Below are positions 1-64,000 of a stretch of DNA of 64,000 bases, in pieces. The stretch lies in assembly GCF_004010195.1 (NCBI RefSeq), contig NC_057711.1, positions 17,080,719-17,144,718 of the forward strand. Reading direction: 5' to 3'. The stretch is from Chiloscyllium plagiosum (lineage: Eukaryota). The notes below the pieces were generated by a model that was given only the letters and a program-made list of their open reading frames with translations, searched no databases and had not been told where the DNA came from. Within the stretch, counting starts at the first letter, position 1. The number at the start of each line of letters is the position of its first letter. The position numbers and the translations under genes were made by a program.

Positions 1-1011
1 GAGTTTAACACATAGTCAAACCAATTTAAGCTTCAAATAACCATTAAGAAATAAGGAAAGACATTAGTATTGGCACTGATATGTGGAAAATGCAGCATAT
101 TTGGCAATTTCATTACCTACCTGAAGAAGGGATCTTTGAAAGCTGGTGGCCTGCAACTTATAATCAACATTCCTCATAAAACTATTGAATAAATTACCTA
201 TCATGAATGGAATACAGGATATAGTTCCTTTAATCTTTGAAACAAAGAAAAGCACTATAATATAATATCCACGAAGTGCATAACCAATATTCCCAAAGGA
301 CAACTGTAGTTCATCATCTTGATGCTGTGGGTTGTTTACTCATAAACCACTGCTCATAACTTACCCAGGCTACGTTTCAGTTGAGTTAATTTAAGCAGTG
401 CACGTGAGATAAATCATTCCCTTGCTTTATTACACTGGAAGGGAAATTCAACAACAGATGGGCATTTTTGAAAAATCATTGTTATTGTTTTTCTAGCAGT
501 CAACTCTATTTAATCAGAATCTCCATTTTCTTGCCTCACCAACTGATTTTCTGTTCCACCTAGGAATATCACAAATGCACAGAAGTTGCACAATGAGTCA
601 TTTTTGCTGTGCAGTTTCGTAAACAAGCATATCCTATCATTAGAAATGTTTATCTGTTCATTGCTCACATTTTAGATGACTCTGAAGAGCATAAAGACAT
701 GAACAGGAGACCCTCACCCTGGTTTTCAGCAGCAATTTGCTTATATAATTTACAGCACACAATGAAATTTGAAAAACATAAGGTAGCATATTCCGACAAA
801 AATTATCACACAGCTAATAAAATGAATATAGATTGAGGTGATAAGTTTTAAGAGGCATCTTAAAGGGGAAGTTGGAGAGGTGGAGAGGCAAAGATATCTA
901 TACAAAAGGAATTAGGAAGCTAAGGGAGCAGATAGCTGACAGCACTGTCATCAATCTTAGAGAAAGGGAATAAGCGATGCACACCAGTTGGAGAATATAA
1001 TTCTTCAAGAG

Positions 1012-1995
1012 CTGAAAATGTGTTGCTGGAAAAGCGCAGCAGGTCAGGCAGCATCCAGGGAAAAGGAGAATCGATGTTTCGGGCATAAGCCCTTCTTCAG
1101 GAATGAGGAAAGTTTGTCCAGCAGGCTAAGATAAAAGGTAGGGAGGGGGGACTTGGGGGAGGGGCGTCGGAAATGTGATAGGTGGAAAGAGGTCAAGGTG
1201 AGGGTGATAGGTCAGACTGGGGTGGGGGCGGAGAGGTCGGGAAGAAGATTGCAGGTTAGGAAGGCGGTGCTGAATTCGATGGATTTGACTGAGACAAGGT
1301 GGGGGGAGGGGAAATGAGGAAACTGGTGAAACCCGAGTTCATCCCTTGTGGTTGGAGGATTCCTNNNNNNNNNNNNNNNNNNNNNNNNNNNNNNNNNNNN
1401 NNNNNNNNNNNNNNNNNNNNNNNNNNNNNNNNNNNNNNNNNNNNNNNNNNNNNNNNNNNNNNNNNNNNNNGTGGGCGCGAGTCTTGCACCTCCTGCGGTT
1501 GCAGGGGAGGGTGCCGGGAGTGGAGGTTGGGTTGGTGGGGGGTGTGGATCTGTCGAGGGAGTCACGGTGGGAGTGGTCTTTACGGAATGCTGTTAGGGGA
1601 GGGGAGGGAAATATATCCTTGGTGGTGGGATCCGTTTGGCGGTGGCGGAAATGACGGCGGATGATGTGCTGTACATGGAGATTGGTGGGGTGGTAGGTGA
1701 GGACCAGTGGGGTTTTGTCCTGGTGGCGGTTGGAGGGGCGGGGTTCAAGGGCGGAGGAGCGGGAAGTGGAAGAGATGCGGTGGAGGGCATCGTCGACCAC
1801 GTTGGGGGGGAAATTGCGGTCCTTGAAGAAGGAGGCCATCTGGGTTGTGCGTTTTTGGAACTGGTCCTCCTGGGAGCAGATGCGGCGGAGTCGAAGGAAT
1901 TGGGAGAATGGGATGGCGTTTTTACAGGGGGCAGGATGGGAGCAACACATTTTCAGCTCTGATCTCCAGCATCTGCAGACCTCACTTTCTCCTCA
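1012..1995 (-). mobile_element. Penelope-like element, 5'-truncated, with short inverted tail arm
   Basis: ORF 1339-1950 (CKNAIPFSQFLRLRRICS...PLVLTYHP...GTLPCNRRRCKT) is PLE RT thumb plus linker. 15-bp TSD ATAATTCTTCAAGAG at 997-1011 and 1996-2010. Segment 1941-1995 is inverted relative to the left end. Hammerhead motif at 1069-1104. Confidence 0.9.
1365..1470. other. Assembly gap (106 N)
   Basis: N run inside a young Penelope-like element. Confidence 1.
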
Positions 1996-2049
1996 ATAAT
2001 TCTTCAAGAGTTGTGCAACTGGGAATTATGGAGATAGGAAAGGGGACCT

Positions 2050-2480
2050 TTGAATATAGGAACACAGGAGCAAGAATGGTCTATTCAGCCCATGAATCTT
2101 TAATGCGATCGTGGCTGATTGAACACTTCAATATCTCTTACTCAACTTATTCCCTTATGCCACTGATAATCAGGACTTCCACAGAATTCTTTAGTGGAGA
2201 ATTGCCAAAGTTCACAAACCTTTTGAGCAAAATAATTTCTTGTCATTGCCCCAAACAGGAGAAACATCTTACCTGCATTCCACTCTGTTCATTTCTTTAA
2301 GTATTTTGAAGATTGCTATGAGATTGCCTCTCATTCTTTGAAACTTTAGAGAATGTAGGCCCGGTTGTACCTATAGAAGCTTTCAGTCAGTCAGTTTTTA
2401 TATTATCACCAGATTGCATTCATAATCTATTGTCCCTTTGCTAAGCAGATTCTCCAGCCTCCTTTGTTATATTCTATAGC
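2050..2480 (-). mobile_element. Decayed CR1 3' fragment
   Basis: ATAGGAACACAGGAGCA...ATTCAGCCC tail. Same family as 9725 and 16835. Confidence 0.65.
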
Positions 2481-2819
2481 CTCCCAATCCTCAGAATTAC
2501 CATTATTTCAATAAGTTTATGTCTTTTAATCAAGGTAACCCAGAACATCCTTTGATGGCCATAGTTGATTGACCGTTATTGGGTTTTTGAGGGATAATAA
2601 CATGAGAAAGAAAATTTTACAAATAGATTATTGCTAAAATGGAAGCTAATGCAGATTGACAAGTATCATGTCGATGTATAGACAGGATTGGTGCAAGCCA
2701 AAATGCGAAGTGCTGGGTTTAGAATGAACTTAAATTTATGAAGAGTAGAAAGGAAGCCAAAAGGACAGCATTGGAATAATCACATGAACAGAACCAAGCA
2801 TGTGGATTTCAGATAATGC

Positions 2820-2948
2820 GAGGCATTGATAAACATATGGATGAAAATGGAATAGTGTAGGTTAGATGGGCTTCAGATTGGATCCACAGGTTGGTGCAAC
2901 ATTGAGGGCCGAAGGGCCTGCTCTACGCTGTAACGTTCTATGCTCTCT
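2820..2948 (+). mobile_element. CR1/HER1 extreme 3' end
   Basis: Reverse complement of 33630-33760 (GAGGGCCGAAGGGCCTG...TTCTATG). Confidence 0.8.
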
Positions 2949-3104
2949 GCCCAAAGGGAGGAGAAATGGAAGTGATTTGATTGCCCATCCCTAGTTGCTC
3001 TTTGATGGTGTTGATGGTGAACTGCCTCTGCCTATTTAGTATTGCAAATCCACCCACAATCCTTTCTTTATCCAGTGGCATCTTTAGATACAAGTGAGTA
3101 TCTT

Positions 3105-3380
3105 TAAAGGTTTGTTAAGGATCAATCACAATACTGTGATCTGAAGTCACATATAGTCCAGACCAGATAAGAATCACAGATTTCCTCCCCTAAAGGAGGT
3201 TGTTTTTAGGTGGGTTCAATCCTGTTTCATAATCATTAGCATCAAGATTAGTATTTTATTCCAGATTGATTAATTGTATTGATATTGCCCCATGGTGGGA
3301 TTTGAATTCATGTCTCTTGCACATTAAAGCTGACTCTCTGGATTACTAATCCAGTCATATTACCATGGTTTATCACCATC
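3105..3380 (-). mobile_element. tRNA-derived SINE, second family
   Basis: Reverse complement of the 5691 and 60592 copies. Confidence 0.7.
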
Positions 3381-4744
3381 CATGGAGTAGGACAGAGATG
3401 GTCCTATTTTTTTGGTGAGGATATTTTTGCATCTAACTGAATGTTGATGTTGCAACTGATTTATCATGGCCATGGAAGGGAATGGAAATCATGGCTGTAC
3501 TTGTTGTCCTCCCTCAGGTTGACAGCATTCATACTCCCACTGTCATTCTCTCAGTGTCCTTACTATTAACGGTTAGTCAGCCAAGATTGCTGCAAGGCCA
3601 TCTGTGGTCTCCCCCAAACAAGGTCAGCTCCTCCTCCCAGTCATACTGCAGCACTTGTGTAGAACTGTGAAGTAACACTAAAGGTGAAGGAACTAATCAG
3701 TTACACTAAAGTGAATAATTCAATTGCTCAAGTACAAATGCTATTGGTTGTTGGATCATGTTTAGATGAAATTCTGTTGATAGGTTCTTTTAGGAGTTGA
3801 GCTAATAGAACACAGTGATGCTACTGTGCTAAATGAATGGGTGCTAAATGGTTCCTCCATTTCTCATTCTTCCTTCCTTCTATTCTATCTTTTGAGTTGA
3901 TCTTTTGTTGGGGTTTTAAAGGCTGGGAGTTTGCATTTAAGCCAGATTGATTGACGAGATGGCAAAGTCAAGAACTATCTTCAAACTTAGGCTTCCGTAG
4001 AACCTTGTTTATGACATATTAATATTACCTACAGCTATACATAGTAATCGGAGGGATACCAGGTTCTATTCTTAATATGGCCCTACATTGTTAAGAAGCT
4101 GCTCTCTCAACTGTATTTGTCTTCCATCTTCAACTCGTATAACTAACTCTACCTACACTGTGCTATTTATGCCCTGCGGGAAGCAACAGTATGACATCAT
4201 TGTAAGGTTACACCAGGATCTTTACAACAAACCTTCTCAAATTTCTGTCTCTGATAGCCCCTCTCTGCTGTCTGATTCCAAATCCCAATCATACTGTAAC
4301 TCAAGAGGAACTGCAGAAATAACCCTTTACGAACAATGCAGACATTCCCCTCCATTTCCAACAGCTCTGACCTGCCAGTAAAGATCCACCCTTTAAAATC
4401 CAAACAGTTCAAACTAAAGCCCTCCAATAACAATCAACACAGTTCCTCCACTCAGTCGCACTAACAATGCAGACAGAAGCACCTGATATAAGTAACACTC
4501 ATTGATTGGGATGGGCTGCTATCTTCAGCCAGGAAGGAGAAAGAGTGGGCAGGAACTGGACAAGGGCAGATCAAAGAACATCCCAATTACCCTGCTCAAG
4601 CACATTGATTGCCCTACCTGAGGTGAAATCATGAATGACATTTCACAGGATGAGTATCACATGCTAATACAAAACCGTAGATGTTTGAAGCATCATGAGA
4701 AGTCTCTTGGTGACTTTAAATTAGATTTGCACTGTAAAGGTTTG

Positions 4745-4960
4745 GTTGCTACAGTCTCATCATACGATAGGTCTTCTCCTTTATTAGAAAGGGGCGACTG
4801 GTAGTGGTTTAAGTTGAGGATCACTGCTCCACAAGCAAGACTAGAGATTAAGATGAAGAATCCTTCATGGTAACCTTAGCCAGTGCATGAATTGAATCCA
4901 CACTGTTGATCTCATTCTGCTTTGCAAACCAGCTGTCTAGCCAACTGAGCTAGCCGGCCC
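4745..4960 (-). mobile_element. tRNA-derived SINE, third family
   Basis: Minus strand head GGCTAGCTCAGTTGG (A box) and GGATTCAATTC (B box). Confidence 0.65.
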
Positions 4961-5690
4961 CCAAGTTAACACTGTGAACAGGAGTAAGGGAAACAAAGAC
5001 TCAGGAAATAAGAGAGAACAGCCATTGCACTGCCTTCTGAACACATTATAAAGAGGAATAATTATAAAGGCTTCAACAAATTTTGTATGTTTTGAAGAAT
5101 TGAATTTTCATTTCAATTTCTCAAATATTCAGTGTGCACCTGTCAGTGCTGTTTATTGAATGAAAACTCAGGGAGGCTTTTGGTTTCAGACAGTAGCAGA
5201 TTCTTGCTGTTGTTTCAGTAGCACTGCAGTGATGGCAGACCTGGCACCACCTTGACTGCAAATTTTCATGAAAGTGGTTGCGCCGACCCTCTTGATTTCC
5301 TGATCTCCTATGGTGGCACAGTCTGTGACAGGCTTAGCCACATTCCACACCTCCCCAGCAGCCTCCCAGTGCAACATATGCCATTAAAGAAGAGGACCTG
5401 TGCCAGTGATGTCAACGTACTCCTTGGAATTGGCAAAGGGTTGGCAACCCCATGAGGACAGGTGGTATCCAGCTGAGCTATTGTCAATGTCGCTGCCACC
5501 TGCCCTGAGTTTGCACATGTCAAGTGGCTCACTCGCCCTCTGATATATAGAATTTAGATGGACTTACACTTTATGTACTGCATCGAAATCAGGTAATCAC
5601 TCCAAACGGTTTGCTCTTCTGATTTGCTTCTATCATATGTTGCTATGGGTCCTGTGATATTTCAATAAACTCACTTTAAAAATCAATAAT

Positions 5691-6105
5691 GAGGTGATCA
5701 TCTAGTGGTATTATTGCTCGACTATTAATCCAAAGATCTGAGTTCAAATCCCACCATGGCAGGTGGTATAATTTGAATTCAATAAGTATCTGAATCTAAG
5801 AGTCTAATTTTGGTGATGAAATCATTTTTGATTGTCAGGGAAAACCTATCTTGTTCTCCAATGCCTTTTAGGGAAGGAAATCTGCCATCCTTACGTGGTT
5901 TAGCCTAAATGTAGCTCCAGAAGCACAGTGATGAGCCCCGTACTAATCAAGAGATACCCATCTGTATCTTTGCCTTAAATACATTCAATGACTCCACAGC
6001 CCTCTGCATCATCGAGTCGTAATGACTCTTAACTGCCCTCTGAGCAATTACAGAGGGGCAACAAATGCTGGCCTGGTTATTGTCCTCAATATCACCTGGA
6101 TAAAC
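5691..6105 (+). mobile_element. tRNA-derived SINE, second family
   Basis: A box TAGTGG and B box GAGTTCAAATCCC, body TTTAGGGAAGGAAATCTGCC, tail GGGCAACAAATGCTGGCC. About 90 bp of foreign sequence at 5931-6020. Confidence 0.8.
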
Positions 6106-6143
6106 TTAACAAAAACTCATTTCCAGGCTTTTTGTTCAGGTAT

Positions 6144-6995
6144 GAAAAATGTGGCACTGGAAAAGTACAGCAGGTCAGGTAGCATCCGAGGAGCCGGAGG
6201 GATGACACTTCAGGCATAAACTCTTCATCAGGAATGTGGGGGTGTGGGTAAGGAGGCTGAGAGACAGTGCTGAATTGGAGGGTTGGATTTGGGATGAGGT
6301 GGGGGAGGGGAGATTTGGAAGCAAGTGAAGTCGACGTTAATGCTGTGTGGTTGAAGGATCCTGAGGTGGAAGATGAGGCGCTCTTCCTCCAGTTGTCTGG
6401 CAGCTTGGATTTCCTTGGCAGAGTAGGAGTGGGAGTTGAAATGGTTGGCCACAGCACAGTGGGGTTTGATGCGTGTCCCAGAGATGGGCAACCATGTCCT
6501 GAAATACAAGTCCTGGACCTCCCCCACCACCAAATCCAAGCCACTCAACAACTGGATGAAGAATGCCTCATCTTCCACCTTGGGACACTCAACCACACAG
6601 CACTAACATCGACTTCACTTGCTTCCAAATCTCCCCTCCCCCCACCTCATCCCAGATCCAACCCTCCACTTCCCACCTATCCGCGCCACACTCCCCTCCG
6701 ACCTACTGCCATCAGCCCCCACCTGCATCACCTATCACTTTCCAGCTACCTCACTCCCCTCCGACCTACTGCCATCAGCCCCCACCTGCATCACCTATCA
6801 CTTTCCCAGCTACCTTCCCACTACCCCTACTCCTATCCTCCTACTTATCTTCAGCTCCCTTCCCCCTCCACATTCCTGATGAAGGGCTTATGCCTAACAC
6901 ATCAACTCTACTGCTCCTCGGTTGATGCCTGACCTAATGTGCTCTTCCAGTTTTTGGCTCTGACTCTCCAGCATCTGCATTAACCTCTTTCTCCT
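6144..6995. mobile_element. Penelope-like element 3' region in fold-back arrangement
   Basis: Left arm minus and right arm plus, switching near 6505. Both arms encode the GIY-YIG C-terminus (RQLEEERLIFHLRILQPHSINVDF / QLDEECLIFHLGTL). Both hammerhead motifs are mutated. Confidence 0.85.
6689..6815 (+). repeat. 63-bp tandem duplication inside a PLE
   Basis: CACTCCCCTCCGACCTACTGCCATCAGCCCCCACCTGCATCACCTATCACTTTCC... starts at 6689 and again at 6752. Confidence 0.95.
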
Positions 6996-7079
6996 ACTTG
7001 TTCCATGACACTCCGGGTGTGAACATTCCTTACTAAAACACTTATGCATCGCTCTAAAATTTTACAATAATACAACAAC

Positions 7080-7530
7080 ATTTGCACATGTCTCTACCAA
7101 TTCTTGTTCTCCCTCATGTATTTATCCAGCTTCTGTTTAAAGGCATCTATGGTATTCACCAATCCTGCCTGGCAATAGCAAGTCTCAAATTTTAACCACT
7201 CTCAGAAGTTTCTCCTGAATTTCCTGTCAGAGTTGTAAAAGTCTTTCTTTTATTTATCACTACTAGTTCTGACTGTTTCACGAGTGGAAATATCTTTCCC
7301 ATGTCTCCTCTATCATACACCATCAGATCAGCCCCTCAACCAGCTCTGATGCAATGGAAAAATCTCAGCCTGTTCAATCGTCGCTGATTGGTATAACTTT
7401 TCAGTTTTGGTGTCATCTTTGTAGGTCTTCTTTATACTTTCTCCCAAGCCTCTATAATCCTGCATATGATCTGGAGATCAGGCTGTGCACAGTACTTCAA
7501 GTGTGATTGAACCAATGTTCTAATACAAGC
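7080..7530 (-). mobile_element. Old CR1 3' fragment
   Basis: Similar to 8950-9330, 16145-16450, 18970-19250 and 47705-47880. Confidence 0.6.
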
Positions 7531-9120
7531 TGAAAATAATTATTCTGGTTTTTGAACCAGTGATAAAGATGGAAGGCACCAGAGCAAAAAGGAAACTTAA
7601 GAAGCTGCACAACTCCTCATCAACTATGGACTGACCAACCAAATGACGAATGATTAACTGCCAATGTAGCTTCTGAATTAACTATTCTCCATTAAATTTT
7701 GTTCCTCCCTTAGCCTTCTATTTTGCCTGTTCCACTTTAATTTATTATTCACTGACTTCACCCAATTCTTTTACAGCTTCTACACTCTTTCTTTTACTCT
7801 TTCTATCTCTTTTCCACTCTGTGTCTTCTTCTACACTCTCTCGGATTTTGTGACAAGAATGCTGTTGCTCTAAAAGACCACCATTGGCTGTCTACCACTA
7901 TATGGTTCTGAATGCTGCATTTCCAACAATGTAACCACCACCTCACTTTCTCCACAATTCTACATCCAGTAGAGTGCCAAAGTCCTAAAACCATAATCAA
8001 CATCACTAAAGTGCTTGAACTAGAAATTGAGTCGACATGAGCAATATCATTGAAGTCTGTCTCGCCCAGAATAGTGGATAGGATGTACACTGAATGGTAT
8101 TGATAAAATTAATCAATGGAATGCAGAGGTGAATTCATTCCTTTTGTAGTCAAAACTTTTGTTAAAGGATTTGTATGACAGTGAATTTCATACACTTCAC
8201 AGCATAGATGGACTACACCCAAGTTTATCCTTCGTATAAGATTACTTCCAAATCTTATCTGCACATCCACTCATTCCTTTCACTGTCATGTACTTACCTC
8301 TCTTCCCCATAAAACTCGATAGACTATTCAGCTCAAACTATTCTATGTGATAGCAAATGGAATATTCAGTTTTATCTTTCAAAACTGATTCAGAAATACT
8401 TCAAGCGAGAGGAGAATTGTAAAAACTAACTTTGACTGTGACTATACTGGAAATTTGATTTTTTAAAAATTGATAATCCCTTTAAAGTTCTGTAGGAACA
8501 ATATTCCTTATTCACTGGAAACTGGCAGTGTCTGACTGAAATCAATAGTGCTTTGTGGGCAGTTTGCTTGCATCAGTAATGACTCAACTGGAAGTCAAAA
8601 ATGTGCTAGAACAATACTGCTTCCAAAACGGGGAGATTTGGTGTCGGGTTAAGTACAATGGGTGGTGTGTAGGCCTGGCCTCACGTCAACCCTTCACTGC
8701 TGCTTGTTTACATCCTCAAAGAAAGCCCCAAGTATCTGATTCACTGGAATTACACCAGAGTAATTGCGGTAAAGGGAAGGGACAAGGAACATTCAACGAT
8801 CTATTTTGCAATTACTCAGTGGCTGGGACTACTGGAAAAAGAAAGACTGAGTTCTTTATGGGGTCTTTCATGATGTCACAGGGCACTTTAAAATCACACA
8901 GATTTTATACTTTAGTAGTTGTACTAAAGAAAATCGAGAAGCTAAATTCGACATAGAATTACATCGTTTTACAGTGTAGAAGCAGGCCATTCAATCCAAC
9001 TGGTCTACATTGGATGTTTATACTCTGCACAAGCCTACCCTTCTATTCCATTCTCTCACAGTTAATCAACATTACTTGAAAAGCATTTATGCTATTTGCT
9101 TCCAATACTCCCTGTAGGAG

Positions 9121-9284
9121 CAGATGTGCAGGTCAGGTGAATTGGCCATGCGAAATTGCCCATGGTGTTAGGTGCATTAGTCAGAGGGAAATGGGTCTGG
9201 GTGGGTTACTCTTCAGAGGGTCGGTGTGGACTAGTTGGGCTGAAGGGCCTGTTTCCACACTGTAGGGAATCTAAACTAATCTAA
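9121..9284 (+). mobile_element. HE1 (V-SINE) 3' half
   Basis: GATGTGCAGGTCAGGTGAATTGGCCATG...GAAGGGCCTGTTTCCACACTGTAGGGAATCTAA. Confidence 0.9.
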
Positions 9285-9382
9285 AAAATTTGGCATGCAA
9301 GCCATTATCTGGGTAAGGAAGATTCTCCTGAATTTGAATTAACGACCTAAAAAAAATTGTATTAATTGTTAGCTAACTGGTT

Positions 9383-9555
9383 TATTAGTAATGTTGGTTG
9401 AGGGATATATATTTGCCAAGATTCTCCTGCTATTCTTCGAAATTGTGGTGGGTGAACTTGAACTTTCTTTTCAGAGTCTCAGTTTAATCATTACATCTGA
9501 AAGCCAGTATTTCTGACAGTGCAACACTGGAAGCATCAGCCTCAGTTATGCACTA
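9383..9555 (-). mobile_element. DeuSINE (SacSINE1-like) fragment
   Basis: Minus strand TGCACTGTCAGA...TTTCAGATG...TTAAACTGAG...TTTCGAAGAATAGCAGG...ATCCCTCAACCAACATTACTAA resembles the recalled Deu domain. Confidence 0.6.
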
Positions 9556-9724
9556 ATGTAGTGAACCATCCACAGGCAAATCCTTAAAAGAAGACAGCAA
9601 ACTCCTCATGGTGGGCGGTGTAATGCCAACGTACCTGTCCAACTGAAACAAAAATTTTTAACATTTGCCATGCCGTTTTGTGAAGATGTTTAAAGAAGAA
9701 AACAATGGAACTTGCTAAGACCCA

Positions 9725-10062
9725 AAGACATAGGTACAAAATTTGCCATTCAGCCCATCAAGTTCACCATTCAATCATGGCTGATATGTTTCTCAACCCC
9801 CTTCTCCATATAATCCTTGATCTCCTTACTAATCAAACCTATCTATGTCTATCTTAAATATACTGAATGACTTGGCCTCCACAGCCCTCTGCAACAATGA
9901 GTTCCACAGGTGAACAACTTCTGGTTGAAGAAATTCCTCCTCATCTCAGTTCTGAAGGGTTGTCCCTTCACTCAGACTGTAACCTCAGGTCCTAGACTCT
10001 CCTACTAGGGGAAACATCTTCCCCATGTCCAGTCTATGCAGGTTTCTCAGTATTCTATAAGT
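9725..10062 (-). mobile_element. CR1 3' fragment
   Basis: CCATTCAATCATGGCTGAT...GAAGAAATTCCTCCTCATCTCAGT, an antisense CR1 3' signature. Confidence 0.8.
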
Positions 10063-13000
10063 TAAAGAACATAAAGACAATACTGTTTACAGTATTTACA
10101 TTTAACATTTATTTTTGGAATATAATTCAATGCTGAAGAATATCATTAACACATTTAGCCCCTTGAGTCTGCTCCACTGTTGCATTAAATGATAACTGAT
10201 CAACTGCACTGTTTTCCCTTTGTCCTACATCCCGTAATCTCGAAATCTCACAAAAACATGCTGAATTAAATGTTAGAAAACTATGTAAATGGACAGACAT
10301 GTTGGCTGCAATCTAATAATTAGTTTATTTCTAAAATGCATCATAGATTCTTACTAACACGAGTGGAAGATGGGAAATCAATCTCTCTATCCATCAATCA
10401 TTGCATCTATTTATTTCACTATTTCCCATTTCATCCATTTACATTAATCTGATTTGTTTTGTTCATGGGATTTGTTTCCAATCTCCAGTTGGCTAGAGGG
10501 TAATTAAGAGTCAACTATATTCTGTGGTTCTGACACACCCTTTCTTCATTCTTATAGTAAGGAAAAAGATTTCCATTATTCGATCATTACCACAACTTTT
10601 TTGAAAAAAAATGATCTTTAATATTTAGCTCACAATATCAAGTGTGTGTTTAAATCAGCCACGCATACTCTTTTGCCAGTATTTTTGTTGGAGCTGTTTC
10701 CATCCATTACAAAGTTTGATCTTTTAGTCAGGTTAGCTTCAGCTGAAAATGCACAGTAAAATATCCAATGTGTCTGACACTGGTATGAGAGAAGCCAAAC
10801 ACTTGAATAACTTTCTGTTCAAGTAATAATCTAATCTATTGACATCAGTCTTCATCAGCACTTTCCCATTTCATTAAAACAGTCAACATTACTTGATAAA
10901 TGCTTACTTTCACTTTCAGACCTGGATGTTCTGAGAGCAGATCACTGTAGTTTATGCAAGATACTTATCAAGAGTCGTTTTACTGAACTATAAATACGAA
11001 GATAAATCATGCGTCACTGTATCTTACAGAATTGGAAATATGTTACAACATTAAAGATGTCCAGTCTCATCTGTATTGGTCTTGTCATAAGATGAATGAA
11101 ATAGTCCCACTGCCCTGCAAATATTTACCCTTTCAAGAAGAAACCCACTTTCCTTTTGAAAGTTGCCATTGCATGTTCTTCCTCCAGTCTTTCAGACATT
11201 ACATTCCAGAAAACAAAGCCTTGCTGAGCCAAAACGATTTTCTCCATCTCTCTTCTGGCTGTTTTGCTAATTATTTAAAATTTCTAATCTGGGGTCACTG
11301 ATCCTTATGCACCTGGAAACAATTTCTCCCTAATCCATTAAAAACTTCTCTTAATTTTGAATACACCTATTAAGTTTTCTCATAACCTTTTCTGCTATAA
11401 TAGACTCAGTCCTGGTTTTTCCAGTCTCCAGCGAACTGAAGTCCACCCTCACCCCCTCAAACTATTTTGATAATCTATTCTGCTCCTTCACCAAATGACT
11501 TGATATCCTTGAAAGTGTGCTGAAATAAAAATGTCACTGAAGTGCCAATTTGCAGTTTTGAGTCTGCCCACAGTGTAAAGGAACTGCAGTAACAGGTTTG
11601 GGATTTTGTAAAGCATGTGTGCTCCTGGAGCAGTGAGGAAAGGTGGCAGTAACAGTAGGTGAGATGCTGGGTGCATTGAAAGCACAGATGGTACAGACCC
11701 AGTTCGCAGTGTTTGAAAAACAAAATAAGCAAAAACACTTCCATCGATTCCCATCTCTGAGTCTGGCTTTTCAATATTTAATGAGGAGAAGCAGATGGAA
11801 AACATCTTTTATGACCGATTACACACATGACCTAATTGTTCCATACAGCATAAACTCGCATGTTATGGAATAATGGAGTTAATAAATGTGGCAATTACTC
11901 ATACATTTTTTTTAAGAAATGCCAGACTTTATCGAAATATTTATTGTACTATTACAAGCATGCACACAAATTATTTGTGATTTTAGAAAAAAGGATGGTT
12001 CCTCTTCTCATTCATTATCAAAGTGGTTCCCAGCTGATTTTTGTTTTGCCCCTTCATTATGGCATTGATTTCTCTCGTGGCTCTCCCGATTCTGCCTTCA
12101 GGAAAGAAAGCAGGCAATCTGTTCCCAGGCAACTGCCAATTCTAATGTTGAAACCTGCTGTCTATAAAGAGATGAAAAGAGCTTGCTGCTGAACCTGCCT
12201 CCATTACTTCTCCTGCCTTGTTCAGGGTCAACTATAACATCCCTCTGCAATGGCACTTTAGAGATGATTATGCAGGTAATCTTAAGCATTGACCCATATA
12301 CCACCCATTCGTGGTACTGCAGGTTGTCTTCCATTACAACACCCATTACAATGCCCATTCCCTGCATCACCAACACGTAGCAGGAGCAATATGTATCATT
12401 TATATGTATCAACTCACCGAGACTCCATCAACTGCACTTTCCAAGCCTGCAACTTCTACCCCTGAGAAGGATAAGAGTTGCAGATGTTTGGGAACACCAC
12501 TATCTACATATTCCTCTCCGGGTCACACACCATCCTGACTTGGATAACTGGCTTGGAACACCCTCACCATATCTCAGTCAAAATCCTGGAAATCTCTCAC
12601 TTTAACAACGGAACTCGATAAGGGTGTAAATTCATCTTGGGTGACAGCTGACGAACAGATAATATTCAATGGGTTACCCATTCTGAAAATTGTCCAATTG
12701 CCTTTTAAAATGAAGCTAGTGAAGTAAATAGTTGAACAGAATGCAACTTTGGATTACTGGAGCTTTTGTGGCACAGTGGTAGCATCCCTACCTTTGGGCC
12801 AGGAGGCCCGGATTCAGTTTCCACCTGTTACCAAGGTGTACAAAAGCAGCTCTAAACAGGCTCATTATCTAAAGATAGCTCATCATCTCCTCAGATAAAA
12901 CTATGTCCTTCAATTTTATCTGTGACTGAGAAGCTACTATTTTATTTTTGACTCAAAATGACATTGTAATGCCCAATAATTATTCAAAAAAATGAAAAGT

Positions 13001-14029
13001 TCTCTTAGCTTCACAAGCTGTTCAGATAGATCAAGCATGATTTGTGATCAAACTCCATATTACCATTCTCCCATAAACTCTAATCTGAGTGCAAATTTCA
13101 ATGCAGCCTGGGATGATACAGAATACCATTTAGCTGAATATAACAACAAACAAAAAAAATTAGTTGTTTTCATAGAACAGGAAGATTTCCAATTATTTTA
13201 ACTAACCTGTTCAGTCTTATTATGTCACACCTTTGAAGCAGATGAGACTGGAACACAGGCTTCCCAGAGGTAGGGACAAAAACACCACACCACAAGTGTC
13301 CTTTGATTTCCACTCATGTAGTGTATCAAGACAGTCCAAAGAGATTTACAACTAATGCCATGCATTTGAAGCCAAGTTATTATTGTCATCAGTAATCTAA
13401 GAAAGTGGCTTAACAGCCTAAATAAATTAGAAGGGGCTTCACTCGTGGTCTTGAGAATGACATATCCTTGATTTGATTGCTAAGTAGTAAAGGATAGTCA
13501 CAGCTACCTGGAACTCAGTGCTTGTATTGGTCACAGAGGCAGAAACTCTCATAGCCTTTAAGAAATAATTAGATATGCTCTTGCGATGCCAATACATACA
13601 CAGCTCCTGGATAAGTGCTGGAAAATGGGATTAGAAGAGTTTGGTGATTGTTCTTGACAGGTGCAGACACATTTGGGCTGAGAGCCTTTTTTTATTGCTG
13701 TAGATCTCTCTGACTCTGTGACTCCTTTATCATAATATCCTCGTTTGCTGGAAAATAAATATATCAGAATATTTCTCTTTTTTTCTGGCAAGATGACTGA
13801 AAGATACAACAGCACCACATCATCCTCCACCTTCTCCAAATCGCAACCCAGACAGACAATGGGTTCTTTGGCCTTTTTGACACAACCAAACCTCAGGACC
13901 CTTCCAAGTGGCAGATGGGAGTTCTTCCACTTGACAGGATGATAGAAGTCTCGATCTCCCAACTTTGGCTGGTCATCTCCTCTCCTTACAGATGCAAAGG
14001 AAGATTACTGCTGTGACGTCCCCCTCCAA

Positions 14030-14240
14030 TCCACATACTATCAAGAATCGGAACAACATCGTTACTCCTTCACTGTCACTGGATCAAAATCCTCGATCCC
14101 TCCCCATGACAAGTGTAGGTGTGCTTGCACCCAAGGACGGCAGTGGTTCAATAGGTCTCTCACCACCACCTTCCTCAGGGCAATAATGGAGGAGCAATAT
14201 GCGCTGATGTCAGTAATGAAACCCACATTCTGTGACAGCA
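14030..14240 (+). mobile_element. LINE 3' end sharing its tail with SINE family 2 (related pieces at 12410-12600, 25160-25380 minus, 26355-26530)
   Basis: TCAAAATCCT...CAGTGGTTCAA...CTCACCACCACCTT...GGGCAAT recurs in several copies. Confidence 0.65.
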
Positions 14241-14792
14241 TGTTTAAAACTTGGCTGCGCAACCGACCCCCGAGCTGGGAACTTTACCTCATCATTCCAG
14301 AAAAATAATGACAGCCCTTTCCCTAAATGAATGCTTGTTTCACTCAGAGATAAACAGAGTACAACAAATGATAGGCACAACAAAACACATAGTTATGGTT
14401 TCAAATAGTCAGGGGAAGGTAATGTAAATGTACAAATTGATTTGCAGCAAGGAAGTGAACAAGGACAATAAAACCAAGGAATTGATGGGAACCGATGTTT
14501 TCTGTGTACAAGTGTCCAGCTTGCTAGGAATTAAACTGGAATCGATGCCATGATATCAGGGTCACCATACAAACTCGGATAAATCCTGGACGAGATTGAG
14601 GAGCAAACTTACAAGGATATACATCTCTACTCTATGATTAAAATGATAAACTGTGCATCATGTGGAAGGGGAATGGATAGTTAAAACATGAAGATGTAGA
14701 GAAAAAAATATGGCCAACAAATTTTGTCCATGATTTGTCAGGTATCTTATTGTACTCAAGAAACCATACCCAAGGAGTGGGTAAGGGAAGAT

Positions 14793-15216
14793 GTCATAGA
14801 GAGGTACAGCATGGAAACAGACTTTTCAGTCCAAATCAACGATGCCGACCAGATACTCTAACCTAATCTAGTCCCATTTGCCAGCACTTGGCCTATATCC
14901 CTCTAAACCCTTTCTATTCATATACCAGCAAGATACATTTTAAATGCTGCAATTGTACTAGCCTCCACCACTTCCTCTGTCAGCTCATTCCATACATGCA
15001 TTCTGTGTGAAAAAGTTGCCCCTTAGGTCCCTTTTATATCTTTTCCCTCTCACCCTGAACCTATGCCATCTACTTCTGGACTCCCCCAACCCAGTGAAAA
15101 GACCTTGTCTATTTATCCTATCCATGCCCCTAATGATTGTATAAACCTCTGTAAGGTCACCCCTCAGCCTCTGATGCTCCAGGGAAAACAACCCCAGCTT
15201 ATTTAGCCTCTCCCTA
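14793..15216 (-). mobile_element. CR1/HER1 LINE 3' fragment
   Basis: ERLNKLGLFSLEHQRLRGDLTEVY...FFTQ (CR1 ORF2 C-terminus) followed by the 3' UTR. Confidence 0.9.
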
Positions 15217-16029
15217 CCTAGCAATTTACAAAGAAAGGAGCAGAAATTTAATGGTGGAACCGAAGGCTGGGAGAGAGATATCTGTAGCTTGTAAAACATC
15301 ACAGTGTCCACACCAGAAGAGAGATGAATGAAACACCTAGCAACATTGAATAAGGGAGAGTCACAATAGCAAAGGGAAAAGAGATCATGCTTGAGAAATG
15401 TATTAGAGTCCTCAGTGAATGTAGTGGATGTATATAATTACTTCAAATTTCTACACAGAAATAGAGCATTAGATTTAAAAGGTTCTATGCTGGTGTTCAT
15501 GTTCCACACAAGCTCCCACCCACCTTGATTCACTGCATTCTGTCAAAATGATTTCCCAATCTGATGTCTATTAAGTAATTACTTAATGTTTCTTGTTTGC
15601 TGTTTCTGTGCTTTTGGACAGTAGTAAAAACACAGCAGTGGAACCGTTCAGGTCAAAGGAGCCAAAAAGGTCATAGTCAAAACAAAACTAGAGACTGAAA
15701 TCAAGAAACATTTCTTCATATAATAGATGGTGAGAAGTTTGTTATAATGACTCCCCCCAAAAATGGCAAATGATGCTAGATCAATTGTTCATATCAAAAC
15801 AGAGGTCAGTTGACTTTTGTTATCCTTTTAGTCCAAGTGTAGAAATGTATGTCCTTGTAAATCTGCCCCTCAATATAGTCCAGGATTTAGCCTAGTTTGT
15901 ATGGTGCCCCTGATATCAAGGCATTCATTCCAGTTTAATTCCGAGCAAGCTTGTACACAGAATTTTAAAGCATCAGTTATTGATCAATTCCCTAGTTTTA
16001 CTGGCTTGTTCACTTCCTTGTTACACATA

Positions 16030-16750
16030 AGGAGCAAAGATAAATACATGGAGCTGAGTCATAAATTACCCATGGCCTCTAGGATGGACAGGCTCGAGGG
16101 AGAAAATAAACTCAACCTTTTATCCTATATCCTATATTTCATGACAGTGTTTATGCTCACATCAGTGTCATTCCATTCTTGTTTATCTAATCCCATTGCA
16201 ATAGCCTTTTACCCCTTCTTCCTCAATAATTATCTAGCTTTCTATTAAGTGTATTTATGTCTCCTTAACCAATACATGCAGCAATGCTTTTCACGTTTTA
16301 ATCAGTCTCTTGAGTTAAGACATATGTTCCAACATCCTTCCTGGGTTCAGTAAATCCATGAACTCCAATTCTAGACCTGTTTATAAGGGGAAACTTCTTT
16401 TTCATCACTGTCCTACCACAACTCTTCATAACTTTAAAGATCTCAAGTGAGGTGATTTATATTTTAATCCTGGAAAAAGTTGTTAAGATCAGATCAGCAT
16501 ATTTGGATCACTCAGAAGGGAAAAAAGGGAGAAATTGGTGTACATGGGACAATATCAGTATGGAAACTGGTAACTAATGAAGATTTTCATGGGTCTCTTC
16601 TTATTAGGCTTTACTATTCTCCTGGCTTGTGAGTGGGGAATCAATTACCTTCAGTGAAGTGGAAGAACAGAGAAATTTTATATATAAGGCAATGTCAGTA
16701 TGGAAACTGCTAACAGATGGAGTTTTTCAGGAATCAGGTATAGGATTTTT
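16030..16750 (+). repeat. Diverged local duplication, copy 1 (copy 2 at about 18855-19600)
   Basis: Collinear blocks such as TTATCTAATCCCAT, TTCTTCCTCAATAATTATC, CTCTTCATAACTTTAAA, GTTGTTAAGATCA and GGAGAAATTGGT-TACATGGGACAA. Confidence 0.75.
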
Positions 16751-16834
16751 CTGTCTAAGAAAAAGAATAAAAGAAGCATTGATTCACACAATGCCATTCA
16801 CAATTACTGGATGTCTTAATGCACTCACAGATAA

Positions 16835-17185
16835 TATAAGAACATAAGAACCAGGAGCAGGAGAAGGTAATTCAGCTCCTTGAGCCTACTCTAAAGTTTT
16901 GGCTTATCTCATCTCAGCCTCAACTCCAGTTTCTCACCCACTCTCCATAACCCTGTTACTCATTAAAAATCTGTCTGTACCTTCCTTAAATTTACTCAAA
17001 GTCCCAGCATCCACTGTACTCTCATGCAGTGAATTCCACAGATCTATCACTCTTTGAGGGAAGAGATTTCTCCTTAAGTCTAATTTACAAATGCTACTCC
17101 TTACCCTAAAACAATGACCTCTCGTTCAAGATTGTCCAATACGAGGAAACATCCTTTCTGCATCCACTTTGTCAATCCCCTCGGG
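16835..17185 (-). mobile_element. CR1 3' fragment
   Basis: ATAAGAACATAAGAACCAGGAGCAGGAG tail and a GTGAATTCCACAGAT motif. Confidence 0.75.
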
Positions 17186-17320
17186 CATTAATTAGACCGC
17201 TGAAATACTTTCAAACTGCAATTACTCTTGTAAAGAAGGAAATGAAGCAGCCAATTGATGTAAGGTATATGAATGGTTTAGAATGGACTACAGCTAAAAT
17301 GAGAAAGAGAAGTAACAGTT

Positions 17321-17660
17321 TATAGAATCCCGACAGTGTGGAAGCAGGCCATTTGGCCCTTCACGCCTATGCTGGTCCTCCAAAGAGCATTCCATTCAGA
17401 CCCACTCAATATCTGTAACTCTGCATTTCCCATGGCTAATCCACCCAGTGCCTTGCACATCCATGGACACTGGGGAATTTAGCATGGCTACTCCACTTAA
17501 CCTGCACATCTTTCGACTGTGGGAAGGAACTGGAGCACGCAGAGGAAACCCATGCAGACACGAGGAGAATTTGCAAACCCCACACAGTTACCCAAAGTTG
17601 GAATCAAATCCTGATCCTTTAGAGGCAGCAGCGCTAACTACTGAGCCAATGATGCCACCC
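17321..17660 (-). mobile_element. HE1 SINE
   Basis: tRNA-like head, V-domain (GGAAACCCATGCAGACACG) and HER1-type tail. Confidence 0.9.
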
Positions 17661-19337
17661 TCAGAAACATAATCAGCAAGATTTAATGCAGGTAATAGGA
17701 AGGAATTATCCCAAGCGTAGAGAGTTGCCTCTAAAGATCAGGAAACTAGGCTGGGCAGCAACAAATTTTATTTCTCGGTATATAAATATAAAGCATTAAG
17801 ACCGTGAAAGAGGTTTAATTCATGAAAATATAAACCTATCAGAGCAGTCCACAAGGTTTAACATGGGAATACTCTGTGGATAGGTTGATTATATAACTAA
17901 TAACACATTATATGGCAAAATGTTATGCCTCTCTTCTGCTCATGATTATTTGCAAATGTGGTCATTACCAGACCATTTTTCTTCTAGTAGATGGCTTGCA
18001 TTTTGAGGACTTTTTTAAAAAAGAGGTGACAATATGTCTTGAGAGTCCTCCAAAATAAAGCAAAGTCTTTCATTGTAATTCACCTCTTCCTGGGTGTCTC
18101 CGTTAGACCTGCACTGTAACATCCACTCGAAGCGCAGGAGGATGGGTTGACAGTGCACCTTCAATTCAAGCAAGGACCGAGAGCAAATGGAGGAAATCAA
18201 ATTGAACAAAACTTGTAAAAGAAATGTGGTGGTGGTGGAAGTTGTGAGGGATGGAGGGAGGTTTTGGAGGGTGCAGGATAGTTCCATCTGGAATATACAA
18301 GGGTTTGAACAAAACAGGAAAAAGTAAATTCAGCGAAAAGGTTAATCTATTTATAGGAGGAGTTTTTTACACTATTAAGGGCATGTGAATGTGGAAAATA
18401 AATTTGTCAGAGATCTTTGCAAGGACAATTGGTGGGGTAGCTGAACCCTTTATATAAGCATCAATATGAATATTAATTTTATGCAATCCTCCAGTGTTTC
18501 AATTCACCTGGATTCTGGTTGAATAAATTTGTTGATTTGTTGATAAATAATGGAATTTTGTATTTCCAGTATCAGATGAAAGATTTGAAAAACTGTCAAG
18601 TTTACATTAATGTCCATTACTTTCTATTTCAGCATATTGTTGTAGAGAGTCTTGATCAATAGACAAAGAGAACCTTAGCATTTTCAGGCTGGTCGATAGC
18701 TGGAAGAGCACTGTTTTAAGATCAGTTGTAAATTCAGTCAGAGGGACGATGAGAAGAATTTTTCTTAATGCTGTGAATGTCCTAATCTGGAATGCACAGC
18801 CCAAAAAGGTGGTGGGAGCACTTCAAGACCATCTTTCAAAAGGGATTTGGATATGAAGCAAAGATGCACAGATAAAGTCAGGTCACAAATTAACCATGGT
18901 CTCGTTGAATGATGGAAGAGGTGCCGGGGAAAAAAATTGACTTAACCTTTTTCTATATTCTTATATTTCATTCCAGTACTTATGCTCCACATTAGCATCA
19001 TTTCACCCTTGTTATCTAATCCCATAGCCTTTTATTCTTTCTTCCTCAATAATTATCCAGTTTTCCATAAAGGGCGCTTGTTATTCTCAACCAACACATG
19101 CTTTTCACATTTCAATCAGCCTCTAAGTTAAGCAATTTCTTATTGATTTTATGGGCTTATGAGCTTTAATCCTGACATGTTCCCAAATGGAAATATATTT
19201 TCCATTTCTGTTTTACCAAACCTCTTCATAACTTTAAAACCTTGAGCAAGATGATTTATGTTTAAATTCTGGAAAATGTTGTTAAGATCAAATCAGCACC
19301 AAACCACCTGATCTTCCACGGCATTAGGAAGGAACCT

Positions 19338-19431
19338 CAGTCCTGATGAAGGGCTCTTGCCTGAAATGTCGATTCTCCTGCTCCTCTGGTGCTGTGTGAC
19401 CTGCGGTGTTTTTCCAGCACCACATTTTCAA
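19338..19431 (+). mobile_element. PLE terminal fragment with hammerhead motif
   Basis: CAGTCCTGATGAAGGGCTCTTGCCTGAAATGTCGATT followed by the same 3' sequence seen in the other copies. Confidence 0.85.
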
Positions 19432-19891
19432 CAAATTAGAAAGGATCATGTTGATTTGGTGGGTGAGGGAATCAGTTGGCTTAATCAAAGTGGAAATTAG
19501 ATCACTCCAAAGGGAACCATGGAGAAATTGGTCTACATGGGACAAGATCAATATGGAAGCTAATGGAGCTTTTCCAGGATCACTAAGGGATTGCTGTTTG
19601 CCTGAAATTTTTTTAAAAATTGCAGGTTAAGAACTAGGCAGTGCAAAAATCAGATAGCTCGTCATCGAGCTGACTCAAGTACAATGAGATATTGGCCTTC
19701 TTCTGTGCTGTGTGGTTCTAGGAGGTATCAGTGAGGCTCAACACAAAGAAATATGCAGCAAGAAACTCTGAGAAAAAGTGACAATTGGTTGAAATCCTAC
19801 CACGTCCTTGGGTGCACTGACTTTGTGAAATTGAATTTAGTTTCCCTGGAAATGGCTAAGTAGGTTAGGTTCCAGGAGAGAAAAGACTTTA

Positions 19892-19976
19892 AAATTTCAA
19901 AAGAACTGCAGGTGCTGTAAATCAGAAACAAGAACAGAAATTGCTGGAAAAGCTCAGCAGATCTGGCAGCATCTGT
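19892..19976 (-). mobile_element. PLE 3'-tail fragment
   Basis: ACTGCAGGTGCTG...GCTGGAAAAGCTCAGCAGATCTGGCAGCATC. 14-bp TSD GAGAAAAGACTTTA at 19878-19891 and 19977-19990. Confidence 0.8.
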
Positions 19977-20441
19977 GAGAAAAGACTTTAGTCGCTTTTC
20001 AAAAGTTATTGTTTCCATCATCCTTCTAGACAATGTATTCCTGATAATAACCCTATTAGTCTTTTACAAGTTGCCTAACGTCTGTGCCTTTTAATTACTG
20101 AATGTCCAGTCAATGAGTACAGCAGGTCAATTCCACACCCTCCCCCCAACCCTGCCAAATCAGAAGCTGCCTCTCAGTGTCCAATGCCTGGTTCAAAGAA
20201 ACAGAACCCAATGCATGTACAGAGCAATCCTGTCTCTCTACACTCCAGTGGAGTCGAAGATATCAAATGTCCACATCTGTCCTCTACATTTTCACTGACA
20301 GGAAAGTCAAGTGGAGGACATAGCCCGACCAGCCATGATTTGACTGAACTGGAAAACAGGCACAAGAGGATGAATGGCCTATTCTTGTTCCTATTTCTTA
20401 TGTTACTCATCTTCAGTCAGCAAATGAATATAATGGCAAAA

Positions 20442-20560
20442 GTCTAGATTAGAGTGGTGCTGGAAAAGCACAGCAGGTCAGGCAGCAGAAGAGCAAGAAA
20501 ATCGACGTTTCAGGCAAAAGCTCTTCATCAGGACTGAAGTCAGGGAGCCTCCAGGGTGAG
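20442..20560 (-). mobile_element. PLE terminal fragment with hammerhead motif
   Basis: Reverse complement contains CAGTCCTGATGAAGAGCTTTTGCCTGAAACGTCGATT. Near-identical to the arms at 46446 and 51621. Confidence 0.85.
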
Positions 20561-21323
20561 GATGGACATTTGATCATAACAGAAACCACTCAGCAATTTA
20601 TTGACAATGAGACAGTCTTTAATAGAAATAAAAACAATATTTTCTAATCTCCTCAATACATCAAACAAGATGGATCTTTTGTGCAAACCATCAACTTTTA
20701 AGCTGAGCCTCCAAATGTAGTTCTTTATTTCATATGCAATTAATGCCGCTGATCATACCACCACTATCCCACCAATGCTGACAACCAGCACCCCCCAATC
20801 TGCCACATGAAACCATTATCTCTGGTGGCTTCAGCCATATTTTGAAGAAAGCTATCAAAACATGGTTCCAGATTCCTTTGAATAAATCCCAACATCAAAG
20901 AAATGAAGTTCAGCATTTCTGTTAGAAGATTTAGTGCTTTGAATAGATTGATTTGACACATTGCTGAGAGGGCCACTGCTTTATTGAAAATGACCTGTGA
21001 GATGGGGCTCCCTCAGTCATCAAAAGCAACAGTTACTCTCTGGATATCAATGCTTTTGGCAAACCAGGCTTTAAACACATCAATGAACAATGCCAGAGAG
21101 CAAAGATAAAGACAAATAGAGGGAAAAGAATCTTGCATTCACAAGACCATTATTTCTGATTCAGCCAATATGAGGTGAAAAGGTAAACCCATTATTTGTG
21201 ATGGATGAAGGAAAGATTTGAAATGACCTGGATTGTGTTCTGCAGCTATTCACCATGGAGTATGGTAAGGGCCTCAATGATATATTTTACCGATAACAAT
21301 ACTGAGAAAACAATCCAACTTTG

Positions 21324-21429
21324 GGGCCAAAAGAGAAAGTGCTGGAAAATCTCAGCAGGTCTGGCAGCAGCTGTAAGGAGAGAAAAGAGCTGACGTTTCG
21401 AGTCTAACTGACCCTTTGTCAAAGCTTTT
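21324..21429 (-). mobile_element. PLE terminal fragment, second subfamily
   Basis: 11-bp TSD ATCCAACTTTG at 21313-21323 and 21430-21440. Decayed hammerhead (TTGACAA-AGGGTC...GACTC-GAAACGTC) at its truncated end. Confidence 0.75.
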
Positions 21430-21625
21430 ATCCAACTTTGAGGGATGGGTTTGGGTAGACTGCCCCTTCAGAGGATGGACTCAATGGGCTGAATGGCCTG
21501 CTTCCACACTTTAGGGATTGTATGATTTTATGAACTGAAACATTGTTGTTTCTCTTCGTCCTTTTCTTCTTTCCTTAACTGAATGGGGCATAGTGGCAGA
21601 TACGGAATGAGTTATCTCACCCTGG

Positions 21626-23100
21626 TTAGAGACAAACGTACTGCAGATCATGGAATCCAAAGTAGACAGGCAGGAGGCTGGAAGAACACAGCAAGCCAGA
21701 CAACATCAGAAGGTGGAGAAGTCAATGTTTCCAGTGCAACCCTTCTTCAGGACTGGGGATGGGTGTGGAGAGAGGAGCTGCAGAAAAAGAGGGTGGTGGG
21801 GGCAGGGTGATGAAGTGGGGATAGGATGACAGATAGAGGGTACGACCTGGTTGGTCAATGAGAGGAATGAATCCCGTTGGTGGCAGGGAGGAGTGGAAGG
21901 CAGAGGGGCTGGGAAGGGAATTGGGAATGGGGAAGGGAATTGGGAATGGGAAAGGAGGTTATTTGAAATTGGAAAAATCAGTGTTGAGTTCTCTGGGCTG
22001 TAGGCTGCCCCAGGCGGAAAATGAGGTGTTGTTCCTCCAATTTGCGGTTTGGTTCATTGTGGCAATGGAGGAGGCCAGGGATGGTCATGTTGGAAAGGGA
22101 GTGGGAAGAGGAAATAAAATGGGCGGTGACAGGGAGGTCAGGTCAGCCCCTATGAGCCCGGCTTCGATGCTCAGCGAAGCAATCCCTAAGTTTACGTTTA
22201 GTCTCCTAGATGTAGAGAAGACCGCATCGGGAGCACCTGATGCAGTAAACTAGGTTGAAAGAAAGGCAGGTAAACCTCTGTATCATCTGGAAGGACTGTT
22301 TGGGGTCTTGAATGGAGGTGAGGGGGATGGGTGGTATACTGGAAGGTTTTGAATCTTTTCTAATTGCAGGGGAAGGTACCCGAAGGTTCAGGGGTGTCAG
22401 TGAGGAGAGGTAGTGCAAACCAAGGACTGTCAAAGGGAACAGTCCTTGCGGAAGGCAGAGAGGGACAGGGAGGGGAAGATGTTCTTGGTGGTGTGGTCTA
22501 GTTGAAATTGGTGGAAGTATTTAAGGATGATGCGCCAGATGTGGAGACTGGTGGGGTGGTAGTGAGGACAAGGGGTCTCTGTCTTTATTGCGTTGGAAGG
22601 GGGGAGTTTAGAGCAGTGGAATGGGGAATGGAGGTGGTGTGCTGGAGGGCTGTCTGGATGACAGAGAGAGGAAAAGCACATTGTTCAAAATAGGTGGACA
22701 TCTGGGATGCTTGGGAGTGAAATGTCTCCTAGTCCGAGCAGAGGCAGCAGAGGCGGAGGAATTGGGAGAATGGGATGGAGTTCTTGCAGGATACTGGGTG
22801 AGGAGGTGTAGTCCAGGTAGTTATGGGAGTCTGTGGGTTTATAATAAATGTCCGCCTGGAGACTGTCACCGGAGATGGAAATGGAGAGGTCACGAAAGGG
22901 GAGGGAGGTGTCCGAAATGGACCAAGTGAATTTGAGGGCAGGGTGGAATTTGTGGGCGAATTCGATAAAGTGCTCCAGTTCAGCCTGGGTGCAGGACGCT
23001 GCATCGATGCAGTCATTGGTGTAACAATGGAAGAGTTGGGCCAACAAAGAGGTAGGCATAGGTTGGGCCCATTGGGAAGCCCATGGCCATCCTCTGGTAG
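21626..23100 (-). mobile_element. Penelope-like element, decayed RT plus GIY-YIG endonuclease
   Basis: Frameshifted ORFs give AMGFPMGP, LFHCYTNDCID (degenerate YIDD), DIYYKPTDSHNYLDY, CKNSIPFSQFLRL and LVYCIRCSRCGLLYI (GIY-YIG). The 3' end has a hammerhead-like motif at about 21719-21755 and the tail. Confidence 0.9.
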
Positions 23101-26100
23101 CTGAGCTTCATTTGTTAGCCCGTGTAGCAGGAGTGCTCAATCACAAGGGATCATCAGAAGCAAGTTGGATCATATCGCACTCAATAGTTACACACACCAA
23201 CAGTTCCAGCAACTGTCATGTTGCACTGATCCTATTTAACTCCTAGCTGAGGTTAATGGCAGCATTTCTTGCCGATGTCTGGCTGGCGGGGGTGAGGGTG
23301 TGTGGGTAGCTAAACAAGTTAGATGGTGCCAACTCTCTGTGCTTCACATTGGGACTTTACCGTATTGGAAGCTGTGCCACTGTGTCCATAACTCACATTG
23401 GCAAGGTGCTTGCTGCCCCTGAGTTGTGTCATGGGGAGTGGTTGTGAGATTGGGAATCCCCAGCCACAGTTCATCAGAGAGTAAAGGAGCTCCCTCATAA
23501 AATAGAACAACTTGCTTTGAAACCGCTGTTCACAATCCCTATGTCAAGTTTATGAACAATTCTGTTAATGGCAGAATAATAACACATCGGAATCAGCCAT
23601 TGACCCAAAATATCTCTACATTTCTTTCTTCACATGAGCTTCTTTTCACACCTCTTTGTCTAAAAACAACATGCCCTTCCATTCCATTATCCCTCATGTA
23701 CTTAACGAGTTGACTTATTCCATCAATGCATCTTCGCTATTGATTCAACTACTTAAGGTGACAAAGTTCCACAGTCTAACCTTTCGTTGGATAAGGTTCC
23801 CTGTGACTTCAAATGAAGTCCTTATGGCATTCATCCAGCAATTCAAGTTGTTAACGTACAGACTTTCAGCTCTTCACTCAGGTTATCTGGACAAGCATAT
23901 GTGTCAGGTTAAAATGCAGAAGTTGCCTTGGGACTGTCTGGATCATAATTTATTCAGACAATCTTTGCAGGGAATCAGCCCTTATGGTGTTGTGTACTTC
24001 CTAAATATGGCATCTTTAAGGCTTTGATGCTACTTCTGGATGTACATTTGCACAGACAGTACCCTAAATGCTTACTTCAGTTGTTTGCTACTATTGTGCA
24101 AGGAACTGCCCCAGAATGAGATGACCATAAAAATCTTTTTTTCTTCAAATGGAAATAAATAACTCTTTCTTTCTCATGTTTCCATAAAATTGGAGCAGAA
24201 GGTTAATGTGCTGAACGCCAGTTAAACCCCATGTCCATATTCATGTTGAAGAGAGTGAGTTCGAGGAGTGGCTTAGTGGCCCTAACTAGTCAGGGGAGAC
24301 CCTGACAATTCACTAGTGTTAGGAATAAGCTGCTGCTTAGGTCATGCTGCTAGGAAGGAATACGGTTTCAAAAATACAGCAGCACATCAAACCTTAATGC
24401 GCTTTGCAATCAATTAATTACTTTTGAAGTGCAGGCATTCTTATTGTGTGGACAAATACAATTATTAATGTGAACCTCAGAATAGCTAACAAATTGATCT
24501 GGAATTTTCATGAACATTCTCTTAGAGCCTGCCTTATTGCAAATATAAAATGCATTGACACTATTTCTCTTGTGTATCTGTTGAGTTCTCATTCAGGCTA
24601 TGGAGAAGCATCGTGAGAATGCATCAGGGCAATATGTTTTTGATTGGTATGCCTGATCCCTGCGGAGAAGGAGTGATTTGTATCTTACTCTAATAATAGC
24701 TCCAATATGTCAAAGCTGTTTTAGTTTTAGTAATATCAATTCAATATTAATTTATTCAGTATTTTACTGTTCATACTATTTATTCTGTAATTTATTCTGG
24801 AATCCAAGATCGAAGCAACATTATCCATTTTTCATTGTACATGGGATCAAGCGACAATACATGAAATAAATAAATGAGGATGTACTCAAGGAGATATGCC
24901 ATGATGACATTAGATTGTGTGGAACTGGGACCTGAGTGTGTGACGTTACAGAAATGCCCTCTCTTAACCTCTTAACAACAGTGGTTGATGTTCACTGAGA
25001 TAGGTATCTAGCAACATCTCAATTACTCTAATATTATTTGACGAGAACACAGAGATCTTAACAGGAAGTCAGATTTTTAAATGAATTATTTTACTGAATT
25101 ATTCCTCTGAAAAATGGAGTACTTAGGCAAACAGCACTTTATTCATATCTTCACTGATGGGGTGTAGGCATTACTAGTTAAGCATTTATTGTCCATTTCA
25201 ACTGCTCCTTAAAAAGGTGGTGGAAGCTGCCTTCTTGAGCTGCTGCAGTGCTCGATGTGTAGGTACACCCACAGTGATGTAAAGGATAGAATTACATTAT
25301 CTTGAAACAGCAACAGTGGAAGAACAGCAAAATAGTCTCAAGTTAAGGTGATGTGGGGCTTACAGGGAAACGTGCAGGTAATGGAGATACATGCAACTGG
25401 GTTCAGAGAAGATTGATTAAACTGGGATGAGTTTGCATTCATTACCATAATTGGAAATTTGTATTGATAAAGGAAATACCACACTCCTGTTTATTTGGGA
25501 TGCAGCGTAAAACAATTCACAAAACTGCTAACTGAACTACAATTTTGGATCACAGAGATATCTGCACAACTTTGTGTCTGGTGAGCAGATTCACTTCCAG
25601 ATCAATCCTTAATTCTGCTTCTGACCCCAGCCTGATTATACTTCAGTTCTCGGGTTTGGAATTATATCTTCGGCTAGGGCTATGGGACCTTGTAATCGTG
25701 AACGGAAGAGAAATGTCTCAGTCTAAATCAAGTGGGGAGGAAGAGAGGGGCACCATATGGGTTAGAGAAACAGGAAAAGAATAACAAGATCAACCAAGCG
25801 AGAGAGTAGCAAGTTCTGCCATGATCCACAGATGGAGCGAGTGTGTTAGCATGAAGGGAGAGTTGAAATATTCCTCTGTGACAGTCATATAAAGAATTTA
25901 CAAGTTACACTTAGCACCATTGGCTTTCCAATAATATCCCACAATTTCTACTAATACAGTGGAAAATCTCACAATTTTAACAGAATTATGACTGAATGCA
26001 AAACAGAAGGGGACCACTTGGCCCATCGAGTCGGTATGCTTTGTCATTGTTCAATGCAGTCAGTCCCATTTACCCTCTTTCACTTCTTTTACTTTTTTTC

Positions 26101-26539
26101 CCCTTGTATTTTACAAATAATCAGGATATATTTAGATCAAGTCTCCACAAACCATGGCTAATAAATCCTCCGACTGAAATAACAGCAGATGATTTCTCCA
26201 ACAAAAAAGTATGGGATAGTTACATTCCATAAATGATGTATGAAAGAACAGGACAGTATCTATTACAGTAGTGACTAATAGAGGTGACTGGAAGAAGAAT
26301 TGTCCATTTTCTCCACTTGCATTTCATTATAAGCCACCATCCTGAAATGGAACTGTTCCTGCACTGTCAATGGTTCAAAGTCCTGGAATACCTCATGGCA
26401 TTGTGAGTGCACCTTCCCCCTAAGGAGCACAGTAGTTCAAGCAGCCAACTCACTACCACTTTCTCTATGGCAGTAGGGGTAAGCACTAAATGTTGGCATT
26501 TCCAGCAACACTCATATTCTATGAATGAATAATCAAAGA

Positions 26540-27530
26540 GTCTCCCATTTTGGTCAGGCCTATTTCCAGTCATAAGCGTTCAGAGGAGAAGGCAATATAG
26601 ACTGTAATGCCAATTGTATCACCCAAAGGATCATGGCTCTGTTATCTCAGGTAACTTGACTATGACATTATTGATTGATTCAATCTCCTTGCAGAATACC
26701 AGGTCAACTATAGTCTTCTCTCTGGGTGGCACTAAAACAGGGTCCTCCAAGAAACTATCAGTAAAACATTCCATGAATTCTTTATCAAGGCTACCTTTGC
26801 CCATCTTACTGCCCAGGCTATATGTAGATGTTACAATACTTTACTAGTAAGCTCTTAATATTTCTTCCTATATGTTTGGCATTAGGAGGCTGGTATACCA
26901 TTCCCTGAAGTTACTTCTTACTTTCTCATCTCAACCCAAACTATTTCCACATCCTGAACTTAGATCATCATTCTCTATTGTGCTCGTACAATTACTAACA
27001 AAAAGAACCACTCCCACTTCGTTTTTTACTTTACTGTCTTTTTCAAATGTCCTGTACTCTTCAAGATTCTGGTGCCAGTGTGCGTCATTTTGAAGCCATG
27101 TCTGTGTAATCATAGAATCGCTACAGTTTGGAAGGAGGCCACTCAGCCCATTGAGTTCATACCAACCCTCTGTAGAGCACTCCACCCAGACCCCCACCCT
27201 ATCCCTGCAACCCTGCATTTCCCATGGCTAACCCACCTAACCTGCACATCCCCAGATGCTATCGGCAATTTAGCACAACGAATGCACCTAACCTGCACAT
27301 TCTTGGACTATAGGAGGAAACCGGAGCACCCAGAGGAAACGCACACAGACACGGGGAGAATGTGCAAACTCTACACAGACGGTCGTCCAAGGATGGAATC
27401 AAACCCGGGTCCCTGGCACTGTGAGGCAGCAGTGCTAACCACTGAGCCACCACGCTGTAACGACTACCAAATCTTTCTTATTCATTTCCATTTGCACTTT
27501 CAAATGAAATGTTTTGTCTTGAATGCAAGT
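26540..27530 (-). mobile_element. Old CR1 ORF2 AP-endonuclease fragment, interrupted by an HE1 SINE
   Basis: TQTWLQ...YRTFEKDSKVKNEVGVVLFV resembles TETWL...Y..FRKDR..GKGGGVAL. Downstream GKGSLDKEFMECFTDSFLE. TGTAA on both sides of the SINE. Confidence 0.7.
27110..27455 (-). mobile_element. HE1 SINE
   Basis: A box TGGCTCAGTGG and B box GGTTTGATTCC on the minus strand, plus V-domain and tail. Confidence 0.92.
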
Positions 27531-27579
27531 TTTGGATGCAGTTTCTCAAAATTAGGCTTATGGTGTTGAGCGTAACATT

Positions 27580-27965
27580 GATAGCAAGTATGCTTAATCG
27601 ACAAAACACAAAGTAGGAATAGATGGACCATATTCAAGTTGGTAGGCTGTAACTAGGAAGATCCTACAAGGATCAGAGCTTGAGACTCAGCTATTAACAA
27701 TCTGCATTCACAGTTAGGTGAGTGGATTGAGTGCAGCACATCAAGATTTACTGAGGATCCAAGTTGTAGGGTAAAATAAGCTATGGCCAGGACGCTAAGA
27801 GTTTGCAGAAATATGTAGAGGTATTTCATGAAGTATGTGGTAGGTATGTAAAGGGCAAATGTTCTACAATTGTTTGAGAAATAAAAAGAAATAGTATATT
27901 TTTGAATGGTGAGAGGTTGGGAAGTGTCTGCATTCAGATGGATCCAGGGTATCCTTGTTCATATG
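27580..27965 (+). mobile_element. Highly decayed CR1 RT fragment
   Basis: Remnant of the W..VTSG.PQGS.L region (GTAACTAGGAAGATCCTACAAGGATCAGAGCTTG). Confidence 0.6.
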
Positions 27966-28554
27966 CCACAGAAGATGGTAGGTCACCATGCAGAAACAAC
28001 AAACACTCAACAAGGTGTGTCATCTCATGTAAAGCACCCCATGTGCCAGGAATGCAGGTGTCTTTCTTGGTGAGCTCACAATGTGGATTGAGGATTTATT
28101 GTCTATGAAACTTCATTGATGAAGTTTACTCCTAGATGCATTAGTAATGAGTAAATAATTAGCGATCATGCCCAAGTGACCATTTTTCTCTCCATTGGAG
28201 AGACAGTTGATCGTACGTAACTTGAGGGGAATGACTCAGCAAGGGTTGGACAAGGTGAGGAAGCAGGGCTTTCATGAACGCTACATATACATAATTCAAC
28301 CAATAATCTGAGTCTGAGGATCTCTACTGCTTTATTGTGTGTGTGTAGGAGGGATGATCAGATGGAGGAGATGAATTTATTGATTTAATCAAGTGAAAGG
28401 TATACACAATGCAGCAGGTAATAAGATCTGCTTTTGTTCCTAATTCACGGGTGGGAAATAACATTGGCAGGGACTGTGAAAATAAGGGTTTGTACTAATA
28501 TTTTAGATGTTTTCTATACTTGATAATTCAGTGTGAGAAATTAAATCATCCAGG

Positions 28555-28962
28555 AATAAGTGGATAGGTGGAGAGGAAGGAAGATGGACAGGTAGGACTG
28601 GTCAAGGGGGCTGTGCTGGGTTGGAGGCTTGGGACTAGGAAAACATGGGGAGGCGCTTTACCTTCCGCCTCGGGAGCCTGCAACCACATGGGCTCAATGT
28701 GGATTTCACCAGTTTGCTCACTTCCCCTCCCCCAAATTTATCCAGCTCCCAAGCCTCCAACTTGGCACCGCCCCCTTGACCAGTCCTACTTGCCAACCTT
28801 CCTTCCTTCCCACCCATCTGCTCCACCCTCCCCTTTGACCTATCACTTCCACCTGCATCTTCATCCACCCATCACATTCCCAGCTACCTTCCCCCCAGCC
28901 CCACCCTTTCTTGTTTATCTCACAGTGCCCACCGGCCCACAAGCCTCATTCCTGATGAAGAG
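28555..28962. mobile_element. PLE 3' region, partial fold-back
   Basis: 28570-28650 is the reverse complement of 28745-28825. GIY-YIG C-terminal remnant (FRLGSLQPHGLNVDF). Ends at CCTGATGAAGAG. Confidence 0.8.
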
Positions 28963-31258
28963 ACTTAGATGGCATGGTTGCCTGTTGCGGACTAAGGGAG
29001 GACATATGGTGATGCAAGTGATGGATGTTCGACTGTTCAGAAGAAGGGGAAGTAGAATACTGGAGATTAGCTGGAAAGAGGCAATGATGACAAACATATA
29101 CGTATCCAGACTGAGAGGAATTAATGGCTGACATGAAGAGATGGAGGGAGTTGATCAAGCAGCATAGTGGTGACCCTAAAAAAGCTAAGGTAATGAGAAG
29201 AAGAAGAAAAATACAGATACGTAAGGACTAAATCCTTCTGCTATGCTGCATCTGTTTTCTTCCAAAAGCTTTGTTCACATTTTAAAGCATGGGGAGAGAA
29301 CATTTCTTGTCATGTAGCAGAAAATTGAAAAGTCCAGCTTGAGATCTCAATGGGGGTCAGGCACGCCATCCCTATCTTCTGATTAGCTAGTTAGCTTTAA
29401 ATCCTAAGATGATGTAGCTTACACCCATTTCTATCACACAATGAACTAGGTGTTGTTGTTAAGATACGTTCTTCTCCTTGTTAAGACGGACTAACGGTTC
29501 ATCATCTATCACACTACAATAAGCCATCAGGTTGAGTGTAGAAAGAAGGATTGGTGGCTGTACTCTACCTCAACTATTGGATGGTTGATGATGATCCATA
29601 ACACAAAAGGCAAGTCCACCATGACAGGCCTAACTAGCCCCCTCTTTGGATTTTATCATGCCAGTAACCCAGAAATCTCTAAAATGCAGTCCGGAAAAGA
29701 AGTCCATTTTATCTGCTTACTAAAATAGGATAAGGCAAGCAGAGCACAGGCCTGAAGCCCAGTTTCTGCCCAACCTCATTGCAAGTTTCATTGAAACCTG
29801 ACTTGACAAAGTGTGATAGCCTGAGACTACTGATATGCTCAACAAGTTTCAAAGTAACAACTGATTGCAGCATCCCATCCACCCTAGGTTTATGATGGAG
29901 CACAACATTGTTAACATGTTATGGCACCAGAGACGGGAAGGCAATAATGGTTGTTTCCAATTGAGGTGACAAAAAGTAGACATTGGATTTACAAAATGTA
30001 AGTTTTTTAAATCAGAAAATTGCTAATTAATTATTCTTGCGCCAGGAACAGTCTGGAATGAGCTCTGGAGGACTTCCTCTATCGATTATTACATGGCCGC
30101 AACTTGGGAGATGACATATTTTAATGTGCTTATAAATATTTTATAACCATCTCCTGTAAGCAGCAAGCAGACGGGATTCTTTTTGCAGTATAATCCACTT
30201 TGTGTTCTGCCATTCTTTATACTGTTTCCGTTCACCTCTTTCCAAAAAAAAAACTGCATCACTAAAATATACTTTGTCACTGAAACCATCCCAACTTGGG
30301 CTGCACTGACTGGTGTTTCCAAAGCTTTGAGAAAGCTCCAATTTTAAAAATGAAGACCACTTAAATACATGTGATGGCAAGACTGAATATTAACTTCTTG
30401 GGCGATGAGAAGCAACTCTCACTCTATTTCTGTGCGACAATGGTTTCTGATTAGTGTGGTGAATCTTCAAACAGCTGAGCACAGGGAACATTATTGAAAA
30501 TTGCATTTCTTTAGGTTTTCATTGTTGAGGAGATCTAAAAACTGTCAAATTTAAAGTTAAAATATTTCTTTAAAATCACTGACTTCGCTTTCTCGCAATC
30601 CATTTTGTCTCTCATTTTTCTTCGAATAGCTGATCCAACACTATGATGTACATTTGCATCTCAATCACTGCGCTGTTAAGATCTACAGTCCTTCCCACCT
30701 GGTTAAAGAGGCATAAGGTTGTTTGCCATGTTCATTCAGACGTCAGTTGCTGTATAGAGTGCACTGCAACATTATCAGCTTTAATGTCCAGCAATTTGGC
30801 ACATAAATATCATGGAGATCAAACAGGATAAATCAAAGTCTAAGTAATGGCAAATGCAATTTGTTGACCAGTTGCAGCAAATATTAAACATTTATCTACA
30901 GATTGAATTGAATTTGACGGATTGTCCTGGATATCACATCAGTGCAAATATTGATATTCAGTGGCAGAGTCTCATATTGTAGGTGCATTAGGAGGGAAGG
31001 GAATAATTTGTCAAACGATTTCTTGGATGAATTGCAATGTGGGGCAATGGCTGTTTCTGGTTTTCTTTCTCTTTCTTTTCCTCACGAATTTCTTGCTGTC
31101 TTAGTGATGCCAAAGATCAGTCTCCCACCATTGCAATGGAGTGCAGTACACAGCAAAAGACAGCGAATCTAACATGGACATATATTGCAAAACTGAACCT
31201 GGAAACTGCAGAAAGGAAGTATCAGTGTGTTAATGGTTGATGATGCTTCTGAAGCCAT

Positions 31259-32618
31259 GATAGAACATATAATAGTACAGCACAGTACAGGCCTTTTGAC
31301 CCTCGATGTTGTGCCGGCCTTTTATCCTACTCTATGTTCATACTAACCTATATACCATTCATTGTATCAACTTCCATGTGCCGATCCAAGAGTTGCTTAA
31401 ATGTCCCTAATGTACCTGACTCTACTACCACAGCTGGCAGTGCATTCCATGCACCTACCATTCACTAAGTAAAGAACCTACCTCTGATACCTCCCTTAAA
31501 CTTTCCTCTAATTACCATAAAATTATGCTTCCTCATGATAGGCATTTCCACCATGGGAAAAAGTCTTTGGCTATCCATTCTATCTATGCCTCTCATCATC
31601 TTGTACCCCTCTACCAAGTTGCCTCTCGTTCTTCTTCATTCCAATGAGAAAAGCTCTAGCTCCCTAAACTTTTCTTCATATGACATGCTCTCTAGTCCAG
31701 GCAGCATCCTGGTAAATCTCCTCTGCACACTCTCTGAAGCTTTCCTATAATGAGGCAATCAGAACTGAACACAATATTCCAGGTATGGTCTAACCATGAT
31801 TCTATAGACGTGCAGCATAACCTCACGGCTCTCAAATTCAATCCCCCTGCTAATGAAAGCCAACACACTAAGCCTTCTGAACAATCCTATCAACCTGGGT
31901 GGCAAATTTGAAGGATCTATGGACATGTATCCCAAGGTGCCTCTGTTCCTCTACACTGCTAAGAACCCTACCTCTAACCCTGTATCCTGCATTCAAATTC
32001 GACTTTCCAAAGTGAATGACTTCACACTTTTCCAGGTTGAACTCCATCTACTACTTATCAGCCCAGTTCTGCAACCTATCAATGTCTCGTTGCAACCTAC
32101 AACAGCCCTCCACACTATCCACAACTCCACCAATCTTCAGGTCATCAGCAAACTTGCTCACCCACCCATCCACTTCCTCATCCAAGTCATTTATAAAAAT
32201 CACAAAGCGCAGAGGTCCCAGAACCAATCCCTGCGGAACACCACAGGTCACCAATCTCCAGGCTGAATATTTTCCATCTATCACCATCCTCTGTGTTCTA
32301 TGGCCCAGCCAATTCTGTATCCAAACAGGTTTCTCTGTATCCCATGCCTCCTTACTTTCTGAAAGAGCCTACCATGGGGAACCTTATCAAAGGCCTTGCT
32401 AAAATGCATGTCCACCGCATCCACTGCTCATGTTTTACCACATCCTCAAAGAATTCAATAAGGCTTGTGAGGCATGACCTGCCCCCTCACAAAGCTGTGC
32501 TGACTATCTCTAATCAAAATATGGTTTTCCAAGTAATCATAAATCCTGTCTTTCAGAATCCTCTCCAATACTTTGCCCACCACAGTCATAAGACTGACTA
32601 GTTTGTAATTCCCAGGAT
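31259..32618 (-). mobile_element. CR1/HER1 LINE, ~1.35 kb 5'-truncated
   Basis: PGNYKLVSLMTVVGKVLE and GVPQGLVLGPLRFVIFINDLD...KFADD, plus the 3' tail. Confidence 0.95.
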
Positions 32619-33006
32619 CTGCATCTGTGTCTGTGATGGAAGCAATGCACCTTTTCACTCTTTTCCTTGTGACCTGATTTTGAAGAATCCCTGTTCCCAC
32701 ACTCCCCAGCCACACCCACAACCTTCTTTATTGTTCGTTGGATTTTCTGAATTAATTGGAGGCATTTAAGTCCTCACACAGTATGGTATGAAATGCCAAC
32801 TTTACACTCGTAGCCTGTGTTGAGCATGTTAAAAGTGTTAAAAGTCAATGTTGAGCAACTAAATGCTGTATGAGAAACAGATAACTGTTTTCTCCCCTCA
32901 ATAGACAGTTCCCTAATGGATATATTCAAGCACCCTGACTCCTAATGTTTCCCACTTTGCCTTAAACCTTTCCCCAAGAAAATTGGAAATGGCCAATATT
33001 ATCCAG

Positions 33007-33326
33007 TTTAGATTACGTTACTTACAGTGTGGAAACAGGCCCTTCGGCCCAACAAGTCCACACCGACCCGCTGAAGAGCAACCCACCCAGACCCATTCCC
33101 CTACATTTACCCCTGCCCCTAACACTACAGGCAATTTAGCATGGCCAATTTACCTAACCTGCACATTTTTTGGTCTGTGGGAGGAAACTGGAGCACCCAG
33201 AGGAAACCCACGCAGACACAGGGAGAATGTGCAAACTCCACACTGTCAGTCGCCTGAGCTGGGAATTGAACCTGGGTCTCTGGCGCTGTGAGGCAGCAGT
33301 GCTAACCACTGTGCCACCGTGCCACC
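33007..33326 (-). mobile_element. HE1 SINE, young
   Basis: GGCACGGTGGCACAGTGGTTAGCACTGCTGCCTCACAGCGCCAGAGACCCAGGTTCAATTCC on the minus strand. Confidence 0.95.
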
Positions 33327-33629
33327 TTCAGGTTGTTCCTCAAAGTCTACACACAAGGTCCTGGTGCAGAAGAGATCAAAGTAATATCAAGTACTGAACA
33401 CATCTTAGGCTTCAGGACATTTAAGTGGGAATCTTGCTACTACCTGTTTGGCTCGGAGTACTCTTTCAGCCATTAATGTAGAATGCGTCACCCTGAAGTA
33501 ATTGATACTTTGATGAAAATCTGGCCACATATTTGCCTGAACTTCCATTTGTCCTTTATATGGTTCAATATGACATTCCCTTGGAATCTGGATCTCTGTT
33601 AAATGTCAATTTAGAGAGCACTGGAAGAA

Positions 33630-35410
33630 GAATATAGAACATAGAACAATACAGTGCAGAACAGGCCCTTCAGCCCTCGATGTTGTATCAACCTGTGAAC
33701 TAATCTAAGCCCATCTCCCTACACTATCCCATCATCATCTATGTGCTTATCTAAGGATTGTTTAAATCTCCCTAATGTGGCTGAGTTAACCACATTGCCA
33801 GGCAGGGCATTCCAAACCTTTACCACTCTCTGAGTAAAAACACTGCCTCTGATATCTGTCTTAAATCTGTCACCCCTCAATTTATAGCTATACCCTCTTG
33901 TACAAGTTGACATTATCATCCTAGGAAAACGACTTTCACTGTCTACCCGATCTAATCTTCTGCTTATCTTGTATGTCTCTATTAAATCCCCTCTTAGTCT
34001 TGTTCTCTCCAATGAGAACAGACCCAAGTCTCTCAGCCTTTCCATATAAGACCTTGTCTCCAGACAAGGCAACATCCTGGTAAATCTCCTCTGCACCTTT
34101 TCCAATGCTTCCACATCCTTCCTGTAATGGGGCGACCAGGACTGTACACAATATTTCAAGTACGGCCATACTAGCATTTTGTACAGTTGCAGCATGTCAG
34201 TATGGCACCGAAACTCAATCCCTCTAGCAATAAAACCTAACATAGAACATAGAACATAGAACAATACAGCACAGAACAGGCCCTTCAGCCCATGATGTTG
34301 TGCCGAACATTTGTCCTTGCTTTAGCACCTATCCATGTACCTATCCAATTGCCACTTAAAGTTCGCCAATGATTCTGACTCTGCCACTCCCACAGGCAAC
34401 GCATTCCATGCCCCCACCACTCTCTGGGTAAAGAACCTACCCCTGACATCTCCCTTATACCTTCCATCCTTCACCTAAATTTATGTCCCCTTGTAACACT
34501 CTGTTGTACCCGGGGAAAAAGTTTCTGATTGTCTACTCTATCTATTCAACATCACTTCACGCCTCTTGAATTCAATCCCTCTGCTAATGAACGCTGATAC
34601 ACCATAGGCCTTCTTACAAGCTCTATCCACCTGAGTGGCAACTTTCAAAGATCTATGAACATAGACCCCAAGATCCCTCTGCTCCTCCATCTTACTAAGA
34701 ACCCTAAACCCTAACATACCGCATGCCTTCTTAACAGCACTATCCACCTGGGTGGCAACTTTCAGGGATCAATGTACATGGACTCCAAGATCCCTCTGCA
34801 CATCCCCATTACCAAGAATCTTTCCATTGATCCAGAATTCTGCCTTTCTGTTATTCTTCCCAAAGTGAATCACTTCACATTTATCTGCATTGAACTCCAT
34901 TTGCCACCTCTCAGCCCAATTCTGCAGTTTATCCAAGTCCCCCTGCAACCTGTAACATTGTTCTACACTGTCCATTACTCATCTGCAAACTTACTAACCC
35001 GTCCACCTATACCTGCATCCAAGTCATTTATAAAAATGACAAACAGCAGTGGTCCCAAAACAGATGCTTGTGGCACACCACTAGTAAGTGAACTCCAGGC
35101 TGAATATTTTCCATCGAACACCATGCGCTGCCTTCTTAACAAAAACCAGTTTCTAATCCAAACTGCTCAATTACTCTCAATCCTATGCCTCTGCATTTTC
35201 TCCACCAGCCTACCATGTGGAACCTTATCAAAGGCTTTACTGAAGGTCATGTACACCATGTCAACTGCTCTACCCTCATCCACATACTTGGTCACCTTCT
35301 CAAAAACTCAATGAGGTTTGTGAGACATGACCTGCACTTGACGAAACCATGTTGACTATCTGCAATCAAAATGTTGCTTGCTAGATGATTATAAATCCTA
35401 TCACTTATAA
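33630..35410 (-). mobile_element. CR1/HER1 LINE with a nested younger CR1
   Basis: ORFs 33719-34264 and 34769-34975 are CR1 ORF2. (TAGAACA)n tail at the left end. Confidence 0.95.
34241..34705 (-). mobile_element. Nested young CR1 3' fragment with internal deletion
   Basis: Has its own (TAGAACA)3 tail. Host sequence AAACCTAACATA / AACCCTAACATA lies on both sides. Closely matches 38776-39470 but lacks about 235 bp. Confidence 0.9.
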
Positions 35411-35584
35411 GATTTAAGAGATTAAATTGTCAAATAAGATTTGAACCAGACATCTTCAGGCAGCTAAGATTGTAACACATATGTAGCATTTCTCAAAGTT
35501 TTCGAGGGATTGAGAAATTGATTAAAAGTTAGAAAGTAGGAACATTGAATTGTGAAATAGTCAGAACTTCCCAGAAGCTGAACA

Positions 35585-36347
35585 AAGACGAAAGAACAGT
35601 ACAGCACAGGAACAGGCCCTTCAGTCCTGCAAGTCTGTGCTGACACATTTTGCCTTCCGTACTAAAACTGTCTTCTTATTCATGTATTCATCCACGTGTT
35701 TCTGGAATGATGCTATTGTGTCTGCTTCCACCACCTTCTCTGGCAGTGCATTCCAGGCACTCACCACCCTTAGTGAAAAACTTGCCCCAAACATCTCTTT
35801 TAAACTTCCCCCCCTTGCACCTTGAATTTGTGGCCCCTAGTAATTGACCCTTCCACCCTGGAAAAGTTCTCATGGTTTCCACTCTATCCATGCTATTAAC
35901 AATCTTATAAACTTCTACTGGGTCACCTCCCAACCTCCTGCATTCCAGTGCAATCAAATCTACTCCATCAAACCATTTTTGTAGCGAAAATCTCATATAC
36001 CAGGCAACATCCTGTTAAATCTTTTCTGTACCCTCTCCAAAGCATTCACATTCTTCTGGTAGTGTGGTTACCAGAACTGTATGCAATATTCTGGTAGTGT
36101 GGTTACCAGAACTGTATGCAATATTCCAAGTCTGGCCTAACTCAAGTTCTATAAAGTTGCAGCATAACTTGTCTATTCTTATACTCAATGCCCCTTCCAA
36201 TGAAGTCAAGCATGATTGACTACCTTATCGACCTGCACTACCACCTTCAGTGATCTGTGGACCTGCAGACCCAGATCCCTCTGTAGATCAATACTCCAAA
36301 GGGTTCCACCATTTACTGTATAATTTCTACCTGTATTTGACCTTCCA
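35585..36347 (-). mobile_element. CR1 LINE 3' fragment
   Basis: LECRRLGGD...FKRDVWGKFFT. Contains a 35-bp tandem duplication. Confidence 0.9.
36054..36126 (+). repeat. Perfect 35-bp tandem duplication inside CR1
   Basis: TTCTGGTAGTGTGGTTACCAGAACTGTATGCAATA occurs twice. Confidence 0.95.
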
Positions 36348-38459
36348 GTATAACAACAGGAACATATGTATGATCATTAAAATTTCTCCAGTATTGAAAT
36401 TGTAAAATGTATATTTTGTTTTATTTTTATATCTATGCATCAAAATCTAAGCAGCATTTGGTTAGTTATCTGATGATGTGTCTGTCATGAACTATTATCC
36501 ATCTTCAACACTTTTACTTGATTCGTTGCAGAGGATACAAAAGAGATTTATTAGGATAGTACAAGGGTTGTGCAATTTCACTTATGTTGAGACACTAGAG
36601 AAACTGTTGTTTCTTAAAGCACAGATATTTTAAGGAGCCTTTAATAGGTATCATTTAAATCATAAGCCATTCTGATAAACTAGACAGGATTGCTTCAATT
36701 GGATGAAGGGTTAGGTACCAATGGAACACAGCATCTGATGGTGAGAGCAATTTTAACAATAATTCTGAACAGAGGATTAGTTGCAGTTTCACGAAGAAAA
36801 AAAACGTCAGCTGATGAGAAAGGAACAGAGGAGTGAGACTAAGCAGCAATTCTTTCAGAGAGCTAACACTAATGTGCAAGCTAACGTGTATTTATTGAAT
36901 CAGTCTCCATCCTCTAATTTCTTATGTTCATTTGCTTGTACTCCTGATTATGCAAACTTTTGATTACCAGAAATCAGCTTGCATGGACAAAAATACAAAA
37001 ATCATTTGTAATGTGTCAAAATGAATATTATTTTGCTGCTGAGACTGTCCTTTGTGTCAGGTAGTGATTATAAGGGGTTATAAAGGTATTTAATGGTTGC
37101 ACTTAGGAAAGGCCACAGTCATTTATTAGGAATACAGCTACATTATGCTTGGTCATTCTGGACAGCCGCTTAATAGAGACAGAGGGTAATTGAAACTGAC
37201 AGTTAATCATAAACAATAATTCACAACTAATTTCTCCAATGGTACCACACAATGCGAGAGCATGCCTCACATGGTTCGAGATCTGCAGTACCGGAGACTG
37301 AATTCCCTCAGGGAGTAATGGGATTTAAATGTAATCTTTCTTCATAGTCGACGTGGAGGCTCCTTTTAAAAGGCTTCCAGATGTAATATGTGGGTTCTAA
37401 TGCTTTTGCGTGTGCAGGATGAATTTAAATTACACAGGATGCAGTTCCGCACTTGAAGGAATTATTTAATCCACCTTGACAGACAAGGAGCATTAGAATA
37501 GATAAACTGTTGGTGGAATTTCAGCTTCAAGGAACAAAGTGGAAAAAATAATGGACAATCATTTTATCCATCAAATCGCACGTGCATTGTCATCAACAGC
37601 CATGGACTTGATAATATGATTCTTCACACTCCCCAGGCATTTATCACACTAAAGTGTTTCCACTTTAAAAATAAGCGAAAAAAGCAAACCAAATTCCACA
37701 AAATTACAAAAGTAAGCATTGATTAACTTAATGTGTAATGCATGGGGATGAATTCTGACAGAGCAGCAGAGGCCAGAAGCCCAGACTATACTTCTGGAAA
37801 CAGGAGACAATCCTCCCTTGGCTGTTTTGGGAATCTCCAGCCATATTTTAGACCCATGGTAAAACTAATGAGCTGCTGTCAGGACTCCAGTCATATTAAG
37901 GCGTGTCAACCTACCTCTGGCTCTTCTGTGCCAATGGCGCCACAAGGAGAAGTGGCCACTGTTGGGACTGCAGCTGCTGACGAATATTGATACTATTGGG
38001 AACACTGTGCGGCCACCAAGTGCTCACTTAGAGACAATCCACCTCCTCAAGTATGCGGGAATGTGTCAGGATTCACTGGTTGCACTCATCAAGCTGTGGA
38101 GTAGTCATGTTTCACTGGAAAAATGCCAGCAGAGAAACTATGCTGCAACTTTTATAGTGTCATACAGCATGAAAATAGACCCTCAGTCCAACACGTCCGC
38201 AGCAACCAGACATCCCAATCTGACCTAGTCCCATTTTCCAGTATTTGGCCTATATGACTCTAAACCCTTCCTATTCATATACCCATCCAGATACCTATTA
38301 AATGTTGTGATTGTACTAACCTCCACCACTTCCTCTGCCAGCTCATTCTATACACGCACCACCCTCTGCATAAAAAGGTTACCCCTCTGGTCCCTTTTAA
38401 CTCTTTTCTCTCTCACCTTAAACCTCTAGTTCTGGACTCCCCCACCCTGGGGTAGAGAC

Positions 38460-38612
38460 TTAGATTAGATTAGATTACTTACAGTGTGGAAACAGGCCCT
38501 TCGGCCCGACAAGTCCACACTGACTCACCAAAGCGCTACCCACCCAGGCCCATTCCCCTACATTTACCCGTTCACATAACACTACGGGCAATTTAGCATG
38601 GCTAATTCATCT
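38460..38612 (-). mobile_element. HE1 SINE 3' fragment
   Basis: (TTAGA)3 tail. Matches 33007-33160. Confidence 0.9.
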
Positions 38613-38775
38613 AAATAGACCTTATCTATTTATCCTATTCATGTCTCTCATGATTTTATAAACCTCTATAAGGTGAGCCCTCAGCCTCTGACGCTCCAGG
38701 GAAAACAGCTCTAGCCAATTCAACCTCTCTCCATAACTCAAATCTTCCAGTCCGTGCAACACCCTTGTAAATCTT

Positions 38776-40180
38776 TAGAACATAGAACATAGAACAATAC
38801 AGCACAGAACAGGCCCTTCGGCCCACGATATTGTGCCGAACATTTGTCCTAGCTTAAGCACCCATCCATGTACCTATCCAATTGCCGCTTAAAGGTCACC
38901 AAAGATTCTGACTCTACCACTACCACAGGCAGCGCATTCCATGCCCCCAACCACTCTCTGGGTAAAGAACCCACCCCTAACATCTCCCCGATACCTTCCA
39001 CCCTTCACGTTAAATTTATGTCCCCTTGTAACACTCTGTTGTACCAGGGGAAAAAGTCTCTGACTGTCTACTCTATCTATTCCTCTGATCATCTTACAAA
39101 CCTCTATCAAGTCACCCCTCATCCTTCGCCGTCCCAATGAGAAAAGGCCTAGCACTCTCAACCTATCCCCGTACGACCAATTCTCCATTCCAGGCAACAT
39201 CCTGGTAAATCTTCTCTGCACCCTCTCCAAAGCTTCCACATCTTTCCTAAAGTGAGGCGACCAGAACTGCACACAGTATTCCAACTGTGGCCTAACCAAA
39301 GTCCTGTACAGCTGCAACATCACTTCACGACTCTTGAATTCAATCCCTCTGCTAATGAACGATAATACTCCATAGGCCTTCTTACAAACTCTATCCACCT
39401 GAGTGGCAACCTTCAAAGATCTATGTACATAGACCCCAAGATCCCTCTGTTCCTCCACCTGACTAAGAACCCTACCATTAACCCTGTATTCCGCATTCTT
39501 ATTTGTTCTTCCAAAATGGACAACCTCACACTTGGCAGGGTTGAACTCCATCTGCCACTCCTCAGCCCAGCTCTGCATCATATCTAAGTCCCTCTGCAGC
39601 CGATAACAGCCCTCCTCACTGTCCACAACTCCACCTATCTTTGTATCATCTGCAAATTTACTGACCCACCCTTCGACTCCCTCATCTAAGTCATTAATAA
39701 AAATTTTTTAAAAAAACATTTTTTAAAAATTACAAACAGCAGAGGACCCAGAACTGATCCCTGCGGAAGTCCACTTGTAACTGGGCTCCAGGCTGAATAT
39801 TTACCATCTACCACCACTCTCTGACTTTGACCGGTTAGCCAGTTTTCTATCCAATTGGCCATATTTCCCTCTATCCCATGCCTCCTGACTTTCTGCATAA
39901 GCCTACCATGGGGAACCTTTTCAAATGCCTTACTAAAATCCATGTATACTACATCCACTGCTCTACCCTCATCCACATGCTTGGTCACCTCCTCAAAGAA
40001 TTCAATAAGACTTATAAGGCAAGACCTACCCTTCACAAATCCGTGCTGGCTGTCCCTAATCAAGCAGTGCCTTTCCAGATACTCATAAATCCTATCCCTC
40101 AGTACCCTTTCCATTACTTTACCTACCACTGAAGCAAGACTAACTGGCCTGTAATTCCCAGGGTTATCCCTATCCCTATC
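38776..40180 (-). mobile_element. Young CR1/HER1 LINE, ~1.4 kb RT region
   Basis: ORFs 39686-40129 (QHGFVKGRSC, YMDFSKAF, GLPQGSVLGP) and 38889-39626 (245 aa), with KFADDTK between them. (TAGAACA)n tail. Confidence 0.97.
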
Positions 40181-41187
40181 CCTATTTCTTGCAGCCTCTC
40201 AAGTTTGACAATATCCTTCCTATAGAAGGGCAAACAGAATTGTAGATATATTCTAAAATGACCTTTTCATTGATGTAGTTGGTCCACTACATAACTACTC
40301 TGATGAATTCAGTTCAAACATTTCAAAACCAGCAATATCCAAAATGTCGAGGAGAATAGCTCTGAACCATTTTGCCCAACACAAAGCTTTGTTGATGCAG
40401 TGAATGACCCGATGAAAGAGACATTCATGAGCAACTTTTGCTCAAGCTGATTGACCACTAAAGTGGTACAGTTGATCTTTTGGATTGGACAGTCAACCTC
40501 CACCTTCCCTAGCACAGGCAGGTTGCCAATGGTGGGCAAGTGAAGATGAAGAGCTCTCTTCGCCCCATGTCTTCCCTTGCCAATTTAGCACCTCCCAGCC
40601 AAACCCCATTGTCTTTTACTCCATCCCTGGGGGACTGAGAAAATCCAGCATTGAGTGAGCTTAAGTTAAAAGGCAATGGTCTAATAAACAGTGCAAAGAT
40701 GGTTCCAACCACGATAAAAGGTCTGACTGCAGCTCAAATTGTGTAAAATCCTTCAGACAGCCTTTTTATTTCCCCTGCTGTTAACAAGGAAGAGCTTGCC
40801 AAAATCTGAAATTAATAGCCCACCAGCTCTAGCAGTATAACACAGGAACATATTTAAGGATGTAACACCTCCACAGTCTCTGGTCACATTGCTATTCCCC
40901 CGTGCATTACATTTATCATTTTCACCATTTTCTAAACTCCTCAATAGATCCACCTATTGTAAAACAGTGATATCCATGTCAGTATCCGCAAATTTGATTC
41001 TATTGGTCAAGTTTATTTGCAGGAGGCATTTTAACTGTCTGATGTAACATGACATGCACAGCTTAATGATATGAAGGAACAATACAGGAGGGAAAATCTC
41101 CAAATTCACCATACATGTAGTAATATTGTCAATGGATTCTACAGACAGGCACTCACAATTCAGGTATAAAAGGAAATCACTACCATA

Positions 41188-41650
41188 CAGTCATAGAAAC
41201 ATAAAATCCCTACTGTGCAGAAAGTGGCCATTCAACCCATTGAGTCTGCTCCAGCCCTCCAAAGAGCATTCAACCTAGACCCAGTCCCCCTCCCTATCCC
41301 TATAACCCAGCATTAACCACGGTTAACTCACGTAGTCTGCACATCCCTGGATATACTACAATTTAGCCTGGTTTGGATCAGAGTGGTGCTGGAAAAGGAT
41401 AGCAGGTCAGGCAGCATCTGAGGAGCAGGAAAAATCGACGTTTCTGGCAAAAGCCCTTCATCAGGAATGATTCCTGATAAAGGGCTTTTGCCCAAAACGT
41501 CGATTTTCCTGCTCCTCGGATGCTGCCTGACCTGCTGTGCTTTTCCAGCACCACTCTGATCTAAACTCTGGTTTCCAGCATCTGCAGTCCTCACTTTTGC
41601 CTACAATTTAGCTTGGCCAATCCACCTAACCTGCACACCTTTAGACTATC
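41188..41650 (-). mobile_element. HE1 SINE 3' part, split by a palindromic PLE
   Basis: Sequence rejoins across the TSD as CAATTTAGC-TGGCCAATCCACCTAACCTGCACA. Confidence 0.85.
41371..41600. mobile_element. Non-autonomous palindromic PLE derivative inserted in an HE1 SINE
   Basis: About 98-bp inverted arms centred on 41469 (TCAGGAAT-G-ATTCCTGA), plus a ~33-bp one-sided tail. TSD CTACAATTTAGC at 41356-41367 and 41601-41612. Confidence 0.9.
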
Positions 41651-42799
41651 CTTATTGAGTTTTCTTTTAAACTCACAATAAGAATAAATAATAAAGCACA
41701 GTCAAACACACAGTTAGATGTAGACAAGCACTGTATCACATTCGTAAAGTTCGCAAGGCCATTCTGGCACTGAAATTGTATACCTTGCAATGGAAACATG
41801 TCAAAGTCATTTCTCCAGATACATAAAAAGCCAGACTGCCACAGCTGACATGGGCCTGCATTGAAAATATTTGAATCCAGCTAACTTACCGACCCACAAC
41901 CCCAAGCCACATATAGCGATCAGTCATTTCCATCTTGCCTCCACATGAAGCAATGGAGAGGAGACGTCACGTTTGTTTACACATGACATGAATGTACTAA
42001 TGCAAGTGAGAACTGAACTCATACCAAGTATCTTGAGTTGGAAAATCACAACAGAAAACCTTTACGGACAATCCCTCGGGGAGTGCAGGCAATAAAATAT
42101 GTACGGAAATAAGAAGAATGGGAAGTGTCCACCCATGCCCAGAAGATTTAGTGCCTGAGTCCCTGTCCATTGTTGGAGTTATCTCTATGGGAGCTGCATC
42201 ATATGGATATCCCTACATTTAAAGTGGATAGTTTTATAAAAAATATGAACTAGTGTGTTCAGATAAATGACCACAGAATTCCTTGAGGTTGCTAAGCATC
42301 ACTGGCTTTGTTCCACACTTGAGAAAGCAACCATAATTGATGAAGCTTCTCTTTATGAAGTGTAGATCAAAGCTCATTGCTCACCTGACTTGCCACCTCT
42401 TCCCATTCTTCGGTTGATAGAATGATTTAGCTCAATCATTCTATCAACATTTTTCATGTTTTTAACACCTCAGTTAATTGCCCCCTTAAATTTGAGAGAG
42501 CAATGCCACATTCTCTGGTGTGCTGAAGACCTGCATTCCCAGTACCATTCTGGTAAATCTTCCGCTGACTGTTCAATTAGATGAAGTTTGAAGATGATAC
42601 ATCTCCAAAACAATCACTGAGAGATTAGGGACATTTACATTAACCTGCATCATTGTATTAATCACCCCCTTTATAAAACAGACACTAAGAAACACACGCT
42701 AATGATGCAGATAATGTTTAGCTTCAGCAGACAGCACTCTGCAGTCCATGCAAGAGGAATAGCATTCATTCAACAGCTCCTGGCATAGCAAGTCAAAGC

Positions 42800-43620
42800 T
42801 AATAGAGTCATAGAGATGTACAGCATGGAAACAGACCCTTCGGTTCAATTCATCCATACCAACCACATATCCTAAATTTATCAATCCCATTTGCCAGCAC
42901 TTGGGCCATATCCCTCTAAACTCTTCCTTTTCATATATCTGTCCAGATGCCTTTTAAATGTTATAATTGTACCAGGCTCCACCACATCCTCTGGCAGCTC
43001 ATTCCATACACACATGGTGGCTCAGTGGTTAGCACTGCTGCCTCACAGTGCTAGAGTCCTAGGTGCAATTCCAGCTGAGGGTGACTGTCTGTGTGGAGTT
43101 TGCACATTCTCCCCATAACTGTATGGGTTTCCTCCCACAGTCCAAAGATGTGCAGGTCAGGTGTCAGATGTGCAGGCCCATAGTGTTAGATACAATAGTC
43201 AGAGGGGGGTGGGTTGCTCTTCAGAGGGTCGGTGTGGACTTGTTGGGCCGAAGGGCCTGCTTCCACACTGCAGGGAATCTAATCACCACCCTCTGCATGA
43301 AGTTGCTCCTTAGGTCACTTTTTTATCTTTTCCCCCCTCACCCTAAACCTATTTCCCTCTAGTTCTGGAGTCCCACTCCCTAGGCAAAAGACTTGTCTAT
43401 TTACCCTATCTATGCCCCTCATGATTTTATAAGTGTCTGTAAGGTGACCTCTCATCCTCCAACCTCCCAGGAAAACAGCCCCAGCCAATCACCCTCTCCC
43501 TATAGCTCAAAGCCTCCAACCCTGGAAACATCCTAATAAATCTTCTGTGAACCCTTTAAAGTTTCATAATATCCTTCCTATACGAGGGAGATCAGAACTA
43601 CACACGATATTCCAAAAGTT
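42800..43620 (-). mobile_element. CR1 3' fragment interrupted by an HE1 SINE
   Basis: ATAGAGTCATAGAGATGTACAGCATGGAAACAG tail. Resumes after the SINE at 43285. Confidence 0.9.
43011..43284 (+). mobile_element. HE1 SINE
   Basis: GGTGGCTCAGTGGTTAGCACTGCTGCCTCACAG head and AATCTAATC tail. Confidence 0.92.
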
Positions 43621-44057
43621 GGAGGGTTAGTAATGTAAAGATGTACTCAGCCAGGGGAATTCCGATAGCACAGTCAGTAGGTTTTAAGGGCTTTTGGCAA
43701 ACAGATGTAATCTTCTCACTCCCACTGAGCTAGAAGGTCTGAGTTCAATTCCAACATGCAACAGATATGTGCTATAACACGTACAAACAGATTGATAGAA
43801 AGTTTTTATTTGTATTCAGAGAGGAGCTTGCTCACAGACGTGGGCTGTTGGGAGAGGTGAAGAGATATAGAGTGGAAATTCAGAGTTTAGGGCGGAGGCA
43901 ACTGAACACATGGCCACCAATATTGCAGTAATTAAAACTGGGGATGCACAAGAGGTGAGAATTGGTGGAACATAAATATCTGAGAGAGTTACTGGGCCAG
44001 AGGAATGCTACAGCAATAGGGAGAGGTCCATCAAGGGAATGACAGGTTTACAATTTA

Positions 44058-44335
44058 AAAAAAACCAAACACAGCGATTGCTGGAGAAACTCAGCAGGTC
44101 TGGCAGCATCTGTGGAGAGAGAAAAGCAGAGTTAACATTTCAAGTCTGATATGACTCCTCTTCTGAACATACAATCCTTCTATGGGGGCTTTTACAAAAG
44201 AGTCTTACCAAACTTGAAACATTGGCACTATTTCTGTCTCTCTCTCCCAACAGATGCTGCCAGACTTGTTGAGTTTCACCAGCACTCCTCTGTGTTTGTT
44301 TTAAATTTCCAACATCTGCAGTACTTTGCTTTTAT
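44058..44335. mobile_element. Older palindromic PLE derivative
   Basis: GCTGGAGAAACTCAGCAGGTCTGGCAGCATCTG and its inverse CAGATGCTGCCAGACTTGTTGAGTTTCACCAGC. Tail CATCTGCAGTACTTTGCTTTT on the right side only. Confidence 0.8.
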
Positions 44336-45409
44336 GTAATTTAAGTGCTGGTTTTGCATGGCATGATTTGCCAAAATTTAGCTTACTTCTTGTGGTGTAG
44401 CGTGAGAATCTCCACCCAATCACTTTAGCTGGCGCAAAATTGGGCTTGCAGTGTACTGAGAAAATGGTCCTGCATGCCTCAGTTGACACATTCATTGTGA
44501 GAGTGTGTGATGTTTCATGATGGAAGGGTAGAAGCAGAGGATACACCATTCGGGTAAATATTAAAATTGAGGGAGATAGATTGCTCAAGCTGAAAATCTA
44601 TTCCATTGAGCATCATTATTGTCAGAACTGATTTGTTGAGAAATCGTCAATTATGAAGAGGCGCACTTCGGTTGAATTACCTTGCTACCCAGCACGACTA
44701 AATTTCAGACATAAGCATTTATTTTATACGGAGTAAGATTTATTTTTAAGATTAATATTTGGGGAGAAGGAGTTTCATGCATTAAAATGGACTGAAAGGC
44801 AAATCTTAATATTGAGCCATTGGCAACAGTCACACTAAAGAAAGGGCTTTTGATCAGGTTGTTACCATAGCAACAGTGCACATCAAATGTTGTGAAACCT
44901 CATCCTGCTGGGTTATTTTTGAATGCATTCGCTGGAACACACTCTTTGAAACAAAGGTTTCAAACACTTAATAGCTGACATTACCAAAAAGATCAAAATG
45001 CCACGATTTCAATACAATTCTTTTTATCTGAACAATGCAGCAGCAACCCATTTAGCATTTTAAATCAATCTATTAAACAGTTGCTCAAATTGAATGGAAC
45101 TATTCCATAAAGACAGCATTTTCCACAAATCACCCTTGTAGAGCCCAATAAAGATGCTGGGATTGAAACCTCAGTGAAATTTTGATTCCCAATGTTTTAA
45201 CTGACTTATACAGAGAACAATAAGATAATGGGATGTGTTGGCAAATGAACTTGTAATAGTGTTGAAGACCAAGGAAATGAAAGTCAAGTAAAGGGTTTAA
45301 CACGAAAAGGTTGTGGCAAAATTCGGCTGGGAGATAATAGATCACGTCTGAGTCAACAATTTTGAAGATCATCAGGTGTCCCACCCACTTTCACTCTTCC
45401 CTGACTAAA

Positions 45410-45446
45410 ATGGAAGAGACAATGGTCATATGGAAGAGACAATGGT
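45410..45446 (+). repeat. 20-bp-period tandem duplication
   Basis: ATGGAAGAGACAATGGT at 45410 and 45430. Confidence 0.9.
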
Positions 45447-46174
45447 TGGGGCATATGGTCTATAACTTCCCTGTTTGAGCTCAACTGCTGCTGATCCTGT
45501 CATCCACGCTCTTGTATATACTAGTGGTGAAAGGTATACGAGTGAGCCAAGTTGCTGGTATGTGCCATTGGGTGGAATACCTAGCCTTGGTCCAAGCATG
45601 AGTGTCCTGTTAAGATCACAGTTGAAGAACCACCCACTAGTCACCCCTATTTTGTAGGTAAAGGTTTCTCTTGCTCTGAGTGTGAGAAAGTAGCAAACTG
45701 TCCAATAGGAAACAGAACAAGAGAAAGACTTTCTCGATCTAAGTGCTGTCAATTAACCACAGTCAAAAATAACCAGGACAAAAGGATTTTGATCAACCTG
45801 CAAGACCAAGAATTTCAAAACTGATGGCTCAATTAACAACTCCATACAGAAAGGCACCTGAGAGTGGAATTGAATCCAGTTTCCTGACTCAGTGAGGCAG
45901 CAATGTTAACCACTGAGCCAGCATGCCAGCCTAGAATTGGGATATTTCGTTATGATAATAACAGAATATAAATAAAAGTTGTTCCAGTTATACATCTCCA
46001 ACTAAAATGTAATTTTAATCTCGCATTGCTGGAGGACACAAGACTGCAACGTTACCGTAAACAAGAGCTCAGTGATATAGTTACTGCATGAAATATCAGC
46101 GGTGCATTCAACATTGCAAACAGACCAAGGCAGTTCACAGAACCAACTGAATATCAGACACAATTTGGTGCTGA

Positions 46175-46965
46175 ACAACGCACCCAGAATACTATGCGCA
46201 GTTTTAGTCTCCTTGCTTGAGAAAGGATGTGCTGGCACTGGAGGGAGTGCAGAGAAGTTGATTTCGGAGTTGAGAGTGTTGGCTTATGGAGGAGAGATTG
46301 AGTGGACTGGGTCTATACTTATTGGAATTTAGATGAATGGGGGGGGGGGTCATATAGAAGCATATACAATTATGAAGGAAGTAGATAAGATAGAAGCAGG
46401 GAGGTTGTTTCCCTGGTTGATGAAACTAGACCTAGGGGGGTAATCAACTAGGTAAAAACAATGACTGCAGATGCAGGAAACCAGAGTCTAGATTAGAGTG
46501 GTGCTGGAAAAGCACAGCAGTTCAGGCAGCATCCGAGGAGCAGTAAAATCGACGTTTTGGGTAAAAGCTCTTCATCAGGAATCCTTACGAAGGGCTTTTG
46601 CTTGAAACATTGATTTTACTGCTCCTTGGATGCTGCCTGAACTGCTGTGCTTTTCCAGCACCACTCTAATCTAGGGTGGGAATCTTCTAAGGGAGCAGAT
46701 TTAGGGCTGAGTTGAGGAGGAACTTCTTCAGCAAAAAGATTGCAAATCTGTGGAACTCCCTGCTCAGTGAAGGAGTTGAGGCTGCCTTGTTGACTGTTTT
46801 AAGGCAACAATGGAATGACTTTTTGCACAGTAAAGGACTTAAGGGAAAACCCTTAAGGTGAGCGGGTTGGGAAGTGGAGTTGAGTCCATGAAAACTGAAT
46901 GGCGGAACAGGCTCGACAGATTAGATGGCCTAATTCCTGCTCCTATTTCTTCTGCTCTGATGTCC
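46175..46965 (+). mobile_element. CR1 3' fragment interrupted by a palindromic PLE
   Basis: Decayed LEYC.QFWSP / GL.YEERL / RRNFFSQ.V.NLWNSLP motifs and a CCTGCTCCTATTTCTT tail. Confidence 0.8.
46446..46670. mobile_element. Non-autonomous palindromic PLE derivative inserted in a CR1 fragment
   Basis: Inverted arms centred near 46582 with the tail on the left. Imperfect 14-bp TSD CTAGGGGGGTAATC (46432) / CTAGGGTGGGAATC (46671). Confidence 0.9.
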
Positions 46966-49900
46966 TTAGAATGAGGCTTTATAGTACATGAACAAATACA
47001 TAGTCAAAGAGATGTGTTTTAGGGGCTATTTTTAAAGAGACAGAGAGAGAGAAAGAAAGAAGCAGACAAATTGAGAAGTAAAGAGGCTTTGGAAGAGAAT
47101 TCCAGACTGTAGGCATGTTAGACTTTGGTCAACTTGGACAACTCCACTTCTCACTTCCTTCCCATATCCCTCTGATTCCAGAGAGACCAAAGATCCACCT
47201 GACTCATCCTTCAGTGTGTTTGATGAGGAAGCATCAATAACCCCCGATGCAGAAACTTCTCCTCTCCTTAATCCCTAATGATCACTCTGTATCCTAATTC
47301 TGGGCCCCATGAGTCTTACCACCTTTTGAAGTTGAGAGTCCTGCCTCATGGATTAGAATACATGTTAGTCTGAAACAACATTGACACTGTAGAAATAACT
47401 ATGATATTTCCTCTTCAACCTGTGAATATAGTTTGATGCTTGGGTATCTTAAATCTCTGAAGAGATTTCACCAAATAATGATTGTCTTCATCCTCATTCA
47501 GTTTCTCTTGCGATGTAACAGTGAAATAGACTCTGAATCACACCAATATTATACCTCTGGCAGCAAAATAACTATGTACCTTAAATTCTGCTTGTTTTAA
47601 AGTTCTGCAAAGCCACTTTACAAAGTGTGTCCAACAGAGAAAATCATCATATCAGCTAATGTGCTAACAACGTGGTAGGATCTTAACAGCAGATTGTGAT
47701 ACTACATAGAATTACACAGAAGTTTCCAGCACAGACACGGGCCATTCTGCCCAAAAGGACTGTGCTGGTATTTATGCTTCATATAAGATTTCTCTTATTG
47801 TGTTACACTATTAATTTACCTCTCGATTCCTTTTTCCCCAATGTAGTTATTTAGCTGCCTCTTAAATGCTATTCATTTTAATGACTCATACAATTAAACA
47901 CAACAAATAATTAACTGTAATTTGGCAGCATTGACCATATAAGCACCAATACTGTATCACAAGAAGTTTGAAAGTTTGTGTTTCAAGGGTTATCAAATAT
48001 TCCCTGCCCATTTCCATCACAAATACTTTAAGAAACTTACCACTTGTTATTTTTATTGCATATAAAGCAACAGAAATCTGAACTCTGACATTGGTAACTT
48101 AGTATTAACTGAACTATAAAAATTGAACTAGATGCTAATGTTTCAAATCCAAACCAGGACCATAAAGTGGCTGGATATTCTTCCATTCCATCACCTAAAT
48201 AGGATAGAAAATCAGGCAGACAGAACTATCACAATGTCCACAGCCTGACCTGGATTTGCTGTTATTTTATCCCAACAGAGAGAAGGCCACAAGAGGACCT
48301 TTTCACCAGTCTGCCTGGCAACCAAGCTGATTTCCTTGCCTTCCGCTGCTGTTCATAGGGAAACCAGTGAGAAGGATGGTGGGTTTCTCTGGGAGGACCC
48401 TGACACTAACACTTGGTGTTAGGGCCCCAGTTCAATCAAAACCAAAAATCCACAGGAGCTTAACGACCACGTGAGGAGGTCTTTCCTAGACAGATCAACA
48501 CAATACTGCACTTTCCTTCTCCAACACAGCCTTGAAGCTTATAGCATTGTAAATTATCTTGTTGAATGAAGGTATAGAAACCTAGTGTTATAATATATAG
48601 CACTGGACTGATAATACTTGGATTAGCACCGAATGGCAGTAGGAACTATGAATTTTAATTTTCTATTGAAACCAAAAGTAACATAAACCCTGGTCAGATG
48701 CAAGACTTCCACTAGTCCATAAATATTATCAAAGCTGTTTCATAATTTCCGCAATAAATTATGTGTTGAGTACTTTTATTTTACAATAACAGAAAGGGAC
48801 AGTTCTAAAAGTCACATTTCATAATGATCATCTGTCCCTGTGTTTCCAAAAATCCACAGGTCAATGATTCACCTTTCTCGCTAAGTGTTAATTGCCTGAG
48901 AGGATGAAGAACTACAGCTTGAGCTGGATCCTTCTGACCTCAAAAAACTCAGAAATGGGTGTGGGAATTGGCAATAGCTGAATCCACAGGACTAGAAAAT
49001 TTGAATGATGTGTCAAAAACAGTCCCACACAAACCTCCCACAGGAGTGAGGAGGTTAGCATTGGGTTTGCATTGTGATCCTGCATGCACTGTATGTGTGA
49101 CGCCACAGACACCATTGACAGACCTAAGTGTGAAATTTGCATATCGTTCATATCCCATGGTAGTTTGTCGGGTGAGTTTTGGAACTCACTGGTTCAGGCA
49201 GTCCAGGAATTATGTTCGAAATATTTTGAGGAGTCAGGAACATTTTGACTGGTAAATGTTAATTTTTTTTTATCAACTTCTCCCATGTTTTCCTAATCCT
49301 ATTTCTCACATTATTTCAAATATCATTATTAGATGCGGTATTATCAGATGGGTTTTTACTGCAGTAATTTGTTGCTGGGTTCTGTTCTGAAAATGCAAAT
49401 TAACTATTGCATTGAACAGCATTCAGTAAGTATTGAGATGCACTTCAGTATGTTTCTAACTGGAAAAGTTACTACAGTAACACTGAATCTTAGTTACAGT
49501 GACCATAGCTTTCGTCAAATGCTGTAAAAACCGATTTAGTTCACTTTAATCTGGAAATCAGTCATTCTTACCTGGTCTCATCTAAATGTGACCAGAGACT
49601 CACAACAACACGATTGACTCTTAACTGTCCTCTGAAATGGACCAGCAAGCCATTTAGTTCAAGGGCAATTCAGGATGAGAACAAAGGCAGAAATTGCTGA
49701 TGGAAGCTTACATTCCAAGAGTGGTTTAAAGAAAAGTGCTACTGTATATTCAAAACTGTGGAAAAGACAGTTTGAGGATTGGCATATTATGATTGGACAT
49801 GATTCAAATGTCCAAGGTGCTCCAGCATAGATCCAAAATTGGCCTGCTGCTTTATCTTAGGAAAAATGCAGCCACCTGCTTCTGGAATTATTTGAGTGTC

Positions 49901-50336
49901 AGACCTTCTGGTGTAAGTTGAAATAAACTGAACCAGCTGTTCTTTCAGTTTCAATAGAGCTACAGATTTAGATCTAGGTTTATTTAATATTGTCTCTTGC
50001 ACCTAGGGACAGTGAAAAGTGGATAACATCGCCCCGTTCCAAAACCATCTTTGATTGTAGAATGCATTACTGAATAAACTGTACGTATCGTAAAATACTG
50101 AATAAATTAACATTAAATTAATATTACTATAACTGAAACAGCTTCAAAAGTTCATGTTTCCCTCCCAGTAGACTTCACCTTCTCTGTTCCTCCAGTTGCT
50201 GTCATCTGACATCAAGAGGGTCAAGTCTTGTGCTTTTTTCCTGCCGTCACCAGTGCTGTCGCTTCCACCTCCACCACCTTCCAGTTGGAGACAGTCACAT
50301 TGCACAAGACCTACAAGTCCTCCAATGCTGGACATC

Positions 50337-50450
50337 AACTGACAGGTCCTCGCTTCAAGTTGACCAACAGGACTCTGGTTTGGAGTTGACCAACGGGGTC
50401 CTGGTTTGGAGTTGACCGACTGGCTCCGAGTTGACGGACAGAGTCCTGGC
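50337..50450 (+). repeat. Degenerate ~26-bp minisatellite, about 4 units
   Basis: Repeats of AAC.GG..CTGGTTTGGAGTTGACC. Confidence 0.8.
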
Positions 50451-50700
50451 TCACCTTCTGATGCTGCCACCCTGGATGGAGCCAGGATGGAGATACATAG
50501 GACCCTGGCCTCCCACAGGAGGACATCAGGAGGAGGCCCAAAGGTACGCGAAACAAAATAAAGCATGACTGAGCTACCAAGCTGGAAATACGACAATAAA
50601 GCCCAACCCGCCGCCTGAGTCCATGAGCAGCCAAGCTCAGGAGCCAAACACCTGTTGTCCCTGCCACCATAATTGTTGGTTTTTACAGCTGAGTCAATTA

Positions 50701-50957
50701 GGGTGATACGGTGGCTCAGCAGTTAGGACTGCTACCTCACCATGCCAAGGACCCAGGTTTAATTTCACCCTTGGGCGACTGTCTGTGTGGAGTTTGTACA
50801 TTTTCCCTGTGTCTGTGTGGGTTTCTTCCCATAGTCCAAAGATGTTAGGTGGATAGGCCATGCGAAGTGCAGGATTACAGGGTCTAGGTGAGATGCTCTT
50901 CCAAGTATCAATGTGGACTTGATGGGTTGGTCTGATTCCACACTGTAGAGATTACGA
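50701..50957 (+). mobile_element. HE1 SINE, diverged
   Basis: ACGGTGGCTCAGCAGTTAGGACTGCTACCTCAC head and V-domain. Confidence 0.88.
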
Positions 50958-51020
50958 TTGTGAATACCTAGCTGAGTTTCAGAGCTTATGAATGACTGAG
51001 GCCATTGGATCGTTGGATAA

Positions 51021-51330
51021 GGGGAGATGGTAAAGTAGTAGCAAGCTCACTCAACTAGTGATCCAGAGGGCTACATTAATGTATTAGGGACATGAGTTCA
51101 AATCTCACTCTGGTAGCTGGTGGAATTTAAATTCAGTTAACCAAATCTGGAATGGTGACCCAAGAAACTATCATTACTTATTGGTTTTGTCTCTTTAGGA
51201 AATGAAATCTGCAATGTTTACTGCTATGTAACCCATGTTACTCCAGACTCACAGTAAAATGGTTGATACTTAACTGCCCTTTGAAATGACCTAGCAAGTC
51301 ATTCAGGTAAAGGGCAATTAGGATGGACAG
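51021..51330 (+). mobile_element. tRNA-derived SINE, second family
   Basis: GAGTTCAAATCTC B box, GGTGGAATTTAAATTCA and TAACTGCCCT. Confidence 0.8.
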
Positions 51331-51494
51331 AAAATCCATGATTGGTATGGTAAATGTTTGATTGGCAAGTTTCTGGGGTTATTGAAGGATTATCTTCAGT
51401 ATGGTTTCTAAATGGATGTTTGATGGCCCCATCATTATTGCATTCTTTCTGAGGTCTGTTGACTGGGTGCATCACTATGCAAATACATAGGAGT

Positions 51495-52122
51495 CATAGA
51501 GTCGCAGAGTCATAGAGATGTACCGCACGGAAACAGACCCTTTGGTCTAACTTATCCATGCCAGCTAGATATCCTAACCTAATCTAGTCCCATTTGCCAG
51601 CACTTGACCCATAATCCCTCAAAAGGCGAAAGTGAGAACTGCAGATGCTGGAGATCAGAGTCAAGATTAGAGTGGTGCTGGAAAAGCACAGCGGGTCAGG
51701 CCGCATCTGAGGAGCAGGAAAATCAACGTTTCGGGCAAAAGCACTTCATCGAAAATGAGCATTCCCGATTAAGGGCGTTTGCCTATTCCTACTCCTCGGA
51801 TGCTGCCTGACCTGCTGTGCTTTTCCAGCACCACTCTAATCTTGACCCATATCCCTCTAAACCCTTCCTATTCATATACCCATCCAAATGCCTTTTAAAT
51901 GCTGTAATTGTACCAGCCTCCACCACTTCCTCTGGCAGCTCATTCCACATACGCACCACCCTCTGCATGAAAAAGCTTCCCCTTAGATCCCTTTTAAATC
52001 TTTCCCCTCTTACCCTAAACCTATGCCCTCCAGCTGTGGGACTGACTAACCCAAGACAAAGACCTTCTCTATTTACCCTATCCATGCCCCTCATGATTTT
52101 ATAAATCTCTATCAGGTCACCC
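51495..52122 (-). mobile_element. CR1 3' fragment interrupted by a palindromic PLE
   Basis: GDLIEIYKIMRGMDRV...WNELPEEVVEAGTITAFKRHLD. Confidence 0.92.
51621..51840. mobile_element. Non-autonomous palindromic PLE derivative inserted in a CR1 3' end
   Basis: Inverted arms centred near 51758. TSD CTTGACCCATA(A)TCCCTC at 51603-51620 and 51841-51857. Confidence 0.9.
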
Positions 52123-52754
52123 GAGGGCCCATGTGCGATTTGATAAGGCCCAGGGACAAGAGGGGGAAATGAAAAGAGGGTGGAGTTAGGAAAGGTCTTG
52201 GCAAATGTAAAGCAGTCATAGTGGGTTATGTGTTCTATGTCAGAACATGGACTGGTTATAGGGTTGAGGAGGTGATGGTGTAGAGAGTTGGAACAATCTC
52301 TAGAAAACAGTACCAAGCTTTGGATGCTCTGGCATCTGCCAGCGCTGACAGTGGCTCAGACCTGGTATGAAGTGAGCAGATCTGGTGCATTCCAGGTCAG
52401 ATTTGGTTGGAATGAAAATCTGACAGTTTTGAGAAGAGGTGACCAGTCCAGTCTGCAGAAGTCAATTCTGCAGTTGCAATTCTTGAACACACATCAAATC
52501 TCTAGCCCTTTGATTCCAATCAGTCCAACTGATTGGTTCAAAAACAGTGCTCTGACAGTAGCAAATAAGCAACATGAGTATAGGAGAATGATATCCTTTC
52601 CCTTTCTGTGAGAGGCATCTAATAGCACTCTGGATATCCACCTCTTGCTAAAATTGATAGCTCAGTGATTTGAGAGAGCATAGCCACAAACTTATATCCT
52701 ACCATATAATGCTATGATCTGGACACATCAAATATTTTCTTTAGCGCCCTGACA

Positions 52755-53020
52755 GGGGAGGTGATGGCCTCGGGGCAGTATCACTGAACTGTTAATCCAG
52801 AGACCCAGGTAAAGTTCTGGAGACCCAGGTTCGAATCCCACCACAGCAGATGATGGAATTTGAATTCATTAAAAACCTGGAAGGAAAAAGTCCATTGATG
52901 ACCATGAAGCCATTGTCAGGGATAAAACCGAGAGTCAACACATTTTTGTAGGTCTGCCGTTACATGTAGGCCTGACCAGGTAAGGATGGCAGATTTCATT
53001 CTCCAAAGGATCTTAGTGAA
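52755..53020 (+). mobile_element. tRNA-derived SINE, second family (3' part appears inverted)
   Basis: GGGGAGGTGATGGCCT...GGTTCGAATCCCACC head. 52950-53020 matches the family body in reverse. Confidence 0.75.
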
Positions 53021-53278
53021 GAAATTACCATTCATGCTCACTGGCTACATTGTCTTCTGATTCTAAGTTGAACATCTTTGTTTTCAAATTCTGGAATGAC
53101 CTAATGCCTTCTTCATTCTGTGACCTCCTCCAGCCTCACAAATGTGAAAGCTATCTGCATTTCTGTAATTATGACCTCTCTGCTGTCCATTATTTTCATT
53201 GCTCCATCTTTGGCCAAAGTCCTAAGTCAGGGAAAGCATTCCCATGGTCTCGATACCAAATTCTCTGCATCTCTCCCT

Positions 53279-53568
53279 CCTTCGGCCCAACAAGTCCACA
53301 CCGACCCGCCGAAGTGAGCGCAACCCACCCAGACCCATTCCCCTACATTTACCCGTTCACCTAACACTACGGGCAATTTAGCATGGACAATTCACCTAAC
53401 CGGCACATTTTTGGACTGTGGGAGGAAACCGGAGCATCCGGAGGAAACCCACACACACACGGGGAGAATGTGCAAACTCCACACAGTCAGTCGCCTGAAG
53501 CGGGAATTGAACCCAGGTCTCTGGCGCTGTGAGGCAGCAGTGCTAACCACTGTGCCAGCGTGCCACCC
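53279..53568 (-). mobile_element. HE1 SINE, young, inside an L2-like 3' end (53030-53700)
   Basis: Nearly identical to 33007-33326 with many CpGs retained. Confidence 0.95.
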
Positions 53569-54860
53569 ACATTGTAGTCGTCAATTGTAAGATTTCCTTA
53601 TGTGGCCGAGTAACAAATGGTGTTTGATAATGCTCCTATAAAGTGCCCTGAGACAGTTGTTCTATGTTAAATCACTATGTAATTGCAAGTTGTTGTTTAT
53701 GGAGACTATCTTATTTTCATTTATTGTGAATCGGCTCAGTACAGTTTAACTTCCAGTTAAGAGCAAAGTTATCCATGCCCAGATTCGTGATTGATGTCTA
53801 CAATCTGCATAGCAGATATGGCACAGCATCTGACATTCACTTCCTCCTGTTGGCAACTGCCTGCCCTGTGCTTGACACCTTCTCCTCGTGACATACAGCA
53901 CTGAGCTAGCACTTCAGATTCTGAGAATTCTTGGTGTGAACTCCTACTTTACCACATTATAGTGCAGTGGTTTCAAGCACCAACATGTTCTCCTGTTCAG
54001 TTCTAATTTTTTTTTAACTATAGCATATAGGGATTCTTTGAATACTACACAAGTTACTTATAATTTAGTGAAGGATCATATGAACTCAGAACTCTTGTAT
54101 AATAAATATTTACATAATAGAGGCCAAAACATGTCCCAATAAAAATGAATGGATGAGTATGAGTTCTCATGCATTCACTAGGCAGACTGGTCTCCCTCAG
54201 TGCCAGATTGACTTTACTTTTCATATCAATTCTTTGAAGTGAATGAAGGGAAGTACAATTCTAATGGAAAGGAAGAATGTCTGGACTTGAATTTCAAAGG
54301 GAAAAACTCCCATAAACATCCCACAATCATTATGGTTGCATCACGCTGTATTTTCAAGAGGTTTCCTTGTAATGACTGGAACTAATTGATTCATGCAAGG
54401 GTAAAGATTTCAAGGGGTGTGGCCAAAAGCTGAGATCCCCTACTCTGGGATTTGCTGTCTGTTTGATTCAGTCAGAAACAGTTGAAGCTGATTATGAGCT
54501 GAGGTGTGCTTCTAAAAGGGCAAAAGTGGATCCCAGCAGAAGAAGCAAGGATAAAGTCCTTTCGGGACTCATGCAGACAGTGTGTAGGCTGGAGCAAAGA
54601 CAAAAAGACAGTTAGAGGCAACCTTTCTTTCCCGACTCACGGTTAGATTGGCTTGGAAGTTTCCAACTATCAAGAGCATCATGGGCACTGGACTTGCAGC
54701 TAAATTAGTATTTGCATCTCCCTATCTTGAAATATCCCCTTTCTGACCCTGAGAATTGCAGTCAACATCATAAGTTTTTTTAATCGATCCATTGCAATTT
54801 ATTCACCAAGAAAAGGAATTGAGCGTGCAATGAATTCATGAAAAGCAATATATAAATGAA

Positions 54861-54985
54861 TTGGAGATGCCGGTGTTGGACTGGGGTGTACAAAATTAAA
54901 AATCACACAACACCAGGTTATAAAGCTAGTGTGCTTCCAATTAAACCTGTTGGACTATAACCTGGTGTTGTGTGATTTTGAACTT
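54861..54985. mobile_element. Palindromic derivative of a different probable PLE family
   Basis: AAAATCACACAACACCAGGTTATA and its inverse TATAACCTGGTGTTGTGTGATTTT, with a one-sided tail. 12-bp TSD TATATAAATGAA at 54849-54860 and 54986-54997. Confidence 0.75.
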
Positions 54986-55519
54986 TATATAAATGAAAGT
55001 ATTTTCACCCTTTGGTTTTCCCTTGTCTGGTCGAAGCCATCTTTCCTTTCTCACTTTGTGTTTGTATCTCTATCTTTGTTTTCAACAGAAGTCCCATTAT
55101 GTTATGTTGGCTGTTAAATAGTTCTCCTTGCTCTTTCCCCATTATCTCTGCAATTCCTTTCTCCTTCAGGTATCTCTGTGTATCACTTTCATACTCACTG
55201 TTACTTACTGTTGAATCTGTTTCCATCTCCCTTCAGCTGGAGCATTCAGTTCTAGAATAGGGCTTCTTTTCTTAGCACATTATTCTCCTCATTCATTATA
55301 CCAAAATGAATTCATCCTCAGTAAACTTAATTTGGTAAAATTCTTCCACTCTTGCACTCATACTTACCCAATACGTAACGTGCTTCCTCTGATTCAGAGG
55401 CTAGAAGCTTCCATCAGTGTCACCCAGCAACTAGAAGGTATAATGGGCTCAGTTCCAGTGACGGCTCCCTTCCCCCTGCACTGAGACTCCTTGCGTCTGT
55501 TCTGTTCTTCTCCCAAGAC

Positions 55520-55968
55520 AACATAGTTGTAGGATCCTTCAGTCCAACTCATCCATGCCAACACATTTGGCATTAATCGCATTTGCCAATATTTGGTCCA
55601 TATTCCTCTAAACTCATCCTATTCATATACCCACCCAGGTGCTTTTTAAGTGTTGTAATTGTACCAGCCTCCACCACTTCTTCTTACAGCTCTTTCCATA
55701 CACGCACCACCCTCTGCATGACAAATTTGCCCCTTTGGCCCCCTTTTAAATCTTTTCCCTCTCACCTAAACCTATGCCCACTAGTTCTGGACTCCCCTAT
55801 CTTGGGGAAAAGACCTTGGCTATTCACCCTATCCATGTACCTAATGGTTTTTTAAACCTCAAAAGGATCACCCCTCAGCCAATGACATTCCAGGGAAAAC
55901 AGCCCCACCTGATTCAACCTCTCACTGTAGCTCAAACCCTCCAACCCTGGCAACATGCTTGTAGACTT
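55520..55968 (-). mobile_element. CR1 3' fragment
   Basis: MLPGLEGLSYSERLNQVGLFSLE...RGD and a 3' UTR like the one at 14793. Confidence 0.9.
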
Positions 55969-57669
55969 CTTGAAAAAAGTGTAATAGGGTAGGAAGGCGC
56001 AGGGTTCAAATCTCTGTTCTCCATTATTGTACTTTTCTGAATGAAAACTTTCATGTTGAGATTTGGTGAAAATTGCTGCTTGTTTGAGGAAAAAAAAACA
56101 CACCTGCTAAGTTCAGCAGCATAATGTTTAGAGAATACTCAAATCGCTCTCTAGGATTTCAGTAGATAAGACTATAATATCCAGTTAAGTCCACCAAACA
56201 TTTGAGCAGCTGTTATAATGGACTTAAAGCAGAGTGATCTGAAGACAACATTATTGAGAATGACCCAATAATACAAACAGCTGCTCTGCTTGTGTACCTA
56301 TGATTCAGGATGATCGACTATAGAAAATTATTTTTCAATATCTAAAGCCTTTTTCCTTTTCGACTTCTAAAGTGAAAAAAAAAACTTTGCACAGAACATC
56401 CCGAACGTTGATGGATTGAAACTCTTTTGTGGGAGCGCCTTATTGCAAATGGGTCTCGGGTTCGAAATTCAGTTTGGTGACTGTCATCCCTCAGCTCTTG
56501 TAATGTTCTTCCTTTTTACCCTAGGTTTTGTTTTAAAAGTTGAATATAAGCAATAAAGCAGAATATTTCTGCCTGTTAAGTCACACAATGTATGGTATGA
56601 ACTCACTTGGGGCATGCATGGTAAGATGACAGCTGCTTTTTCTTAAATTTACTGTTGATAAAGAGCAGTAACATAAGTCAAGATAATAAATGTGTTTCCA
56701 TCAAGCCTATTTCCTTTTCCCCATGGTTCACTTCTAATGAGTGAGCACAGCAGTTCATGGAGGCACTAGCCTAAATGATTTATGAAAAGATTCAATTGCA
56801 TCATAAAATTCAACATCACATTAAGCAAAACATGGGTATATACATTTTAAGTAGAGTGATTCCAACATTTATTATCCCATATTATTAGCTATCATGAGTC
56901 AAAATGGCAGCTATGTATTTGTTGCTATGATATTCTTCCCTCGTGTAATTCTCCTCTTATGCATCAAAAAAGACCTTACACTGAACACAGGACAGAGTAC
57001 AGCCAGTCTTTCACCCCAAGGCAAGTGAGCAATTAGGAAGACAGAAGTTGGATGCCAAATTTAGACTAAAGACCTCATATCTGGAGCACAGAGCAAGAGA
57101 GAAAGAAACAACAGCCAGACCGTTAATTGACGGCCAGCATTCACTAGTATAAAGGGGCTGGTGACGGTAACCCAGAATAAAGCTCCTGTGCCGTACATTC
57201 ATCAAACAACAAACATTCCTTTGCCAAATGCTTTTGTATCTTCTCAAGAGCACCAGCATTTTCACATTTTTTTCTTTTTCTAAACAAATCACAATTTCTA
57301 AACAAATTGGAGACAGAAATCTGTACAGAAAAATGTAATCACTGGAGGAAAATAAAAGATATGGAAAAGGTGATGTACAGATTTAGAGAAAATGTTTTTC
57401 TAACAGGATAAATTGAAATATGTATACAGGTATATGACTATTAATGTCTACAATGTATCACTTTGTAAATTCACTTTACTGCTCTAAAAATAGGAAAATA
57501 TAAATTCTTTTTCATTTGAATTTAGACACTCATGATGTGCTAAGATAGTCATAAGAAAACATGAATTAGATTACAGCTACAAAGACAGTTCAAATACAAT
57601 CCACCCAGCGCAAATATTTCAAGCATTTTAAAATCAGAATTTTTACAACCATAAATCTGCATAATAAAG

Positions 57670-57775
57670 AGACACAAACATACACAACACATGTACATAC
57701 ACATATGTAGGAACATACATGCATGCACACACATACACATCCGCACATGTGATACAAATGCACACAATTCACAGA
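57670..57775. repeat. Imperfect CA/TA (minus-strand TG) alternating tract
   Basis: ACACAAACATACACAACACATGTACATACACATATG...CACACACATACAC. Confidence 0.85.
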
Positions 57776-57930
57776 CATTTAAGCAGTTTGTGAAAGAAAC
57801 AGAGAACAGACCAACTCACAGCTTCCAACTAATAACACATTTAACTTACAAATTTACCATGCATCTCAGCCAGATAAGAGCAGGGGAAAACAATAATCAT
57901 GCTTTTTGAAGTGTTTCCTTTAATCAATAC

Positions 57931-57967
57931 CTTTCTGTGTTTGCCCTTCTTCCATATTCTCTTCCAT
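57931..57967 (-). CDS. gpm6a: First coding exon of neuronal membrane glycoprotein M6-a (PLP/DM20 family; shark DM-beta)
   Basis: Minus strand reads ATGGAAGAGAATATGGAAGAAGGGCAAACACAGAAAG|gtattg = MEENMEEGQTQK plus a phase-1 G, matching the vertebrate GPM6A N-terminus MEENMEEGQTQKGCFECC. GT donor at 57930-57929. Kozak context gcaATGG. No upstream ATG on this strand for 195 nt. Lies in a repeat-free island. Confidence 0.93.
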
Positions 57968-59250
57968 TGCTGTCTGCTGTCAGTCCGAGATGCTGCACAG
58001 AATTAAACAAAAGCTTCAATTAGGAGCTTAGGAAGCGAGAGAGAGAAAAAAATTTCCTCTGGATCTTCCTTGTATCTGTGGCTTGGGCAAGTCCTCAGAG
58101 CTTGGCTCCTACTCTCTCTCACTCCCCTCCTTTGCCTCGAGATTGCTTGTCAAGTGTAATTTCATTCAAATTACTCTTCCGTGAAGATTATCAATTTTTC
58201 TCCTGAATACTGCCCATTGTGTACCACTGTAAGCATATATTGAGATGACTGAGCTTGCTGAATGCAGACACAACTTTGAATTCTGCTTTCCTCTTCAGAA
58301 TGATTTCAACAAATTGTGTTTTGTGCAGAATTTTGGTGACTTAGACGATGAGGAGGCTTTTTAGCATGGAGCATTTCTGGAAGGGGTGTGCCATTAACAT
58401 GAGAAAAGACCACCAACCCATCTCCCCCTCTTTCCACAGTGGGAAAGCCCGATTGCCTGTGGGCTTTTGTGCTGATCATTCTCACCCAGAGAAATATAGG
58501 GATTGTGTGCGTGTGTATGTTTATGTATGTGTGTGTGCCTGTTTTTCTACAAAAAGAAAGGAACGCAACTTGTAAAAGAAAAGTGTTTAGCTTGATCTGT
58601 TTGAAATTTGATGGCCATTGCTGGTGTCAAGTAATCCAGATCTCCATTGACAAGCTTATAAACCTCTCTAAATTGAACATCATTAGTCTGTCGACATCAT
58701 TACTGAATTTGAATAACTATTGCCTATTGCCAGTCAGGTTGCAGAGATAACTCCATGTGCTTGGAGCATCTGTTAAAAATGCACAGAAACTGCTTTTCCT
58801 TGCTGATTAGAACATTCTAATGGTACCTTGTAACACCAAAACTGGGTACATACATTACACCTCGATTAAATAACCACCTGCATATAGGTAGCATTTTACC
58901 CCACAACAGCAAATGAATTCTGCTACATATCTGCGGGTTGTTTTGGAAAAATATAATGAAAATTTCACCACAGGGTGCCCAGTCATTTGGGGAGCATTCT
59001 GTGGTGTGCATTCAAATGCAAATGACAGGGTATAATCTGGAAATAGATTCGCAATTTTACACTTTCGCCCAGAGTAATGGTGAGATGATAGATTGCGAAT
59101 AAAATCAGTACTTTTGAGTCGAAAGAATGATCATTTTGTTTCTGTGCAATGACGTCAATGCTGCAGAGGGTGTGGGTTTCAAACACTCCTTATATAATCC
59201 GTATTACAAGGTTAAAAATAATACATGCAAAGGGTGGCCATTTGAAGAAT
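57968..59250 (-). promoter_or_regulatory. gpm6a 5' UTR and proximal promoter region
   Basis: Repeat-free sequence immediately upstream of the ATG with a purine-rich leader. ATGCAAAT at 59016-59023 and TGACGTCA at 59150-59157. The TSS cannot be determined from sequence. Confidence 0.6.
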
Positions 59251-59496
59251 TTTTTTTGGTAGTAAGGGAGAGCCACAGTTAATTATTTCAAATGTTTTCA
59301 TGGTGGCATCCCTTTACAAATGTTGATACCCATAGTAGCACATATCCTTATCCTGATTACATTCTCAAACATTTTTAATGTCGGCCACATGTAACTGAAG
59401 TTTGTGCTGTAGGAAATACAGCTTTGTGTGTGTGCAGTATCTAAACCTAAATGGTAACCCATCAACAGTCATGTGATACCATAACAACCTAATGGT

Positions 59497-59677
59497 AGAA
59501 GATCTGAGGATTGCAGATGCTGGAGATCAGAGTCAAAAAGTGTGGCTCTGGAAAAGCACAGCAGGTCAGGCAGCATCCGAGGAGAACGAGAATCAACATT
59601 GATGTCAATATGTTGATTCTCCTGCTCCTCAGATGCTGCCTGACCCGCTGTGCTTTTCCAGCACCACAGCTTTCAGT
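59497..59677. mobile_element. Non-autonomous palindromic PLE derivative
   Basis: Inverted arms centred near 59604. Hammerhead core absent. Tail on the left. Confidence 0.85.
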
Positions 59678-59879
59678 CTGATGGTTGTGACTGCATTCCA
59701 GTTCATGTCCCGAGTAGAATCCTCCCCCAACCCTAGGCTTTTTGCCAAACCATATTGGAAGTCTAAGGTCAGATGAATGCAAACTTCAAAACAATAATGC
59801 ATGAGTGATACATGATCAAACTGACTGATCTGGATAAAGTACTCAGATTAGTATTTTCACAGTTTTACACAGAAATAAA

Positions 59880-60545
59880 GCCTAATTCTGTCAGTAATAT
59901 GGCACAGCACTCAAAGGAACAAGAAATGATTTCCAGATTACTCAGACCCCTTGGCATCATGGTAGCCCACAAACCTACCAACACACGTAAACAGTGACTG
60001 ATGAACCTAAAGGATCCATGAGGTACCACCAGCAAAATTAACATCATTTACAAGATACCATGCAAGAACTGTAAAAAACACTACATCGGACAAACTAGCA
60101 GGAAACTTGCCACCAGGCTACATGAACACCAACTGGCCACCAAAAGACATGACCCACTCTCACTAGTTTTTATACATACAGACAAAGAAGGGCACCACTT
60201 TGGGACAACACACACATCCAAGGACAGGTGAAACAAAACACGCACAATAATTCTTAGAGGCATGGCATTCTAACCAGAACTCCATCAAAAAACACATCGA
60301 TTTAGACCCGATCTACCTTCCCTTGAAAAAAAGAACTGGAAATGACATCACCCACCTTAAGAAACCAAGACCTATAAATAAAGAGGCAGGACATATCACT
60401 AGCACTTCACCAGAGAGTCTCATTGATGATGTTACTGATTATGGTGATGAAACATCTGAAAATAAACCGTCAAGCTCAGCAAGCTAATTTGCATACTTAA
60501 AATCAATCTCAGCTTTATATCTTCTCAAAAATCATTAACCATCAA
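59880..60545 (+). mobile_element. Penelope/Poseidon-type PLE 3' fragment with GIY-YIG domain
   Basis: Translates as RLLRPLGIMVAHKPTNT...NIIYKIPCKNCKKHYIGQTSRKLATRLHEH with stops. Decayed hammerhead TTGATGA-TGTTAC...GTGAT-GAAACATC at about 60421-60458. Confidence 0.88.
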
Positions 60546-60591
60546 CAAGTCTCAGTTCATCCAAATTATTGTAACATTAAATAATTGAGAA

Positions 60592-60905
60592 TGGGGAGGC
60601 GATGGCTTAGTAGTCTTGTCACTAGGTTGTTAATCCAATGTCCCAGGAAATGTTCTGGGTTTGAATTCTGCCACAGCAGATGGTGGAATTTGAATTCACT
60701 AAAAATCTGGAATTAAGAGTCTAATGATTCCATTGCCGATCATCAGGAAAAACATCCAACTCATTCACTAATATGCTTCAGGGAGAGAAACTACCATTCT
60801 TACCTAGTCTGGTCTACATGTAACTCCAGATCCACAACAGTATGGTTGAGTCTTAACTGTCTTGTGAGCAATAAGTATTGGCCCAGCCAGTGACCCTCAT
60901 CCCAA
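60592..60905 (+). mobile_element. tRNA-derived SINE, second family
   Basis: Full-length match to the 5691 copy. Confidence 0.85.
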
Positions 60906-61385
60906 TAACCATAACTCAAGAAGACCCTCTTCAGTAATTGAATAGTTGATAAATTTGGGCTATTGTTAATCTGACATTGAAATACTTTTGGATTTAATTT
61001 AAAGCACTTAAACTAAATCAGAAATTTAAAAACTGTATTATATAGTGTCTCTCAGCAGATGTGCATTTTACCTTTAAGTTAGAATCATTGCCACACTTTG
61101 GAAGAATCTAATACCATAAAACTCTTAGTCTCCATTTTCCTGAGCTCTGCTCTCCTGCACCTTGACATACTGAGGGAAGCATGCTGCAGTCTATCTGACC
61201 TGCTTAGTTTGAGCCCAGAGATGCAAATACCTGTGAAAGTAATGGACATATGTAGATACCAGGAACTGTCATAAAAAGTATATTGCATTCTTTATTACCA
61301 CATGGCCCGAATCTTCTCCTTATGGGAGCTAAAGTAAGTATCACAGAGCAATAATGGGAGACCATCAGTATATTTCACCACATCA

Positions 61386-61421
61386 AGTCCTGAAGAAGGG
61401 CTTATGCCTGAAACGTTGATT
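61386..61421 (+). ncRNA. Minimal type-I hammerhead ribozyme motif (best-preserved copy)
   Basis: Stem I AGUC/GAUU, core CUGAAGA, extra A, stem II GGGC-UUAU-GCCU, GAAAC, GUU triplet. Activity not shown. Confidence 0.6.
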
Positions 61422-61516
61422 CTCCTGCTCCTCGGATGCTGCCTGTCCTGCTGTGTTTTTCCAGCACCACATTTTTCAACTCTGGTCTCCAGCATCTGTA
61501 GTCCTCACTTTCTCCT
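61390..61516 (+). mobile_element. 127-bp PLE terminal unit beginning at the hammerhead core
   Basis: 13-bp TSD ACCACATCAAGTC at 61377-61389 and 61517-61529. Starts CTGAAGAAGGGCTTATGCCTGAAACGTTGATT. Confidence 0.9.
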
Positions 61517-61994
61517 ACCACATCAAGTCTTTCTACCACCTTGCATTATGAACTTTACCAGGTATTTTCAGTGTGTGCAGTCTATGCTGCACAATCTATC
61601 AAAACTTTCATTGTATTTTTTTTCATTATATATGCTGTAACCATTAAATTTGACACCATAGGGTTTACGCCTTATGGGAGATAGCAGATGAGAAAGAGCA
61701 ATGGGGGCAATGGTCCCAATTACTTCCAGCAGAGCATGGTCCTTGTTCAAACAGTCAGGAAAGTGAGCTGTCAGCAGAATGGGTAGTTCATGATGTTAAT
61801 CAGTGTCAAACCTTTTCTTTTAAGTACACAACCTGCCATTTTAGACTTTAAGCGTCTGTCCATACTTTATGTGAACTACTCCCAACTGAACATATATTCA
61901 ACAGCTCAAGGGAACCTCCACCAGTGACTTCCACTCAAATTTCAATTGCAATCATTTTGATTTTCTTTTGTTGCTGCAGATTTAGTGGTAGAAA

Positions 61995-62215
61995 TGAGAG
62001 ATATGGCATTGTGGTCGTATCACTGAATTAGTGTCCAGAGGCCTAAGGTAATGCTCAAGTGACAGAGGTTCAAATCCCCTTTCAGGAATATGATGAATTA
62101 TAATGCTCAACTCAGTAATTGTGACCATGATGGCTATTAATGATGGTTGTAAAAATCCAACTGATTCACTGATGACTTTCAGATGAAGAACTCCACCAGC
62201 CTTGACCAGTCTGGT
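61995..62215 (+). mobile_element. tRNA-derived SINE, second family, decayed
   Basis: GGTTCAAATCCC B box and GTGACCATGA...GTTGTAAAAATCCAACTGATTCACT. Confidence 0.7.
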
Positions 62216-62364
62216 AGACAGTGCTGTAGCTGGTAATTTACTACCCTTTGAAATATGCCCAATGGTGCTGGGTACCATCAGCACATTGCTCTGCTGCTGC
62301 CCATCACACTGAAGTCCACACCTGTGCATGCTAAGAAAGGATAAACTTGCAGATTGACGGACTG

Positions 62365-62755
62365 TTCTATGAGGAGAGATTGATTTGTAAGGCCTGTATT
62401 CACTCGAGTTTATAGGAATAAAAGAGGATCTGATTGAAATGTATAAAATTCTAAGAGGGCTGAACAGACTGGACGCAAGGATGATGTTTTCCTTGTCAGG
62501 GAGTCTAGAACCAGGGGACACAGTCTCAGGATAGAAGGCTGTCCATTTCAGACTGAGAGTTTCTTCACTCAAAGGGTACTGAGCATTTGGAATTCTCTAC
62601 CACAGAAAGTTATGGAGACCAGGTCACTGAATAGATTCAAGAAAGAGAGGAAGCAGGAATGAGACATTGAGATCAAGGATCAGCCATGATCATTCGAATG
62701 GCGGAGCAAGCTCCTCGGGCTAAATGACCTACTTCCTACCCCTTCATCCAATGTT
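62365..62755 (+). mobile_element. CR1 3' fragment
   Basis: YEE...GLYSLEF....EDLIEMYKILRGLNRLD motif and a CAGCCATGATCATTCGAATGGCGGAGCA 3' UTR. Confidence 0.85.
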
Positions 62756-63050
62756 TCTTTTTGAGAATTGTCTTTTGGGCTAAGGAAATACCCAAAGCTT
62801 AGAAGAAAACATTTTTAGTTTCAGCTTGGGACAGTTTCAGAAGCTTTAATTGAAGATTGATGTGTAAACTGGCTGTTGATGAAAAAGGGTTGCAGTTATG
62901 ACTGTTTATAAGATGATTATTTTAAACCTTCTGGGCTGGAACTGCCTGGTTAAAAACCTGAAGGGGTTATTTGAAGCTGTGAAAGATTAAGTTCAGTTGT
63001 ATGAATCCTCCAGAAAGAGGCTATCAGATTTTCTGACCAGGAATTGAAAT

Positions 63051-63241
63051 AGAAGAAAGTGGGGACTGTAGATGCTGGATATCAGTATCAAAAAATGTTG
63101 TACTAGAAAAGCACAGCACGTCAGGCAGCACCGGAGGAGCAGGAGAATCAGCATTTAAGGCTTATGCCTGAAACATCGATTCTCCTACTCCTCGGATGCT
63201 ACCTGACCTGCAGTGCTTTTCCAGCACCACACTTTTTTGCT
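63051..63241. mobile_element. Non-autonomous palindromic PLE derivative
   Basis: Inverted arms joined inside the hammerhead region (~63155). 14-bp TSD CCAGGAATTGAAAT at 63037-63050 and 63242-63255. Confidence 0.9.
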
Positions 63242-64000
63242 CCAGGAATTGAAATCACACCTAAATGAAACCATATATGGGATAGGGAAGAGAACTGTCT
63301 CTGTTATTTGAGTACGGTAATGGGCTGCTGTTGGGGCGAATATGATTATACTTTATCCTGTGTTTCTAAATATTTAAATTTACACGTATATGCAAATAGT
63401 TTCATTTATTATATTTTATCTTCATTTCTTTTGTATAATAAACTTCAGTTTTATTATTAAACAAAACTCTGAAGCACTGAATGTTTATGTTTCAGTAAAA
63501 GATCATTTCATTAAAACCAAAATTACAAAAGCTGATCAATCAATCCAGATTTTATACTGGGATCTGCCTGCACTTTGTACTTTATACATTTAGCCTGGTA
63601 TGAAATTGACAGCTGAAATGAACTTTCTTTTCAATATTCCTGATTCCACATTTAAAATTAAGAAATAAATGCCTTTGAGAACTTACCTAAGATACTGATA
63701 ACAATAACGCTATTAAAATAGTTGACATCAGAAAAATCAAAGGATCGCCTTTCAAACCAAAGACTGTGTCCATTGATAATTCATCTCCTTTGCACCACCA
63801 GTCTCACTTGCAACCTCCAGTAAGTGCTTGCAATTATGTCATCAACACTTGCACTTGGCCAATTTCCCATTTATTGGCTAAGTTCAAATGTAGGCCTTGG
63901 CTCAATCTTATGTTAATTTTGACTTAACACTTGCTGCTTCAATTGGGTTTTATTACTGGTTTGGAAATCCTTAGCTGTGACTAAGGTATTCATCGTTAGC

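What the first reader, a model, noticed from the sequence alone, without database searches (positions are those of the whole stretch)
41371..63241. Family of tiny fold-back, hammerhead-bearing retro-insertions (non-coding PLE derivatives)
Seen: at least seven 125-280 bp insertions (41371, 44058, 46446, 51621, 54861, 59497, 63051) share one design. It is two inverted copies of the PLE 3' terminus, only one of which keeps the terminal ~30-45 nt tail. They have no ORF, and five have 12-18 bp TSDs. At least three distinct sequence families do this. Established: PLEs form inverted pseudo-LTRs with a tail and carry minimal hammerheads. Inference: these are either a self-standing retrozyme-like or MITE-like non-autonomous family mobilised by PLE RT/GIY-YIG, or the stereotyped product of abortive PLE insertion. 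This is the best candidate here for an under-described system.
Basis: partly seen in the sequence, partly recalled or inferred. Interest (0 to 1): 0.72.

Follow-up and report, generated by a model that had tools for sequence, protein, structure and literature searches.

The report
Head-to-head Penelope retrotransposon stubs
These hairpin-shaped inserts are real and very common in this genome, but they are not a jumping unit of their own: each joins two short copies of a Penelope-type retrotransposon's ribozyme-bearing end, likely made anew when the enzyme copies its RNA onto both cut DNA strands and runs off the RNA's start.

Summary
All seven palindromes exist. Each is two head-to-head copies of a Penelope-like element (PLE) pseudo-LTR, one tailed and one tail-less. 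Five have TSDs (four by script). Only 1 of 14 arms keeps an intact hammerhead core. In 1.37 Mb sampled genome-wide there are 98 head-to-head pairs and 0 tail-to-tail; 90 are tailed plus tail-less, and 89 of those 90 junctions are distinct. The one recurrent junction (925 exact genome hits) carries the tail left in 12 and right in 15 of 30 loci, so it forms repeatedly by microhomology. Arm lengths grade into a full-length RT/GIY-YIG element. The architecture is published. What adds value: arms of paired and solo copies stop about 30 times more often just 5' of the hammerhead than upstream, not at its cut site, and the tail runs on into the ORF start. That likely records two-strand priming and run-off at the RNA 5' end. 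A cap-G signal is strong in one subfamily and absent in another. The scan noted the same thing elsewhere in this genome several times.

The parts
41376..41602 (.). Family A1 palindrome: tail-less arm 41376-41468 (-, positions -4..+87 relative to hammerhead C3) and tailed arm 41470-41602 (+, -4..+128), 1-nt spacer, 16-nt TSD
41437..41468 (-). The only intact minimal hammerhead core among the 14 arms (stem I, CUGAUGA, stem II, GAAA, palindromic ACGU stem III, C17)
   Evidence: activity not tested
44063..44333 (.). Family B (older) palindrome, tail on the right arm, decayed hammerhead, no TSD by script; parent ORF not found
46449..46672 (.). Family A1 palindrome, tailed left arm to -4, tail-less right arm from -2, degenerate 14-nt TSD seen by eye
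51624..51846 (.). Family A1 palindrome, tailed left arm, 10-nt spacer, tail-less right arm from -4, TSD of 11 nt or more; junction not shared by its 29 best genome matches
54856..54986 (.). Family C palindrome (arms start at +54 and +22, no hammerhead box 1), 12-nt TSD; junction unique in the genome at up to 2 mismatches
59505..59682 (.). Family A palindrome with arms starting at +22 and +25 (no hammerhead core), 11-nt spacer, TSD weak
61388..61516 (+). Solo tailed pLTR arm starting at about -2..-4, 13-nt TSD: the same stop without a partner arm
63051..63235 (.). Family A2 palindrome, overlapping arms, no box 1, 14-nt exact TSD
1008..1993 (-). Long version of the same design: a roughly 50-nt inverted tailed arm plus a roughly 930-bp tail-less arm with PLE coding remnant, 15-nt TSD
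6140..6995 (.). Long version: two head-to-head arms of about 400 bp, one tailed
21628..23107 (-). 5'-truncated, decayed PLE body (RT C-terminal half, GIY-YIG) ending in an older A3 pLTR with tail

Best explanation
Each palindrome is a single PLE insertion made of two head-to-head pLTR copies, one tailed and one tail-less, with a junction that differs from locus to locus; it was likely assembled at the target when the PLE protein nicked both strands and primed two cDNAs that would run off at the RNA's 5' end and be joined by microhomology. Shown here: the parent of family A is an RT + GIY-YIG element; 3' ends fall at two sites (about +90 and +125) and pair one of each; TSDs are mostly 12-17 nt; 5' ends pile up at -5..-1, just before the hammerhead and not at its cut site (+28); the tail continues into the ORF start, so the pLTR is also the front of the transcript; both arms come from the same subfamily. 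Shown by others in vitro (PMC11167929): a lizard PLE protein cleaves and extends both target strands and starts at two sites that bound the tail. Inferred: position -4 is the transcription start; the stubs are run-off ('strong-stop'-like) cDNAs from the 5' pLTR; longer arms were primed on the 3' pLTR or jumped onto it; both cDNAs come from one RNA or one source locus; host end-joining seals the centre. The hammerhead is a passenger in the stubs.
For: 98 head-to-head vs 0 tail-to-tail pairs; 90 of 98 one tailed plus one tail-less, 1 double-tailed, 7 called tail-less on both arms; 89 of 90 junctions distinct; TSD in 57 of 98 vs 0 of 150 random sites. Recurrent junction: 925 exact hits, tail left 12, right 15, unclear 3 of the first 30, on three haplotypes. 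Stop rate per base in family A: 0.090 at -5..-1 vs 0.003 at -100..-21 and 0.011 at +27..+30 (276 arms); family C 0.067 at -10..-1 (66 arms). Unpaired arms show the same peak (52 of 148 at -10..+5). 1,173 loci have both arms ending exactly at -4, with varied 0-6 nt spacers. Of 9 copies seen where the tail runs into the ORF start, 5 begin at -4..-1, 2 are shorter and 2 have upstream body. L152 is a decayed full-length copy with inverted arm, ORF start, RT, GIY-YIG and tailed 3' pLTR. Arm concordance at 9 diagnostic columns is 0.907 vs 0.542 +/- 0.022 shuffled (188 palindromes). Untemplated G at -5 in subfamily A2: 63 of 100 listed matches vs 11 of 100 one base further in, hand-counted.
Against: The start site is not shown: poly(A) single-cell reads of run X21 (found by species label) gave no pile of read starts at -4, and run X22 laid nothing. 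The G signal did not repeat in subfamily A1b (23 G, 29 A, 48 C of 100 listed; only 4 single-spacer cases). The two A2 patterns allowed different letters, and palindromic microhomology feeds both counts. Position -4 is also the edge of hammerhead stem I, so an RNA-structure stall is possible. Arm concordance could partly reflect gene conversion between arms. Boundaries come from BLAST against three A references and one C reference (about +/-3 nt); a missing subfamily body would fake a stop near -4 in solos, though not in palindromes where the joint is visible. Families B and C were not linked to an RT/EN ORF. 41 of 98 pairs lack a detectable TSD.
Confidence: 0.7

Rival explanations
1. One cDNA is made from the tail site, folds back at its 3' end and copies itself (self-priming), giving the mirror arm; an antisense-template version was proposed in PMC3846280.
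For: Arms are concordant at diagnostic sites (0.907). The recurrent junction is what a 3-nt snap-back would give. Self-priming is the published reading of palindromes at inverted PLE junctions.
Against: A fold-back from a tailed sense-templated cDNA must leave the extra centre sequence on the tailed arm. It lies on the tail-less arm in 15 of 27 informative copies of the recurrent junction, and the tailed arm is the shorter one in 55 of 90 pairs. It could still make a subset of copies.
Confidence: 0.15
2. The arms are ordinary 5'-truncated copies primed on the 3' pLTR, and the pile-up at -4 is an RT stall at the folded hammerhead or a protein bound there, not the RNA's start.
For: -4 is exactly the 5' edge of hammerhead stem I. 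The cap-G signal is missing in A1b. No RNA start was seen.
Against: RT meets the ribozyme from its 3' side, so a structural stall should fall at +28..+35, where the stop rate is low. Copies that certainly derive from the transcript's front begin at -4..-1 in 5 of 9 cases. A2 shows an untemplated G at -5.
Confidence: 0.1
3. The palindrome is itself a non-autonomous mobile unit (retrozyme-like or MITE-like) copied whole by PLE enzymes, with centre variation added later by palindrome instability.
For: One junction recurs 925 times. Lengths cluster near 200-230 bp. About 250,000 copies by extrapolation. An earlier scan note claims signs of whole-unit copying (unchecked there).
Against: Tail side is not fixed for the recurrent junction. 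89 of 90 junctions are distinct. No identical complex junction among 89 (two near-matches differ in spacer or subfamily). The 54861 junction is unique genome-wide. Unpaired arms share the same stop. In 19 of 84 A/C pairs an arm reaches -7 or further into the PLE body, which deletion from a short master cannot give.
Confidence: 0.04

Closest known systems
Insertion units of endonuclease-positive PLEs with inverted pLTR, 30-40-nt tail and TSD (Arkhipova et al. 2013, PMC3846280; Craig et al. 2021, PMC8557442)
   Same: Head-to-head inverted pLTR, tail at one end only, TSD around the whole unit, heavy 5' truncation, partial tandems with the ORF start behind the tail.
   Different: Here both arms are usually cut down to the pLTR alone, at very high copy number (about 71 per Mb, 1.5% of sampled bases), with a sharp shared stop just before the hammerhead.
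PAc (Poseidon of Anolis) in vitro system (Frangieh et al. 2024, PMC11167929)
   Same: Two RT start sites bounding the tail near the front of the ORF; both target strands cleaved and extended; AT-rich targets (TSDs here 66% A+T); no ends at the hammerhead cut site.
   Different: A different clade (the Cys linker here points to Neptune/Nematis). That paper, in the parts read, does not describe joined head-to-head run-off products or a 5' stop site.
Minimal PLE hammerheads (Cervera and De la Pena 2014, PMC4209133)
   Same: Type I minimal core with palindromic 15.2-16.2 positions inside the pLTR; dual motifs 100-700 bp apart on opposite strands were noted there and assigned to truncated PLEs.
   Different: Sharks are not named in the parts read; no junction analysis there.
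Animal non-LTR retrozymes (PMC7229834; bioRxiv 10.64898/2026.07.22.740005)
   Same: Short, non-coding, derived from or related to PLE pLTRs, hammerhead sequence.
   Different: Retrozymes are head-to-tail tandem units with a hammerhead in each unit, expressed as linear and circular monomers. These are head-to-head, non-clonal and mostly lack an intact core.
L1 twin priming and LTR-element strong-stop cDNA (recalled; twin priming appears only in the listing)
   Same: Two target nicks prime two cDNAs that are joined by microhomology; run-off at a capped 5' end can add a G.
   Different: In L1 the two cDNAs copy different parts of the RNA; here both copy the same 90-130 nt from fixed start sites.

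Membership tests
Endonuclease-positive PLE insertion | Repeat is the pLTR of an ORF with RT and C-terminal GIY-YIG | tested here: met
   Family A: L121 and L152 carry RT and GIY-YIG coding sequence ending in the pLTR. Pfam GIY-YIG E 0.0086 for the genome fragment, below the curated cut-off; relatives P0002/P0004 hit GIY-YIG and RVT_1, three of the four scores below cut-off.
Endonuclease-positive PLE insertion | Same ORF link for families B and C | not tested
   C has a shared AT-rich upstream body (5 copies) that was not checked for RT/EN; no B body was recovered.
Endonuclease-positive PLE insertion | Inverted pLTRs, head to head | tested here: met
   98 head-to-head, 0 tail-to-tail
Endonuclease-positive PLE insertion | 30-40-nt tail at one end only | tested here: met
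   3' ends bimodal at about +90 and +125; 90 of 98 pairs have exactly one tail
Endonuclease-positive PLE insertion | Target-site duplication around the whole unit | tested here: met
   57 of 98, mostly 12-17 nt; 0 of 150 control sites
Endonuclease-positive PLE insertion | Minimal hammerhead in the pLTR | tested here: met
   Core boxes and palindromic stem III in the consensus of A1, A2, A3 and B, and core boxes in C copies, matched to the description in PMC4209133. Rfam models gave no hit. Cleavage not testable.
Neptune/Nematis clade of PLEs | CX2-5CxxC zinc-finger-like linker plus RT phylogeny | tested here: inconclusive
   Cys linker seen in the window ORF at 1339-1992 and in P0002/P0004 (feature); no tree was built.
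Non-LTR retrozyme | Head-to-tail tandem units with a hammerhead in each | tested here: not met
   The seven are single head-to-head units; 1 of 14 arms has an intact core
Non-LTR retrozyme | Expressed as discrete linear and circular monomers | tested here: inconclusive
   Only poly(A) single-cell raw reads were available; no discrete starts and no circular joints in X21, no reads in X22
Non-LTR retrozyme / non-autonomous clonal family | One unit copied whole (shared junction, fixed polarity) | tested here: not met
MITE | Matching terminal inverted repeats at both ends, uniform size, short fixed TSD | tested here: not met
   Ends are asymmetric (tail), lengths 89-632 bp, TSDs 10-22 nt. The MITE definition is recalled.
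Curated Dfam/Repbase family | Consensus already deposited | not testable with these tools

The most novel reading that the evidence does not exclude
PLEs make a strong-stop-like intermediate: a dimeric RT/GIY-YIG primes both target strands at the two tail-bounding sites on the 5' pLTR of one capped RNA, and both cDNAs run off at a start site four bases before the hammerhead core. If neither jumps to the 3' pLTR, the two are sealed head to head. The roughly 250,000 stubs in this genome would then be a fossil map of the PLE transcription start and of how inverted pLTRs, tails and partial tandems arise.
Probability: 0.5. Interest if true: 0.62.

Novelty: new member of a known kind. Interest (0 to 1): 0.36.

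Why it matters
As a new mobile-element family it fails. As a record of mechanism it has value: how PLEs form their inverted and tandem ends and the one-sided tail is named as unresolved in PMC8557442 and PMC11167929. The stub junctions give sharp predictions (two strand-specific start sites used in one event, run-off at -4, no role for ribozyme cleavage) that the existing in vitro PLE assay can test directly. In practice, about 1.5% of sampled bases in this genome are such hairpins, which automated tools may mislabel as MITEs, microRNA precursors (Rfam gave sub-threshold miRNA hits) or retrozymes.

Tried and rejected
Clonal mobile unit: rejected. Ends set by hammerhead cleavage: no clear peak at +28 (10 of 276 arms at +27..+30). 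Pure snap-back from the tailed cDNA: fails the polarity test for over half of the copies. Later deletion at the centre of a short master palindrome: solos share the stop and 19 of 84 pairs reach into the body. miRNA matches: all below gathering score, explained by the hairpin. An 'intact' 1,032-aa frame at C23 was an N gap; no intact autonomous copy was seen among the loci read. Cap-G in subfamily A1b: not enriched. RNA: no RNA holder listed; X21 reads lie on both strands and 90-95% run on into unrelated sequence, as passengers in host transcripts would; X22 gave no test; the contigs of X1 and X3 cannot show ends. Pfam found nothing in six window ORF fragments, in one RT fragment of L121 or in the ORF start. 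An Inr-like YYANWYY match at -6..0 (consensus recalled) was noticed but overlaps hammerhead stem I, so it was not counted as evidence. No fold or complex prediction was run. Sampling stopped at 1.37 Mb, so rare clonal sub-families are not excluded.
Full report
Observation. The seven inserts are present at the stated coordinates. Each aligns as two head-to-head copies of one 125-135-nt repeat, one ending in a tail and one stopping about 35 nt earlier. Their folding energies are two to three times those of mononucleotide shuffles. Four TSDs were found by script and a fifth by eye. The word 'hammerhead-bearing' overstates: 1 of 14 arms has an intact core, three inserts have mutated cores and three lack the first core box altogether. 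Rfam gave only sub-threshold microRNA and snoRNA matches. Positions below are counted from hammerhead C3 = 0; the predicted cut lies before +28.

Parent element. The window lies in a 3.56-Gb genome. The repeat of family A sits at the 3' end of an RT plus GIY-YIG coding region (L121). The nearest named proteins come from shark and skate records. Behind the tail, some copies continue into a conserved ORF start, and locus L152 joins inverted arm, partial tandem, ORF start, RT, GIY-YIG and tailed 3' repeat in one decayed copy. So the repeat is a PLE pseudo-LTR and is both the end and the front of the transcript. A Cys-rich linker points to the Neptune/Nematis type; no tree was built. Families B and C share the hammerhead, two-ended and head-to-head design, but their ORFs were not traced.

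Census. I sampled the window, 200 kb beside it and 115 further 10-kb stretches at round coordinates on large contigs: 136 records, 1.37 Mb without N. This is not a random sample of the whole assembly. It holds 450 terminal arms and 98 head-to-head pairs, none tail-to-tail. 90 pairs have one tailed and one tail-less arm, 1 has two tails and 7 were called tail-less on both arms. TSDs were found in 57 of 98 against 0 of 150 control sites. Lengths run from 89 to 632 bp. Extrapolated, that is about 250,000 pairs, 1.5% of sampled bases. The window itself also holds longer versions and a solo arm.

Is the palindrome the mobile unit? No. 89 of 90 junctions are distinct and the two arm lengths are not significantly correlated (rho 0.13, p 0.21). 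The one repeated junction has 925 exact matches in the genome. In the first 30 the tail lies left in 12, right in 15 and is unclear in 3, and the junction occurs on three subfamily haplotypes, two of them clearly with both polarities. It is a microhomology hot spot. Among all 232 palindromes held, targeted loci included, 89 have spacers of 4 nt or more; two pairs nearly match, none is identical. The 54861 junction is unique at up to 2 mismatches (3 hits: itself and two different junctions). None of the 29 other best matches to 51621 shares its junction.

Where the arms stop. In family A the chance per base of ending is 0.090 at -5..-1, 0.003 at -100..-21 and 0.011 around the ribozyme cut (276 arms); family C peaks at -10..-1 (66 arms). 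Unpaired arms peak at the same place (52 of 148), so this is a property of the template and not of hairpin decay. 1,173 loci have both arms ending exactly at -4 with varied short spacers. Of 9 copies whose tail runs into the ORF start, 5 begin at -4..-1, 2 later, and 2 carry upstream body. In subfamily A2, where the template has C at -5, G stands there in 63 of the first 100 of 4,684 matches, against A 27 and T 10; one base further in, G is 11 of the first 100 of 5,317. Both are hand counts. Three of the 30 loci opened show a G that neither arm templates, and four solo insertions use a target G. An extra G is what copying of a cap gives (recalled; one search gave only a listing). Against this, subfamily A1b shows 23 G, 29 A and 48 C in the first 100 of 296, only 4 single-spacer cases exist, and microhomology feeds these counts. 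I treat the cap signal as suggestive.

Mechanism. Frangieh et al. showed that a purified lizard PLE protein cleaves and extends both target strands, starts at two sites bounding the tail near the front of the ORF, is predicted to be a dimer, and needs no ribozyme cleavage. Penelope's start site and promoter lie in the pLTR. With the census this gives: staggered nicks about 12-17 nt apart, one cDNA from each start site, both running off at the RNA's 5' end, then joining by microhomology or short fill-ins. Arms agree at diagnostic sites (0.907 vs 0.542 shuffled), so both likely come from one RNA or one source locus, though gene conversion could add to this. Self-priming, the published reading, predicts the loop on the tailed arm for a sense template; that fails in 15 of 27 and in 55 of 90 cases. 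A stall at the folded ribozyme remains possible but would be expected on its 3' side.

RNA. No RNA holder was listed. Poly(A) single-cell reads of run X21 cover the repeat on both strands, mostly run on into unrelated sequence, and show no start pile at -4 and no circular joint; run X22 laid nothing. Such libraries cannot test small or circular RNA.

What is known. Inverted pLTR, one-sided tail and TSD are described in PMC3846280 and PMC8557442. Hammerhead pairs 100-700 bp apart on opposite strands were noted and assigned to truncated PLEs in PMC4209133. Retrozymes are defined by head-to-tail tandems and circles, which these are not. Searches listed no paper whose title or abstract start describes shark PLE stub palindromes or a run-off model; the library is partial and Dfam/Repbase were not available. 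What I saw of each paper: PMC11167929 parts 1-3 of 4 (main text and methods); PMC4209133 parts 1-2 of 4; bioRxiv 10.64898/2026.07.22.740005 part 1 of 5 plus passages; PMC2377424 passages and one section; PMC8557442, PMC3846280 and PMC7229834 passages. No supplements were read; those of PMC11167929 (insertion ends in Anolis) may bear on novelty. Earlier notes of this scan reached the same reading at other places in this genome; I opened them after my own junction tests. One mentions whole-unit copying, which I did not find in 89 complex junctions.

Verdict. A real, abundant, ordinary class of PLE insertion, not a new mobile family. The de novo origin is about 90% certain; the two-strand run-off mechanism about 70%; the full strong-stop reading about 50%. 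Interest 0.36.

Noticed in passing
L289, L290, L305, L309, L311: Mini partial tandems: pLTR with tail, 90-220 nt of ORF start, then a jump back into a second pLTR near -4 (L309 further in), mostly with a visible TSD. They contain only the front of the element and look like repeated template jumps on the RNA's 5' end; two direct hammerheads about 220-350 nt apart make them closer to retrozymes than the palindromes are.
   Followed up: partly
G000, 40 places listed: The ORF start of subfamily A2 matches 39 other loci at 97-99% identity, so this subfamily is young; no intact full-length copy was seen.
   Followed up: no
P0010, P0011, P0012: Public proteins annotated 'mucin-2-like', 'uncharacterized' and 'prostatic acid phosphatase-like' in shark records contain this PLE's ORF start; likely misannotations or read-ins.
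   Followed up: no
window 28588-28960: Another head-to-head fragment of PLE 3' UTR that lacks recognisable terminal arms; Rfam gave it a sub-threshold microRNA match.
   Followed up: no
window 38889-40198, 31808-36014: Decayed LINE reverse-transcriptase fragments of CR1 type (label recalled from the translations), some with frames of 170-270 aa.
   Followed up: no
L226, L189, L249, L255, L134: Junctions filled with short templated copies of the TSD or of the arm itself, the kind of scar left by polymerase-assisted end joining.
   Followed up: no
listing: In subfamily A1b about three in ten listed arms have GC before the -4 position, hinting at a second preferred junction or a different start site in that subfamily.
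   Followed up: no
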